Of a DNA stretch of 48,780 nucleotides, positions 1 through 48,780 are shown one piece after another. The DNA is from an uncultured Christensenella sp. (GTDB taxonomy: Bacteria > Bacillota > Clostridia > Christensenellales > Borkfalkiaceae). The stretch spans positions 1 through 48,780 of the forward strand of contig CAZXOQ010000001.1 of NCBI GenBank assembly GCA_964642415.1. Reading direction: 5' to 3'. Both the position numbers and the translations under genes were made by a program. Under the pieces are notes generated by a model. The model did not search any database, was not told the DNA's origin, and was given only the letters and a program-made list of their open reading frames with translations. Numbering within the stretch: the stretch's first letter is position 1; the number at the start of each line of letters is the position of its first letter.

Positions 1-1263
1 CTCGAATTGTCTTAAAACTCTGTTAACCTCTTGCACGGAAGTTCCGCTGCCTAAAGCGATACGCTGCTTGCGAGAAGAATTTATTATAGACGGGTTTTCA
101 CGTTCTTTTACGGTCATAGACTGAATAACCGCTTTCATAGAAATCATTTTTTTCTCGTCTATATCTTCTTCGCGGATTTTAAATTTACCGCCCATAGAAC
201 CGGGCAACATAGACAAAACGTCCTTTAGTCCGCCCATTTTTTTCATCGCTTCGAATTGAGTTAAATAATCGGAAAGAGTAAAAGAATTTTCTCTAAACTT
301 CTTTTCCATCTTTTTGGCTTGTTCTTCTGAAATAGCGTCTTCAGCCTTTTCAATAAGGGTAAGAACGTCACCCATACCTAAAATTCGGTTAGCCATCCTA
401 TCGGGATAAAAAGGCTCTAAATCGCCGAGTTTTTCGCCCACGGAACAAAATTTTATAGGCTTGCCTGTAACTGCTTTCATCGAAAGCGTAGCGCCGCCGC
501 GAGTATCGCCGTCAAGCTTGGTAAGAACAAGCCCCGTAACCTCTAACCGTTTGTTAAAGGTGTCGGCAACTTCAACCGCGACTTGCCCCGTCATAGAATC
601 TACAACGAGCAAAATCTCCGTAGGGTTAACCTCTGCCTTGATTTTTTCAAGCTCACGCATAAGCTCTTCGTCTATCTGAAGTCTGCCGGCGGTATCTATA
701 ATAACGGTATCGTATCCGTAAGATTTAGCGTAAGCAACCCCTTCTTTAGCGATTTTAACAGGATTACCTTGCCCCTTTTCAAACACATCGCACCCTGCGG
801 ACCTGCCGACAACCTTAAGCTGATTTATTGCCGCCGGACGATAAACGTCACACGCGACCAACAACGGCTTTTTATTTTGTTTTTTAAGAAGTATACCGAG
901 TTTGCCGACGAGAGTAGTTTTGCCTGCGCCTTGCAAACCCGCCATCATAATGACGGTTGGCGGATTATCGGAAAAATTAAGTTTGCTGTTAGAAGAACCC
1001 ATTAGAGAAATAAGCTCTTCGTTAACGATTTTTATAACCTGTTGAGTAGGCGTAAGGCTTTTTAAAATAGCTTCGCCTACAGCACGCTCGGACACACGAT
1101 TAACAAAATCTTTAACGACGGCAATATTAACGTCCGCCTCTAAAAGAGCGATACGCACTTCACGCATTGCCGTTTTAATTTCAAGCTCCGTAAGCCTGCC
1201 GTGCTTTGTAAGCTTAGAAAAAATATGATTCAGTTTATCGGATAATCCTGAAAAGAGCGCCAT
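1..1263 (-). CDS. ffh: Signal recognition particle GTPase Ffh (SRP54); C-terminus cut by window edge
   Basis: Absent from the ORF track because it runs off the window. Hand translation of the minus strand from ATG 1263..1261 gives MALFSGLSDKLNHIFSKLTKHGRLTELEIKTAMREVRIALLEADVN... It carries the SRP54 G-domain motifs GLQGAGKTT (P-loop), DTAGR and TKLDGD. The M-domain text RKQRIALGSGTSVQEVNRVLRQFE reaches nt 1 in frame, so 421 codons are present. The start overlaps the ylxM stop (TAATG). Confidence 0.95.
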   Translation of the reverse strand, partial: MALFSGLSDKLNHIFSKLTKHGRLTELEIKTAMREVRIALLEADVNIAVVKDFVNRVSERAVGEAILKSLTPTQQVIKIVNEELISLMGSSNSKLNFSDNPPTVIMMAGLQGAGKTTLVGKLGILLKKQNKKPLLVACDVYRPAAINQLKVVGRSAGCDVFEKGQGNPVKIAKEGVAYAKSYGYDTVIIDTAGRLQIDEELMRELEKIKAEVNPTEILLVVDSMTGQVAVEVADTFNKRLEVTGLVLTKLDGDTRGGATLSMKAVTGKPIKFCSVGEKLGDLEPFYPDRMANRILGMGDVLTLIEKAEDAISEEQAKKMEKKFRENSFTLSDYLTQFEAMKKMGGLKDVLSMLPGSMGGKFKIREEDIDEKKMISMKAVIQSMTVKERENPSIINSSRKQRIALGSGTSVQEVNRVLRQFE

Positions 1264-1562
1264 TATTCACCTATAACGGAAAGAATTTTAGAAGCGGTTA
1301 CCGAATCGGCATCGTTATTAGCAATAGATTTAAGCTTATCGAACTTATACGCAAGCTTTAAGGTTTTTTCATATTCTTCAAGCCGAGCTTTAGCGTTTTT
1401 AACGGTATCGTAAACGTTTTGTCTGCCGGTATCGGAAGATTCGGCAATCTCAGCAAAAGACAAATCGAGGCAATAATGCGAATAAAACGCGTTACGCTGA
1501 TTTTCGGTAAGCAGCTCGCCGTATATCTCAAAAAGCTGTATATAATAAAAATCCTTTTCCAT
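1263..1562 (-). CDS. ylxM: YlxM/UPF0122 family small HTH protein (putative SRP-associated)
   Basis: LFEIYGELLTENQRNAFYSHYCLDLSFAEIAE...GRQNVYDTVKNAKARLEEYE is the sigma-70-region-4-like YlxM pattern. The gene lies immediately upstream of and overlapping ffh, as in Bacillota. The ORF-track start at 1571 is a GTG; the first ATG is at 1562 (MEKDFYY...). Neither has an obvious SD, so the start is uncertain. Confidence 0.8.
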   Translation of the reverse strand: MEKDFYYIQLFEIYGELLTENQRNAFYSHYCLDLSFAEIAESSDTGRQNVYDTVKNAKARLEEYEKTLKLAYKFDKLKSIANNDADSVTASKILSVIGE

Positions 1563-1599
1563 AAAGCACACTGTAAAACTTTTTTACTTTACAGCAATT

Positions 1600-1628
1600 A
1601 TTATAACCGAGATAACGCAACTTGTCAA
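1600..1628 (-). promoter_or_regulatory. Consensus sigma-70/SigA promoter for ylxM-ffh
   Basis: The minus strand reads TTGACA (1628..1623), a 17-nt spacer, then TATAAT (1605..1600). It lies just downstream of the preceding terminator and about 35-40 nt upstream of the ylxM start. Confidence 0.6.
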
Positions 1629-1640
1629 GTGATTTATCGG

Positions 1641-1683
1641 TAAAAGAAAAAATAAAGCCGCTTTAATTAAAAACGGCTTTATT
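1641..1683 (-). terminator. Rho-independent terminator after the 134-aa lipoprotein gene
   Basis: A 10-bp stem pairs aataaagccg (1651..1660) with cggctttatt (1674..1683) around a 13-nt loop. On the minus strand it is followed by TTTTCTTTTA (1650..1641). Confidence 0.7.
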
Positions 1684-1698
1684 TTAAATAATCTTTGT

Positions 1699-2103
1699 TT
1701 ATGCAGCTTTTACGGTTAAAGTGTATTCCCCTGCTTCGGCAGCGGTTTTATAAGCATTGTTATCGAAAACAAAGTTGATTTCTTCACCGTTTACAATAAC
1801 TTTGCCGTTTTCTTCGTTTTGGATAATATGAATAGCATAAACACCCGCGGTATATCCCTTGCCAAAATCGAATAAAGCAACCCCTTCGGAATCGGTAGTT
1901 ACGGGGATAAGGCAGTTTTCGTCGGTACATAATTGAACTTGAACGCCGGATATTTTGTTGCCGGATTCGTCTACCACGGTAAATTTATAACCGTTAAAAG
2001 CTTTATCGTCGGGGTTTTCGCCGCAACCGACGGCAATTAAAGAAATGCTTGTAAAAAGCATTACGGTTATGATAACCGTTAAAATTTTAGTTAATTTACG
2101 CAT
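1699..2103 (-). CDS. Small lipoprotein, single prealbumin-like (carboxypeptidase-regulatory/SpaA-type) module
   Basis: ATG at 2103 is preceded by AGGAGAA. MRKLTKILTVIITVMLFTSISLIAVGC is a signal peptide plus lipobox. The mature part (KFTVVDESGNKISGVQVQLC...TTDSEGVALF...GVYAIHI) resembles modules repeated in the neighbouring large lipoproteins. Confidence 0.8.
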   Translation of the reverse strand: MRKLTKILTVIITVMLFTSISLIAVGCGENPDDKAFNGYKFTVVDESGNKISGVQVQLCTDENCLIPVTTDSEGVALFDFGKGYTAGVYAIHIIQNEENGKVIVNGEEINFVFDNNAYKTAAEAGEYTLTVKAA

Positions 2104-2188
2104 AATAAATTCTCCTGTTTTCTTGGCGGAATTTCCGCCGATTTTTTTATTTTTATGATTAAACGTTTTTTTGACGGTTTTTTATCAA

Positions 2189-2358
2189 GTCTACGCCACG
2201 TCTTACGCGCTATCGCGCGAGATTGCCACGGCACGTAAACGCGCCTCGCAATGACGTATTGGGTTGCCCGTCATACTCGTCCGCAATGACGTATTATAGT
2301 CGTCCGCGTTTTATCACGTCATTACGAGGAGCGTTGTTAAACGCGACGCGGTAATCTC
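2189..2358. repeat. GC-rich mosaic intergenic repeat, copy A
   Basis: It shares three segments with copies B and C. S1 is cttacgcgctatcgcgcgagattgccacg (2202..2230). S3 is ggttgcccgtcatactcgtccgcaatgacgtatta (2262..2296). S4 is gtcattacgaggagcgttgttaaacgcgacgcggtaatctc (2318..2358). S4 is an inverted version of the unit gagattgccacg-N-cctcgcaatgacg at 2219..2256. Confidence 0.85.
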
Positions 2359-2381
2359 AACCGCTTTTTTCTATCCGTCAG

Positions 2382-5300
2382 TTACGAGTTGGCGGAAGGA
2401 TAAATTCCGATATGCTCGTAATAGAAAGCATAACCGAACCAAGCGTCTTCTTCGTCAAGTCCGACTCTAGCGAGCGCGCGCGTCAAAACTTCTACAAGTT
2501 TTTTATCCGCTTTAACCATACCTTTGGTTTCGCCGTCGGTAGCAGCGCTTTCAGCCAAATTAATAATGTAGTCGGAATAATCCTCGCCTCCCTCGTCGGT
2601 GAAATCGAAGAACAACGTTTCGGTATCAATACGATACTTGCCGGTTGCAAGGTCTAAAAGCGAATAATCTAACATATAACCCAAACCGCTAACGGTTACA
2701 TACATATAAGATTTTTCACCCATATCGATAGAACCGTCGGGCAACACTTGGTGATAATATTCGTCACTACCTAGCTTTGCGTGTAAGTTATTGTGTCTGT
2801 TGATAACGGTAACGATATTGCCGTCTTCGTCAAGAACGTTATTGCCGTTTCCGTCAATTTTAAATGTAAACGTGCCGTCGGAAGCGTAAGTAAAGTTATC
2901 GTAAGAAACGCCGAGTTTTTCAATAAAGAAATCTAATTCACCTAAAGAATCGGGCAAATCGAACGCAACGCCGATATAATAGGTTTTGCCTGCTTCAAAG
3001 GTTACGTAAAGATTAAAGTTATCTACTGCGTCGTCATCTTTACCCGTTCCGGAGATATAAACGTAAGCGCCTTGCTTGCCGACGTATTCCTTTCCGATCT
3101 TAGAATAAACGCGATACGCGCCCGTTTCTTGACAATCGAACTTATGAATGATTCCGCGAGGAACAAGAACTCTGTCAACCACAACGTGAACGGCTTTACC
3201 GAGCTCGGTTACGGCGATAGCTTCTTTTTGGCAAAGTCCTCTTATAGGATTATCGATTTTAGCGCCGGAATAATTATCATAATAAGCGCAAAGCTCTAAC
3301 CACGTGTTATTATCGTAATAAGCCGCAAGTTTTCTTTCACAGAACTTTCTAGTCATCTGATCGAGAACAATTTGAAGCTGTTCGTCTACGGGGCAGTAAT
3401 TTTCTATATAAGAATATTGAGCATACCAAGCATAGCCCTTGCCGTATTCTACGTAACTGTTAAAGTTAGGATCGCTTGTGCCGTTGGTTATATAGGTTAC
3501 GCCTGCCGGATAGCCTGCCGTAACAAAATAACCGCCGGAAGAAAGCGAAGAAACAGAAGAAGGCGACCAAAGCGTTTCACCGCAAATATTAGCCAAAAGA
3601 AGAGGTCCGTCTACAGTGCCGACGTGATAATAACCGTCTTTTTCGTTTAAAACTACGTTTGCATACTTAGTAAGTCTGCTGTTTTCTTGGTCATATCCCC
3701 AAGCCGCCTGACGGAGAAGATTGACGCTTTCGGACTCTTCTATCGTATCGAGTGCAACAGCCGTCATATCTTTTATGGTAACACATTCGTCACCCGTCAA
3801 CCAACCGTCGCTAGAGTCTTTAGAATACATAATCATAAGCGTATGCTCTTCTGCGGCGTCGTCGTATTCGGAATTATCGGAAAGCGCTCTCGGCGTAAAC
3901 GCGTAGAAAGTCTTCCATTCGTTAGAAGTCACTCTGTCTAACGTAGCGGCTTTGCTGCCGTCGATATAAACGTCAAGCGGATCTGCGCCGCTGATATCTT
4001 CAGTATTGGTTTTGTATTTGAACGTTAAAAAGCTATCGCGATTGATTGTAAACTTGAAAGTTATAACCGCCGCGGAATTACTCTTTTTAAGGTTTGCGGG
4101 AGAAATACCGTCATCAGTGATAACCCAAGGCCAATAAGTATCGCCTTCGGGCGCAACGTAAGTTCCCGTTATACCGGTGTTGATTTTATCGTGGATATCC
4201 TCCGAATCGGGCATATCAACGTTGGGTTTTTCAATAGAGGTATCGGGTGTTTCGATAAGATTCGGGTCATAAACCGTTTGAACGTAGTCTTCTGCAGTGT
4301 ATTTGGCAAACTGAAGCTTAAACATAGCCTCGGAAGCAGAACCTTTGATAAAGTTGCAAATCTTGCCGTAACGGTCAATCATTATGCTTGTAGGCGCAGC
4401 GCCTTCCGCATAATATGAGAACGCGTTAAAAAGCGAACCTTCGTCCCTACCCATTTTTAGGGTAAGTTTATAACCGTAGTTAGCCTTATAATTGTTTATA
4501 ACGGTATCAGAGTCTGACGACATTATAGAAAGAGCTAAAACTTCGCTGTCGTTTTCGTGTTTTTCGTAAGCCTTTTGAAGCCCCTCGAATTCGGAACGGC
4601 AAGGACCGCAGGTAGAAAACCAAAAGTTAATTAAAACAAACTTTTTAGTCTTTAATATGTCGGATAATTTAAGAGTTTCTCCCGTAGAAGTTCTTACGGT
4701 AAAGTCGTAAATAATATCGTCCATATAATATTTGTGATTAGCGGGCAATTTATCTTGTATCGGAGCGGAAACAACTTTTATAACCTTTTCATTGTTTTCA
4801 GAATCGGTTTTTAAGCTTTCTTCTACTAAAGAATATCCTTTAGGCAGCCCCGTAACCTCTATATCGTATTCACCGAAAGCGGGCACGCGAATTTTAGCAA
4901 GTCCGTCTTTATCGGTGTTTTTAGAAGCTAAAACATCGTTATCCGACTTAATCGAGAGCGTAACCCCCTTAAGCGGCATTCCGCCGACGGTAACTAAAGA
5001 AAGTTCGTATTGATTAGAAACGCCTTCGTTTTCTATATAAACGGTTTTAGAGGTTTCCGTTTCGCTAAGCTCGTCGTCACCGGAATAAGAGTATCCGTCA
5101 GGCAAGTTGTATAATTCTATATAATAACTTAGCCCCTTGCTTGCGCGAAGAACGGCAACACCGTCACTACCGGTGGTTGCACCGCTGTGCGCTTCGGAAT
5201 CGTTGCCAACCTCGTATAAACGGACTTCCGCATCGAATACGGGAGTTTTATCGGGATATAAAACGGTAATGCGATAATCGATTTTTGCCATTCCGTCGTC

Positions 5301-5423
5301 CGGCGGAGCAATGGTTTCTTTACCGGGAGTCGTTTTATCACCGCAAGCAATCGCAAAGCAAGCGCAAAACGCCGTTAAAAGAGTTAACGCGGTAAGCAGT
5401 ATACGTTTAGTAATTTTTTTCAC
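2382..5423 (-). CDS. Large modular surface lipoprotein with embedded TlpA/ResA-like thioredoxin-fold (CGPC) domain
   Basis: GTG start at 5423 has AAGGAGA 5 nt upstream. The signal peptide and lipobox are ...CFAIAC (Cys27). Residues ~45-215 hold prealbumin-like modules ending LPDGY and LPKGY. Residues ~235-375 contain FVLINFWFSTCGPCRSEFEGLQKAY, with the Cys codons at 4608..4610 and 4599..4601. Residues ~395-560 show a jelly-roll-like pattern. Residues ~590-720 and ~880-1013 hold two copies of an uncharacterised module. Confidence 0.85.
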   Translation of the reverse strand: MKKITKRILLTALTLLTAFCACFAIACGDKTTPGKETIAPPDDGMAKIDYRITVLYPDKTPVFDAEVRLYEVGNDSEAHSGATTGSDGVAVLRASKGLSYYIELYNLPDGYSYSGDDELSETETSKTVYIENEGVSNQYELSLVTVGGMPLKGVTLSIKSDNDVLASKNTDKDGLAKIRVPAFGEYDIEVTGLPKGYSLVEESLKTDSENNEKVIKVVSAPIQDKLPANHKYYMDDIIYDFTVRTSTGETLKLSDILKTKKFVLINFWFSTCGPCRSEFEGLQKAYEKHENDSEVLALSIMSSDSDTVINNYKANYGYKLTLKMGRDEGSLFNAFSYYAEGAAPTSIMIDRYGKICNFIKGSASEAMFKLQFAKYTAEDYVQTVYDPNLIETPDTSIEKPNVDMPDSEDIHDKINTGITGTYVAPEGDTYWPWVITDDGISPANLKKSNSAAVITFKFTINRDSFLTFKYKTNTEDISGADPLDVYIDGSKAATLDRVTSNEWKTFYAFTPRALSDNSEYDDAAEEHTLMIMYSKDSSDGWLTGDECVTIKDMTAVALDTIEESESVNLLRQAAWGYDQENSRLTKYANVVLNEKDGYYHVGTVDGPLLLANICGETLWSPSSVSSLSSGGYFVTAGYPAGVTYITNGTSDPNFNSYVEYGKGYAWYAQYSYIENYCPVDEQLQIVLDQMTRKFCERKLAAYYDNNTWLELCAYYDNYSGAKIDNPIRGLCQKEAIAVTELGKAVHVVVDRVLVPRGIIHKFDCQETGAYRVYSKIGKEYVGKQGAYVYISGTGKDDDAVDNFNLYVTFEAGKTYYIGVAFDLPDSLGELDFFIEKLGVSYDNFTYASDGTFTFKIDGNGNNVLDEDGNIVTVINRHNNLHAKLGSDEYYHQVLPDGSIDMGEKSYMYVTVSGLGYMLDYSLLDLATGKYRIDTETLFFDFTDEGGEDYSDYIINLAESAATDGETKGMVKADKKLVEVLTRALARVGLDEEDAWFGYAFYYEHIGIYPSANS

Positions 5424-5465
5424 TGCAATCTCCTTTATCTTATGGATTTATTTTTTTCAAGGTAT

Positions 5466-5494
5466 ATTATACCATTTTATTTTAACAAAAACAA
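5466..5494 (-). promoter_or_regulatory. Candidate extended -10 promoter for the thioredoxin-lipoprotein gene
   Basis: The minus strand reads TTGTTT (5494..5489), a 17-nt spacer ending in TGg, then TATAAT (5471..5466). This lies about 40 nt upstream of the GTG start. Confidence 0.45.
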
Positions 5495-5632
5495 CAACCT
5501 TTATGCCGATAATAAATTTTTTTTTAACGACTAAAGAGTATTTTAAAAAATTTTCACTTAATAAACGGAAAAGAGTTTTCTATCCTTGCCGCAAATGGCG
5601 GTTAGAATTGAAAAAGTTTATTCTTTCATTAC

Positions 5633-5753
5633 GTCTTACGCGCTGTCGCGCGAGATTGCCACGACGGCTTACGCCGCGGCGCATCTCCGCTTTCGCTACG
5701 ATGGACTAGTCCGTCAAAGGTTGCCCGTCATAGTCGTCCGCAATGACGTATTA
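5633..5753. repeat. GC-rich mosaic intergenic repeat, copy B
   Basis: S1 is gtcttacgcgctgtcgcgcgagattgccacg (5633..5663). S2 is gcatctccgctttcgctacgatggactag (5681..5709), identical to 8995..9023. S3 is ggttgcccgtcatagtcgtccgcaatgacgtatta (5719..5753). Confidence 0.85.
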
Positions 5754-5794
5754 AAGAACAAGCCGCAAGCACGTATAAAAGTGCTTGCGGCTTG
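5745..5794 (-). terminator. Terminator after the 954-aa lipoprotein gene (possibly bidirectional)
   Basis: A 14-bp GC-rich stem pairs caagccgcaagcac (5759..5772) with gtgcttgcggcttg (5781..5794) around an 8-nt loop. TTCTTTAAT follows on the minus strand. The plus-strand side is also T-rich (tgttttgttgattttt). Confidence 0.7.
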
Positions 5795-5843
5795 TGTTTT
5801 GTTGATTTTTAGCCATAAAACAATTTTGTTAAACTAAAACAAA

Positions 5844-8708
5844 TTATTTTTTGGTTATAGTAACGGTGTACATTGAAGAAGAAGCAAACCAATCATTAGT
5901 GTAAAATACAAACTCATATGATCCATTAGCTTCAATAGTAAACTCAGCCTCAAGATAATCTTCGGAGCTTCCGTCTACTAATAATCCTTCTTCATCATAA
6001 ACACATGCTAGCGGGTCATTTGAAGAAATAATATACGTTCCGCCTTCTTCAGCAGTAAAAGTATATGTTTTTCCATCTGAGGTTCCCGTAACCGTATTTT
6101 CACCGATCGTTAACGTAGAATCGGTATCCTCACCGCCGCTGATTGCAAGGGTTAATTCACGTTGTGACTTATTCATATAAGCAGCATATTCATCATACGA
6201 ATAACCTTCCGGTAAACCGTTAATTTCAATACGATATTGAGCGTCATCAAGTTTAAATGAAACAACACCGCTATCAGATACAAGGAGATTTTTTAATTCA
6301 TAAACTTTAACTTGCCCTCTAGAACGATATATAGATACCGTAATATCCGTCCAATCGGTTAAACCCGTAAGGGTTAACGTATATTGCGGAGGTTCGGTAA
6401 CGATTAAGTTAATAATACCGTTATCGTCAATAATCAAATCGGTAAGTTTTATTGCAGTAAATCTGTAGTCTGCAGATAAAGCGGTTAAGCCTTTTAAATC
6501 TACCTTATAACCATCTGCGACGGTGAAAGTTAATTCTTTAGTTGCACCGTCTGTACCGGTAACGTTATCGCCTTCAGTCATATCGGCAAAAGCAACTTCA
6601 TTATTTTTTTGATCTTTTATAATTACGGTAACACCCGATAAAACTTTATCGCCAAACTTAACAACAAATTTGCCCGTTACAATCTTATAAATGGTGATTT
6701 CGTATTCCACACCGGCGTCTGTAGCAGAATCATCGCTATCCCATTCCGTTTTAGACGTGAGAGCGGCAAACCCTTCGGGTAAATTTGAAAGAACTATATC
6801 ATAAACACCGGGGATATAAGTGAGTTTAACAACGCCGTTTTCATCGGTAGTGCCGGATACGCCGTTTACGGTTATTTTTACGTCTTTTACGGCTTCACCG
6901 TTAGAATTTTTAACTGTAAAGGTATTTTCAGAAGCAACTAATTCTTTAATTTCCGCTTTTAACGTATAGCTAGGTTCAAGCGCGTCTGTTGCTAAATATT
7001 GTACTTTAACAACAATCTTTGTATCTTTGTTAACAAAAGGATTAGTTGCACCGTAATACTCTAACCAGCCTTCGAAATCTTCGTCATAATAATAAACTTT
7101 ATAAGCGAATTTTGCGTTTGCATCGGTTTTAGATATTTCTAAGTTCACCCTGCCGTTTTTATCCGCAGTGAATGTATAGTATTTTTCACCGACAACGTTA
7201 TCCGTAAAGGTTTTTTCTGTATTTAGGGGTAGTTCTATTGCATTTGAGTTAGAATAGCCTGAAACATAATCTTTAGAAGCGTCTTTTTTAGTTATTTTTA
7301 TATTATAGTCACCGCTTATTATAAAATCAAATTCCTCACCGGCTTCTAATTCTATTACATTGTACACAGCCGTATACGTATCGGCTTTATCAAATGATTC
7401 AGGATAATTAGGATTACATATAAAAGGCGCATTTGATGAGAAATACCCTTTATCCCCCTCAAAGAAAGGTTCGTTCCATTTTAACATACCGTCGCTATAT
7501 AAAACGTATTCTCCGCTTTCAGTAGGCATAAACGAGAAATATACGCTACTATCCGCAGAACCGGAATACACTTTGTTAAGCTGAATTTCGACAGGTTTAT
7601 CTTCCGAATCACCAACGGGGTTAGACGTTACAAAAGCGATATTGCCATCGGTAGAAGTTGCTTTTATAATACATTTTCCTACGTAACTGTATATTCCGGA
7701 ATCCGCAAGGTCGATACGCGCACCGCTTGTAATATCTTTTATATCTTTTTCTTGATAATATAATATTTTATTATCCGAATCCTCAGCCCAATCAACGTAA
7801 TAGTAAGATTCATATTCTAAAGTGACGCTATCGGCAAACTTAAAGCTAACGGTTGTTACTTCACTTTCAAACAAATCTAAATCATAATCACCTACAAAAT
7901 CTAAGCAGAAATACACCTCTTTATCTTTAGGCGCTTTATAATTAACAACTTCTTTAAAAGAGATATATATAGGATTATCTTTAGAACCGAGTTCAACTTC
8001 TTCACAAGAAACGGCAAATTTTGTTGCGTATTTGCCTGCAACGTTAACCGCCGCGCTATCTAAGATATAATCTACGGATTCACTTTCGCCCGCTTTTATT
8101 ACAACGGTATAAGTAGTAGCGCCCTCTTCACCGAAAGAAACATTTTCATTTAAGGCGGTTACGGTGTATTTCATAACCTTGTTAGTGGTATTGGTTATTT
8201 TAATTTTATTTTCGTATCCCGTTAAAGAATCGTCTTTTTCTATTAAATTAAAGTTATAGTAATAGATACCCTCTTCTTCTACGGAAAGAACATAATTTTT
8301 AAGCAAAACAAAATTCTTTTCGCCGCAAGCACAAGTTTTATAGCCAAAACCGTCGGTAGCGCCCTCAGGTTCTGAAACTACGCTTATTTCTTCACCAAAA
8401 GAGTGAACGTGTTTTTCTTCTTCTTTAGGTTGTGTTGCGGAAAGGTTTTCCGTAGAACCGTCGGAATAAGTGATAACGTAAGAAGAACCGTCTTCGCTTA
8501 AGGCAATAGATGTAATACTTTTTCCGTTAAATTCTTTCTTTAACCATTCTTCGTAGCTAAGCTGCGAATTTGATTGCTCGTACAATGCGAAAAGCGCGGG
8601 ATCTTTTACGTCAGAAAGATCGGTATTGCACGCTGTGAACGCGCCTACGCTTGCCGCCATGCACGATGCGCACAAAACGGTTAAAAGCTTTTTTGTAGTC
8701 TTTTTCAT
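5844..8708 (-). CDS. Large modular surface lipoprotein (954 aa), function unknown
   Basis: ATG at 8708 has GGAGG upstream. The signal peptide and lipobox are ...VGAFTAC. The N-terminal region has an SYEEWL...GKSITSI motif and a His/Cys knuckle (HVHSF...YKTCACGE). The centre shows repeated PPC/jelly-roll-like patterns (YYTFTADKNGRVNLEI, VYFSFMPTESGEYVLYSDG, TYTFTAEEGGTYIISS). Prealbumin-like modules end LSNLPEGF and INGLPEGYSY. Confidence 0.85.
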   Translation of the reverse strand: MKKTTKKLLTVLCASCMAASVGAFTACNTDLSDVKDPALFALYEQSNSQLSYEEWLKKEFNGKSITSIALSEDGSSYVITYSDGSTENLSATQPKEEEKHVHSFGEEISVVSEPEGATDGFGYKTCACGEKNFVLLKNYVLSVEEEGIYYYNFNLIEKDDSLTGYENKIKITNTTNKVMKYTVTALNENVSFGEEGATTYTVVIKAGESESVDYILDSAAVNVAGKYATKFAVSCEEVELGSKDNPIYISFKEVVNYKAPKDKEVYFCLDFVGDYDLDLFESEVTTVSFKFADSVTLEYESYYYVDWAEDSDNKILYYQEKDIKDITSGARIDLADSGIYSYVGKCIIKATSTDGNIAFVTSNPVGDSEDKPVEIQLNKVYSGSADSSVYFSFMPTESGEYVLYSDGMLKWNEPFFEGDKGYFSSNAPFICNPNYPESFDKADTYTAVYNVIELEAGEEFDFIISGDYNIKITKKDASKDYVSGYSNSNAIELPLNTEKTFTDNVVGEKYYTFTADKNGRVNLEISKTDANAKFAYKVYYYDEDFEGWLEYYGATNPFVNKDTKIVVKVQYLATDALEPSYTLKAEIKELVASENTFTVKNSNGEAVKDVKITVNGVSGTTDENGVVKLTYIPGVYDIVLSNLPEGFAALTSKTEWDSDDSATDAGVEYEITIYKIVTGKFVVKFGDKVLSGVTVIIKDQKNNEVAFADMTEGDNVTGTDGATKELTFTVADGYKVDLKGLTALSADYRFTAIKLTDLIIDDNGIINLIVTEPPQYTLTLTGLTDWTDITVSIYRSRGQVKVYELKNLLVSDSGVVSFKLDDAQYRIEINGLPEGYSYDEYAAYMNKSQRELTLAISGGEDTDSTLTIGENTVTGTSDGKTYTFTAEEGGTYIISSNDPLACVYDEEGLLVDGSSEDYLEAEFTIEANGSYEFVFYTNDWFASSSMYTVTITKK

Positions 8709-8814
8709 AACAACCTCCGTTTTTATATCTAACGACTTTTATCGTTCCGCCTATGTATAATACTTTTTTTGCGAAAAAAAGCCGCTGATTTCCTTAGTTT
8801 ATTTAATACAATTG

Positions 8815-9064
8815 TCTTGCCACGTAACAACGGTTTTTGTTACCGTTATCACTCGCGTTACGTTATTGCCGCATAGCGCGGTTTTTATCCGCCCCATTGG
8901 TCATTACGAGGAGCGTTGTCAAACGCGACGCGGTAATCTCTTTTACTCTGTTACGCGCTATCGCGCGAGATTGCCACGGCTTTTTCAAAAAGGAGCATCT
9001 CCGCTTTCGCTACGATGGACTAGCCTCGTCAGGGTTGCCCGTCAAAACCGTCCGCAATAACGAG
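8815..9064. repeat. GC-rich mosaic intergenic repeat, copy C (longest)
   Basis: S4 is at 8900..8940 and differs from copy A at 1 position. S1 is at 8951..8980. S2 is at 8995..9023 and matches copy B at 29 of 29 positions. The S3-like segment ggttgcccgtcaaaaccgtccgcaataacgag is at 9033..9064. Related GC-rich sequence containing ttgccacg and attgccgcatagcgcgg lies at 8815..8898. Confidence 0.85.
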
Positions 9065-9155
9065 CCTTTTGCAATGGCAAAAGTAGTTTTTTAGACAACT
9101 CTATTGTATACAATTGGAAAATTTCTCAAGCTTATTTCAATAATGCTTTAAGAAT

Positions 9156-9183
9156 ATTATACTCATTATACGGCATTTGTCAA
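9156..9183 (-). promoter_or_regulatory. Near-consensus sigma-70/SigA promoter, about 450 nt upstream of the 954-aa lipoprotein gene
   Basis: The minus strand reads TTGACA (9183..9178), a 16-nt spacer, then TATAAT (9161..9156). I found no equally good promoter closer to the start codon at 8708. Confidence 0.55.
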
Positions 9184-9235
9184 TTATTTTTTAGCATATA
9201 TACGAATTTTTTTTGATTTTTTATTGATAATTTTC

Positions 9236-9294
9236 ATAATAAAACCTAATAAAACCGCATAATATGCATATATTGTTGCATATTATGCGGTTTT
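9236..9294 (-). terminator. Strong terminator closing the 16-gene train
   Basis: An 18-bp perfect stem pairs aaaaccgcataatatgca (9251..9268) with tgcatattatgcggtttt (9277..9294) around an 8-nt loop. The stem ends in a U-run, and ATTAGGTTTTATTAT follows on the minus strand. Confidence 0.8.
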
Positions 9295-9332
9295 ATTCAT
9301 AAATGTTAAAATGTCAAAAATTATTTTGATTT

Positions 9333-11561
9333 TTACGCTACAGGTAGTTCTTCTAAAGGAGGCTCTACTGCATAAATTACCACCCTTTCTTTTCCGCTAC
9401 CAAAGCCCGTGGGATTGGCAAGAACTATCTTATAAGCTTCGTTTAATTCTAACGTTACGCCAAGCTCTGCGCCCGATTTATGCTCGGTTATCAGTTCTTT
9501 ATTTACGGCGTCATAAGAAACGGTTAGAACTTCTTCACCCTTGTTTGTGGTGACGGTTGCAATAATAGCGCCGTCTTCTTCACCGAAAACTATAGTGGCG
9601 TTACCCTTTTTAAGTTTTGCCGTATAACTGCCGACAAGCATTTCCGTTACGTTCGGCGGATCGATTACGGTAATAGTTACGGTACATTCCGCTTTGCCTT
9701 TTATCGATCTTAACCTTACGGTATAAGTTCCCGCTTTTGTTGCGACAAATTCCGCTGCGGCTGCGCCTTCCGCATACGATACACTTGCATAATCGCTTGC
9801 TATACCAAGCGAAGGTGTAAATCCGCTTTCAGCATAAGGCTGCTCGTCTATCGAAAGTTTTGTCTTTACCGAAAGGCTTTGCCCAACGTATACTTGCGCG
9901 GCTATATTTTTTGTGACCGACTCTTTCCAACTGTAGCCGTTATCGCCGTATTCGTAATAACACGGATACAATGCGCTTGGCGCGCATGGCAATACGTTTA
10001 TTACAAAGCGTTTTTCCGCTCCGCTTGTAGTGCGCGCGGCAAGCGTAACATAACCTTTGGTTTTAGCTCTTAAGTCTATTGTACAAGAGGTTTCGTTAAA
10101 AGAACCTGCCCATACGGGGTTACTTGTAGAATACGCAAAATCCACAGGAACGTAACGCCCCGTCGATAACACGCGATAAAACACTACGCCATCTAAAGAA
10201 AAGTTTGCAGTTGACGGCTGAACGTTGTTCAAATACAGCTTAAGAATGCTGTCACCACCGCCGGCAACAAGTTGCGGAGCGGTTTCTTTATCTTCGGTTA
10301 TGGCGATATAATCGCCGTCGCTTCTATAACACACGTCAAAATCGGATATTTTAAGCGAATTTTCGTTATACTCGTGAACGGGTTCTTCAGGAGCGTCTTT
10401 TTTGAGTATCTGATTATATATAATATACTCGGCGGCTCTCGGCTCGCCGCAACCCGTTTTTAACTTACAAACAGTTTTGTTTTCTACCTCGCTTATTTCA
10501 AACTGCGACTGTACGTACGTATCGCAACTGAGCTTGATATAATCTATAGCATACTCGTCTGTTAAAGTAAACTCCACCTCTACCTTATTAAGCGTTGACG
10601 GCACGTTGAAATAACAAAAACTGAATTTATACAATATACGCGTTATACCGTTATCTTCTTTTTCGGTGATTTGAACGGTAAAATCTTGGTTGGTATCTTT
10701 TGCGCCCCATTCGTAAGAATATTTTAGCAAGCCTTCCGCTCCGAAAAACGTTTTGCCGGCAAAGCTGATTTTATATTCGTAACCGTTTAAGTGGTCTTTA
10801 CGAATGTTAGCGTATTCTTCTACGTTTGTAGAACCGGAAGTACCGATTACGCCGAAAACTCCGCCGTTTTCTTTTTGAATCGCCCAAAGTTTAGTGCTGC
10901 CGTTATCCGTTTTGGTATACCCTTCACCGTATTCGTAACTTGCGCCATAAATAGATTCGTCACCGTTAAGGTCAAACTTAATGCTGGCAGTGCCGCGTCT
11001 TATCAAATCTTTATTGCTAGATCCGAGAAGAACCGCGTCATAAACGGTTTCCTTATTCGCTTTTAGCGGATCTATATCGGGGTTGCCCGTAGGGTAAAAC
11101 TCTTTTTTGCCGATTGTTATGGTAAAAATTATGTCACCGTATTCGCTTTCGTATATCAAGGCAAGCTTGCCATCGGATAATACGGTGGCTTCTTTTACAA
11201 TTTCGTGATACTTATAGCCGGAATAACTTTCGCTTAAACGCGGCAAGGTTACTTTTATATAGTGCGAAGAATCCTCTTTACATATCTTGGTTGCTTCACC
11301 TTTGCCGTCCCTTTCGTACGTGGGGGCTTTCGTTATCTCCCAATCGGTGTAAACGTGGTTTTCCGCAATAGGTTCGGTCGGTTCTTCTACCACCTCTCCG
11401 CATAAAGAACATATGCCGTATCTAACGCCGTTTGAGGTACAAGTGGCTTCGGTTTTTACCTTCCATCTGAATACTTCGTGTCGGCAACCGCATGCAAACA
11501 TACCGGATGCCGCCAAACAAAGCAGCAAAAGGGTTATAAGCATTGCAATCTTTTTTTTCAT
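9333..11561 (-). CDS. Surface lipoprotein (742 aa) with N-terminal Cys/His knuckle modules, function unknown
   Basis: ATG at 11561 has AAGGAGG upstream. The signal peptide and lipobox are ...ASGMFAC. The mature N-terminus is GCRHEVFRWKVKTEATCTSNGVRYGICSLCGE followed by a degenerate second unit (NHVYTDWEITKAP...KICKEDSSH). I recognise no family in the rest. Confidence 0.85.
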   Translation of the reverse strand: MKKKIAMLITLLLLCLAASGMFACGCRHEVFRWKVKTEATCTSNGVRYGICSLCGEVVEEPTEPIAENHVYTDWEITKAPTYERDGKGEATKICKEDSSHYIKVTLPRLSESYSGYKYHEIVKEATVLSDGKLALIYESEYGDIIFTITIGKKEFYPTGNPDIDPLKANKETVYDAVLLGSSNKDLIRRGTASIKFDLNGDESIYGASYEYGEGYTKTDNGSTKLWAIQKENGGVFGVIGTSGSTNVEEYANIRKDHLNGYEYKISFAGKTFFGAEGLLKYSYEWGAKDTNQDFTVQITEKEDNGITRILYKFSFCYFNVPSTLNKVEVEFTLTDEYAIDYIKLSCDTYVQSQFEISEVENKTVCKLKTGCGEPRAAEYIIYNQILKKDAPEEPVHEYNENSLKISDFDVCYRSDGDYIAITEDKETAPQLVAGGGDSILKLYLNNVQPSTANFSLDGVVFYRVLSTGRYVPVDFAYSTSNPVWAGSFNETSCTIDLRAKTKGYVTLAARTTSGAEKRFVINVLPCAPSALYPCYYEYGDNGYSWKESVTKNIAAQVYVGQSLSVKTKLSIDEQPYAESGFTPSLGIASDYASVSYAEGAAAAEFVATKAGTYTVRLRSIKGKAECTVTITVIDPPNVTEMLVGSYTAKLKKGNATIVFGEEDGAIIATVTTNKGEEVLTVSYDAVNKELITEHKSGAELGVTLELNEAYKIVLANPTGFGSGKERVVIYAVEPPLEELPVA

Positions 11562-11583
11562 ACTTTAATTACCTCCTTTTGCC

Positions 11584-13056
11584 TTATGCGTAATAGCCGC
11601 ATGCAAACAGCCATTGATTGCTGTCGCTAGAACTGTAAAACTGCTCGAAATTGCCGTTTATATCGTATACGCCTTCCGCACTGCCGGTGCCGTCGTTGAA
11701 TATGCGTTTGCTCTTTGAATAACGTTGCAAGAAGTCCTTTAATTCTTCCGTAACGGGGTAAACTCCGTCTTTATTGCAATAATCACCGTACGCTTTATCA
11801 AAGCTATAGCCCGCTAAGCCTATAAACGTACCGTAATTATAAAGGTTGGTTTGCTTAGTTTTTTCGTCATATTCGGTAAGGAATATATTATTCATCCCCT
11901 TAAAGCCCGAACCGATAGTTTCGCCGTCGGATGAAGACAAAACTTCGCAATCTTGAGTGATTTTTGCATACAAACGGGTTTTGAAGTTTCTTTCTTCGTC
12001 TACTATATAATAATAAGAAAATCCGTCTTCTTCTATCAACTGTATATAACTGCCGTCAAGCAAACCGTTATTATTGCCGTACCATGCGTAGTATTTGAAA
12101 CTGCCCGACGTATACTTTGAATCGAATGCCGTATCTTTTGCATTTTCAAAATCGTGGGTGGCGTACATCTTTAGCCAAGAATCCCTTTCCGTCCCCGTAA
12201 AGTCACCGTCACGATCAAGAATAAAATCTATATTTATCGGAAAAGCGCCTTTATCTAAGGTCGTTGCGTATATTCTAAAGTTAAATACGTTACCCGTATG
12301 CGAAGAGGATATATTAAATTCCCAACGGAAATTTTTAGTATAAGTATTTGAAGAACCGCCGTCGTCTAACGTTTCTTTTACAGACTCGTTTACATATTCC
12401 GAGCTACCGTTATGCATATCTAACAACGGATTTATCTTATTTTGCGTAATATCAACGTAAGACTCTATCGTATATTCGCCTTGTAGCGTCGGTCGGTAGG
12501 TAAAACGAACGCCGTCTTCAAAATTGTCTGCAGTAAGCATAACACGGTATGCCCCCAAAGATTCTATAGCGCATATATCGTCATACCAATTAGTTCCCGT
12601 TCTGCCGTTGGGTACGGTAGACAATTCATACAGTTTTATCACTGCGTTTGGCGAATCGTTTCCGACTATGTGCGCTTCGTCGTTCGGGTTATAGGTATAA
12701 CCTTCGGGTACGGAGCTTAACGTTACCATATAGTCGCCGTCTAATCCGCTGATTTCGGCTATGCCTTTAGAGTTGAACGCCGCCGTAAACGACGCGCCGT
12801 TATTGCTGTCTATATTTGTCCATATAGCTTTTATTTCAGCTAATTCTACGGATGTAAAGGTTTTTTCGCAATCGAAGGATACGGTAAAGACTTTTTCCGA
12901 CGTTTGCCCCGAACCGCCGCCGCTTCCACCGCTTGTGCCGCCGTTATTGGTGCTGCCGCCCGTTCCCGGAAGTAACGTTCCGCCGCAGGACGCCGCGGTA
13001 ATCATTATCGCAGCGCACAAAAAGAATGCAATTATGCTTTTAAATTTCTTTTTCAC
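11584..13056 (-). CDS. Surface lipoprotein (490 aa), condensed paralogue of the C-terminal half of the 1013-aa lipoprotein
   Basis: GTG start at 13056 has GGAGG upstream. The lipobox is ITAASC, followed by a Gly/Ser linker. One prealbumin-like module ends LSSVPEGYTY. A GAYRV... jelly-roll-like region follows. The C-terminal module is ...GVYPVTEELKDFLQRY...NQWLFACGYYA. Confidence 0.85.
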   Translation of the reverse strand: MKKKFKSIIAFFLCAAIMITAASCGGTLLPGTGGSTNNGGTSGGSGGGSGQTSEKVFTVSFDCEKTFTSVELAEIKAIWTNIDSNNGASFTAAFNSKGIAEISGLDGDYMVTLSSVPEGYTYNPNDEAHIVGNDSPNAVIKLYELSTVPNGRTGTNWYDDICAIESLGAYRVMLTADNFEDGVRFTYRPTLQGEYTIESYVDITQNKINPLLDMHNGSSEYVNESVKETLDDGGSSNTYTKNFRWEFNISSSHTGNVFNFRIYATTLDKGAFPINIDFILDRDGDFTGTERDSWLKMYATHDFENAKDTAFDSKYTSGSFKYYAWYGNNNGLLDGSYIQLIEEDGFSYYYIVDEERNFKTRLYAKITQDCEVLSSSDGETIGSGFKGMNNIFLTEYDEKTKQTNLYNYGTFIGLAGYSFDKAYGDYCNKDGVYPVTEELKDFLQRYSKSKRIFNDGTGSAEGVYDINGNFEQFYSSSDSNQWLFACGYYA

Positions 13057-13066
13057 GGGTTACCTC

Positions 13067-15751
13067 CTACATTTTGCCCTTGCCGAACAAACTGCGGATA
13101 TCTTCCCACCGTAGTTTGCGGATAGCAACGTCTGCAGCGAAAAGTATTACGCTTATCACCAATAACGTTACGGTTAAATCGTATATATACGTGCTAATTA
13201 AGCTTTCGTCGTTTTCTATAAACAGTCTATCGCCGTCTTTCATCACCTTGCCGTAAGAGCCCACCATCTTTTGCAACGAAGACTTATCGTAAGAAGCAAA
13301 CGCGTCGTATTCAGGCAAGTAAGACAAGTTATAAGTAAAGCTTGCCGTATAGTTTGCGTCACCGGGGTAAATATATTCTACGTTGATAGAATATTTGCCG
13401 ACGGCTGAAGGCTCGAACCGATAAGAGTATGATGAAGATGAAAAACTCATATCCTGAGATTCCGCAAGTTTATCGTTATCCGGTCCTGTCACGGTTATTT
13501 TAGCTTTAACGCGAGTATCAACGCGCGCAGGCGTAAGCGTCACGTTAACAAAACCGTTTTCTTCTATCATCGTTGCGACGAAAGGATAAGAAGCTTTTTC
13601 CGTAGGGGTGTTGGTATCGAACACGTTAGAAATAAACTTATCTCTTTGCGGCAACCCCTCGGTTGTTATTTTATCTAGGTTACACGCAAGCGTTGAAACT
13701 TTGCCGTTGCCGTAATTCCAATAAGAATATAGCGGAACTTTTTCAATCTTTCCGTTTTCTCGCTCGTACAAGCTTTCTAACACGGTAACGGCGCTCCATT
13801 TAGACCTGTTATATAAAAAGCCCGTTACGTAATCGCTTGGATTAATCTCGATATCTTTTAGCACGCTATCCGAACTTCTGACTACGTTTATGTGCGCGTT
13901 ATCGTCAATGACCGCGCTGCCGAAGTCGTCTAACAATCCTTTGCCGAATTCTACTTCTAATTCGTCTTTATTAGAAGCAAAGTAATATTCGCCACCCGTT
14001 TTTTGAGCAATGCTTTTAAGCAACGCTTCCGCAGAAGAAGACGCCGCACTGGTATCGTTGCCGCGACCGACGTCTATAACCGACGCGGAAATTCCGTATT
14101 GATTAAGTTTTGTAAGCTGCTCCGTAATCAACGCGGTTTCGTCAGCGTCGCCTACCGTCATACCGTCGCTTATAAGCATTATTTGCTTTTGACCGTAGCT
14201 TAGGTCTTTGATAAGCCTTACCGCTTCTTGTAATCCGTAACTGATAACAGTGCCGTGGTGCGTGTATAAGTCGTCTACCGCTTTGATAGCAAGTTCTCTC
14301 GTAGAATAAATCTCACCGCTTGCGGGGGTGTCGGATATTTCTTCCGGCATAAATACGGGATGATAATTACCGTCAAAAGACACTATGCATAAGTTATCTT
14401 TTTCGTTAAGCTTAGTTATAAGCTGTTTCGCGGCTGTTTTAGCTATGGTAAATCTTTGATTAAGATCCATACTGTAAGACGCGTCTATAACCAACGTATA
14501 AAGTTTAGAGTCCCTATCGGCGTTGCCGAATCTAACTGGTAACATACTGCCAAGCGAAGAAAGCTCTTCTTTTTCGTGCAAATAAACGTTGCCGTACGTT
14601 ATAAGGCTTTTGCCGAATAGCGACACAGCAGAATCAAGCCCTTCTATAAAAGCTTTATAATCGCGCGATTTAGTTAGATCTACGTTAGATAAAATAATTT
14701 CGTCATACAAGCAAAGCTGCTCTGAACTGCAAGGAATTTCGTCGTTAGTAGAAAAAGAATCAACCGTCGCTTTTATATCGTAAGCTCTTTCTATATCGAC
14801 GCGGTCGGAATCGTTATCCGTGATAAGCAACACGCGAGCCTTGCCCGAAACCTTTTGTGTAAATATAACGCTGTTGTTAAACTTATTTTCGTCGTCATCG
14901 GCGGTTACGGTTACGCGATAATCGAATACCCCCTCGGAATTAGTATCTAGGTTGAACCCGACAACGTTATATCCGTTGGTAAGATTTGCAATCCTGCTTT
15001 CAATTTCTATACTGCCCCTATAAAGCGAAAGTTTTGCTTGAGCGGAATAGGTGCTTTGTATAGTTATTTCAGCGCTTTCAGCCTTGCCGAGGTAGGTGTT
15101 TTGAGTAACTTCTGCTGAAATAATTTGAATTTCTTTCGCGCTAGACGAAATATTGTTGTCTAAATATACCGCGTCAACGTAAACGTTTTCCGCTCGCAAC
15201 GTATCGGCGGCGCGTTTTAGCGCGTTTGAATCGCTCAAATGCGTCTGTTTGCCGTCGGATATTACGACGATTCTTTTTATAACGTCGTTTCTGAACAAGG
15301 AATTTGCGTAATCTAAAGCCGACTCTATATCCGTTTCGCCATCGTTAAGCAATTCGGTATTAGCGCCTCTTACGCTTTTTAAGTTGCTACCGAGCCTTAC
15401 GTATAATTGTTGTTCTTTAGCAAAACACACAACACCCATCTCCGCTCCGCGCGGAAGATTTGCCTTAAGCTCTTTTATATATCCGTCCATCGTGTCGAGA
15501 TTTTTATTTGAAGAATAAGAAACGTCGGCTAAAACGTAAACTTCCGTTTTGGTTACGGTGGTTTCTATCGTTGTGCCTGCGGCGGTGAACGCTATTATCA
15601 CGGCAAGCAAAACGTGTATAACGCACGAAGCCACGCTATGCCAATTAGCATTTTCCTTACGAACGGCAATAATAAACGGAACGACAAGCAATATTGCAAG
15701 CGGTATTGCAAGCAATAACAAATAGGGATTATCGAAGCTGATACTGCTCAT
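13067..15751 (-). CDS. Membrane-anchored protein with two vWA (MIDAS) domains, BatB-like
   Basis: I prefer ATG at 15751 (MSSISFDNPYLLLLAIPLAILL...), which has GGGGGGTG upstream. The ORF-track start at 15790 is a TTG lying inside the upstream gene. The protein has two N-terminal TM helices and two DxSxS motifs (LADVSYSS, VIDASYSM). A C-terminal TM helix is followed by a basic tail. Confidence 0.85.
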   Translation of the reverse strand: MSSISFDNPYLLLLAIPLAILLVVPFIIAVRKENANWHSVASCVIHVLLAVIIAFTAAGTTIETTVTKTEVYVLADVSYSSNKNLDTMDGYIKELKANLPRGAEMGVVCFAKEQQLYVRLGSNLKSVRGANTELLNDGETDIESALDYANSLFRNDVIKRIVVISDGKQTHLSDSNALKRAADTLRAENVYVDAVYLDNNISSSAKEIQIISAEVTQNTYLGKAESAEITIQSTYSAQAKLSLYRGSIEIESRIANLTNGYNVVGFNLDTNSEGVFDYRVTVTADDDENKFNNSVIFTQKVSGKARVLLITDNDSDRVDIERAYDIKATVDSFSTNDEIPCSSEQLCLYDEIILSNVDLTKSRDYKAFIEGLDSAVSLFGKSLITYGNVYLHEKEELSSLGSMLPVRFGNADRDSKLYTLVIDASYSMDLNQRFTIAKTAAKQLITKLNEKDNLCIVSFDGNYHPVFMPEEISDTPASGEIYSTRELAIKAVDDLYTHHGTVISYGLQEAVRLIKDLSYGQKQIMLISDGMTVGDADETALITEQLTKLNQYGISASVIDVGRGNDTSAASSSAEALLKSIAQKTGGEYYFASNKDELEVEFGKGLLDDFGSAVIDDNAHINVVRSSDSVLKDIEINPSDYVTGFLYNRSKWSAVTVLESLYERENGKIEKVPLYSYWNYGNGKVSTLACNLDKITTEGLPQRDKFISNVFDTNTPTEKASYPFVATMIEENGFVNVTLTPARVDTRVKAKITVTGPDNDKLAESQDMSFSSSSYSYRFEPSAVGKYSINVEYIYPGDANYTASFTYNLSYLPEYDAFASYDKSSLQKMVGSYGKVMKDGDRLFIENDESLISTYIYDLTVTLLVISVILFAADVAIRKLRWEDIRSLFGKGKM

Positions 15752-17651
15752 AGCAATACACCCCCCAATCGGCGACGAACAACGCCGCAAGAATTATAAA
15801 CAATATGATAATATCGTCGTAAACACCGTCTTTAGTTAAAGCAACCGCTTCACCGGTTATTTCAAAACTAGAACATTCCGCAACGGGAACACCCTCTTCA
15901 TACGGGGTTTGCGCATACATATAAACCGTTCTTTCGGCGGCGTTTAAACCGCCCGTTTTTACCGTTACGGCATATAAGCCCGTTTCTTTTAATTTATATT
16001 GCGTTACGGCGGTTTCGGTATCGAGTTCTTCGTCTGCACCGCTCGGAGAAGTAACGCGGATACTTACGCAGTTGGCAACGACGTTTATATCGGCGGTGTC
16101 TCCGCAAAAATAGTCTGATTTATCTATGATAGACGGAAAAGTATACTCAAGTAAATTATTTGTAAGTTGCAGCCAATTGAAGCCCAACACAAAATCGGAA
16201 TCGTTAAGGCTGAACGCAAAAACAACTTCTCTGTTGCCGTAATCGTTAGAACCGGCAAATAAAACGGGATTCCCCTCGCAATACAAAAGAGAAACAAATT
16301 CACCGTTTATGCTGTATTTAGAATAATTTGACAATGCGATTTCTTCGTTTTTATCTACACCGGACAACAGCTTTCTCACGGTTGAAGCGGAAGATTCGCT
16401 ATACGTTAAAATTCTTTTTGCGTCTTCACCGGCGTTACTTTGATAACTGAAGCCCGATGAGTTTACGTTTGTGGGAGAAAAAAACCAAACCGCGCCCGAT
16501 TCCGGCATTCTTTCGGGCGTATAGCCGTTAAAAATATATAATCCGTAAGTAAGCGAATGGACGGAATTTTCATATTCTTTTGGCGTAATAACGTCTGCCT
16601 CGCCGTATCCCAACGCGCTGAGTGCGGACTTTATAAAGAACGGTCCTTCGCTTACGATAAGCGCGCTAAAAGAGGAATCGCGTTTTACGTTATACTTAAT
16701 AATAGCGTCGTCTGACGGAAAAGCGTCGTCTGAGTTTATCGCTATGCGTAACGAGCGGTATTCGGTGACCCCCTCGCATAAGATAGAAAAATCTGTCGCG
16801 AGAGAAAGCAACTCGTCGGAAAGTTCTTCTTTTTCGTCGGGAATCGCCACAGTATCGTTTATTCCTTCGATTTCGATATCAACGCTAGCCGTTGCAACGG
16901 AATTTTCGTCAATATATGCCGAAACGGTAAGATTTTTGTTATTCCCGTAAGAAATTGCCTTGCCGTAAATTTCTAAACCTTTTTCGGTAAAAACCGCATT
17001 TGCAGCCAATACGGCACAGTTTTCTTCGCTATAAGACAGATTGCACACATTCACGTTAGATACCGAACGGAAATTTTTATCCGTCATAAAATACACGGAA
17101 GGCGCGGTTGTTTTGTCAAATATCTTTTGAGCCTCGGAAAGAACGGACTCCGTATCCGCCGAAACGGAATCTGCAACCGTTTCTTTCAGCAATTCTACGG
17201 CGCGCTCTTTATCGGTAAGTTCTTTATACGCGACGACGGCTGTATCCCCCGCGCAAATAAGAGTATAACTGCTTCCGTTGCCCGATTGCAAAATAATTTC
17301 TTCTATTTTAGATTTTCCGCGTTCGAAACGGGTGCTTCCGTCTTGAACAAAATTCATACTAACGGAACAATCGAGAACAAAACAATAATCGTTAGCCTTA
17401 CCTTGCAACGCAAACACCGGATGCGCGGTTGAAACGGAAATACAAATAACGGCAAGAATTTGCAGTATTAAGCTTAAAATATTGTAAATACGCGTTATCG
17501 GGTTTTTGTTTTTCAAAAACCTTTCGCTTAGCGTCCAAATATAAGTTGACGCAACCGTTTGTTCGGTATATTTATTTTTTATAATGTAAATGATTATTAG
17601 GATAGGTACGGCTATCAACCCCAATAATCCTAAGGGATAAAGAAATGTCAC
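15729..17651 (-). CDS. BatA-type N-terminal double-TM protein with vWA-like domain
   Basis: GTG start at 17651 overlaps the DUF58 stop (GTGA). MTFLYPLGLLGLIAVPILIIIYIIK is the aerotolerance-regulator N-terminal (BatA_N) pattern. A second TM helix follows, then a MIDAS-like FVLDCSVSM motif and a C-terminal TM helix. Confidence 0.8.
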   Translation of the reverse strand: MTFLYPLGLLGLIAVPILIIIYIIKNKYTEQTVASTYIWTLSERFLKNKNPITRIYNILSLILQILAVICISVSTAHPVFALQGKANDYCFVLDCSVSMNFVQDGSTRFERGKSKIEEIILQSGNGSSYTLICAGDTAVVAYKELTDKERAVELLKETVADSVSADTESVLSEAQKIFDKTTAPSVYFMTDKNFRSVSNVNVCNLSYSEENCAVLAANAVFTEKGLEIYGKAISYGNNKNLTVSAYIDENSVATASVDIEIEGINDTVAIPDEKEELSDELLSLATDFSILCEGVTEYRSLRIAINSDDAFPSDDAIIKYNVKRDSSFSALIVSEGPFFIKSALSALGYGEADVITPKEYENSVHSLTYGLYIFNGYTPERMPESGAVWFFSPTNVNSSGFSYQSNAGEDAKRILTYSESSASTVRKLLSGVDKNEEIALSNYSKYSINGEFVSLLYCEGNPVLFAGSNDYGNREVVFAFSLNDSDFVLGFNWLQLTNNLLEYTFPSIIDKSDYFCGDTADINVVANCVSIRVTSPSGADEELDTETAVTQYKLKETGLYAVTVKTGGLNAAERTVYMYAQTPYEEGVPVAECSSFEITGEAVALTKDGVYDDIIILFIILAALFVADWGVYCYEQYQLR

Positions 17652-18535
17652 TTTGTTATTCCAGCCTTAACCATTTTATTAAAGAATATTTCACCGACGC
17701 TGTCTAAATCGGATACAAGAAGATAATCGGCGTTACGGGCTTCGCAATAACTTTTGATTTTGCCCGTAACGTAATCGCGCGCTTCTGCGTACGCCTTCAA
17801 AACCCTGCGGCTAATGTTTTTGCGGTAAGTTTTATCGAAATTTTCAGAATCGAATAAATGCATTTTACCGCGTAGTTTCGGATTTAATTCGTCCGAGGTT
17901 AGTGTTTGCACGCACAAAACTTGCCTGCGCTTAGATATAAGGTGATCTATTGCAGACTCGTATTCGTTGTCGGTTAAAAAATCGGATATAATTATAGAAA
18001 GCCCGTCGCCGTAACCGATATCTTCGTGTTTGCAAATAGCTTCGCCAATGCTGCTCTCGCCCGAAAAATCTATATCGTTTACTTTGCCGATGTTATTGAG
18101 AAAACCTTCTTTATCGGATAAATTTACGACAACGTCTTCTACCTTATTGCCATTGATTATATAGATAGAAGCTTTATCCGCCGAACAAATCGAAAGATAA
18201 GAAATGAAGGTTGCCATTCTTACAGCCTGCTCCGCCTTATACCCCATACCGAAATCCATAGAACGGCTTGCGTCTATATAAATTTTAGCATGCAAACGAC
18301 GTTCGTCTTGATAACGCTTGGTATAAAGATTTTCCGTTCGGGCGTAAGCGTTCCAATCGATTTTAGTAACGTCGTCACCGGCAACGTATTCGCGCACGTC
18401 GGCAAAATCGCACGACGAGCCGTAAGATTTACTTTTGTTGTTTCCGCCGAATAAACCGTTATAATAGTATTTAGCAATAATTTGCATAGTTTCTATTTGG
18501 TTTAAATATGCGTCGTCAATAACAATTCTTTTCAT
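17648..18535 (-). CDS. DUF58 family protein (vWA-fold partner of MoxR ATPases)
   Basis: FADVREYVAGDDVTKIDWNAYARTENLYTKRYQDERRLHAKIYIDASRSM matches the DUF58 signature (R-x-Y-x-x-GD...I-x-W...AR...D-x-S-x-SM). The gene lies directly downstream of MoxR. Confidence 0.85.
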   Translation of the reverse strand: MKRIVIDDAYLNQIETMQIIAKYYYNGLFGGNNKSKSYGSSCDFADVREYVAGDDVTKIDWNAYARTENLYTKRYQDERRLHAKIYIDASRSMDFGMGYKAEQAVRMATFISYLSICSADKASIYIINGNKVEDVVVNLSDKEGFLNNIGKVNDIDFSGESSIGEAICKHEDIGYGDGLSIIISDFLTDNEYESAIDHLISKRRQVLCVQTLTSDELNPKLRGKMHLFDSENFDKTYRKNISRRVLKAYAEARDYVTGKIKSYCEARNADYLLVSDLDSVGEIFFNKMVKAGITK

Positions 18536-18576
18536 AAAAAAATCCTTTAGAACAAAAACGTGTTTTTTTTCAATCG

Positions 18577-19569
18577 TTATCTATTCCACGTTTTTTTAGT
18601 TTCAGCTATTAACTGCGCTAATACGTCGTCAACGGATAGCTTATCGTTTATAGCAGCAAAATTAACTTTTACTCTGTGTCTTAATACGGGATAAGCCAAT
18701 GCGTCGATATCTTCGTAAGAAACGTTATAGTTTCCGTTTATAAGCGCGCGAACCTTAGCGCACGTAATAAGCGCCTGAACCGCACGGGGCGACGCGCCGT
18801 ATTTAAGATATTTCTTTGCGGTTTCAGAAGAATTCTCTAATTCGGGATGCGTATTTGTAACAAGAGTTACCGCATAATTTAACACGTCTTCTATTACCGG
18901 TAAGTCTTTGGCTATAGTACGCATTTCTAGTACGGTTGCGCCGTCTATAACGGCGGATGCGGTTTCATCCATAGTGATTTGAGTCATATTAACTATATCC
19001 GCAAGTTCGTTTTTGCTTGGGAATTTCATTATCAACTTAAGCATAAAACGGTCCATTTGCGCTTCGGGCAACGGATAAGTTCCGTCTTGCTCTATCGGGT
19101 TTTGCGTTGCAAGAACGAAAAACGGCTCCGCAAGGTTATAAGTGCATTTGGCAACGGTAACCTTATGTTCTTGCATTGCTTCGAGCATTGCCGCTTGCGT
19201 TTTAGGCGTAGCACGGTTTATTTCGTCGGCTAAAACGAGGTTGGCAAATATAGGTCCGCGTTGGAAAACGGAATTAAGTCTTCCGTTTTCGTCTTTTTCT
19301 ATAACGTTTGTTCCCGTTACGTCAGACGGCATAAGGTCGGGCGTAAACTGTATTCTAGAAAAAGGCAAATCTAACGTTTTGCCGAGCGAACGAACCAAAC
19401 GCGTTTTGCCAACGCCGGGAACGCCTTCTAACAACACGTTGCCGCCTGCAATTATAGCGATTATAACGTTTTCGACAATATCGGTTTGCCCTACGACGTC
19501 TTTACGCAGCTCTTCTTTTATTTTAGCTACCGATTGACTGAAAATTTTCACTTTTTCTTCGTTAACCAT
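18577..19569 (-). CDS. MoxR-family AAA+ ATPase (AAA_3)
   Basis: 330 aa. Walker A is LLEGVPGVGKT. Walker B and the sensor region are LVLADEINRATPKTQAAMLEAMQE. Size and C-terminal lid are typical of MoxR. No signal peptide or TM helix is present. Confidence 0.92.
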   Translation of the reverse strand: MVNEEKVKIFSQSVAKIKEELRKDVVGQTDIVENVIIAIIAGGNVLLEGVPGVGKTRLVRSLGKTLDLPFSRIQFTPDLMPSDVTGTNVIEKDENGRLNSVFQRGPIFANLVLADEINRATPKTQAAMLEAMQEHKVTVAKCTYNLAEPFFVLATQNPIEQDGTYPLPEAQMDRFMLKLIMKFPSKNELADIVNMTQITMDETASAVIDGATVLEMRTIAKDLPVIEDVLNYAVTLVTNTHPELENSSETAKKYLKYGASPRAVQALITCAKVRALINGNYNVSYEDIDALAYPVLRHRVKVNFAAINDKLSVDDVLAQLIAETKKTWNR

Positions 19570-19621
19570 TGTTAATCTCCGTTTGTTTTTTTATAGTTAT
19601 CTGATTATTATAATCGGCTTG

Positions 19622-21124
19622 TTACGCCGAAGGATTCGTATCGGTTCCGCTTAACGCGTTTATATATTTTTTTATATAACTCTTCATTTCTTCCGACAAC
19701 TCGGAATCGGAATCGTTTATTCTTTTGTATAACTCGGTCATATATTCGTTCCATATGTTGCCGTACTTCGTTTGTTCGGATTTTTCCGGATCGAAAACCA
19801 AATCGTCGCTTGCATACTGAGCTTCGTTGTCGCCGACGCTTCCGCTTTGCGACGGTTTTTCCGATTCGCTGCCGTCACCCGATTGCCCCGGCAAAACAAG
19901 CTCTTCAGGCGAAACGCTTACCCCGAAAATAGAGGATAAATTATTGCAAATAAATTCGTTTGCCATTCGGTTGTATACTTGATAATATAAAACTTTAGAT
20001 GATTCTGACAGGCAGTTTGCGCAAGCCGTGCCTACAATATCGTAAAGCGCTGACAAAGTGTGGTTTTTGTCCGCCTTGCCCAATGCTGTAGAAAACTCGC
20101 TAAGAACGTTAAAAAAATCGTCAGAAGAAACTCTTTCGTCTTCTAATCCCTGTTCCATAACGTTATTAAACGGATCGAGAAATTCCGAAATAAGCTCTAA
20201 TATTTCCGACTTAGCGGCACATTTATACGCTTCGTCCGTCAATTTATTTGTAAAAGTCGATAATTCGTTTCTTATAGCCGAATCGATTGTTTCGGCACGA
20301 TCCGTTAAATCGGAGGCGTCTAATAATTTTTTACCTTCGATTTGATAACAATTTACGGCGTTTATAATTGAATTCTTGAAACCGTCAAGCGAAGCTTCTT
20401 GGTTCAAATACAAAGCTACGTCACGATAAGTATTTGCATAAATAACGGCGGCGTCTATAGTTTTTGCCGCAGTTCTAACCAAGGTGCGCATTTCAGAAGA
20501 TTTATTTGTTTTTTTCAATTCTTCGCGAAGCGTTTCAAGGCTTTCGGTCATCACGATTTTGACGTCGTTTTTAATATTGAAGTTTTTTACGTCGGATATA
20601 ACCTGTTCAAGCGCGGCTTCATCCCACGAGCCGAAAACAAATCTATCCGGATCTGACGGCGGAACGAAACGCGACGGAATAGCCATCCCCGTAAAAAAGG
20701 TTATACAACCTAAAACGCCTATCGCGATATATTGCCATAACATTTTTATCGAAGGTCTTTTAAGTTTTAAGTTCTTTAAGGTTGCGTCGGCGTTTTCACG
20801 TTGCAAGCGGAGCATTTCCCCTTCTTGCCCGTCAAATTCGACCATCGTTTGAATTTTTTCGTTAAGACAATATTCTTTATCTAAACGCTTTGCCAAAGAC
20901 TTATTTCTTGGCATAGCAATCAAATAGGTCGCGCAAAACGCAACAACCGCCGCAATCACACCCGTTATGATATAAATATATAGCGCGACGTACAATGCGC
21001 TGAGTTTTATGATTAGCATAAGCGCGCCGATAGCGAAAAGGGCGCAAAAAACTCCGACGGCTGCGCTTTTTGCGAGCGCCGTAGTCGTGAATTTCTTTTT
21101 GAAATAATTAAAGCTTGCCAACAT
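19622..21124 (-). CDS. Hypothetical 3-TM membrane protein with ~340-aa external helical domain and acidic tail
   Basis: ATG at 21124 has AAGAGG upstream. A TM hairpin spans residues ~20-75 and a third TM helix lies near residue 125-145. I recognise no family. It is the first gene of the MoxR block. Confidence 0.7.
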   Translation of the reverse strand: MLASFNYFKKKFTTTALAKSAAVGVFCALFAIGALMLIIKLSALYVALYIYIITGVIAAVVAFCATYLIAMPRNKSLAKRLDKEYCLNEKIQTMVEFDGQEGEMLRLQRENADATLKNLKLKRPSIKMLWQYIAIGVLGCITFFTGMAIPSRFVPPSDPDRFVFGSWDEAALEQVISDVKNFNIKNDVKIVMTESLETLREELKKTNKSSEMRTLVRTAAKTIDAAVIYANTYRDVALYLNQEASLDGFKNSIINAVNCYQIEGKKLLDASDLTDRAETIDSAIRNELSTFTNKLTDEAYKCAAKSEILELISEFLDPFNNVMEQGLEDERVSSDDFFNVLSEFSTALGKADKNHTLSALYDIVGTACANCLSESSKVLYYQVYNRMANEFICNNLSSIFGVSVSPEELVLPGQSGDGSESEKPSQSGSVGDNEAQYASDDLVFDPEKSEQTKYGNIWNEYMTELYKRINDSDSELSEEMKSYIKKYINALSGTDTNPSA

Positions 21125-21151
21125 ATATTTTGCCTCTTTTTCCCGTTTAGT

Positions 21152-21181
21152 CTACGCAAAGCATAAAAATGCTTTGCGTAG
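21152..21181 (-). other. 12-bp perfect hairpin without U-tract between the GLUG lipoprotein gene and the MoxR block
   Basis: ctacgcaaagca (21152..21163) pairs with tgctttgcgtag (21170..21181) around loop taaaaa. The flanks agtctacgc and gcgagatt echo segment S1 of the mosaic repeat. On the minus strand it is followed by ACTAAACGGG, not a U-run. Confidence 0.5.
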
Positions 21182-21231
21182 CGAGATTCTCTGCGTCGTT
21201 TATCCGTTTAAGATAAACTTCTTTTTAATTT

Positions 21232-24200
21232 TTATTCTTCGATTATATATTCATCGAGAGATGTGATTACTTCTAAACTGAATTTAACGTTGGTTTCGGT
21301 ATTAACGTAAACGTCTTTTTCGTCTTTTACGTTGAAGTTAACCCTTTGAATAGAACCGTAAGCCTGATTGAATATCAAGAAATCAAATCCCGATTTGTCT
21401 TTTCTTTCATAATAACCGTAAAAATATTCGATAGAAGACGCTTCGTCACCGCTGACCTTTTGAATCGCTCTACCGTAAACGGTATTGAAACAACCGACAC
21501 CGTCAAAACTGTATTCGTCACCGAGAAGTTTATTTTCCCAAGTTCCGAACATAACGTCGGGCGTCGTTGCGAAAAGATAATCGACTTCATAGTTAAACCA
21601 ATTCAAATAGGTAGACACGACGAAAGCATTTTCAGCTACGTTTATAACGTAAAATTCTTCGGATTCGGTAACGCCTTCGCTCATAACGGAAACGGTGCAA
21701 ACCAAATACTCTCCGTCAACAAGAGTAAATACGGTATCTTTAACGACGTTAACCCCGTCAATAAGCAACGGAAGCTTACCGCTCATAGTGCCGTCTAAAT
21801 TCATAGCGCCTATTTCAAGCAATCTGCCATACGCGTAATTAAGCGCCCACTTGCCGGTAAACAAAGTTTTTTCTCTTATAACCGATTGCTCGCCGTTTAG
21901 CGTAAGATTATAATTCTTTCCGTCGGAAGTTAGAGTAATAGAACCGATAGCAGCTTCGCCGTCACCGTAAATTGTTGCAACGGAGTCTGCGCCGCCAATA
22001 GAATATTTGTATTTCTTGCTATTTGCTTTTTCAGTAACGGTAACTTCGCCATTACAGCTTAAAGCGCCTTTGCCGTCAAAGAAATATTCTTTTCCGTTTT
22101 CGTCTATAAAGGTCAAATCGCCTAATACGTCTTTTCTGACAAGAGTTTCGTCACCGATCGTGATTTTGCCAGTTTCTAAGTTATAAGTCAATTTATAACT
22201 TTGTTTATTATAGATGATCGAACCCGTCAACGTCAATTTATCTAGCGTATAATCCGCTTTTTCACCATTAATCGTTAAAGAACCTTTAAGTCCGTTGATA
22301 TTTCCGACGGTATAGCTGCCGTAACCGTTAAAGTTTACGATTTCAAATTCTGAATCACCTATCCATTCGCCCGAAAACTCGTCAACGCGATAGAAAGTAT
22401 AATCGTAATAAGAAGAAGTTATTAAATCGTAAACCTTTCCTCTTAAGCTAAGGTTATCTTTAGAATAAGAAAGCATTCCGAATACGGTATCGGAACTGTA
22501 AAGATATACGGCGTTTTCAGTCATCACGTCTTCGGTATAGGTAAGCTCGTATATCTCTTTTTGCGCGATACCCTCGTCTTCGCTTGCGAAAACGATTTTA
22601 GCACTGCCGCTGCCGTCTTTACCTATTCCGTTAAAGGTTATCGTTGCAAATTCGTCCGCGGTAATCCATTTGCCGAAATAACTTTCCTTACTGCCATAGG
22701 TATAAGAAACGTCATTTCCGGTTAACGTAAGCTTTCCGCTTTCATCGAAGCAAGCGCTAAGCCCGTTAGAAAGCTTTATGCTTTCGCCTTCGTTTACAAG
22801 CTCGTACGTGCCCTTTAAAGTTTGATTTGTTCTTCCGTTATACAACGTATAAGTGTAATTGCCGGCGCCGTCAAACACATAATATATATCAGAGAGCGCA
22901 AATATACGATATTCACCCGCGAATTTATCGATAGAGAGCATATTTTTGCCGTTAAGCTTTATAAGAGAACCGTTAGACAATTCGCCTTCAATAGCGGTAG
23001 TTTCGCCAACGATAGTCAAAAGAATTTTATTTCCGTTAACAGTATAGGTAAAATCGTCGTAATCGTTAGTCGTTCCCTTTCCGTTTGCAAAGAAGGTATA
23101 AATCAAAGCTTTATCCGATTCTTTATAATAATAGCTGCCAATAACCGCGTTAGAAGTTTTTACCGCTATAAGAGGATCGTCGTCGGTTATCATTTGAACG
23201 ACGCTGCCGCTAGCAGTATCGGTATAACGACCGCCTACGATAGATAATCCTTTATCGGTTATATCGGCTTTGAATATAAAGCTACCTTGAGCGTCTAAAT
23301 TATTTGCATAGCGGTAACGTGCGAAATTAGCATTTGTGAAAATAATATCTTTACCGTTATATTTATATACTCCGCCGTAGTTACCCGTAGGATCTTCGCA
23401 TTTAAATTCGCCGTTAGATTCAAGAGTTAAAACAACCTTTCTCATATCGCCCTCGCTAGATTGAACAAGCAAATAATAGCTATCGGCAACCTCTTTATTA
23501 TCGGCAAACCCGACGTAAAACGTTATATCGCGCGTGGGAATATATCCGAACGGAACGGCTTGAGTGCATTCTTCGTCAAAATAATACCCATATGCGGAAT
23601 ATCCGTTTTCTCCTTGAATAAGCGAGCTTTGAGGTATTCCGTTAGTTCCGTTTTCGCCTAAATTTATTAAATACCAAAAGGACATCGGTTTATATGCTTC
23701 CGATATTACTAATTCGGTGCCGTCGATATTCTCGCCGTCGTCACCTTTTACGGGAGCTGAACCGAAATCGAGTTTTAACGTAAAGGAATAATTTTCTTCG
23801 TGAACTTCGGTATCTATTACCGGATAAGCTCCGTCGGTAAAATTCCAATCGAAATCATGCCAATGGAGTTTATTTTGCTGTTCAGAAGTTTTAGTAAGGT
23901 CAATTTCTGAATTTTTGCCGTTTTCAGCGTAATAGCAATTGAAAACAGTTGCGGAGTTTGCCCCGTATTCTCCCGTAGAAGAATCGGCTGCGCTTGCCGC
24001 CGTTCCGCCCGTATGAGAATAATCCGGACCAAGTTTTGCCGCCGAACTTAAAACGCCCGTTGCAAAGCTATCGGCAACAACGCTGTCTGTTTGCGCCATT
24101 GCAACGATTCCGCCCGAATAAGCGTGACAATACATTTCTAAGTTAACCGTATCGATAATTGTTGTTTGCGCGGAAACGTTACTAGTAGAATAGCAGTTTA

Positions 24201-25335
24201 CAATGCCGGTATAGCTACACAACCAACCGACAACGCCGCCCGCATAAAACGAACCCGAAACGTTGCCCTCGGAATAACAGTTATTTACAGTGGCAACTAC
24301 GGTTTCGTCGTTAGAATAAACGTATCCGACAACACCGCCGGCAACGTAAACAGTACCCGAATTGCAGTTAACTTCTACGTTAGTATGACAATATGATACC
24401 GACGAAAAGAAAGGATAACTGTAAGAAGCAAGAAGCCCTACTAAACCGCCGGCATACGCAAAGTGAGCCGCGTCGCCGTAAATTTCTAAATTACCGTTAA
24501 TCGCATTGCAAAGCGTAACAACCGCACCGTAGCTTTGCCCTATCAAAGAACCGCAAATAAGCGTGCCGCCGTTGCTTTTAGCCGTTATGCTGAAGTTTTC
24601 AATGGTAAGATTGGTAATCGTTCCGCCGTAAAGATTATTGCTGAAATTGCCGTCATACGCCTGAACTACGCCGAACAAACCGACGTTGTTGCTGTTTGAA
24701 GAGTTGATAACGAAATTGGAAATAGTATTGCCTTTTCCGTTAAAAACACCGGCAAAACAAGCGGTGTCGTTGTTGCCGTCACCGATAATCTGAATTTCTT
24801 CGCCACGGAAATCAAGCGAATTTTCAAGCGTGAAATAAGAGGTGTTACCCGTACCGGCTTTGCCGCTGTTTATTTGTTCCGCAAGAAAGATTAGATCTAT
24901 AGGCTCTTGAATTAGGTAAGGAGTTTCTTCCGTTCCGTTACCCGAAGAAGCAAGCTTAGATTCCGCTTTTGCAATGCCCGATACCGATACGACTAAATCT
25001 CTTGAAACGTTGCTTATCGTTACGGAATAAACGCCTTCTTCTTCGTCATAAGATACGCTTCTTTCTCTTTCGTTAACGGTAACAATAGGCAATTCATCTT
25101 CCGCTTTATAGAAAACACTCAGTTCAAAGGATATAGCCACTCTTTCTCCCGTTTTGGCGGAAGTAGGATTATCTTTAGAATATTTGACGCCTTCTACCTC
25201 TTCGTAAGTAACGGAATAAGTTTTGGCTTCAGGATTAACGTCGGGCGGCGTTTCTTTTTCGCATGCGCTAAATACACCGACCGCCGAGAATGCGACAAAT
25301 AAACAAGATAAAATAATTAACAGTTTCTTTTTCAT
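21232..25335 (-). CDS. Giant surface lipoprotein (1367 aa) with GLUG-motif region and C-terminal array of repeated beta-rich units
   Basis: The lipobox is VGVFSAC. Residues ~125-470 read GNGTEETPYLI...FAGVFNGKGNTISNF...NVGLFGVV, then repeated YAGGLVGLL, VAGGVVGYV, YAGGVVGWL and YSGGIVAMA (GLUG-type). A Listeria-Bacteroides-repeat-like patch is present (GYYFDEECTQAV...ITFYVGF). It is followed by at least 6 units of the form [FV]xG[KET][WY]...[FL]x[FL][DN]GxG. Confidence 0.85.
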   Translation of the reverse strand: MKKKLLIILSCLFVAFSAVGVFSACEKETPPDVNPEAKTYSVTYEEVEGVKYSKDNPTSAKTGERVAISFELSVFYKAEDELPIVTVNERERSVSYDEEEGVYSVTISNVSRDLVVSVSGIAKAESKLASSGNGTEETPYLIQEPIDLIFLAEQINSGKAGTGNTSYFTLENSLDFRGEEIQIIGDGNNDTACFAGVFNGKGNTISNFVINSSNSNNVGLFGVVQAYDGNFSNNLYGGTITNLTIENFSITAKSNGGTLICGSLIGQSYGAVVTLCNAINGNLEIYGDAAHFAYAGGLVGLLASYSYPFFSSVSYCHTNVEVNCNSGTVYVAGGVVGYVYSNDETVVATVNNCYSEGNVSGSFYAGGVVGWLCSYTGIVNCYSTSNVSAQTTIIDTVNLEMYCHAYSGGIVAMAQTDSVVADSFATGVLSSAAKLGPDYSHTGGTAASAADSSTGEYGANSATVFNCYYAENGKNSEIDLTKTSEQQNKLHWHDFDWNFTDGAYPVIDTEVHEENYSFTLKLDFGSAPVKGDDGENIDGTELVISEAYKPMSFWYLINLGENGTNGIPQSSLIQGENGYSAYGYYFDEECTQAVPFGYIPTRDITFYVGFADNKEVADSYYLLVQSSEGDMRKVVLTLESNGEFKCEDPTGNYGGVYKYNGKDIIFTNANFARYRYANNLDAQGSFIFKADITDKGLSIVGGRYTDTASGSVVQMITDDDPLIAVKTSNAVIGSYYYKESDKALIYTFFANGKGTTNDYDDFTYTVNGNKILLTIVGETTAIEGELSNGSLIKLNGKNMLSIDKFAGEYRIFALSDIYYVFDGAGNYTYTLYNGRTNQTLKGTYELVNEGESIKLSNGLSACFDESGKLTLTGNDVSYTYGSKESYFGKWITADEFATITFNGIGKDGSGSAKIVFASEDEGIAQKEIYELTYTEDVMTENAVYLYSSDTVFGMLSYSKDNLSLRGKVYDLITSSYYDYTFYRVDEFSGEWIGDSEFEIVNFNGYGSYTVGNINGLKGSLTINGEKADYTLDKLTLTGSIIYNKQSYKLTYNLETGKITIGDETLVRKDVLGDLTFIDENGKEYFFDGKGALSCNGEVTVTEKANSKKYKYSIGGADSVATIYGDGEAAIGSITLTSDGKNYNLTLNGEQSVIREKTLFTGKWALNYAYGRLLEIGAMNLDGTMSGKLPLLIDGVNVVKDTVFTLVDGEYLVCTVSVMSEGVTESEEFYVINVAENAFVVSTYLNWFNYEVDYLFATTPDVMFGTWENKLLGDEYSFDGVGCFNTVYGRAIQKVSGDEASSIEYFYGYYERKDKSGFDFLIFNQAYGSIQRVNFNVKDEKDVYVNTETNVKFSLEVITSLDEYIIEE

Positions 25336-25354
25336 TTCGTTCTCCGTAAGATTA

Positions 25355-25609
25355 TTAAATCAACCATAAATACGCAAGCAAAAAAATTATGCAAAGGGCT
25401 AACACCACGCAACCGATAAACGGCAACATTGCAAGGTAAGCGCCTCTGATCATAGCGCGTTTTTCTTTTTTTGTAAGATCTACGCGTTTTTTTTGATTGG
25501 CTTCCGTATTATTATTTTTTTTGCTAGGATCGTACCATCTAAACCCCTCTACGTTCATATCGGCGAAAGTTGTTTGGGTATCGATCTCATCTTTTTTACG
25601 CTTTGCCAC
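25355..25609 (-). CDS. Small (84 aa) basic protein with C-terminal TM helix, unknown function
   Basis: GTG start at 25609 has AAGGAAG upstream and lies 4 nt after the oppF stop. The N-terminal ~55 aa are Lys/Asn-rich. The C-terminus is YLAMLPFIGCVVLALCIIFLLAYLWLI. Confidence 0.55.
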   Translation of the reverse strand: MAKRKKDEIDTQTTFADMNVEGFRWYDPSKKNNNTEANQKKRVDLTKKEKRAMIRGAYLAMLPFIGCVVLALCIIFLLAYLWLI

Positions 25610-25613
25610 TGCG

Positions 25614-26711
25614 TTATACTTCCTTATCGTTAGAATCAGCCGTAGTTTCGGCTATTGCGGCTTCTTTATCTAAACGGGCATACTCGGCTTTTTGCTCTTC
25701 GGTATCGTAAAGGTGACAAGCGCAAAAATGCCCCGACGTAACCTCTCTGTATTGAGGCACGTATTTTTTGCACACCTCCATACAACTGCCGCAACGTGTA
25801 TGAAATCTACAGCCTTTAGGCGGATTTACGGGTGAAGGAATATCTCCTTCTAAAACTATTCTGTTCATCTTTACGTGCGGATCGGGCACGGGAACAGCCG
25901 AAAACAACGCCTTTGTATAAGGATGCAAAGTGTTTTCAAATATCTCTTTTTTAGAAGCGAATTCAACCATATTACCGAGATACATAACGCCGATATCGTC
26001 TGAAATATGCTTAACGACGGATAAATCGTGCGTTATAAAAACGTAAGCAAGTCCGAGTTTTTTTTGTAAATCTTTAAGCATATTTATTACTTGCGCCTGA
26101 ATAGACACGTCAAGCGCCGAAACGGGTTCGTCGCAAATGACAAGTTCGGGATTAAGCGCAAGCGCTCTCGCAATGCAAATTCTTTGACGCTGACCGCCTG
26201 AAAACTCGTGCGGATAGCGGTCGAAATAATGCGGTTGCAAACCACACATTTCCATTATTCCGAGAACGTATTCGCGATAATGTTCTTTATCTACGATTTT
26301 ATGCGCGAGCGCGGCTTCACCGATAATAGAACCAACGGTCATACGCGGCGAAAGGCTTGCATACGGATCTTGAAATATCATTTGCATTTTAGGACGGAGT
26401 TTTTCAAATTCGGAATCGGGTATTTTAGAAACTTCTTTACCCTTAAACCAAATTTCGCCGTCGGTAATATCGTAAAGGCGTAAAAGAGTGCGCCCCATAG
26501 TAGTTTTGCCGCAGCCCGATTCACCGACTATTCCGAGCGTTTTGCCCTTTTCGAGCGTAAACGAAACGTCGTCTACCGCTCTCAAATATTTAAGCGGTTT
26601 GCCGAAAAAACTTTTTTCTGCGACAAAATATTTTTTAAGGTTTTTAACCTCTAAAAGAGGCGAATTATTTTCTTCCGCAACGGACGCGTTTTCGCGTTTA
26701 TTATCGGTCAT
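25614..26711 (-). CDS. oppF: Oligopeptide/dipeptide ABC transporter ATP-binding protein (OppF-type)
   Basis: I prefer ATG at 26711 (MTDNKRE...), which has AAGGAGG upstream and overlaps oppD by 11 nt. The ORF-track start at 26750 is a TTG. Walker A is GESGCGKTT, the signature is FSGGQRQR, and Walker B is LVICDEPVSALD. The C-terminal oligo_HPY-type region is Cys-rich (CRFHTRCGSCMEVC...CACH). Confidence 0.85.
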   Translation of the reverse strand: MTDNKRENASVAEENNSPLLEVKNLKKYFVAEKSFFGKPLKYLRAVDDVSFTLEKGKTLGIVGESGCGKTTMGRTLLRLYDITDGEIWFKGKEVSKIPDSEFEKLRPKMQMIFQDPYASLSPRMTVGSIIGEAALAHKIVDKEHYREYVLGIMEMCGLQPHYFDRYPHEFSGGQRQRICIARALALNPELVICDEPVSALDVSIQAQVINMLKDLQKKLGLAYVFITHDLSVVKHISDDIGVMYLGNMVEFASKKEIFENTLHPYTKALFSAVPVPDPHVKMNRIVLEGDIPSPVNPPKGCRFHTRCGSCMEVCKKYVPQYREVTSGHFCACHLYDTEEQKAEYARLDKEAAIAETTADSNDKEV

Positions 26712-27990
26712 TTTCGACCTCCTTTGAGTTTTCGTAAAGATAGCAAGCAACCTTATGCGTGTCGCTCACGTCGATAAGCGAAGGATATTCGCTCGCGCAT
26801 TTTTTAGAACAACGCTCGCAACGATCGCGGAAATAGCAATAATCGGGCATATCGATAGGATTAGGAACAAACCCCGGTATACAATAAAGCTCGTCCGTTT
26901 CGTCGTCTACGGTGGGCTTGCTCTTTTGCAAACCTATCGTATAAGGATGCATCGGATGATCGAATATATCTTCGGTTGTACCCATTTCTATTATTTTGCC
27001 CGCATACATAACCACAACGTAGTCAGCCATTTCGGCAACGACGCCGAGATCGTGCGTTATAAGCAAAATACTGCTTTTGTTTTTTTCTTTAATATCGCGC
27101 AATAAATCGAGTATTTGCGCCTGAATAGTAACGTCCAACGCGGTGGTAGGCTCGTCAGCAACAATAAGTTTCGGATCGCATATAAGAGCCATAGCAATCA
27201 TAACTCTTTGGCGCATTCCGCCGGATAATTCGTGCGGATATTTTTTATAAACGCCTTCGGCATCCGCAATGCCTACCCTGTTAAGCATTTCTATACTGCG
27301 TTGCTTAACCTTATCTTTAGGTAAATCGGCTATATGAAGCTTAGATACTTCGTCTAACTGATTGCCAATGGTAAAAACGGGATTAAGCGAAGTCATCGGC
27401 TCTTGGAAAATCATAGCGATTTCTCTACCGCGAACGTTTCTCATGGCTTCGGTAGGCATTTTAGCAATATCAACTACCTTTTCTTCCATTTCGAAAAGAG
27501 TGCCGCCTAAACCGTTTTTGCATTTTATGGGCTTACCTTTTTCGTCGGTTTTAATTTTGTCACCGTCTTTTTCATAAACGGGGATTTTATTGCCGTGTTC
27601 GTCACGCTTAAACGCGTTTGATTTGAAACGAATAGATCCGCCGACTATTTGACCGCTCGGACCTTGAACCAGCTGCATAAGCGAAAGAGAAGTTACGCTT
27701 TTGCCGCAACCGGATTCACCTACTACGCCTACGGTGCTACCCTCGGGAATAGAAAAAGTAACGCCGTTTACAGCCTTAACCACGCCCGTATCGGTAAAGA
27801 AATACGTCCTTAAATCGTCAAACTCTACAAGGTTTTTAGGATTTTGCATTTCGGTGGTATATTCTTTTTCGTCAACCTTGCGTTTTTTAAGTTTTTCGTA
27901 ATACTTAATTTTAGCGGAATTTTCTTTAGAAATTCTACGTGATTCTTTAGCGGAGATATAATGAGATTTTTTTTCTATATTTTCAGCCAT
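26701..27990 (-). CDS. oppD: Oligopeptide/dipeptide ABC transporter ATP-binding protein (OppD-type) with N-terminal extension and internal insertion
   Basis: Walker A is GESGCGKS, the signature is LSGGMRQR, and Walker B is [12 protein letters not shown]. The C-terminal Cys cluster is [14 protein letters not shown]...ACY. Compared with canonical OppD it has a ~50-aa Lys-rich N-terminal extension. It also has a ~45-aa insert ([46 protein letters not shown]). Confidence 0.85.
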
Positions 27991-27996
27991 ATTATA

Positions 27997-29076
27997 TCAC
28001 CTCTTTGATTTGGGATCGAAAGCGTCCCTTAGCCCGTCGCCGATAAAGTTGAACGCAAGTATTGCAAGCGTAATGCACACGCCCGCGGGAATCCAAAAAT
28101 TAGGATAATAATTTAAGTACTCCGATTTGGTTGCATAGTTTATCATACTGCCCCACGTCGCCGTATTAAGCGGTGCGCCGAGTCCTAAAAAGCCGAGCGT
28201 CGCTTCGGTAAGAATTATACTGCCAAGCCCTAACGTCATAGAAACGATAAGCTGCGGCAAAACGTTTGGTATAAGATGGTGAAATATCTTGCGCCACGCG
28301 GAAAGCCCCGTGCATTTTGCCGCAAGCATAAACTCTTGCTCTCTTAAAGACAAGATTTGACCTCTGACAAGTCTTGCCGTGCCTGCCCAACCCATAAGGG
28401 TTAAAATACCCATCATATAATATAGTCTAGATATATCTTCTATTCCGAGCGAAGTAAACATCGCTGATAAAATAAGCATTATCGGCAACTGCGGAATACA
28501 ATACAAAATATCTACGATACGCATTATAAGCTGATCTACCCATCCGCCGAAATAACCGGCAAGACCGCCCAAGAAAACACCGATAAGCGTTTCAAGAAAA
28601 ATAACGACAAGACCTATCGTAAGAGAAATTCTGCCGCCGTACATAAGACGGGTTAAAATATCTCTCGCATAGTCGTCGGTGCCAAGCCAATGGCTTCCGC
28701 TAGGATCGGCTTTTACGTTAGACGTTGTGGGCGTAACCGTTATAAAATAGCCTTTTATAATCTCTTTTTCGCCGTTTTCGTTGATAATTTCAAACTCTAT
28801 GGGTGCAGTTGTAACACTGTCTTTGCCTTGAGTCCCGTCCATATAATCTTCAGAATAAGGCGAAAAAATCGGACCGAGAAACGAAAAAGCAAACAATACG
28901 ACAAGAGTTATCAATCCGAAAACCGAAAGCTTAGAACGGAAAAATCTTTTCATAACCGTTCTGCCGGGCGAAAGGACCTTTACTCTATCCGTAAGATTTT
29001 CACCGTGCAAGTCGTCGCCTTCGGGAATAAAATCGGCTTTTTGTTCTTGAGAAATTATTTTATTTTCTTCTTCCAT
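27997..29076 (-). CDS. oppC: Peptide ABC transporter permease (OppC-type)
   Basis: The N-terminal pattern is ...MKRFFRSKLSVFGLITLVVLFAFSFLGPIFSPY and the C-terminal pattern is NFIGDGLRDAFDPKSKR. The protein has multiple TM segments. ATG is preceded by AAGGAGG. Confidence 0.85.
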   Translation of the reverse strand: MEEENKIISQEQKADFIPEGDDLHGENLTDRVKVLSPGRTVMKRFFRSKLSVFGLITLVVLFAFSFLGPIFSPYSEDYMDGTQGKDSVTTAPIEFEIINENGEKEIIKGYFITVTPTTSNVKADPSGSHWLGTDDYARDILTRLMYGGRISLTIGLVVIFLETLIGVFLGGLAGYFGGWVDQLIMRIVDILYCIPQLPIMLILSAMFTSLGIEDISRLYYMMGILTLMGWAGTARLVRGQILSLREQEFMLAAKCTGLSAWRKIFHHLIPNVLPQLIVSMTLGLGSIILTEATLGFLGLGAPLNTATWGSMINYATKSEYLNYYPNFWIPAGVCITLAILAFNFIGDGLRDAFDPKSKR

Positions 29077-29088
29077 AATAAGCCTCCT

Positions 29089-30171
29089 TTATTTACCGAG
29101 CTTAACGCGCGGATCGACAACCGCATACATAAGGTCGGTTAGTATTATACCTATAACGGTTAAAACGGCAATAAACATATTATACGCCATTATAAACGGA
29201 ACGTCGCCGACAAGCATTGCCTGATACGCTACGTTACCTATACCTTGTATATCGAAAACCGTTTCGGTTATCATAGCGCCGCCGAACAAACTAGGAATAA
29301 TACCTGCAAGCGTTGTAACAAGCGGAATAAGAGTATTTCTAAAAACGTGTTTATATACTACGGTTTTTTCAGATAAGCCCTTTGCCCTTGCCGTACGTAT
29401 GTAGTCGGCATTTAAAACCTCTAACGTGTTAGTACGGGTATAACGCATCATAGACCCGACCGACAAAATGGTTAAAACCGCAATCGGCAAAACAAGGTGC
29501 CACAATTGGTCTAAAATATTTGTTGCCGAACCCATTCCGCCAACGGGAAACCACCCTAGATTAACGGCGAAAATCTTTATCATCAAGCTTCCGAAGAAGA
29601 AAGACGGAAAAGAAATACCGATCATCGTTAATAAAGTCGTGATATAATCGAGCTTACCGTATTGATTGCACGCGCTTTTTATGCCGAGCGGTATTGCGAT
29701 AATAAGCTGAAGAATTAAAGAAATGAGCGAAATTGCAAAAGAAGTGCCCATATATCTTGTTATAACGTTTGCTACGGGCTGATTGTACTTAAAAGAAGTG
29801 CCTAGATCGCCCGAAACAAATTTTCCCAACCAACTGCAATAACCCGCAATAATACTTTTAGCGGAAGCTATAAACGCCGAAGTGGTTTTTATATTTCCGT
29901 CTTTATCGTATTTTTGTTCGCCGCCGCGGAAAACTTTGTTCCATAAATCGCTGTAGCCTTGCGCTTTAACCTCGTCTAAATCTTCGAGATTGCTGTCTAA
30001 CATAAGCTGCTTTAATTCTTCGGAATCAACCGCAACGTTGGTATGCGTGCTGTAATATTGATTTTCTATATAGTTAACTGGCATAATTCTAACCAGCGTA
30101 TAAAGTATAATCGATACGCCGAATAGCATAAGCAACGCTAACGATAATCTTTTGATAATATATTTAAACAT
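29089..30171 (-). CDS. oppB: Peptide ABC transporter permease (OppB-type)
   Basis: MFKYIIKRLSLALLMLFGVSIILYTLVRIMP and the C-terminal LTDLMYAVVDPRVKLGK are typical of OppB/DppB. It has an enlarged first external loop. Confidence 0.85.
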   Translation of the reverse strand: MFKYIIKRLSLALLMLFGVSIILYTLVRIMPVNYIENQYYSTHTNVAVDSEELKQLMLDSNLEDLDEVKAQGYSDLWNKVFRGGEQKYDKDGNIKTTSAFIASAKSIIAGYCSWLGKFVSGDLGTSFKYNQPVANVITRYMGTSFAISLISLILQLIIAIPLGIKSACNQYGKLDYITTLLTMIGISFPSFFFGSLMIKIFAVNLGWFPVGGMGSATNILDQLWHLVLPIAVLTILSVGSMMRYTRTNTLEVLNADYIRTARAKGLSEKTVVYKHVFRNTLIPLVTTLAGIIPSLFGGAMITETVFDIQGIGNVAYQAMLVGDVPFIMAYNMFIAVLTVIGIILTDLMYAVVDPRVKLGK

Positions 30172-30206
30172 CTCTTATTCCTGTTTTAAGGATTATTTTA
30201 TATACC

Positions 30207-30241
30207 GCTTTTACCGCGCGTTTCCATCGCGCGGTAAAAGC
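30207..30241 (-). promoter_or_regulatory. Stable intra-operon hairpin between the binding-protein gene and the permease genes
   Basis: A 14-bp GC-rich stem pairs gcttttaccgcgcg (30207..30220) with cgcgcggtaaaagc (30228..30241) around loop tttccat. No U-tract follows on the minus strand. This position is typical of hairpins that uncouple binding-protein levels from membrane components in ABC operons. Confidence 0.45.
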
Positions 30242-30251
30242 ATTGCAAAAC

Positions 30252-32792
30252 TTAGTTGTAGTTAATTTCCCACATTCTTTCGGTAGGACCGGAATATTTG
30301 TACTCTACTTCTTTATGCAAAGTATTTGAATTAATTACGTTTTTGTTATATACCGCAAGATCCTTTCTTTGATAGGTCGGGAATTCAACCGCAAGATCCA
30401 TAACCAAATCGAGCGCCGCCGCATAAATATCGGTACGTTCCGATTGAGAGTTAGTTGCTCTGCCTAAATCGATAAAATCGCTTAAATCAAGTACGATTTG
30501 TTTTTCTTTCGGATATTTATCGGTATTTAAAATTTCGTCATAGTTCCAATTCTTACGGTTGGTAGTTTTGCTGTCTTTATGATAAATTTGATACATATCG
30601 GGATCTACCGTAGAAGACCACGCAGCAGCCCATACCGCAAGCTCGCCCTTTGCAAGTTTTTTAAGAGCGGATACGTCCGTACCGACGGTTATTTTAAATC
30701 CACACTGATTAAGAATTGTTCTTGCTTTTTCAAACATAGCCGCGGCAGGGTGATCTTCAGTTTCGCCGGCTATAGTAAACTTATATTCAAGTTTATGACC
30801 GTTTTTCTGATAAATACCGTCGCTCCCCTCAGTATATCCTGCCTTTTTAACTAATGCTTTTATATCTTCAACAACGGTATTAGCGTTATACTTATAGTAT
30901 TCTTCTGTTGTTTTTTCATCCGGATAAGCCCAAGAAAGCTTTGTCATAGGACGAATAATCTTTTCAGCCATATTTCCGCCGTAATAAGTGCCTATTATCG
31001 TGCTGGTATCGAACGCCGTCATAATAGCTTGGCGAATTTCTAAATCGGGAACGTATTTGGGGTTGATACCAACGTAACCGTAGCCGTTTGCCTTATATTC
31101 TATTGCCGCAAGATGATCGTGTTTACCTACTTCGTTTACGTTAGACGGTTTTGCGTTAGGCGTACCGTAATCGATAGATCCCTCTATAAGACGGTTAAGA
31201 ATGTTGCTATCGCCAACCTCTTCATAAACAAATTTTTTGATTTTAGCGTTACATTGCCCGCTACCGGTTGTTTCAAAATACTCGTTGCGTTCAAAATACA
31301 CCTTTTTGCTCGTCCAAAAATCAGCGGGGTTTACATCAGAAGGTTTATTACTATCAGTTCCTCTAGCAGTAGAGGCTCTGTATGCGCCGGCACCTACGGG
31401 AAGAGCGTTTTTCTTATCAGAGCCCAAAACGTTTTTAAAGAAATCGTTGTCTCTTGCTTTAACGCCGTAAGGATAGTCTGTTGTATTAGCTATAGTTTCC
31501 GCATCGGAATAATAATGCATAGGCGCAACCGCGAACGCAAAGTTCCATATAGCTTTAGGATCTATTCCGTTGATGGTTATAGATAAAACGTCATGCTGTT
31601 CTTTAAGCTTAACTTTATTTACACCGTTAAATTCAGAGGCTTTATAAGTTTTTATACCGCTGATATCTTTAACGCTGTCTTTTTGATCGGCAAAGAATTT
31701 AGACTGTTCTTCTAAAAACCAATCGTCAAAAATATTAGAACCGGTAGACATGCCGTACAAAATAGTATATACGCCGGACTTTATAGAAGTATCGTCCGCA
31801 TAGTTATCGTAAACGATTTTTATAGCTTCGGCTTTTTGTAAAGCTTCTTTTGCAACGGCTTCGCTGCAATTATTATGCGACGCTTGATATTCTTTTATTT
31901 TATCGCTAGAAGCAGCGTCAGCCATCATTTGAGGATATTCGCAATTGTCTTCGTTAAGTTGCGTAATATATTTACCGTTAGCGTCCTTTTTGGCTTCATA
32001 GTTGCCGCTGCTGTTTTTTTCGTATTGTTCGCCGATTATTCCCTCAATATAAAGGAAAGACTGCCAATCTTCGGTAAAAGAATAGTTTTCTTCATAAGCC
32101 TCTAAACCGCCGACGTTACCGTTCCAATCGGATTCTAAATCCGAACGGAAACGAGTACGGATTTTGTCTAAATCAGCTTGCATTTGCGCCGTCAATTCAA
32201 CTTCACCGTAACTGTCTTGCGACCATTCGATTATGTTGTTTATACGTTGCTGAGCGTTCGCGCGGAATTTCTGATCGTTATCTACACCCGTATCCGCCAT
32301 AGTCGGATCGTTGTTGCGGTAAGCCTTAAGCCCTTGAATATCAACCGAATATATGGTAGAAGAACCGCTGTACATAGGATCGAGATAAACGTATAAGTTA
32401 AATAATACGTCTTTTATAGTGAGGTCTACGCCGTCACTAAATTTAATTCCGTTTTTAATAACAAAATCGTAAGTAGTGCTTTCAACGTTGCCGTTAACTT
32501 CCTTAGAGGTGATTTTATAATCTAAAACTACCGTAGGATAATCTTCACCGCAAGCGACGTTTCCTTCGTTATCGGTTGCAAGCATTCCGATTTGCGTAAC
32601 GCCTGCAATCGTTGAGTCGGTTGCACTTGTTGCAAAAAACGGGCTGAAAGTTCCGTCAAGCGCACTTATAGAGAAAGTTAGCGGACGGGTTTCGGGATCA
32701 TAGGTTTGTTCGCTATCGCCGCAAGAAGTCATTGATAACAACATCAAACTTGCAAGAGCGATTGCCCCGATTCTTTTAAATAAATTTTTCAT
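30252..32792 (-). CDS. Unusually large (846 aa) family-5 peptide/nickel-type substrate-binding lipoprotein
   Basis: The signal peptide and lipobox are ...LLSMTSC. GIKFSDGVDLTIKDVLFNLYVYLDPMY matches the SBP_bac_5 N-lobe pattern. The gene is the first in the ABC block. It is roughly 300 aa longer than typical OppA/DppA. Confidence 0.8.
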   Translation of the reverse strand: MKNLFKRIGAIALASLMLLSMTSCGDSEQTYDPETRPLTFSISALDGTFSPFFATSATDSTIAGVTQIGMLATDNEGNVACGEDYPTVVLDYKITSKEVNGNVESTTYDFVIKNGIKFSDGVDLTIKDVLFNLYVYLDPMYSGSSTIYSVDIQGLKAYRNNDPTMADTGVDNDQKFRANAQQRINNIIEWSQDSYGEVELTAQMQADLDKIRTRFRSDLESDWNGNVGGLEAYEENYSFTEDWQSFLYIEGIIGEQYEKNSSGNYEAKKDANGKYITQLNEDNCEYPQMMADAASSDKIKEYQASHNNCSEAVAKEALQKAEAIKIVYDNYADDTSIKSGVYTILYGMSTGSNIFDDWFLEEQSKFFADQKDSVKDISGIKTYKASEFNGVNKVKLKEQHDVLSITINGIDPKAIWNFAFAVAPMHYYSDAETIANTTDYPYGVKARDNDFFKNVLGSDKKNALPVGAGAYRASTARGTDSNKPSDVNPADFWTSKKVYFERNEYFETTGSGQCNAKIKKFVYEEVGDSNILNRLIEGSIDYGTPNAKPSNVNEVGKHDHLAAIEYKANGYGYVGINPKYVPDLEIRQAIMTAFDTSTIIGTYYGGNMAEKIIRPMTKLSWAYPDEKTTEEYYKYNANTVVEDIKALVKKAGYTEGSDGIYQKNGHKLEYKFTIAGETEDHPAAAMFEKARTILNQCGFKITVGTDVSALKKLAKGELAVWAAAWSSTVDPDMYQIYHKDSKTTNRKNWNYDEILNTDKYPKEKQIVLDLSDFIDLGRATNSQSERTDIYAAALDLVMDLAVEFPTYQRKDLAVYNKNVINSNTLHKEVEYKYSGPTERMWEINYN

Positions 32793-32821
32793 TTTTATAT
32801 AACCTCCGTTTGTTGGTTGTA

Positions 32822-34099
32822 TTATAATACTATTATTATCGTGGGATTGTTTGAAACGGTAATACCGCTCGGTAACGATGAGGGAGCAATCGGCAAATAG
32901 TCTTTTGCAATAGAACTTAACGCTTTACCGTTAAAATTGCCACCCTTTGTGTTTATCTTCATACTGCCGCCGTCAATAACTAAATTGCTAACTTTAGCTT
33001 TTTCGCTTAACCCGTTATAAATAAAGTAAGCATTAAACTCGGTATTATTGTTTTTAGCAGTGTATTCACAAGTAAAATCTTTTACCGTTAAATCTGAAAT
33101 AATCGCATTATCGGTTATATTGCCGAAAAGCGAAAAATTACTGCCTGGTTTATCCACTTGAACTTGGCGAAGCGTTAAACCGGAAATGGTATAACCGTTG
33201 CCTTGTATCACACCTGAAAACTCAATATCGGGCGTGTTTGCAACGGACTCATTTAAATCGGCAACAATACTGTTTTTGATAAAGAATTTTCCGTTCACAA
33301 CCGTTTTGTCGTCTACCTTTACGCCCGTAAACATTTGATATAATTCCGAACTTTTAGAGATAACCTTCCATTCGCCGGAAAGATACTTTGCGTAAATCTT
33401 AACGTTTTCTTCCTCTCCGGTGGCTTCTATCGGCCAAGTGACTTTTTGCGTACAATCCGCGTCTTTATAAAACTCTGCAAAAACGTAACCGTCAGGCGAA
33501 CTGACGCTAGAAGGTTTACCCGTAAATAAATCCATTTTAGGCTCTTCTATCTTCTGCGTTGTTCCGAATTTATATTCTTTGATAATATCGCCTGCGTTAT
33601 ACGTTTTATCTTTATAAACAAGCTTATCTCCAATACTATCGTCGGACGCAAGCAAAACTTCTAAAACTTGATTGCGAATCCAATGCGCGTATAAATGAAG
33701 ATCTTCACCTTCGCTTAATCTATACGTATCGAAGTTAAATTTTTCACCTAGCGCAACGATACCGTTTTCTTTATCGGTATAAACGATTTCTCCGTTGTCG
33801 TCTGTCTTGGCAAAATACCACCCCTCTAACGTATGATTATCACACGAAACGGTAAACGTCCCGCTTGCGGAAATTTGCAAACCGACGGCATATACGTATG
33901 GCTTGCTATACCACATCGTACCAACGTCGCTATTGTTGTTAAACTCTCCGCCGTTGGCATGATAAGTTACCGATGCGGTAAGATTATATCTCTCTTTCTC
34001 TTTTTCTAAAGAAGGACCTAAAGAGCATGCCGAAGCGAAACAACATACGAAACAAAGCGTCAGTGCGATAAGCAATATTTTTTTTATTTTATGGCTCAT
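32822..34099 (-). CDS. Surface lipoprotein (425 aa) with Listeria-Bacteroides (Flg_new) repeats and a GLUG-type starter unit
   Basis: ATG 34099..34097 overlaps the protease stop (ATGA). The lipobox is CFASAC. Flg_new-like patches are VTYHANGGEF...LEGWYFAKTDDNGEIVYTD...LHLYAHW and PDGYVFAEFYKDADCTQKV...IYAKY. FSGVIQGNGYTISGLTL...FSLFGNITDNAIISDLTVKDF resembles the entry unit of the GLUG region in the 1367-aa protein. Confidence 0.8.
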   Translation of the reverse strand: MSHKIKKILLIALTLCFVCCFASACSLGPSLEKEKERYNLTASVTYHANGGEFNNNSDVGTMWYSKPYVYAVGLQISASGTFTVSCDNHTLEGWYFAKTDDNGEIVYTDKENGIVALGEKFNFDTYRLSEGEDLHLYAHWIRNQVLEVLLASDDSIGDKLVYKDKTYNAGDIIKEYKFGTTQKIEEPKMDLFTGKPSSVSSPDGYVFAEFYKDADCTQKVTWPIEATGEEENVKIYAKYLSGEWKVISKSSELYQMFTGVKVDDKTVVNGKFFIKNSIVADLNESVANTPDIEFSGVIQGNGYTISGLTLRQVQVDKPGSNFSLFGNITDNAIISDLTVKDFTCEYTAKNNNTEFNAYFIYNGLSEKAKVSNLVIDGGSMKINTKGGNFNGKALSSIAKDYLPIAPSSLPSGITVSNNPTIIIVL

Positions 34100-37000
34100 C
34101 GATTATCTTCTCCGTTGTTTTTTTCTTTTTTCAAAGTATCTTTGCGATCTCCTATAAACTTAAACGCAATCGCGATAAGAATAAATAACACAGCAACAGC
34201 GTATCCGCCAACGTCAACCGTTGCGCCGCAACCGCTTGAGGGTTCGTCTACCGGTTGTTCGTTTGAATCAGCGGCTTTTACGTTTACGGCAACGAATAAT
34301 TCAGTCGTTTCGCCGTTTTCGTTAGTATAATTTATCGTAACGTCACTGTTATACGTGTATAACGCACCCGTAGATACAAGCGTCAATTTAGTTGAATCTA
34401 TAATTTCGGTTGATCCGTCGTCATACATTACGGTCACGCTTAAGCCGCTCATATCGAAGGTTTCGCCTTCAACGTAATCGATTTTATACCCTTCGTTTGC
34501 GGTTATATATTGAATTCTAACGGTAACGCCGTAAAGCTTTTTGATAGCACGCATTTGATTTTCTACCGAAGTCAAGCGGTCTACGTATCCGTCTTTAATA
34601 AATACCTGCTGAGATTTGGTTACGTTGCCGTACAGTCTGCGAACTTCTTTTACGGTTTCGGAAAAAGATTCTACGTCAGCCTTATACGTTTGCGTATCAC
34701 CGTTTTTAGCCGTTGAAAGCCATAACGAAAGCGTTTCGTCGCTAACAAGATTTTCCGCAGCGGCGTTAAAGCTACGCGTAACGTCGTCTATCAACTCACC
34801 GATAAGAGTTTTTGTGCCGAAGTATCTGCCGTATACGTAGTTATCGTATCCGACGCCGTTAGACGGATAATTTATTATAAGCTCGCTCTTTTCGCCCACT
34901 TTATCGGTATAATATACAAACAATTCGTCAAAGTTTGAATAATAATAGCTGTAAATCACGGGGTCGGTAAGCGGACTTTCCGAGTTGACGTATTCGTTTT
35001 GAATTTCGTCTACCGTAGAATTATATAACGTTTCAAGAACAGGCGCTTTAATGCTTTCAAAAGTATATTCGGTTATTCCGCTTCCGTAAAAAGCAAGATT
35101 ACCAATCAACTTTAAGCTATACGGGAATGAAATTTTAGCAAGCGATTCGTCGGTTGCTTCGATATTTTCACCAATCATATAGAAAGCGTAGTCGTCTATT
35201 CTCACCGTCCCGTCTACAACTTCGTATGAAGATTCGCTTACGGCTTTTGCCGTCGGATAACAAATAAGAACGTATCCGCCATCGGTGTTTTTATAAAGAA
35301 CGCCGTCTTTTGCAAAGAACAACTCGTTTTCTTTTGCTACGCTAATATTTTCAAGCTTGGTTGCGCAAGCAAAAACACCGTAACCAATCTCTTTTAGCGT
35401 CGCGGGTAAAGAAATTTCGGTAGCATGGTTTCCGTAAAGCGCCATATCGTCTATTTTTTCTACGACGGGCATCACGATTTTAGAAAACGCGCCTTTAGCG
35501 TTGCCAACCGCGATTGCAGCCATACCTATTTCTTTTACCGAGTTAAGCGTTAATTGATCTAGGGCGTTACAGTTATAAAAAGCGTAATCGCCTATCTTAA
35601 CTACTTTTGAAAGGTCTATATTTTTAAGTTTACCGCATTCGGCGAAAACATAGGATTCTATTTCGGTTATATTATTTAATTCAACGACCGTAAGAGCGGA
35701 ACAGTTAAAGAATACCGAAGTTTTTATCTTTGATATGCCGCTGCCGAAAATCACTTCTTCAAGAGATGCGCAGCCTTTAACGTTACCCGAAAAAGAGAAC
35801 TCTACAAACGTATAACTGCCTATATCGGTCACGTTATCGCCGAAAACCACCTTTTTGAGAGAGTTGGCTTTACCGAAAACATACGTGCCGGTTTTTTTAG
35901 CGGACGGAACGGTTATTTCGGTAATGCTTTCGCATCCGTAGAATGCAAAGCTGCCTAAATTTTCAAGATTTTCGGGTAAACTGCTTATTTCAAGCACCTT
36001 ACAGTTACGGAACGCGCTATCGCCTATTATCTTAACGTTTTTGCCGAGAGAAATTTCCGAAAGGAAATTACAGTTTGCAAACGCATAAGCGCCAATTTCC
36101 GTTACGGAATCGGGGAGCTTTATCGTCGAAAGATAAGTGCCGTAAAACGCTTCCGCTTCTATTTCGGATATTTTTGAACCGCTTTCAAAGGTTATCGAAT
36201 TAAGTTTAGAGTTCTTAAACGCGCCTTTACCAATAGATTTTACGCTTGACGGAATAGTAATTTTGCCTATATAAGCGTCGGCAAACGCGTAATCGTAAAT
36301 AGCCGTAACGCTGTTTTCAACTATAACTTCGTCTTCCTCGTCAAGCAAAGCCAAAAGAACGGTTTTATCTTTGTTATAAAGAATATTTTTTTCTATAACG
36401 TAGTCGTTGCCATTAAGCTTTATATTCGTATAACCGCCGAACATTGCACCCGAAAGTTTAATTTGTTCTAACGCGAAATCGGAAGGAAGAATTATCTCGG
36501 TAATCGAGTTACCAAATAAAACGTTCTCACCCCATTCGGTTACGCCGCTCGGAACGGTAAACGAAGAAATATTTGTATCGGCAAATGCATAATCGCCTAT
36601 TTTACGAACTTTGCACCCTTTGATATATTCAATCTTAGCTAAACCGCTATATCTAAACGCTTCAGCCCCGATAACGTATTCGGTATCGTTTTGGTTAAGC
36701 GATACTTTTTTAAGTTTAGCGCAACCGTAAAACGCCTTGTCGCCTATCACGGAATTGTTAAGCTGAATATATGCAAGTTGCGTGCAATTTTTAAACATTC
36801 CGTTACCGATTGCTGTAAATTCGCCGGTGGTTATCGATGATAGTTTTTCACACTCGGCAAATACTTCTTCTCCGGCAACGTGCATACCCGTCAAATCCAA
36901 ACTTGTTAAAGATTTGCAACCGTAAAACGCTCTGTCAAACGCCGTGCCGATCGCTTGCGGTTTTATTATTTCTTTTAAGCTAGAACAACCGTAGAAAGAA

Positions 37001-40000
37001 TTTACACCCATCGTAACGACTTTTACGTTGCTTAAATCGAGAGTTTCAAGCGAAATACAACCGTTAAACGCGTTGCGATATATAAGCTTTATATCAGCGT
37101 CGGCTATTTCTTGTTTCTCACGGCTGACAAAATAAACCTTTTTAAGTGCGGCACAATTTATAAAGGCGCTTTCGTTTATATTCATAACCGTTTTGGGGAT
37201 AATAACCTCTTCCATCGTGGTATTATCTTTAAACGCTTCTACGCCGATATACATTATACTTTTATCGTCGGGTATCTCAACTATTTTATCTTTGCCGCGA
37301 TATTCTTTTAGGGTATAATCGGAAATTACAAACGGATCAAGTACCCTCACGGTAAATGCCGCGGAATAAATCGTTTCGTCACCGTTATCGTCTAAGAAGG
37401 TTGCGCTTATGCTTGCAGAACCTTTCTTTTTTAGATTGAGCTTGCCTTTTTGATCTACTTCGGCAACGTCGGTATTGCCCGATTCCCATTTTATATTTAA
37501 CTCTGATTTGGGATAGTACCACGGATCGGTTTCTAAGCCGAGCGTTATCTCTTGATCGGGATACAGCGCAACCGTGCCGGACGCAGTTACAAGCCTTTCT
37601 TCGCTATCGGCTATAACGGAGAATGAAAGCGACGGTCTGCCGAGCGGTTGAGAGTTTTCCGTTGTAACGGTAACTTTTATCGTTCTTTCAACGCCCTTCC
37701 CGTTAGATACCGTTATATTTGCAACGCCTGCTTTTAGTCCGACGATTTCACCGTTTTTAACGTCGGCAATAGACGCGTTATTAGACGACCAAGTGAAATT
37801 TGAAAGATTTGCGTCGCCGCTATATGCGAGCGAAACCTTATGAGTTTGATATACGCCGAGAGTTATATTTTTCTCTCCCTCGTTTAATTCAAACGTATCG
37901 GGCGCAACGCCGGCGTTAGCCTTGGTTAAATCTATATAATACATACTGTGATTCAATGCATAGTCATCTAGTTGCAAATATAGATTGCTTTTGTATTTTT
38001 CGTAAATATCGGTAATATCGATCGAAACGGTATTTTTACCGTTCTTTACACTGTCGTAAATAGGTGTAACGTAGTCGGTAACCTGTTTAAGTTCGTCGCC
38101 GTCTTGATAGCACAAAAGCGCGGACTGAGCGTAATGGTTATCGAATATATCTAAATCGAGATATATATTTTGCTTTACAACGTTGCCGTCTTTATAATCG
38201 TTAAATCTAATACGTGCGTCTTGCAATACGGGAGCTTCGTAATCGGTATAGAAAGAGAAAGAATAGGTTTCTCTTGCCGGTTCGGATTCTACGCCGTTAA
38301 TGGATACCGTATCGGAGATAAACTCAAAGTCCATCGTATACTTGCCGTTAGAAACCAAGCCGTTTTCTAGCGGAGGTAATTCAAATTTTACGAACGCAGG
38401 TCTTCCGCTGCTACCGCCGGTGTAAGCTTTTGCAACTCTGTTTACCGTTTCGCTACAAATAATCTCGCCTGTTTCGGCGTTTTTAAGCGAATAATTGACT
38501 ATACGAGCACCGCGTAACAATCCTACGTATAGCCCTCTGAATTGCCATGCGGTAAGATAATTGTTATTATTATTTTCGCCGTAATACAAGTTATAACAAG
38601 ACATTGCGTTATGCTCTTCTTCGGTATAAACGCGCGTTGCGTTTTCGTTTTGCAAATAAGCAAACGTGCCCATCGGCATAGAATAATCTTCGTTATAATA
38701 CATTGTATAAGGCTGTGTTGCCCATACGCTTGCATTAAGCTTGTCTTCATCGTCTACGGAAGAATCTTTAAGCGAAGCGTCTACTTCATATGCCGTACAA
38801 TCGAGCATAGGCGCAGCAGCCCAATCCCCGTAGAACCCCATAAAGGGCAAAGTTAAACCGCATTGTTCTTCGGTTTTGCTTTCTAAACTTACAAAACCTT
38901 CGACAAACATTCCGTTTTTAAAGCTATCGTCTATATACTTCTTTTCGGCGGAAGAAAGCGTGAACGTAACGGTTATAGTTGCAACGGAATTGCCGCTAAC
39001 GGTAAGATCGTTGCCGCTCTTGCTTGCGCCCTCTACGCTCCACACGGGAGTTATATCGTCTAATATATGAGCTTGTTCCGCAACGGCAAGACCGTCACTT
39101 GCAAGCGTTTCGGTCATAAATACCGGATTTACGGTGAAAGTATACGCAGTATCGGCAAAGTTTGCAATCTTAAATTCAACTGTGTAGCTTCCGCTCTTTT
39201 CGGGATCATGCCCTAAGTTGACAACGGGGCGATAATCCGTATCCTCGTTTTCGGTATAAAGATATACTTTAGAATTTATAGCGTTTTTAAGGCTACCGAG
39301 TCCCGCGCCTTGTTTACGCGGAGAATACGGCAAACCGTCTCTATCGTATATAATATTTGCGGTACTCATAATAAGCTGATTTACGCGCTGAGTAAGTTCG
39401 TGCGTATTAAGATTGCTTTGAGTTTCTTTTAAATAGCTTCTTATAATAGAAACAACGCCTGCCATATTAGGAGAAGCCATACTCGTACCGCTTTGCTCGC
39501 CGTATCCGCCCGGAACGGCAGAAGTAATTTCGCCGCCGTGCGCGGTTATCTCCGGCTTAAGCTTAAGATCGGGCGTACATCCCCAAGAAGAGAATTCGCT
39601 CATAAACGGACCGGCAAGTTGAGTTTTATCTATTGTTACCGTGCCGATTCTTCCGTTAGTAGAAGCGTATTTCGCCATTGCGTTACCGGCATCCATCGTA
39701 ATAGCGGCAGAAGGTATCGGATCAACAACTTCGCCGAGCGACATTCTTATCGAACCGGGTACGTTATTATAAACAATAATACCGATTGCCCCCATACTTG
39801 CGGCTATTTCAACTTTATCTTTAAAAGTGTTGTCGCCACGCTTTACTAAAGCTATACGGTTGCCTGCCTTTAACGCGGCTTTAACCGACGGAGTGTAATC
39901 CGAAACTTTGCCGACGCCGGGAACGGAAACGTATTCTATTGTTTTGCTATTTTCCGAGCCTAGCATTTGCTCGGCAAAATTAAAGCTTTTGCTGTATTGG

Positions 40001-41451
40001 TCGTTTGATTCTTCATAATAAACGGGAGTATTTCCGTTAGCAATCATATACGGCGACATTTTTCCGCTTATACTAGCGACCGATAATGCTGAAGAAAATA
40101 CCGAAGGAGAACCTACCGTACCTGAATCGGGGTTCGACGCAAGGTTTGTTCCGAAATTTCCGCCGTAGCCCGAACTATAGTCGTTGCTTGCGGCGCAAAC
40201 CAAGCTGATACCCGCTTCGCGTACGCTTGAGTAAACTCTATTAAGCTCTTCCCCCTCGTCGTCACCGTCGGCAGTCGTAGAAAATCCGCATGAAGTACCT
40301 AAACTCATGTTTATAACGTCAACGCCGAGCAACACGCAGTCTTCGAGCGCGGCTAAAATATCTTCGGTTTGAGCACCGTTAACCTCGCTGTCTTCCATAT
40401 CGTCGGTAAAAACCTTGCATATGACAAGCTGAGCTTCGGGCGCAACACCGATAAACGCTTCCGGTACGTGATTACCGTCTTTATCGGTATACCCGTTGGG
40501 ATCGTAACCCGCAACTATACCTGCAACGTGAGTTCCGTGATTAGAATAAGAAGGATACACGTCTGCATCACTATCGGCGTAGTCGTATGCAAAAGGCACT
40601 TTTTTGCTTATATAAACGTCTTTTGCACCTAATTCCTTGCCACCGAGATTTTCTCTGTTTTCAGCAACAAGGTCTTTGTCTTTTAAGATATTTTCTATCG
40701 AAGCGTAATCGAAAACCGCTTCGTTCATAGGATATTTATCGGCATAAACCTTAAAAGCATCGTGCGTGTAATCCAAACCGGTATCGATTACGGCAACGAC
40801 CGAACCATCACCCGTATACTTTACTTCGGATGAATCATAAACGCCCGTTGCATAAACTTTGGTTTCGTTTATAACGGCAGCGGCGCGCGTAATAGCTGAG
40901 TCACTGTTTTTGGTATCGTATATACTATATGAACCTTCAGCCGTTTCGGGATGCGCGTAAGTTTCCGAAACGCAAACGCTTGCCACGCCTGAAATAGCTT
41001 TGATAGAAGATAAATATTTAGTATTAACCTTTACGGCAACGGCGTTATCGATTGCGGAATAACGGTATTCTAAAGTATAAGGAATACCTGCAGAACCAAG
41101 CTTACTTAAAAAAGCGTCTTGATCTTTTTTTATTTTACGCGCGGAATTTTGACCTTTAGAAGTGCCGATAAAATCGTTCACGTCATCGCCGCAAGCTTCT
41201 TCAACAAGGTTTTTACCGTCAAGACTAACTATAACGGTACGTATTTCACCCGTAGATTGTTCTTTTATAACGGAAGATGATAAATTTTTAAGAACGATAT
41301 CCGACATATCGATTTGCCCCGTTACATCGGTAAACAAAGCGCCGTCGGCATAAGAAACAGTGCCGCCGAACTCTAAGTTGCCTATAACGGGCGATAAACC
41401 GATCATCGCCGCAAGCGCAAAACATAACAACCGTCTTTTTGTTCTTTTCAA
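34096..41451 (-). CDS. Giant (2451 aa) subtilisin-family S8 cell-envelope protease with I9 propeptide, PA insert, Big_2 domains, BspA-type LRR region and C-terminal TM anchor
   Basis: TTG start at 41451 has AGGAGGG 6 nt upstream and precedes the Sec signal MKRTKRRLLCFALAAMIGLSPV. The catalytic triad is D223 in VAVIDTGLD (40783..40785), H305 in SNHGTHVAG (40537..40539) and S657 in SGTSMASP (39481..39483). A PA-like insert (RIALVKRGDNTFKDKVEIAASMGAIGIIVYNN) sits between His and Ser, as in lactocepin and C5a-peptidase types. Big_2-like TWSSNNASIADVKNGEIVGLKAGVANITVS lies at about 37340..37960. LRR_5/BspA-like repeats (IGVEAFKDNTTMEEVIIPKTV...) cover about 35050..37330. The C-terminal helix is YAVAVLFILIAIAFKFI, followed by a basic tail. 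There is no LPXTG motif. Confidence 0.9.
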   Translation of the reverse strand: MKRTKRRLLCFALAAMIGLSPVIGNLEFGGTVSYADGALFTDVTGQIDMSDIVLKNLSSSVIKEQSTGEIRTVIVSLDGKNLVEEACGDDVNDFIGTSKGQNSARKIKKDQDAFLSKLGSAGIPYTLEYRYSAIDNAVAVKVNTKYLSSIKAISGVASVCVSETYAHPETAEGSYSIYDTKNSDSAITRAAAVINETKVYATGVYDSSEVKYTGDGSVVAVIDTGLDYTHDAFKVYADKYPMNEAVFDYASIENILKDKDLVAENRENLGGKELGAKDVYISKKVPFAYDYADSDADVYPSYSNHGTHVAGIVAGYDPNGYTDKDGNHVPEAFIGVAPEAQLVICKVFTDDMEDSEVNGAQTEDILAALEDCVLLGVDVINMSLGTSCGFSTTADGDDEGEELNRVYSSVREAGISLVCAASNDYSSGYGGNFGTNLASNPDSGTVGSPSVFSSALSVASISGKMSPYMIANGNTPVYYEESNDQYSKSFNFAEQMLGSENSKTIEYVSVPGVGKVSDYTPSVKAALKAGNRIALVKRGDNTFKDKVEIAASMGAIGIIVYNNVPGSIRMSLGEVVDPIPSAAITMDAGNAMAKYASTNGRIGTVTIDKTQLAGPFMSEFSSWGCTPDLKLKPEITAHGGEITSAVPGGYGEQSGTSMASPNMAGVVSIIRSYLKETQSNLNTHELTQRVNQLIMSTANIIYDRDGLPYSPRKQGAGLGSLKNAINSKVYLYTENEDTDYRPVVNLGHDPEKSGSYTVEFKIANFADTAYTFTVNPVFMTETLASDGLAVAEQAHILDDITPVWSVEGASKSGNDLTVSGNSVATITVTFTLSSAEKKYIDDSFKNGMFVEGFVSLESKTEEQCGLTLPFMGFYGDWAAAPMLDCTAYEVDASLKDSSVDDEDKLNASVWATQPYTMYYNEDYSMPMGTFAYLQNENATRVYTEEEHNAMSCYNLYYGENNNNNYLTAWQFRGLYVGLLRGARIVNYSLKNAETGEIICSETVNRVAKAYTGGSSGRPAFVKFELPPLENGLVSNGKYTMDFEFISDTVSINGVESEPARETYSFSFYTDYEAPVLQDARIRFNDYKDGNVVKQNIYLDLDIFDNHYAQSALLCYQDGDELKQVTDYVTPIYDSVKNGKNTVSIDITDIYEKYKSNLYLQLDDYALNHSMYYIDLTKANAGVAPDTFELNEGEKNITLGVYQTHKVSLAYSGDANLSNFTWSSNNASIADVKNGEIVGLKAGVANITVSNGKGVERTIKVTVTTENSQPLGRPSLSFSVIADSEERLVTASGTVALYPDQEITLGLETDPWYYPKSELNIKWESGNTDVAEVDQKGKLNLKKKGSASISATFLDDNGDETIYSAAFTVRVLDPFVISDYTLKEYRGKDKIVEIPDDKSIMYIGVEAFKDNTTMEEVIIPKTVMNINESAFINCAALKKVYFVSREKQEIADADIKLIYRNAFNGCISLETLDLSNVKVVTMGVNSFYGCSSLKEIIKPQAIGTAFDRAFYGCKSLTSLDLTGMHVAGEEVFAECEKLSSITTGEFTAIGNGMFKNCTQLAYIQLNNSVIGDKAFYGCAKLKKVSLNQNDTEYVIGAEAFRYSGLAKIEYIKGCKVRKIGDYAFADTNISSFTVPSGVTEWGENVLFGNSITEIILPSDFALEQIKLSGAMFGGYTNIKLNGNDYVIEKNILYNKDKTVLLALLDEEDEVIVENSVTAIYDYAFADAYIGKITIPSSVKSIGKGAFKNSKLNSITFESGSKISEIEAEAFYGTYLSTIKLPDSVTEIGAYAFANCNFLSEISLGKNVKIIGDSAFRNCKVLEISSLPENLENLGSFAFYGCESITEITVPSAKKTGTYVFGKANSLKKVVFGDNVTDIGSYTFVEFSFSGNVKGCASLEEVIFGSGISKIKTSVFFNCSALTVVELNNITEIESYVFAECGKLKNIDLSKVVKIGDYAFYNCNALDQLTLNSVKEIGMAAIAVGNAKGAFSKIVMPVVEKIDDMALYGNHATEISLPATLKEIGYGVFACATKLENISVAKENELFFAKDGVLYKNTDGGYVLICYPTAKAVSESSYEVVDGTVRIDDYAFYMIGENIEATDESLAKISFPYSLKLIGNLAFYGSGITEYTFESIKAPVLETLYNSTVDEIQNEYVNSESPLTDPVIYSYYYSNFDELFVYYTDKVGEKSELIINYPSNGVGYDNYVYGRYFGTKTLIGELIDDVTRSFNAAAENLVSDETLSLWLSTAKNGDTQTYKADVESFSETVKEVRRLYGNVTKSQQVFIKDGYVDRLTSVENQMRAIKKLYGVTVRIQYITANEGYKIDYVEGETFDMSGLSVTVMYDDGSTEIIDSTKLTLVSTGALYTYNSDVTINYTNENGETTELFVAVNVKAADSNEQPVDEPSSGCGATVDVGGYAVAVLFILIAIAFKFIGDRKDTLKKEKNNGEDNR

Positions 41452-41567
41452 AATAACCCTCCTAAGGAGATCGCTTTATTCGCATTGTTTTAAATACATA
41501 TTTCACAATTTAAAACAAGAAATATAATAGCGACGTAATAATATTCAACAAATTTCCACAAGTATAT

Positions 41568-41596
41568 ATTTTAACCGAAAAGTCAACAATTGTCAA
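41568..41596 (-). promoter_or_regulatory. Candidate sigma-70/SigA promoter of the protease-led gene train
   Basis: The minus strand reads TTGACA (41596..41591), a 17-nt spacer, then TAAAAT (41573..41568). A second TTGAC lies 10 nt downstream of the first. It sits about 115 nt upstream of the TTG start within a 440-nt AT-rich gap. Confidence 0.5.
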
Positions 41597-41816
41597 ACAA
41601 TATAACCCTCATTGAAAAAATTTCGACATAATTCACGGAAAAAACGAATTATTGCATAAAACCAGTGAATGTTTGCATTTTTATTCATAATTTGCTTTAT
41701 TACGCTTATAATATTGTCTTTCAAAAAAACTTTTTTATTTTTTTATAGCTCTCTTTCTTTTGAGTTTTTTTGTAAATATAGCGTATTACGCTTTATATTA
41801 TAATCGCTTTATCCTC

Positions 41817-41857
41817 CATAAAAAAACACGCGGAAAAGCTTTGTGCTTTTCCGCGTG
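41817..41857 (-). terminator. Rho-independent terminator of the 2-oxo-acid dehydrogenase cluster
   Basis: A 13-bp stem pairs cacgcggaaaagc (41827..41839) with gcttttccgcgtg (41845..41857) around loop tttgt. It is followed on the minus strand by TTTTTTTATG. Confidence 0.85.
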
Positions 41858-41889
41858 AAAACCTTAATTTTTTTTATGTTTTTTCAAAA

Positions 41890-44355
41890 TTATACGCCCT
41901 TTTTAGCTCTTCTAACCGATTCAGCATCAGAAGTGTTGAGTTTAGAAACGTGTCCGTTAAGAGGCATAATCTTGTCGTTGATAAAATCTATAATCCATTC
42001 CGCCTGCGGGAAGAATTCTTCATCGAATTCGTGAGGAGGAGTAATCCAATTCTTAGCGCCGCAAACAACGGGAGGAGCGTCGAGATAATCGAAGCACAAT
42101 TCGCCGATATTTCTAGCAAAGTCGTTAAGGATAGAACCTCTCTCGCAAGCGTCGGAAGCAAGAATAATCTTACCCGTCTTTTTAACGCTTTCTACAACCT
42201 TATCGTAGTTAAACGGAACAACACTTCTTGCGTCGATAACTTCAGCTTCTACGCCGTATTTTTCAGAAAGAATTTTAGCGGCTTCCATTGCCTTATAAAG
42301 CGTTGCACCGATAGTTAAAATAGTAACGTCGCTACCGACTCTCTTTATATCGGGTTCGCCGAGCGGAATTTCATAGTATCCCGTAGGAACGCCTTCTTTA
42401 TGGAATTCTTCGCCTTTGCCGTAAATTCTTTGGCTTTCAAAGAATATAACGGGATCGGTGCCGTTAAGAGCGGCATTCATAAGACCTTTAGCGTCGTAAG
42501 GAGTTGCAGGGAAGCAAACTTTAAGTCCGGGAACGTGCGCGGGAAGAGCAACCCAATCTTGCGAGTGTTGCGCGCCGTATTTGCTGCCGACCGAAACACG
42601 AAGAACAACCGGCATTTTAAGAATACCCGAAGACATTGCTTGCCATTTAGCGAGTTGGTTAAATATTTCATCACCCGCTCTGCCCATAAAGTCGGCATAC
42701 ATAAGCTCTACGATAACTCTGCCGCCGCAAAGCGCGTAACCTACAGCCGAAGAAACGATTGCGGCTTCGGAAATCGGAGAGTTGAAAAGTCTGTGATACG
42801 GAAGAGCTTCCGTAAGTCCTTTATAAACGGCAAACGCTCCGCCCCAATCTCTAACGTCTTCACCATACGACGTAAGCGTAGGATCTTTATAATATCTGTC
42901 GATAATAGCCTCAAACAATCCGTCGCGGATATTAAAGGCTTTCATATCGGAAACCTTATTGCCCTTTTCGTCAAACGCGTAACGGAGTTTGTTAGCGATT
43001 TGCTTAACTCTGGGATTTTCTTCCATAGGCATTTTAACGTCTACGGGACGATCTTCCATCTTTTCAACCGCGCCGTTAGAGAACATAAGGTTTTCTATAT
43101 AATAGGGATCTTTAGAGAAATCGTGGTAAGGCGATTCTACGGGATCGGCTGCGAGTTTGCAAAGTTTAAGCATTCTTTCGCTTACGGAAGCGAGAATTTC
43201 GTCAAACTTAGCGTCGTTTTCCACCTTAGCGTCAACAAGCGCTTTTCTGTAAGTTATAAGCGGATCGTATTCTTTCCAAGCTTCTACCTCTTCGGGAGTA
43301 CGATAGCTCATAGCGTCGGAAGGCGAATGTCCTCCGAAACGGTAGGTTACAACGTCGAGAAGCGCAGGACCTTTACCCTGTAAAAGAAGTTCTTTCTTTC
43401 TGCCCACTGCGTCGATAACCGCGAGAGGATTAAATCCGTCAACACGTTCCGCATACATTTGAGAAGGCGTTACGCCTGCGCCAAGACGAGCGAGGAAATC
43501 ATAAGCCATGGTTTCACCGCGAGTTTGACCGCCCATGCCGTAATCGTTATTGAAGAAATTGAAGAGTATGGGAAGTCCGCCCTTCTTTTCCCACAAGGTT
43601 TTGAATTGATCCATTGCGGCAAAGTTCATAGATTCATACACTACGCCGCAACCGACAGCGCCGTCGCCTACGTTGGAAATCACTATACCCTTTTTATCGT
43701 TAACTTTTTTGTAAAGAGCCGCGCCGAGCGCAACGGGTGCTGCGCCGCCGACTATAGCGTTATTGGGATAAATACCGAACGGCAAGAAGAAGACGTGCAT
43801 AGAGCCGCCCATTCCTCTGTGGAAGCCCGTACGACGAGCAAATATTTCACTCATAAAGCCGTAAAGCAAGAAATCAACCGCTAAATCTTTAACGTTGCCC
43901 GTTTTATTTATTTTCTCTACGGGAGCGAGAGTTTCGCCACCCATAAAGTCTTTCATAATCTGATAAAGTTTATCATCGGGAAGTTTATAAATAGACGCAA
44001 GACCTCTCGCAAGAACTTCACCGTGAGAACGGTGAGATCCGAAAGTCATATCGTCAAGATCAAGGTTATAAGCCTGACCGACGGCTGCGGCTTCTTGCCC
44101 CATAGAAAGGTGCGCCGGTCCGGGATAAGTGTGCTTAAAGCCTTGATATTCACCCTTAATCTTTATGGAGTTAATCATGCTTTCAAATTCACGAAGCACT
44201 GCCATATCGTTAAAGATTCTAACGAAATCTGCGTTAGAAAAGTTTTTCTTTTCGTCGGCAATAGTTTTATTGTACTGATTTACCGCGATATCTTCAAAGT
44301 GGATTTTACCGGACTTACGAAGTTCTATCGGATCAACGAATAACTGTTTAGACAT
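41890..44355 (-). CDS. Fused E1 alpha-beta component of a TPP-dependent 2-oxo-acid (or acetoin) dehydrogenase complex
   Basis: This is a single 821-aa ORF. The N-terminal half has E1-alpha features: the TPP motif VGDGAVGCGVVYESMNFAA and YRFGGHSPSDAMSYR. The C-terminal half has E1-beta/transketolase-like features: SYGEDVRDWGGAFAVYKGL, VIVELMYADFMGRAGDEIFNQ and PVVLRVSVG. ATG is preceded by AGGAGAA. Confidence 0.85.
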   Translation of the reverse strand: MSKQLFVDPIELRKSGKIHFEDIAVNQYNKTIADEKKNFSNADFVRIFNDMAVLREFESMINSIKIKGEYQGFKHTYPGPAHLSMGQEAAAVGQAYNLDLDDMTFGSHRSHGEVLARGLASIYKLPDDKLYQIMKDFMGGETLAPVEKINKTGNVKDLAVDFLLYGFMSEIFARRTGFHRGMGGSMHVFFLPFGIYPNNAIVGGAAPVALGAALYKKVNDKKGIVISNVGDGAVGCGVVYESMNFAAMDQFKTLWEKKGGLPILFNFFNNDYGMGGQTRGETMAYDFLARLGAGVTPSQMYAERVDGFNPLAVIDAVGRKKELLLQGKGPALLDVVTYRFGGHSPSDAMSYRTPEEVEAWKEYDPLITYRKALVDAKVENDAKFDEILASVSERMLKLCKLAADPVESPYHDFSKDPYYIENLMFSNGAVEKMEDRPVDVKMPMEENPRVKQIANKLRYAFDEKGNKVSDMKAFNIRDGLFEAIIDRYYKDPTLTSYGEDVRDWGGAFAVYKGLTEALPYHRLFNSPISEAAIVSSAVGYALCGGRVIVELMYADFMGRAGDEIFNQLAKWQAMSSGILKMPVVLRVSVGSKYGAQHSQDWVALPAHVPGLKVCFPATPYDAKGLMNAALNGTDPVIFFESQRIYGKGEEFHKEGVPTGYYEIPLGEPDIKRVGSDVTILTIGATLYKAMEAAKILSEKYGVEAEVIDARSVVPFNYDKVVESVKKTGKIILASDACERGSILNDFARNIGELCFDYLDAPPVVCGAKNWITPPHEFDEEFFPQAEWIIDFINDKIMPLNGHVSKLNTSDAESVRRAKKGV

Positions 44356-44399
44356 TTTTATATTTTCTCCTATTATTTTTTTATTAAATCGCTAAAAGC

Positions 44400-45767
44400 T
44401 TAAATTTGGAATAACGCTTCGCGAACGATTTCACATACGGTCGGATGCGGGAATACGAGTTTTTTGATATTTTCGATATCCACTTCTAAGTCAATCATCG
44501 CGGAAACCGCAACGATAAACTCACCTGCGTAAGAACCTATTACGTGCGCGCCGATAAGAGTATTAGTCTTTTTATTAACGACAAGTTTGCAAATTCCGTC
44601 AAGAACGCTGTTTTCGGCTATATATCTGCCGGAATAAGTCATCGGAATGGATACAACCTTAACGTCTAATCCCTTAGACTTAGCGCTTTCTTCCGTTTCA
44701 CCGACAGAGCCTACTTCGGGATTTGTGTAAATAACGGAAGGTATAACGTTATAACGCATTACGTCTTTTTTGCCGAGCATATTGTTAACGGCAACTTCGG
44801 ATTCTCTGTATGCGGTATGCGCAAGCATAACCTTTCCGTTAACGTCGCCCGTTGCGTATACGTTAGCAACGTTAGTCATCATATGATCGTCCGTAACGAT
44901 TGCGCCGCGTTCTAGATTTACGCCGATATTTTCTAATCCGATATCTTTGGTAACGGCGCGTCTGCCTATTGAAAGAAGAATCTTATCCGCATTAACCTTT
45001 TCGGTTTTGCCGTTTCTTTCAAATACTACGCCGTCTTTTTCTATACCGGTAACCTTGCAACCGAGATCGAATACCACGCCTTTTCTTTCAAGCGATTTTT
45101 GTAAAATAGCCGAAACCTCTTTTTCGGTAGGTCCTGCGATTTTATCGAGCATTTCTACAACGATAACCTTGCTGCCGACGGAAGAAAAATAGCTTGCCAT
45201 TTCAAGACCGATTACGCCGCCGCCGATAACGACCAGCGTTTCGGGGATTTCTTGTAAATCCAAAATTTCGCGGTTGGTTAAAACGAAGCCGGATTCTATT
45301 TGCTCTTTCAATCCCACTATGGGCGGAACTACGGGCATAGATCCCGTTGCTATAAGCAAACGCTTCGCGGTGAAGGTTTCTTCACCCGCTTTAATCGTAT
45401 ATCCGTCCGCACACTTGCCCTCTATATGAGCTTCGGCGTTTTTGATTGTAACCTTGTTCTTTTTTAATCCCGCTTTAACACCGGAAACAAGCATCTTAAC
45501 AACGCCGTTCTTTCTTTCAACAACAGCCTTTTGATCGACCATTGCTTTACCCTCTACCTTAACTCCGTAATTAGAAGCGTGGTTAGCGTAATCGACTACC
45601 TTTGCCGAATTAAGAAAGGTCTTTGAAGGAACGCAACCTTCGTTTAAGCATACTCCGCCGAATTCTCTTTTTTCGATAACCATCGTGTTTAATCCGGCAT
45701 GACCGGCGCGTTCCGCTGCAAGATAACCTGCAGGGCCGCCGCCTATAACTATTAGATCGTAAACCAT
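44400..45767 (-). CDS. lpdA: Dihydrolipoyl dehydrogenase (E3)
   Basis: The FAD-binding motif is VIGGGPAGY, the redox-active disulfide is CLNEGCVPSK, and the NAD-binding motif is VIGGGVIGLE. The C-terminal interface motif is FPHPTVCEI. The protein is 455 aa. Confidence 0.9.
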   Translation of the reverse strand: MVYDLIVIGGGPAGYLAAERAGHAGLNTMVIEKREFGGVCLNEGCVPSKTFLNSAKVVDYANHASNYGVKVEGKAMVDQKAVVERKNGVVKMLVSGVKAGLKKNKVTIKNAEAHIEGKCADGYTIKAGEETFTAKRLLIATGSMPVVPPIVGLKEQIESGFVLTNREILDLQEIPETLVVIGGGVIGLEMASYFSSVGSKVIVVEMLDKIAGPTEKEVSAILQKSLERKGVVFDLGCKVTGIEKDGVVFERNGKTEKVNADKILLSIGRRAVTKDIGLENIGVNLERGAIVTDDHMMTNVANVYATGDVNGKVMLAHTAYRESEVAVNNMLGKKDVMRYNVIPSVIYTNPEVGSVGETEESAKSKGLDVKVVSIPMTYSGRYIAENSVLDGICKLVVNKKTNTLIGAHVIGSYAGEFIVAVSAMIDLEVDIENIKKLVFPHPTVCEIVREALFQI

Positions 45768-45790
45768 TTTCGTTTAATCTCCTTTTATAA

Positions 45791-47425
45791 TTAAATCGCC
45801 TTAGAATCGGCTAATAGGTTCAAACTGAAATTCTCAAGATACTCTTTAAGTTCTTTAAGAAATCTAGACGCGGGAGCGCCGTCAAGCGCGCGGTGATCGT
45901 AAGACAACGAAAGATTCATTGCCGTATACGGAATCATTTCGCCGTGAGCGCCGAGTTTCACTCTCGTTTCTAAAGTACATACGCCAAGTATACCCGTTTG
46001 AGGAGGATTAACTACGGGCGTAAAGCTTTCAATTCCCATAGTTCCGACGTTGCTGACCGTAAAGCTGCCGCCCGACAATAAATCGGGAGAAAGCTTGCCG
46101 TCTATCGCGTCTTGAGAGAGTTTTTTGCTCTTTGCCGCAATTTCGGAAAGGGACATTAAATCCGCGCCGAACAACGTGGGAACTAGCAATCCTCTAGGCG
46201 TATCGGTAGCAATACCCATATTAACGTGATCGAAATAACGCATGGTATCGCCGTTGATTAGGTTAGCGTTTAAATCTCTATGTTTTTTAATAACTCTCGA
46301 TACGGCGTAAACGATAATGTTGTTTACGGTTATATTGGGAAGTTTAAGTTTTTCTGCATTATCTTTAAGATATTTTCTAAACGCCATTATATTGGTGCAA
46401 TCGAAAGAGATGTTATGCGTAAGCTGAGCCATCGTTGAAAGGCTTGCAACCATATTTTTGGCGATAACCTTTCTGATGTTAGACATTTTTTCGTCTTTAT
46501 AAGAACGAACGTCAACGTTTTCGGCAATGCTCTTTTCGGAAGAGGGAGCGTTGTTAACGTCGGAAATAATTTCACGAGGATTAACGCTTGCTTCTCTAAC
46601 GTCTTTTTCTATTATTCTGCCCTTAGGTCCGGTAGGAGTGGCTGTTCTTAAATCAACGCCTAGCTTTTCGGCAAGATGACGAGCTCTCGGAGAAACGAAG
46701 ATTTTTCCGTTTTCTACAGTGGGAGCAGCCGCAACGTTTTTAGCGGGAGCGGAAACGCTTTCCGCCGCGGGAGCTTTAACCTCCTCGGCAACCGCTTGAA
46801 CAGCGCCGCCGGGCGCGAAACAAGATGCGTCTACGCCGTGTTCGCCTATTGCGAGAACGTTTTCGCCGACGGGCACTTCGTCTCCCTCGTTCCAGAATAA
46901 AGCGAGAACTTCGCCTTCGATTTCAGCTTCCGCGTCGAAAGAAGACTTGTCCGTTTCGTACGAATACAAAGCGTCACCCTTTTTAACTTTATCTCCGACT
47001 TTAACGTTCCATTTGGTAAGAATACAGCTTTCAACCGTTATGCCGGATTTAGGCATTGTAACGGGTTCTGCCTTGATATCCGCAGGTATTACCTTAGCCG
47101 CAGGCGCTGCAGCCGCGGGTTTAATCTCTTCGGCTGCGGCAGGCTGAGCCGATGCTCCGTTAGGCGCGAAAGACGATACGTCTTCGCCTTTATTGCCTAT
47201 TACCATTACATTGGTTAAAACGGGCACTTCGTCACCCTCGTTAAAGAAGGTTGCAAGAACCTCGCCTTCCGATTCGGACACAAAATCTATTGAAGATTTA
47301 TCCGTTTCAAAAGAAAAGAGAACGTCGCCTTTTTTAACTTTGTCGCCAACCTTAACGTTCCATTTGGTGAGAATACAACTCTCAACCGTAATGCCTTGTT
47401 TGGGCATTAAAACAGGATTTGCCAT
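45791..47425 (-). CDS. Dihydrolipoamide acyltransferase (E2) with two lipoyl domains
   Basis: Two lipoyl domains each carry ETDKS (Lys43 and Lys160). Ala/Pro-rich linkers separate the domains. The E3-binding domain is VSPRARHLAEKLGVDLRTATPTGPKGRIIEKDV. The catalytic domain carries SLSYDHRALDGAPASRFL. Confidence 0.9.
   Translation of the reverse strand: MANPVLMPKQGITVESCILTKWNVKVGDKVKKGDVLFSFETDKSSIDFVSESEGEVLATFFNEGDEVPVLTNVMVIGNKGEDVSSFAPNGASAQPAAAEEIKPAAAAPAAKVIPADIKAEPVTMPKSGITVESCILTKWNVKVGDKVKKGDALYSYETDKSSFDAEAEIEGEVLALFWNEGDEVPVGENVLAIGEHGVDASCFAPGGAVQAVAEEVKAPAAESVSAPAKNVAAAPTVENGKIFVSPRARHLAEKLGVDLRTATPTGPKGRIIEKDVREASVNPREIISDVNNAPSSEKSIAENVDVRSYKDEKMSNIRKVIAKNMVASLSTMAQLTHNISFDCTNIMAFRKYLKDNAEKLKLPNITVNNIIVYAVSRVIKKHRDLNANLINGDTMRYFDHVNMGIATDTPRGLLVPTLFGADLMSLSEIAAKSKKLSQDAIDGKLSPDLLSGGSFTVSNVGTMGIESFTPVVNPPQTGILGVCTLETRVKLGAHGEMIPYTAMNLSLSYDHRALDGAPASRFLKELKEYLENFSLNLLADSKAI
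46805..47425 (-). repeat. Intragenic tandem duplication (two lipoyl-domain coding units, period 351 nt)
   Basis: Residues 1-87 (47165..47425) and residues 121-207 (46805..47065) are the two units. I aligned 46973..47056 against 47324..47407 by eye and found 70 of 84 nt identical. The peptides MPK[QS]GITVESCILTKWNVKVGDKVKKGD are identical apart from one residue. Confidence 0.9.
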
Positions 47426-47453
47426 TTATAATCTCCTTATGAGTGTTTTACAA

Positions 47454-48734
47454 TTATATTTTTTTAGCGTTTGCAAGCAAATACTTTTCAGCCTCGTCAG
47501 ACCAAATTCCGTTATGTTTTTTACAAATATCGGAAAGTCCTTTGAATAAGGGATCGGTTTTGCCCTTTTCTTCAAAATCGGCAATCGCCGTCATAGGCAT
47601 CGATATGTGCGTATAAACAAGCTTTTTAGCCCCTTTGATATTGGGAAGATTAAGCGTGGTATCAACTACGCTGTCAAGACCGCCGACGTGAGATATCATA
47701 ATAGACGGATTGATTTTTCCCTCTCCGGCAAGTTTTAAGGCTTCTCTTAAATCGCTCTTATTTCCGCCCGACGTACCGGTAATTCTATGGAACGCGTAAT
47801 GCACGTCATAGAAATTGAATTTTGCCGAGAACTGAGGATTCATAGGACCGGCAAAGAAATTCAAGCAACCGTAATCGCCTAAAAGCGCGTCCCCTTGTTC
47901 TACGAGCGAAGCAACGGGCGCGTATACAAACACGTCGTCAAAGCCGTTGCCTCCGTTTAAGTCTTTCATATACTTAACGGGATCTTCTATCGAAGAAGTA
48001 TTAACGTAAATAAGTTTTACGCCGTTTTTAGCAGCTTCTTCTACGGTAAGAAGCGAAGCGGCTCTGTCAAGACGAGCTTGGTCTATATCGGTAACAACCA
48101 TTAAAGAAGGCTTTCTATCGCCGTGAATACCGTAATCTACGCAACCGAGTCCCATAGGTCCTACGCCTGCGAGAATAGCTACGGCGCCCCCCTCTTTTAT
48201 ACCCATTTCGTGAGAATGGTTTTCATATTTGCTATGGAAGTTTTCGTGATATCCGGCTATAATGCAAGACATCGGTTCTGCAAGAGAAGCTTTAAAGTAA
48301 CTTTCACCGTCATACGGAATAAGGCAATCTTTTTCCATAACTTCGTTAGGGATAATTACGTATTGAGAATCGCCGCCGATATATTTATAAGAATAACCGG
48401 GCGCCCCCAAGCCGTTCATAACCGGCTTATAATCTATTGCGGGTTGAATACCGAATTTGCCGCCCTCTTTAAACTTATCTTTCCATTTCGCGCCGACCTT
48501 AATTATATCGCCGCAAAACTCGTGACCGATAATAATCGGATTTTCGGCAACGTCGTTAGGAACGCGCTTATGCGCCGCACCCTGCTCTGCCGCCTTAAAC
48601 GACGACATACAAATACTATCCGAAACAACTCTTGCAAGTATTTCGTCTTCTTTAATCTCCGGAAGTTCAAATTCTTCTAAGCGAAGATCGTTAACCCCGT
48701 ATAATCTAACCGCCTTTGTTTTCATTTTAGGCAT
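47454..48734 (-). CDS. Zn-dependent medium-chain dehydrogenase/reductase, sorbose-1-phosphate-reductase (SorE)-like
   Basis: 426 aa. The sequence includes VVSDSICMSSFKAAEQGAAHKRVP...NPIIIGHEFCG (Cys/His/Glu zinc ligand region) and the Rossmann motif LAGVGPMGLG. From memory the N-terminal ~110 aa look like SorE-type enzymes, but this needs a search. ATG is preceded by TAGGAGG. Confidence 0.75.
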   Translation of the reverse strand: MPKMKTKAVRLYGVNDLRLEEFELPEIKEDEILARVVSDSICMSSFKAAEQGAAHKRVPNDVAENPIIIGHEFCGDIIKVGAKWKDKFKEGGKFGIQPAIDYKPVMNGLGAPGYSYKYIGGDSQYVIIPNEVMEKDCLIPYDGESYFKASLAEPMSCIIAGYHENFHSKYENHSHEMGIKEGGAVAILAGVGPMGLGCVDYGIHGDRKPSLMVVTDIDQARLDRAASLLTVEEAAKNGVKLIYVNTSSIEDPVKYMKDLNGGNGFDDVFVYAPVASLVEQGDALLGDYGCLNFFAGPMNPQFSAKFNFYDVHYAFHRITGTSGGNKSDLREALKLAGEGKINPSIMISHVGGLDSVVDTTLNLPNIKGAKKLVYTHISMPMTAIADFEEKGKTDPLFKGLSDICKKHNGIWSDEAEKYLLANAKKI

Positions 48735-48780
48735 AATCCTCCTACTATTACATTTATAATAAGTATAACATATAAAATCT

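Follow-up and report, generated by a model that had tools for sequence, protein, structure and literature searches.

In lactococci, prtP/prtM and opp are separate loci. PrtP and ScpA are anchored through LPXTG/sortase, and an S-layer-type anchor is found in other cell-envelope proteases (CEPs). The streptococcal C5a peptidase and SpyCEP are sortase-anchored virulence proteases with Fn3 tails; to our knowledge, they are not linked to Opp, to GLUG lipoproteins or to LRR_5 arrays. GLUG surface proteins include the N-terminal regions of IgA1/Zmp metalloproteases (PF07581, PF05342), and family-5 solute-binding proteins (SBPs) bind not only peptides but also nickel, opines and some sugars. The logic of the lactococcal system is that protein is cut outside the cell and the peptides are imported (PMC7783315, PMC3587842). 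The protease of lactic acid bacteria (LAB) is matured by a prolyl isomerase lipoprotein of the PrtM/PrsA type (PMC7783315).

In the general description, MoxR ATPases are chaperones that work with vWA cofactors in the maturation of specific protein complexes (PMC3893208). Published Bat/MoxR phenotypes are inconsistent (PMC3557215, PMC3893208). The bat cluster of Leptospira is reported to contain independent promoters and showed no oxidative-stress phenotype (PMC3557215), and in Borrelia the vWA domain of the BatA-type protein BB0173 is periplasmic (PMC5700661).

We analysed a window of 48,780 nt from an uncultured Christensenella sp. (GCA_964642415.1, contig CAZXOQ010000001.1), in which a train of 16 minus-strand genes runs from 41451 down to 9333 (region shown, 9,236-41,596). 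The train splits exactly at a 107-nt gap into module 1 (g1-g9), with an S8 protease, a 425-aa lipoprotein, an Opp importer, an 84-aa protein and a GLUG lipoprotein, and module 2 (g10-g16), a fixed seven-gene Bat-like block. The ORF listing bore out the 16 genes counted in the initial annotation, and all 15 of its junctions were recomputed (-4, 29, 80, 12, 6, -11, 4, 19, 107, 52, 41, -4, -23, 10 and 22 nt), which requires ATG 26711 and ATG 15751 as the starts of g7 and g14. Its domain calls (S8 cell-envelope protease, Opp, GLUG, MoxR-DUF58-vWA) were right according to Pfam and further profile searches. The Shine-Dalgarno sequence that it assigned to every gene is GGAG/GGAGG-like in most, but weak at g4, g12 and g13. 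Co-directionality is not specific to the train, as all other family-matching ORFs of at least 100 aa in the window also lie on the minus strand. BLASTP detected no paralogy among the large lipoproteins of the window at 1e-3. The genes of module 1 are:

34096..41451, minus strand: g1, 2451-aa cell-envelope S8 protease (Pfam Peptidase_S8, 3.1e-38)
32822..34099, minus strand: g2 (lip425), 425-aa lipoprotein with lipobox FASAC, overlapping the end of the S8 gene by 4 nt
30252..32792, minus strand: g3, 846-aa family-5 solute-binding lipoprotein, OppA-type (SBP_bac_5, 3.7e-29; lipobox MTSCG)
25614..30171, minus strand: g4-g7, OppB and OppC permeases, then OppD and OppF ATPases with oligo_HPY tails (Pfam)
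25355..25609, minus strand: g8, 84-aa protein with a C-terminal TM helix, kept between OppF and GLUG in Opp-bearing loci
21232..25335, minus strand: g9, 1367-aa GLUG lipoprotein; homologues carry PF07581

The protease g1 consists of a signal peptide, an S8 domain with a PA insert (Pfam PA at residues 528-591), Fn3_5 (residues 756-871), Big_2, LRR_8 and seven LRR_5/BspA stretches. Its best structural-sequence match is to the streptococcal C5a peptidase and SpyCEP: residues 206-902 align contiguously, at 1e-65 to 1e-70, to the C5a peptidase, SpyCEP and CEP A structures (7edd, 5xyr, 6vjb). The catalytic motifs align as well, with the triad D223/H305/S657 in DTG, HGTH and GTSMASP motifs, as aligned to C5a peptidase. 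A motif search found no LPXTG in g1, which ends in a hydrophobic TM anchor (residues 2412-2430) and a K/R-rich basic tail.

The lipoprotein lip425 follows the S8 gene in every architecture compared. It carries the motif FSGVIQGNGYTI and combines InlB B-repeat-like domains with a short GLUG-like beta-helix (AF2 pLDDT 87.6; best PDB match, an InlB B-repeat). It is the only lipoprotein coupled to the protease, and Pfam and NCBIfam gave no PPIase match in it. A PrtM-like maturase identity was ruled out, since the AF2 model and Foldseek indicate an InlB B-repeat plus beta-helix and not a PPIase; a PrsA may be encoded elsewhere in the genome.

The Opp set is complete (SBP_bac_5; two BPD_transp_1; OppC_N, 2e-11; two ABC_tran with oligo_HPY), and its SBP is about 300 aa longer than usual. 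The conserved protease linkage is the sole basis of its putative peptide specificity. In g9, an N-terminal GLUG beta-helix region precedes an all-beta C-terminal part of about 870 aa with repeated F(D/N)GxG motifs (AF2 pLDDT 87.8). GLUG is below Pfam significance in g9 of the window, and most full-length homologues have PF07581. The g9 family comprises about 48 full-length clusters, and distant matches combine PF07581 with PF05342 or PF09479. Foldseek retrieved no PDB neighbour with a TM score >0.14 for the C-terminal 868 aa, only low-TM propellers and Rhs/teneurin shells; a YD-repeat-like nature of the F(D/N)GxG motifs is a lead rather than a result. The beta-helix motif F-x-G-x-F-x-G-x-G-x-T-I of GLUG surface proteins is common to g9 and the C-terminal part of g2, a similarity at motif level only. 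In contrast to the IgA1/Zmp proteins, no protease domain is fused to GLUG here, and the lipoproteins are genetically coupled to a separate S8 protease. Pfam and NCBIfam returned only noise for g2, g8, g9, g10, g15, g16 and the 954-aa protein downstream of the train, and no family was found for g8 or g10.

The analogy to PrtP plus Opp drawn in the initial annotation is apt for g1-g9, which share with the LAB system a large surface subtilase that carries a PA insert plus an Fn3-like domain, as well as a five-component Opp-type importer. It does not extend to a PrtM-type maturase or an LPXTG anchor. In contrast to the LAB system, the protease and Opp form one contiguous co-directional block, maintained in at least 16 species loci; instead of a PrtM/PrsA-type PPIase, the lipoprotein coupled to the protease is of B-repeat/beta-helix type; the protease has a C-terminal TM helix as anchor and BspA-type LRRs in its C-terminal half; the SBP measures 846 aa; and the 1367-aa GLUG lipoprotein is an obligate neighbour.

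Module 2 and the genes 3' of the train are:

19622..21124, minus strand: g10 (TM500), 500-aa membrane protein, first gene of the MoxR module, upstream of MoxR in 15 loci
18577..19569, minus strand: g11, MoxR AAA+ ATPase of MRP type (AAA_3, 6.7e-62; AAA_lid_2)
17648..18535, minus strand: g12, DUF58 protein (2.4e-26) with DxSxS at D88 and no TM segment, 41 nt after MoxR
15729..17651, minus strand: g13, BatA-type, with N-terminal double TM, vWA (MIDAS D94) and C-terminal TM (BatA_N, 1.2e-10; VWA_2)
13067..15751, minus strand: g14, 894 aa, with N-terminal double TM, two vWA domains (MIDAS D76, D423), C-terminal TM and basic tail (profile, TM and motif searches)
9333..13056, minus strand: g15 (490 aa) and g16 (742 aa; lip742, with a Cys/His-rich N-terminal region), lipoproteins without known family that always follow g14
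1699..9183, minus strand: neighbourhood 3' of the train, with a consensus promoter (9183-9156, consensus scan) and a 440-nt leader
5844-8708, minus strand: 954-aa secreted protein downstream of the MoxR module
2382-5423, minus strand: 1013-aa surface AhpC/TSA-redoxin protein (profile match)
1699-2103, minus strand: 134-aa Big_1 protein (profile match)

With Bat/MRP operons, module 2 shares, in the same order, an AAA_3 MoxR with intact Walker A (GVPGVGKT) and Walker B (LADE), a DUF58 protein, a BatA-type double-TM vWA protein and a second TM vWA protein; the DxSxS MIDAS motifs are intact at D94 of g13 and at D76 and D423 of g14. The scores of g13 and g14 against the NCBIfam BatA/BatB models fall far short of the cutoffs. 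For the g14 family, 997 matches reach E<=1e-20, and the best 120 of them are all full-length. The vWA domains of g13 and g14 are probably extracytoplasmic, judging by a positive-inside reading of their TM segments, with which the periplasmic vWA of BB0173 (PMC5700661) agrees.

Unlike in Bat operons, the second vWA protein carries two vWA domains, and BatC, BatD and BatE are replaced by the upstream 500-aa membrane protein and the two family-less downstream lipoproteins. Pfam and NCBIfam gave no match to BatC (TPR), BatD or BatE in g10, g15 or g16, and Pfam searches with 11-12 homologues each of g15 and g16 returned only noise, with no TPR, BatD or SH3. The host differs too, belonging to a Gram-positive-type Clostridia lineage, as do the downstream partners: the module is usually followed by a 954-like secreted protein and then an AhpC-like protein of about 1000 aa, an order that recurs in loci L102, L104 and L105. 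With such partners, the module points to envelope maintenance or redox stress and not to proteolysis. The case for a role in aerotolerance or envelope integrity is circumstantial and consists of the conserved downstream surface AhpC/TSA-redoxin.

We compared the window with about 100 related loci, calling architectures from tblastn tables; ORF calling let long antisense ORFs displace true genes in the higher-GC relatives. The neighbourhood comparison proposed in the initial annotation gave a divided answer, in that the S8/GLUG core and the MoxR block each recur, but beyond L085 and L086 they are apart or reordered. S8, lip425 and GLUG occur together in 27 of the 31 fully flanked species loci, in three gene orders. 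Within 10 kb of the GLUG gene, these 31 loci have S8 in 27 cases, Opp in seven and module 2 in eight; the remaining 23 lack module 2 within 10 kb of the GLUG/S8 core. The g1-g9 order recurs without module 2 in L001, L002 and L005-L020; in L091-L097 and L102-L106, the g10-g16 block recurs with no module 1 in its vicinity. The MoxR module is far more widespread than the protease/GLUG module. The 16-gene set and its order are thus not conserved across related genomes, and the GLUG-to-TM500 junction is kept only in L085 and L086, relatives that are 82% identical to the window.

The interpretation that we favour, with a probability of about 0.6, is that the train consists of two autonomous operons that lie head to tail and have, in this lineage, probably undergone transcriptional fusion, with module 1 serving protein foraging and module 2 being a Bat-like envelope module.

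The linkage of the two modules nevertheless exceeds simple independence. They touch only in the lineage of the window (order P-O-G-M) and, in reversed order, in a distant subclade (M-(X)-G-P), co-directionally in both, and the GLUG proteins of the lineages with the other adjacent order are only 27-29% identical to that of the window. In the distant subclade, GLUG, S8 and lip425 overlap by -11 and -8 nt. Outside the touching lineages, the modules lie on the same strand about 14-55 kb apart wherever spacing is measurable: about 14 kb in L104/L011, about 17.6 kb in L103/L010, at least about 35 kb or unlinked in L105/L001, and >20 kb in L106/L046 (53 kb if the 237,921-bp contig has the same orientation in ENA and NCBI, else about 21 kb). 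In contrast, the housekeeping flanks of the window recur in none of 61 related loci. Given this and the renewed adjacency in shuffled order, the adjacency is not a pure accident, yet it is not obligatory.

These patterns also bear on the possibility that all 16 genes form one integrated system for surface assembly or foraging, in which MoxR/DUF58 and the vWA proteins mature, anchor or organise the S8, GLUG, 954-aa and AhpC-like proteins, and co-transcription reflects functional dependence. Two co-directional orders in such diverged lineages, and proximity that the housekeeping flanks do not share, speak for it, as does the described role of MoxR as a chaperone with vWA cofactors (PMC3893208). 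According to signal/lipobox and TM analysis, all products of both modules are membrane-bound or extracytoplasmic, which is compatible with a shared function, and the junction in the window has neither terminator nor promoter. However, module 2 occurs in many Clostridia without S8 or GLUG in its flanks (L091-L097), 23 of the 31 fully flanked loci lack it near the core, and a terminator separates the modules in all eight loci of the touching subclade. Inherited regional synteny with local shuffling accounts for the proximity without any functional tie, and we consider full integration unlikely.

The signals around and within the train are:

41827..41857, minus strand: intrinsic terminator that ends the 2-oxoacid dehydrogenase unit upstream and marks the 5' limit of the train; 13-bp stem with 8 GC pairs and T7 tail (-28.2 kcal/mol, z -6.5)
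41568..41596, minus strand: predicted near-consensus sigma-70 promoter TTGACA-17-TAAAAT (11/12 match), in the AT-rich 375-nt stretch that precedes the S8 gene
30207..30241, minus strand: stem-loop without U tail in the SBP/OppB gap; the 80-nt gap folds at -29.7 kcal/mol (z -5.3)
21242..21247, minus strand: perfect TATAAT within the last g9 codons, with a poor -35 (TAATCA); by sequence match the only candidate internal promoter for module 2
21125..21231, minus strand: module junction, the 107-nt GLUG/TM500 spacer with two hairpins (the larger at 21152-21181) and no U tract (-31.8 kcal/mol, z -6.7)
9249..9296, minus strand: strong intrinsic terminator closing the MoxR module, with a 20-bp stem

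In consensus scans, the two flanking terminators were by far the top-ranked minus-strand matches, in line with the earlier statement that they are the only hairpin-plus-U-tract terminators; no other strong one was found. The remaining terminator-like matches occurred at shuffle frequency (34 vs 24+/-5.5; 24 vs 22.6+/-5.2), and promoter-like matches were overall barely above shuffles; therefore, we do not interpret the internal matches at 22236, 37280 and 29171. The promoter singled out previously as the only near-consensus one (41596-41568) is indeed the best minus-strand intergenic match, but similar scores occur inside genes (37280, 22236). The hairpins reported for both larger gaps are stable folds lacking U tails, as claimed. 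In the SBP/OppB gap, a hairpin of unrelated sequence occupies the same position in nine of 14 relatives. Rfam yielded nothing credible for the whole window at gathering thresholds or for 8650-9350 at E<=1; hence, neither the hairpins nor the 440-nt leader can be attributed to a riboswitch or leader family.

In relatives, the modules have their own boundary signals. A terminator follows GLUG in five of the six loci where unrelated genes come next, and another follows lip742 in all eight distant loci, including where it separates touching modules. Upstream of TM500, a TTGACA-17-TGnTAAAAT promoter matches at 12 or more of 13 positions in four of seven stand-alone modules, about 110-130 nt upstream in most and 235 nt upstream in L102. 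Consensus scans and comparison found neither the GLUG terminator nor the TM500 promoter at the module junction of the window, L085 and L086. Within the train, the scans found no canonical internal terminator, only the two stable U-less hairpins and the candidate -10 box. With both junction signals of the relatives absent here, a lineage-specific fusion into one transcript is plausible. The single expression unit proposed in the initial annotation may thus hold for this lineage; elsewhere, the elements are independently conserved modules with their own boundary signals.

Alternatively, the modules may be merely adjacent and separately expressed: the hairpin at 21181-21152 could terminate or process the module 1 RNA, the weak promoter at 21247-21242 could drive module 2, and the 32-kb unit would be an appearance created by tight packing and strand bias. 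Besides the stability of the junction hairpin, this explanation has in its favour that the outer stem is kept in L085 and L086. The TATAAT is also present in both, where it is inseparable from coding constraint, and precedes the g10 ATG by about 118-123 nt, within or near the distance of about 85-108 nt implied for the -10 of the module in other genomes. The Leptospira bat cluster is likewise reported to have independent promoters (PMC3557215), and the remaining family-matching ORFs of the window are co-directional with the train. Against it, the hairpin lacks a U tract, and the candidate promoter matches the -35 at only 3/6 positions without TG extension. Since the signals of relatives are far stronger at both positions, their absence in the window looks like loss and not like substitution, and we regard separate expression as improbable.

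That MoxR/DUF58, the external vWA proteins and the lipoproteins form an apparatus assembling, retaining or protecting giant surface proteins, with S8, the GLUG lipoproteins, the 954-aa protein and the AhpC/TSA redoxin as clients, is more doubtful still, the client set being drawn from the proteins that travel with the MoxR module in shuffled order.

According to the favoured reading of two operons fused in this lineage, the membrane-anchored CEP-type subtilase g1 would cut extracellular protein, and the Opp-type ABC importer with its oversized binding lipoprotein would take up the peptides. Lip425 and the 1367-aa GLUG protein are most likely non-catalytic surface partners with a binding or scaffolding role. 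The stem-loop after the SBP gene may favour production of the SBP over that of the permeases and ATPases. In module 2, cytoplasmic MoxR and DUF58 proteins are accompanied by two membrane proteins whose predicted topology places their vWA/MIDAS domains on the outside of the cell, by a third membrane protein and by a pair of lipoproteins; the module would be transcribed by read-through from the S8 promoter.

Within the scope of our literature search, the composition of the locus is undescribed, as the initial annotation had supposed: searches for GLUG, subtilisin and lipoprotein gave only unrelated PCSK9/GLP-1 matches, and those for the GLUG motif or domain only incidental mentions. The joined locus of the window is a curiosity of local scope and does not represent a new kind of system; it changes no paradigm, and its value is that of useful annotation-level biology. 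If our reading is true, it provides a dated example of operon fusion, in which relatives keep a terminator and a promoter that the window has lost. It would also define a seven-gene Gram-positive-type Bat variant with consistent partners, including a surface thiol peroxidase-like protein, which narrows the hypotheses for the Bat-type module to envelope or redox maintenance; if the proposed clients were real, they would be the first concrete client set for Bat-type MoxR modules. The GLUG domain would gain its first testable context. Furthermore, abundant uncultured animal-gut Clostridia (relatives labelled Christensenellaceae, Ca. Scatosoma and Ca. Coproplasma) would carry a hard-wired protein-foraging operon, in which a CEP-type protease is physically linked to a peptide importer and two previously uncharacterised GLUG lipoproteins, and which points to a proteolytic lifestyle.

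The 16 minus-strand genes from 41451 to 9333 that the initial annotation had joined into one train (numbered g1 to g16 in this order) were borne out by the ORF table and by re-derived starts, upstream sequences and N-termini. Its 15 junctions were reproduced exactly from the coordinates (-4, 29, 80, 12, 6, -11, 4, 19, 107, 52, 41, -4, -23, 10 and 22 nt). A GGAGG-like ribosome-binding site had been attributed to every gene; we found one of the GGAG/GGAGG type in most genes. The two terminators placed at the flanks were the two outstanding minus-strand terminators in consensus scans, whereas other terminator-like matches did not exceed their number in shuffled sequence. The proposed promoter at 41596-41568 (minus strand) matches at 11 of 12 positions, and the hairpins in the 80-nt and 107-nt gaps are both stable stem-loops with no U tail (energies of the gaps -29.7 kcal/mol, z -5.3, and -31.8 kcal/mol, z -6.7, respectively). 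The observation is confirmed as real. Co-directionality is not specific to the train, however, because the remaining family-matching ORFs of at least 100 aa in the 48.8-kb window are also on the minus strand.

Signals flanking the train and genes 3' of it
41857-41827, minus strand: terminator before the train, 13-bp stem, T7 tail (consensus scan)
9296-9249, minus strand: terminator after the train, 3' of lip742 (g16), 20-bp stem, U tract (consensus scan)
9183-9156, minus strand: consensus promoter just past the train terminator, perfect TTGACA-16-TATAAT
within 8709-9183, minus strand: leader of the 954-aa gene, ~440 nt, GC-richer
1699-8708, minus strand: genes for a 954-aa secreted protein, a 1013-aa AhpC/TSA-redoxin surface protein and a 134-aa Big_1 protein

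The list of parts in the initial annotation (S8 protease, Opp, GLUG and MoxR/vWA) was correct. In module 1 (g1-g9), g1 encodes a secreted S8 subtilase of 2451 aa with a PA insert and an Fn3_5 domain. Residues 206-902 align to solved structures of C5a peptidase, SpyCEP and a lactobacillal cell-envelope proteinase (about 1e-70), and D223, H305 and S657 lie within canonical motifs. The C-terminal half carries LRR_8 and seven BspA-type LRR_5 stretches; the last part of the protein is a hydrophobic helix (2412-2430) followed by a basic tail, and a search of g1 for LPXTG found none. Gene g2, which overlaps g1 by 4 nt, encodes a 425-aa lipoprotein (lip425), and g3-g7 encode all components of an Opp-type importer, whose family-5 binding lipoprotein (SBP, g3) is unusually long at 846 aa. 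The SBP (30252-32792, minus strand) is ~300 aa longer than typical OppA, with its SBP_bac_5 match split in two stretches, and OppD (26701-27990, minus strand; 429 aa) is extended N-terminally by ~45 aa, and its ABC_tran match is also split; both peculiarities are kept in relatives (SBP 847-884 aa). Stem-loops within ABC importer operons are known to raise expression of the binding protein. The stem-loop 3' of the SBP gene resembles them and may be comparable; in 9/14 relatives a stem-loop of unrelated sequence occupies the equivalent position. The module is completed by g8, whose 84-aa product (p84) has a TM helix at its C-terminus, and g9, a 1367-aa lipoprotein with Pfam GLUG in most full-length homologues. 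The 'four large lipoproteins' counted initially are g2, g9, g15 and g16, to which the SBP adds a fifth.

An AlphaFold2 model of g2 (31 homologues, pLDDT 87.6) predicts InlB B-repeat-like domains and, after them, a small beta-helix. The only PDB matches that Foldseek gave for this model were an InlB B-repeat (E 0.014) and weak pectate-lyase-type helices; model and matches thus rule out a PrtM/PrsA-type isomerase. The beta-helix motif FSGVIQGNGYTI resembles FAGVFNGKGNTI, located where the GLUG region of g9 begins. The C-terminal 868 residues of g9 were confidently modelled (pLDDT 87.8) as an all-beta array in which F(D/N)GxG motifs recur, and this model had no PDB neighbour with a TM-score >0.14.

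Module 2 (g10-g16) starts with a membrane protein of 500 aa (TM500, g10). Genes g11-g14 encode MoxR (AAA_3), DUF58, a BatA-type double-TM vWA protein and a double-vWA membrane protein (VWA2), with intact Walker and MIDAS motifs. No family was detectable for the lipoproteins g15 (lip490) and g16 (lip742), also when 11-12 homologues of each were scanned. Each of g13 and g14 has a pair of TM helices at the N-terminus and a single one at the C-terminus, with a clearly basic tail in g14; from this layout and the positive-inside rule we infer that their vWA domains face outward. An outward vWA domain was demonstrated experimentally for the BatA-type protein BB0173 (PMC5700661). The lip742 family (g16, 9333-11561, minus strand) has invariant Cys and His residues within its N-terminal ~100 residues (C24, H28, C41, C51, C54, H69, C94 and H100 in the alignment), which suggests an extracytoplasmic metal-binding or disulfide-rich domain.

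Beyond the train, the ~440-nt leader shows a moderate degree of structure (MFE -129.5 kcal/mol, z -3.6) and gave no Rfam match, even at E<=1. The 1013-aa surface protein combines SpaA/Big_1 with a Redoxin domain; an extracytoplasmic peroxiredoxin-like protein of ~1000 aa is unusual in itself. The genes of all three proteins are kept as downstream partners of the MoxR module in the related loci L102, L104 and L105, and in some relatives (L014-L020) they lie directly 3' of GLUG instead.

Related loci (L001-L106) were collected by a g9 search and by a g9-family alignment against one genome per GTDB species, with 10-kb flanks; further loci came from a g14 alignment against metagenome contigs and from individual contig look-ups. 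Window proteins and loci were compared all against all by tblastn. These loci come from uncultured Clostridia that bear the labels Christensenellaceae, Christensenella sp., Ca. Scatosoma or Ca. Coproplasma.

Architectures of the related loci (percentages, GLUG identity to the window)
(a) window type: S8-lip425-Opp-p84-GLUG, then TM500-MoxR etc.; besides the window only L085 and L086
(b) module 1 alone: S8-lip425-Opp-p84-GLUG in the same order; L001, L002, L005-L020; 33-48%
(c) GLUG and S8 as convergent neighbours, without Opp; L004, L021-L033, L048; about 30%
(d) reverse order: closely overlapping GLUG-S8-lip425 operon, junctions -11 and -8 nt; L034-L063; 27-29%
(e) Opp, then one or two GLUG genes; L059-L066

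L085, which comes from the Logan run SRR33013277, and L086 are the two closest relatives, with 82% GLUG identity. In (b), either unrelated genes come after GLUG or an AhpC-like gene (a homologue of the 1013-aa gene) comes immediately after it, and in nine loci of (d) a complete MoxR module precedes the operon. Flanks of at least 8 kb on both sides of GLUG were available for 31 species loci; among these, S8 was near GLUG in 27, Opp in seven, the MoxR module in eight and the AhpC-like gene in ten; in two further loci S8 probably lies just beyond the flank, since lip425 and Opp fill it. lip425 accompanies S8 in every case, and GLUG does so in nearly every case. TM500-MoxR-DUF58-BatA-VWA2-lip490-lip742 formed an invariant seven-gene block at all g14 homologues examined. 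The g14 family is large (997 hits at E<=1e-20, the top 120 all full-length) and includes contigs that have neither S8 nor GLUG in the flanks (L091-L097). The window's housekeeping flanks (2-oxoacid dehydrogenase E1/E2/E3, alcohol dehydrogenase, YlxM) were near GLUG in 0/31. The upstream part (41890-48734, minus strand) is an acetoin/pyruvate-type 2-oxoacid dehydrogenase cluster with a fused 821-aa E1 alpha-beta, E3, E2 with two lipoyl domains and a zinc alcohol dehydrogenase, and its genes neighbour the locus in no relative examined.

Several further features were observed in the collection. In the Opp-bearing loci that are most distant (L059, L060, L062, L066, L083), GLUG occurs as a tandem duplicate, each copy about 1350 aa long, and in L040, L049 and L061 it is extended to 1739-1929 aa. 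In L004 and L021-L033, a conserved divergent trio upstream of GLUG (266-aa, 321-aa Fer4 and 200-aa AhpC/thioredoxin proteins) adjoins an AhpC1013-like gene and a gene for a 500-700-aa protein, and L106 has a 269-aa protein and a Fer4/AhpC-TSA fusion 4 kb downstream of the MoxR module. A redox theme recurs around both modules. Several MAG records (L007, L009-L012) are titled 'uncultured Bacteroidaceae' or 'Bacteroides sp.'; they carry a Clostridia-type locus (GLUG identity 39-42%, same Opp/lip425 order) and are probably mislabelled or mis-binned assemblies.

We measured the distance between the modules in single genomes. In CAZRHE010000002.1 the MoxR module (77.2-89.1 kb) is followed by a homologue of the 954-aa gene (954-like), YitT and the AhpC-like gene (to about 97.6 kb), beyond which S8 to GLUG lie at about 102.9-123.4 kb. 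In CAZLVK010000003.1, S8 lies about 17.6 kb downstream of the end of the MoxR module, beyond ATPase and Fic genes. In GCA_964468815.1 the MoxR module and 954-like gene are at the end of one contig and S8 to GLUG 33.8 kb inside another, and on the 237.9-kb contig of L046/L106 the modules are >20 kb apart. These distances imply that the blocks keep to one genomic region with fluid order and spacing. With P for S8-lip425, O for Opp, G for GLUG, M for the MoxR module, X for 954-like and A for AhpC-like, the window reads P-O-G-M-X-A, and elsewhere we found M-X-A...P-O-G, M-(X)-G-P, and A...G then convergent P. The stablest partnerships are S8, lip425 and GLUG, and the MoxR module with 954-like and AhpC-like, the latter reaching past the proposed 3' terminator into 8708-1699.

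Signals at the module boundaries bear on the proposal of a single expression unit. Where GLUG is followed by unrelated genes, a U-tract hairpin lies 6-23 nt after its stop in 5/6 loci. A U-tract hairpin also follows lip742 in all eight architecture (d) loci examined, so that the modules are predicted to be separate operons in this subclade even where they touch. Stand-alone MoxR modules have a predicted TTGACA-17-TGnTAAAAT promoter upstream of the TM500 start codon, at 110-131 nt in 6/7 loci and 235 nt in L102, scoring at least 12/13 in four of the seven. At the GLUG/TM500 junction of the window, L085 and L086, both the GLUG terminator and the TM500 promoter are absent. The window's 107-nt spacer has two hairpins and no U tract, and the best promoter-like match, TAATCA-16-TATAAT, has its -10 box in the last codons of GLUG. 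The simplest reading is an operon fusion in which module 1 would have lost its terminator and module 2 its own strong promoter, apparently a recent local event in this lineage. This reading would support the proposed single expression unit in this organism.

Module 1 combines the genes of a CEP-type protease that looks active with those of a full Opp importer. Its working logic would be that of PrtP/Opp in lactic acid bacteria, where protein is cut outside and peptides are imported (PMC7783315, PMC3587842), but it has neither a PrtM maturase nor an LPXTG anchor, and it adds GLUG lipoproteins, an LRR_5 stalk and physical linkage to Opp. The membrane-tethered protease may degrade extracellular protein, with the two GLUG/B-repeat lipoproteins as putative non-catalytic partners in substrate or host binding or in positioning the protease, and the SBP would capture peptides for import through Opp. 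Module 2 is a Bat-like set of cytoplasmic MoxR and DUF58 with five membrane or lipoprotein components; compared with Bat operons, it has the MoxR-DUF58-BatA/B core, lacks BatC, BatD and BatE, and adds three family-less proteins. In a limited literature set, neither variant was described, nor were the two side by side.

The products of module 2 may form an envelope complex. MoxR proteins are considered to act, together with vWA cofactors, in the maturation of specific complexes, and in Rhizobium the integrity of the envelope depends in part on an MRP-type member (PMC3893208). In Leptospira, deleting Bat genes produced no oxidative phenotype (PMC3557215). For module 2, its conserved surface AhpC/TSA neighbour is the one hint at function that we obtained. 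That the module services the giant surface proteins travelling with it is a further, rather improbable reading. Judged from the compared loci, the 16-gene 'system' is most plausibly two independent operons, fused in this lineage, in a neighbourhood of surface-protein genes that has persisted.

Follow-up and report, generated by a model that had tools for sequence, protein, structure and literature searches.

The analysed window, a stretch of 48,780 nt from an uncultured gut bacterium of the Clostridia (Christensenella sp.), carries seven genes on the minus strand (21124..9333) that form a single operon. Read from 21124 down to 9333, the order is p500, MoxR, DUF58, v640, v894, lipoA and lipoB (Table 1). 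This agrees with the original prediction from p500 to v894, and the two lipoprotein genes follow v894 with exactly the gaps it had given, 10 nt before lipoA and 22 nt before lipoB. The DUF58 stop and the v640 start overlap by 4 nt and v640 and v894 by 23 nt, the remaining gaps measure 10-52 nt, and ribosome-binding sites are present at the junctions, that of lipoA (AGGAGG) overlapping the v894 stop codon. Within the operon a strong terminator-like hairpin is found only 3' of lipoB, where it probably marks the end of the transcription unit; a promoter-like site with a 12/12 match at 9183..9156 belongs to the gene that follows. Because of the overlaps, the short gaps, the ribosome-binding sites and the hairpin located only past lipoB, we regard the seven genes as one transcription unit. 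Other large lipoprotein genes are abundant in the window.

Table 1. Features of the operon, listed in the direction of transcription (positions in the window).
Feature	Position	Strand	Description
p500	19622..21124	-	500 aa, 3-TM helical membrane protein, first gene of the cassette
p500 loop, residues 71-125	20750..20914	-	predicted cytosolic
MoxR	18577..19569	-	330 aa; AAA_3 6.7e-62, AAA_lid_2 1.1e-14 (Pfam)
MoxR Walker A, GVPGVGKT	19402..19425	-	
MoxR Walker B, LADEINR	19213..19233	-	
DUF58	17648..18535	-	295 aa; DUF58 2.4e-26 (Pfam)
DUF58 DxSxS motif, DASRS	18260..18274	-	predicted cytoplasmic
v640	15729..17651	-	640 aa; BatA_N 1.2e-10, VWA_2 3.7e-08 (Pfam)
v640 TM1-TM2 basic loop	17481..17579	-	33 aa, predicted cytosolic
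v640 body	15819..17423	-	predicted outward; contains DCSVS
v640 DCSVS motif	17358..17372	-	
v894	13067..15751	-	894 aa from ATG; VWA_2 2.1e-22 at 72-168, VWA 1.3e-18 at 420-598 (Pfam)
v894 body	13184..15574	-	predicted outward; behind TM1-TM2 hairpin, ahead of TM3
v894 vWA1	15062..15538	-	
v894 DVSYS motif	15512..15526	-	
v894 vWA2	13952..14509	-	
v894 DASYS motif	14471..14485	-	
v894 basic tail	13070..13120	-	predicted cytosolic; net +4
lipoA	11584..13056	-	490-aa lipoprotein, signal peptide and lipobox
lipoB	9333..11561	-	742-aa lipoprotein, last gene of the operon; His/Cys-rich N-terminal motif
Terminator-like hairpin	9249..9296	-	20-pair stem, then T-rich tail; 37 nt past the lipoB stop

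Pfam searches placed AAA_3, DUF58, BatA_N, VWA_2 and VWA in the proteins where they had been expected. MoxR is the sole AAA_3 gene of the assembly and also matches the bpMoxR model. Neither MoxR nor DUF58 contains a TM segment in the hydropathy scan or a signal peptide, in line with the claim that both lack an export signal, and both are predicted to remain cytoplasmic. The three DxSxS motifs listed beforehand (DCSVS, DVSYS, DASYS) are all present, but the count was incomplete, as DUF58 holds a fourth. The Kyte-Doolittle scan returned the anticipated TM helices in both v640 and v894, two at the N-terminus and one at the C-terminus. The longest ORF of v894 starts with TTG at 15790 and comprises 907 aa; homologue alignments begin at the ATG. 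In v894 the MIDAS is complete in both vWA domains, with DxSxS, T and D invariant over 12 homologues; 7 of the 12 match GATase1_like, and a GATase1-like region lies in the v894 body. In the v640 family D94, S98 and D191 are invariant and the MIDAS Thr is not conserved, so that this site may be degenerate.

Regarding topology, charge bias (positive-inside) was counted over about 75 homologues, with TM helices taken from Kyte-Doolittle hydropathy. The TM1-TM2 loop, described earlier as K/R-rich in v640, is net positive in 74 of 74 v640 homologues and in 74 of 75 v894 homologues, the C tail of v894 in 75 of 75, and the flanks of the vWA bodies are net negative across both families. Basic C-terminal tails had been claimed for both vWA proteins; this holds for v894, but v640 ends after TM3 in a nearly invariant 8-residue tail, CYEQYQLR, with a net charge of 0. 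The charge pattern is found across the families and not just in the sequence of the window, and it fits the Borrelia BatA_N protein BB0173, whose vWA domain is experimentally periplasmic (PMC5700661). The vWA bodies are thus predicted to face outward, as had been proposed; that BatA_N-type vWA proteins lie outside the cytoplasm is in itself already known. No Omp85 gene was found, and the host is therefore taken to be a monoderm. According to this prediction p500, v640 and v894 each have 350-800 residues on the outer side of the single membrane and show the cytoplasm only short, highly conserved loops and tails. Predicted to lie outside are an acidic helical bundle, three vWA domains, of which two have a complete MIDAS, and modules of GATase1-like and Ig-like type. 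In all three proteins conservation peaks in the predicted cytosolic loops and tails, reaching 3.49 bits (loop) and 4.12 bits (tail) in v640 versus 2.35-2.54 in the body, and 2.56 bits in the p500 loop versus 1.61 in the ectodomain.

The 3-TM protein p500 had been called unrecognised, and it indeed yielded no Pfam or NCBIfam match. Three TM helices were identified in the Kyte-Doolittle scan; besides the loop, the N-terminus is predicted to be cytosolic, and an acidic helical ectodomain of about 350 aa is predicted after TM3. The loop carries the conserved motif LAKRLDxEYxLNEKxQTMxEF...LQRE and the sole invariant columns of the protein, D82 and T93. The AF2 model is entirely helical (pLDDT 87.6), with no PDB match by fold or by sequence. 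A profile search gave 1778 representative clusters, a family likewise without Pfam or NCBIfam match. A distant p500-type protein of genome G003 aligns to DUF4175 (PF13779) at profile positions 444-666 with 26 bits (E 1.2e-6), under the family cut-off of 27.3 bits and in only 1 of 29 genomes; one p500 alignment member gives E 0.079, and the p500 of the window gives no match. This likeness is a lead to distant homology and does not amount to membership.

Each lipoprotein starts with a signal peptide and has a lipobox with its Cys (TAASC, MFAC); neither matched Pfam. In the AF2 model of lipoA (pLDDT 87.1) the signal peptide/lipobox is followed by a disordered Gly/Ser linker, an Ig/prealbumin-like domain, a jelly-roll and an alpha/beta C-terminal domain, the last of which remained unmatched. 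The jelly-roll resembles the ColG collagen-binding (PPC) domain (Foldseek TM 0.64-0.74, probability 1.0), and the modelled fold suggests binding-type domains with no catalytic signature.

The order 3-TM protein, MoxR, DUF58, BatA_N-vWA, double-vWA and 490-aa lipoprotein is intact in all 71 related loci with sufficient upstream DNA, and the cassette order is kept in 5 of 5 sampled metagenome contigs. Identity across cassettes falls away from the ATPase, from 73-80% in MoxR (GC 47 to 58%) to 51-58% in DUF58, 34-50% in the vWA proteins, 28-41% in lipoA, 23-38% in p500 and 0-37% in lipoB. p500-type genes head MoxR cassettes in about 10% of sampled Clostridia genomes; in at least 27 of the 32 genomes bearing p500, its homologue lies directly upstream of the AAA_3 gene on the same strand. 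lipoA is located directly 3' of the double-vWA gene in 80 of 80 loci. Homologues of both are thus linked to MoxR-DUF58 loci, one of the two points on which the original prediction had been staked. Its claim of defined lipoprotein partners stands for lipoA, but only in the Christensenellales-like sub-lineage to which this family is confined; lipoB is only loosely conserved, with a homologue at the same position in 41 of 80 loci (phmmer) or 62 of 80 (HMM), and in distant cassettes its place is taken by another large lipoprotein, 683-1898 aa long. Among the 32 cassette-bearing genomes sampled class-wide three contain lipoA, and unrelated genes fill its position in other lineages. Since p500-type cassettes mostly occur without lipoA, the core machine appears to work without it.

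Classical MoxR pairs (RavA-ViaA, CbbQ-CbbO, NorQ-NorD) consist of a MoxR AAA+ hexamer with a vWA/MIDAS adaptor that acts on a dedicated client complex. In these pairs a single compartment houses ATPase, adaptor and client, whereas in the operon of the window three of the four MIDAS-type motifs would be separated from the ATPase by the membrane; DUF58 would fill the adaptor role. BatA and BatB comprise roughly 330 aa; the vWA proteins found here are much larger (640 and 894 aa) and have GATase1-like modules and a further TM anchor at the C-terminus. RavA-ViaA is described as a MoxR-vWA chaperone pair (PMC3893208). The Bat loci (Bacteroides fragilis; Borrelia bb0170-bb0176; Leptospira batABD) likewise contain MoxR and DUF58 genes, followed by BatA_N double-TM hairpin/vWA/MIDAS membrane proteins including BB0173, and their function is still unknown (PMC5700661). 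Their TPR proteins (BatC/BatE) and BatD are absent from this operon; Pfam matched no TPR family in any of the seven proteins, as had been foreseen. In contrast to the Bat loci, this operon is headed by a 3-TM helical protein, has lipoprotein genes appended and belongs to a monoderm without Omp85. Leptospira BatA/BatB equivalog models reached only 15-23 bits versus cut-offs of 350-380. A further operon headed by MoxR and containing membrane partners is cmdA-cmdD of Rhizobium leguminosarum (RL3499-RL3502), whose mutants are described as having envelope and cell-morphology defects (PMC5700661), pointing to an envelope-directed role. It differs in having four genes, a diderm proteobacterial host and no described lipoprotein partners; beyond MoxR/DUF58 the relationship is putative.

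We propose, at about even chances, a Bat/Cmd-type MoxR machine that spans the membrane and in which MoxR/DUF58 drives an outer vWA/MIDAS scaffold for holding or assembling lipoproteins. The composition is well supported, as is the topology, and the mechanism is what we infer. By analogy with the vWA partners of other MoxR systems, DUF58 (vWA fold, own DxSxS) would act as MoxR adaptor and dock onto the cytosolic handles of the membrane proteins, with the invariant Asp82 of the p500 loop as a candidate MIDAS ligand. ATP-driven remodelling of these handles would control assembly or conformation of the outer scaffold, whose MIDAS sites may bind the co-encoded lipoproteins via metal ions, lipoA always and lipoB or its equivalents variably. 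The scaffold could thereby hold, mature or organise lipoproteins at the cell surface. The unconserved MIDAS Thr of v640 and the restriction of lipoA to a minority of p500-type cassettes count against this mechanism, and conserved adjacency would be evidence of co-regulation, not of binding.

It is possible, if on the unlikely side, that MoxR/DUF58 act in biogenesis only, in insertion competence or metal loading of v640, v894 and p500, and that the finished complex is a passive scaffold or adhesin with no ongoing signalling. MoxR ATPases are described as maturation chaperones of dedicated complexes (PMC3893208), and the vWA proteins, which have no cleavable signal peptide, must get the 550-800 residues that follow their N-terminal TM hairpin through the membrane. 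Such a role by itself leaves unexplained why conservation is best in cytosolic loops and tails of the mature proteins, and why the first gene of the operon always encodes a third membrane protein that carries a conserved motif on its cytosolic side, although a chaperone could still recognise precisely those segments.

We consider it improbable that lipoA and lipoB are passengers of the shared transcript, ordinary adhesins or binding proteins of the cell surface with no link, physical or functional, to the MoxR/vWA core. The wealth of large lipoprotein genes in the window, the variability of lipoB, the absence of lipoA from most p500-type cassettes and an Ig/prealbumin-like module shared with marginal similarity by lipoA and neighbouring lipoproteins would fit such passengers. 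Against them speak the invariable adjacency of lipoA to the double-vWA gene in genomes of 40 to 58% GC and the joining of the two genes by stop/start overlaps or gaps of 1-10 nt. Moreover, every full-length lipoA match with examined surroundings in the class-wide and family-wide samples lies in a cassette; of two family matches it is known only that their contig also carries an AAA_3 gene, and a further match is unplaced.

An aerotolerance or redox device, as proposed for the Bacteroides Bat operon, seems very unlikely. Such a device would shield a strict anaerobe from oxidative damage outside the cytoplasm, maybe together with a nearby thioredoxin-fold lipoprotein. The MoxR, DUF58 and BatA_N-vWA content resembles Bat operons, and 4 kb downstream a gene encodes a 1013-aa lipoprotein containing an AhpC/TSA-Redoxin domain, which is again found close to the cassette in L006 and in some 8-10 of 80 loci; however, this lipoprotein is absent from most loci, Pfam and NCBIfam detected no redox domain in any of the seven proteins, BatC, BatD and BatE equivalents are absent, and even for the Bat proteins a redox role is unproven (PMC5700661, discussion). 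Hardly credible is a role as a MoxR-vWA system in conflict or in defence against phages, or a cytoplasmic position of the vWA domains as in the classical pairs: ternary conflict systems of this kind reportedly exist elsewhere (a 2020 eLife study is said to describe them), the bpMoxR match and the patchy, accessory distribution would agree, but PADLOC yielded generic P-loop matches for MoxR and none for the other six proteins, Pfam found no effector, protease or beta-propeller domain in the seven, and both the charge bias across families and the BB0173 experiment put the vWA bodies outside.

The cassette is an accessory element, rare even within its own genus, and its role therefore probably concerns the cell surface in a particular niche, for instance adhesion or capture, and not housekeeping. 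With an order recurring in dozens of related species, it gives the poorly understood Bat-like module defined candidate partners.

All seven genes of the cassette, from p500 (a 500-aa protein with three TM helices) to the predicted lipoprotein genes lipoA and lipoB, are located on the minus strand, and Pfam searches bore out the domains of the four proteins between them (AAA_3, DUF58, BatA with VWA_2, and two vWA domains; see table). Adjacent genes are separated by gaps of 52, 41, 10 and 22 nt or overlap by 4 and 23 nt. The motif AGGAGG is found just ahead of the lipoA start, where it overlaps the double-vWA stop codon, and AAGGAGG is present ahead of lipoB. A strong terminator-like hairpin was found on this strand only after lipoB, and the gene that comes next has its own perfect promoter-like site. 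We read the seven genes as one operon. The 107 nt between p500 and the upstream 1367-aa gene contain a perfect 12-bp hairpin without a T-run. They revealed no convincing promoter-like site, so that p500 may be transcribed by read-through from that gene.

Features of the cassette and its surroundings (positions refer to the window unless a locus is named)
Feature	Position	Strand	Remarks
p500	21124..19622	-	500 aa; first gene of cassette
MoxR	19569..18577	-	330 aa; AAA_3/AAA_lid_2 (Pfam)
DUF58	18535..17648	-	295 aa; DUF58 (Pfam)
BatA_N + vWA protein	17651..15729	-	640 aa; BatA + VWA_2 (Pfam)
Double-vWA protein	15751..13067	-	894 aa counted from the ATG used by homologues; two vWA domains (Pfam)
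lipoA	13056..11584	-	490 aa; no Pfam/NCBIfam match
lipoB	11561..9333	-	742 aa; no Pfam/NCBIfam match
Terminator-like hairpin	9296..9249	-	just past lipoB
12-bp hairpin	21152-21181	-	upstream of p500
C-terminal stretch of 640-aa protein	15729-15755	-	YCYE[QK]YQLR
His/Cys-rich units	11262-11492; L005:19682-21277; L007:11697-; L008:11698-	- (window)	start of last lipoprotein
1013-aa lipoprotein	2382-5423	-	AhpC/TSA-Redoxin domain (4.2e-13), SpaA-like modules; 4 kb downstream of operon
Lit (lipoprotein intramolecular transacylase)	L011:6941-7681 (G040); G105:C23:25113-25670		PF07314, 2.4e-44; directly after double-vWA gene of distant p500-type cassette
ABC-2 family permease	L011:16132-16992; L012:15932-16558		directly upstream of p500-like gene
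p500-like frame	G006:C11:130448-131128		in-frame TGA

Linkage of p500 and lipoA to MoxR-DUF58 loci, on which the original prediction had staked itself beforehand, was conserved in the loci examined. The seven-position order was present in all five metagenome contigs reached via p500 or lipoA homologues (GC 47-58%). A lipoA profile scan of species-representative genomes yielded 262 genomes, all of them gut MAGs (Christensenellaceae, Christensenella, Clostridia, Coproplasma, Borkfalkiaceae, Pumilibacteraceae), and HMMs were run on the best 80 loci. Among these best 80, lipoA is located directly 3' of the double-vWA gene in every case, the order from p500 to lipoA is complete in all 71 loci with enough upstream DNA, and a lipoB-like gene comes next in 62. 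In a class-wide set of 300 genomes the p500 family was found in 32 (22 of 178 genera), and in at least 27 of these 32 the next gene downstream of p500 is a co-directional AAA_3 gene, the rest being unlisted or at contig ends; full-length lipoA occurred in only 3 of the 300 genomes, in all three inside the cassette. In four distant cassettes (L009-L012) the core of five genes, p500 to the double-vWA gene, is retained, and other genes precede or follow it.

The cassette is accessory. Within the same family lipoA was found in 6 of 61 genomes (4 of 23 genera), and of 15 further genomes in the genus just 1 carries an AAA_3 gene of any kind. A different genus of the family gave the highest lipoA profile scores. 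As the window spans one entire contig from a MAG with an estimated contamination of 3.5%, its genus assignment is not certain, which leaves the nature of the cassette unaffected; the near-absence from the genus means either repeated gain or loss of the cassette or mis-binning of the contig. In one genome, G006, a p500-like frame with an in-frame TGA is located on a contig with no AAA_3 gene and is possibly a decayed cassette remnant; the congener G271 has an intact p500/AAA_3 pair.

The MoxR protein belongs to the MoxR AAA+ ATPases by its Pfam scores (AAA_3 207.6 bits, cut-off 27; AAA_lid_2 54.3 bits) and carries both Walker A (GVPGVGKT) and Walker B (LADEINR) motifs. The AAA_3 matches beside p500-type genes nearly all start at profile position 2, whereas those of other MoxR paralogues in the same genomes mostly start at position 1, a hint of a separate subclade of cassette MoxRs. 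DUF58 matches PF01882 with 92.7 bits (cut-off 23.4) over profile positions 1-209 of 216. We defined BatA_N by an N-terminal region of ~80 aa with two TM helices, a conserved basic loop and a score above the model cut-off; the 640-aa protein belongs here (PF07584, 42.1 bits, cut-off 25.9; 12 of 12 homologues match), and against NCBIfam TIGR02226 it scores 20.1, slightly under the cut-off of 23.05. The 894-aa protein has an N-terminal hairpin of the same shape, yet no BatA match.

With its MoxR, DUF58 and BatA_N-vWA protein with a predicted external vWA domain, the cassette is of the Bat/Cmd kind, and it follows the Bat order in that the MoxR and DUF58 genes lie directly upstream of BatA_N-vWA proteins with predicted external vWA. 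It is not a Bat operon (batA-batE) in the strict sense, however, since no TPR or BatD family was matched by any of the seven proteins in Pfam, which for the TPR proteins had been claimed at the outset, and since the scores against the Leptospira BatA/BatB equivalog models are far under their cut-offs. In the literature searches, neither the Clostridia variant nor the p500 family nor lipoprotein partners turned up.

The three DxSxS motifs claimed earlier were all recovered, and DUF58 adds a fourth, cytoplasmic one (DASRS). The 894-aa protein has two complete metal sites (MIDAS), D76/S78/S80/T140/D166 and D423/S425/S427/T501/D529, neither of which varies among 12 homologues. In the 640-aa family D94, S98 and D191 are invariant and the MIDAS Thr position is not conserved, so that the site is retained in part. 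GATase1_like was matched by 7 of 12 homologues of the 894-aa protein.

Two N-terminal and one C-terminal TM helix were found in both vWA proteins and three TM helices in p500, in line with the original prediction, as was the K/R-rich loop of the 640-aa protein. To assess topology, charges were counted in alignments of 72-75 family members to the window proteins. All 74 sequences of the 640-aa family have a net positive TM1-TM2 loop, as do 74 of 75 in the 894-aa family. Basic C-terminal tails had been claimed for both proteins; this held for the 894-aa protein (net positive in 75/75), but the tail of the 640-aa protein has a net charge of 0. Segments flanking both vWA bodies are net negative in most sequences. 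In p500 the N-terminus is net positive in 71 of 72 sequences and the 350-aa C-terminal part net negative in all 72 (median -35). From this charge pattern the loops and tails of both vWA proteins are predicted to be cytosolic and their bodies external, and likewise the N-terminus and loop 71-125 of p500 cytosolic and its helical domain external. The outward orientation proposed for the vWA bodies is thereby upheld as a prediction, and agrees with the Borrelia BatA_N protein BB0173, whose vWA domain was mapped experimentally as periplasmic (PMC5700661). No Omp85 gene was found in the genome. The cell is accordingly taken to be a monoderm, and 'outside' refers to its surface. Conservation in the 640-aa protein peaks at 4.12 bits per column in its last eight residues (YCYE[QK]YQLR), a tiny cytosolic tail that hardly varies within the lipoA-type clade.

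For p500 no match was found in Pfam, NCBIfam, a PDB sequence search or Foldseek against the PDB. Of the 1778 representative clusters returned by its profile search, 562 lie below 1e-30, so the family is large and unannotated in Pfam and NCBIfam. In Clostridia its members always stand first in the cassette. The predicted model (pLDDT 87.6) consists of a TM hairpin, two or three short helices, TM3 and a long helical bundle (166-400), followed by a disordered stretch and a small C-terminal module. D82 and T93 are the sole invariant columns in 57 diverse sequences, and both lie in the loop predicted to be cytosolic, at which the ATPase side could make contact with p500. DUF4175 (PF13779) was rejected as the p500 family: the best relative reached 26 bits (gathering threshold 27.3), there was one near-threshold match in 29 genomes, and the window p500 had no match at all. 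The hit of this distant p500-type protein may serve as a lead and does not amount to membership.

Both predicted lipoproteins carry lipobox-like motifs (TAAS-C in lipoA, GMFA-C in lipoB), and all 52 lipoA homologues compared keep Cys24. Lgt (PF01790) had no match in the 91%-complete assembly holding the window; all 12 congeneric genomes searched contain it, and the gene probably lies in a part absent from the assembly. Matches of lipoA were limited to folds of single domains. Its predicted model (pLDDT 87.1) comprises a disordered linker, an Ig/prealbumin-like sandwich, a jelly-roll resembling ColG collagen-binding (PPC) domains (TM 0.64-0.74, Foldseek against the PDB) and an unmatched alpha/beta domain; as modelled, these modules are of binding type and without a catalytic signature. 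A close paralogy of lipoA with neighboring lipoproteins was dismissed (BLASTP E-values 0.05 or weaker). The variable last lipoprotein begins in every lineage with His/Cys-rich units (H..W...C.H......CD.CG), which vary in number, and its remainder is unrelated between lineages.

Homologues of the 1013-aa lipoprotein were seen close to the cassette in L006 and in only some 8-10 of 80 loci, with a divergent upstream position in part of them; given that frequency, this thioredoxin-fold protein was discarded as a core partner. Lit adjoins the cassette in one genus only and is located elsewhere in 17 other cassette-bearing genomes, and is thus no general neighbor. The ABC-2 family permease gene was seen in two distant cassettes.

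Among the compared cassettes, identity to the window proteins decreases from MoxR (73-80%) and DUF58 (51-58%) to the vWA proteins (34-50%), lipoA (28-41%), p500 (23-38%) and lipoB (0-37%). In each of the three membrane proteins, the external body is less conserved than the TM helices and the segments predicted to be cytosolic. This shared pattern of conserved cytosolic parts and fast-evolving ectodomains points to transmission of force or signal across the membrane. From the observed composition and conservation pattern we infer a mode of action, in which cytoplasmic MoxR and DUF58 would form a conserved engine. DUF58, by its likeness to other MoxR systems a putative vWA-type adaptor, would act on the three membrane proteins through their conserved cytosolic loops and tails, with the invariant p500 Asp as candidate MIDAS ligand; remodelling driven by ATP would in turn determine how the external vWA scaffold is assembled or which state it adopts, and the scaffold would hold the co-encoded lipoproteins bound at its MIDAS sites. 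The main rival explanation uses the same parts and limits MoxR to the biogenesis of the membrane proteins. That the lipoproteins are passengers is a weaker alternative, against which stands the constant position of lipoA in the 80 loci. Weaker too is a role in aerotolerance or redox; aerotolerance and envelope defects are published phenotypes of such modules, from which no mechanism has yet been derived. A conflict system is disfavored by PADLOC, which gave only weak P-loop matches for MoxR (E 1.9e-5 or weaker) and nothing for the other six proteins.

Taken furthest, transmission across the membrane would make the cassette a bacterial counterpart of integrin inside-out activation, an idea we regard as improbable in this full form: a MoxR/DUF58 motor would pull the conserved cytosolic loops and tails and so switch the affinity of the extracellular vWA/MIDAS domains, giving ATP-driven, on-demand binding and release of surface lipoproteins or external ligands, with the p500 family as dedicated transmembrane coupler. 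The lipoA family adjoins the double-vWA gene wherever the surroundings are readable and is a candidate client or ligand. To our knowledge, few conserved gene clusters without a known function are as common as MoxR-DUF58-BatA-type modules; if the partnership is real, a biochemical role could be assigned to such modules.
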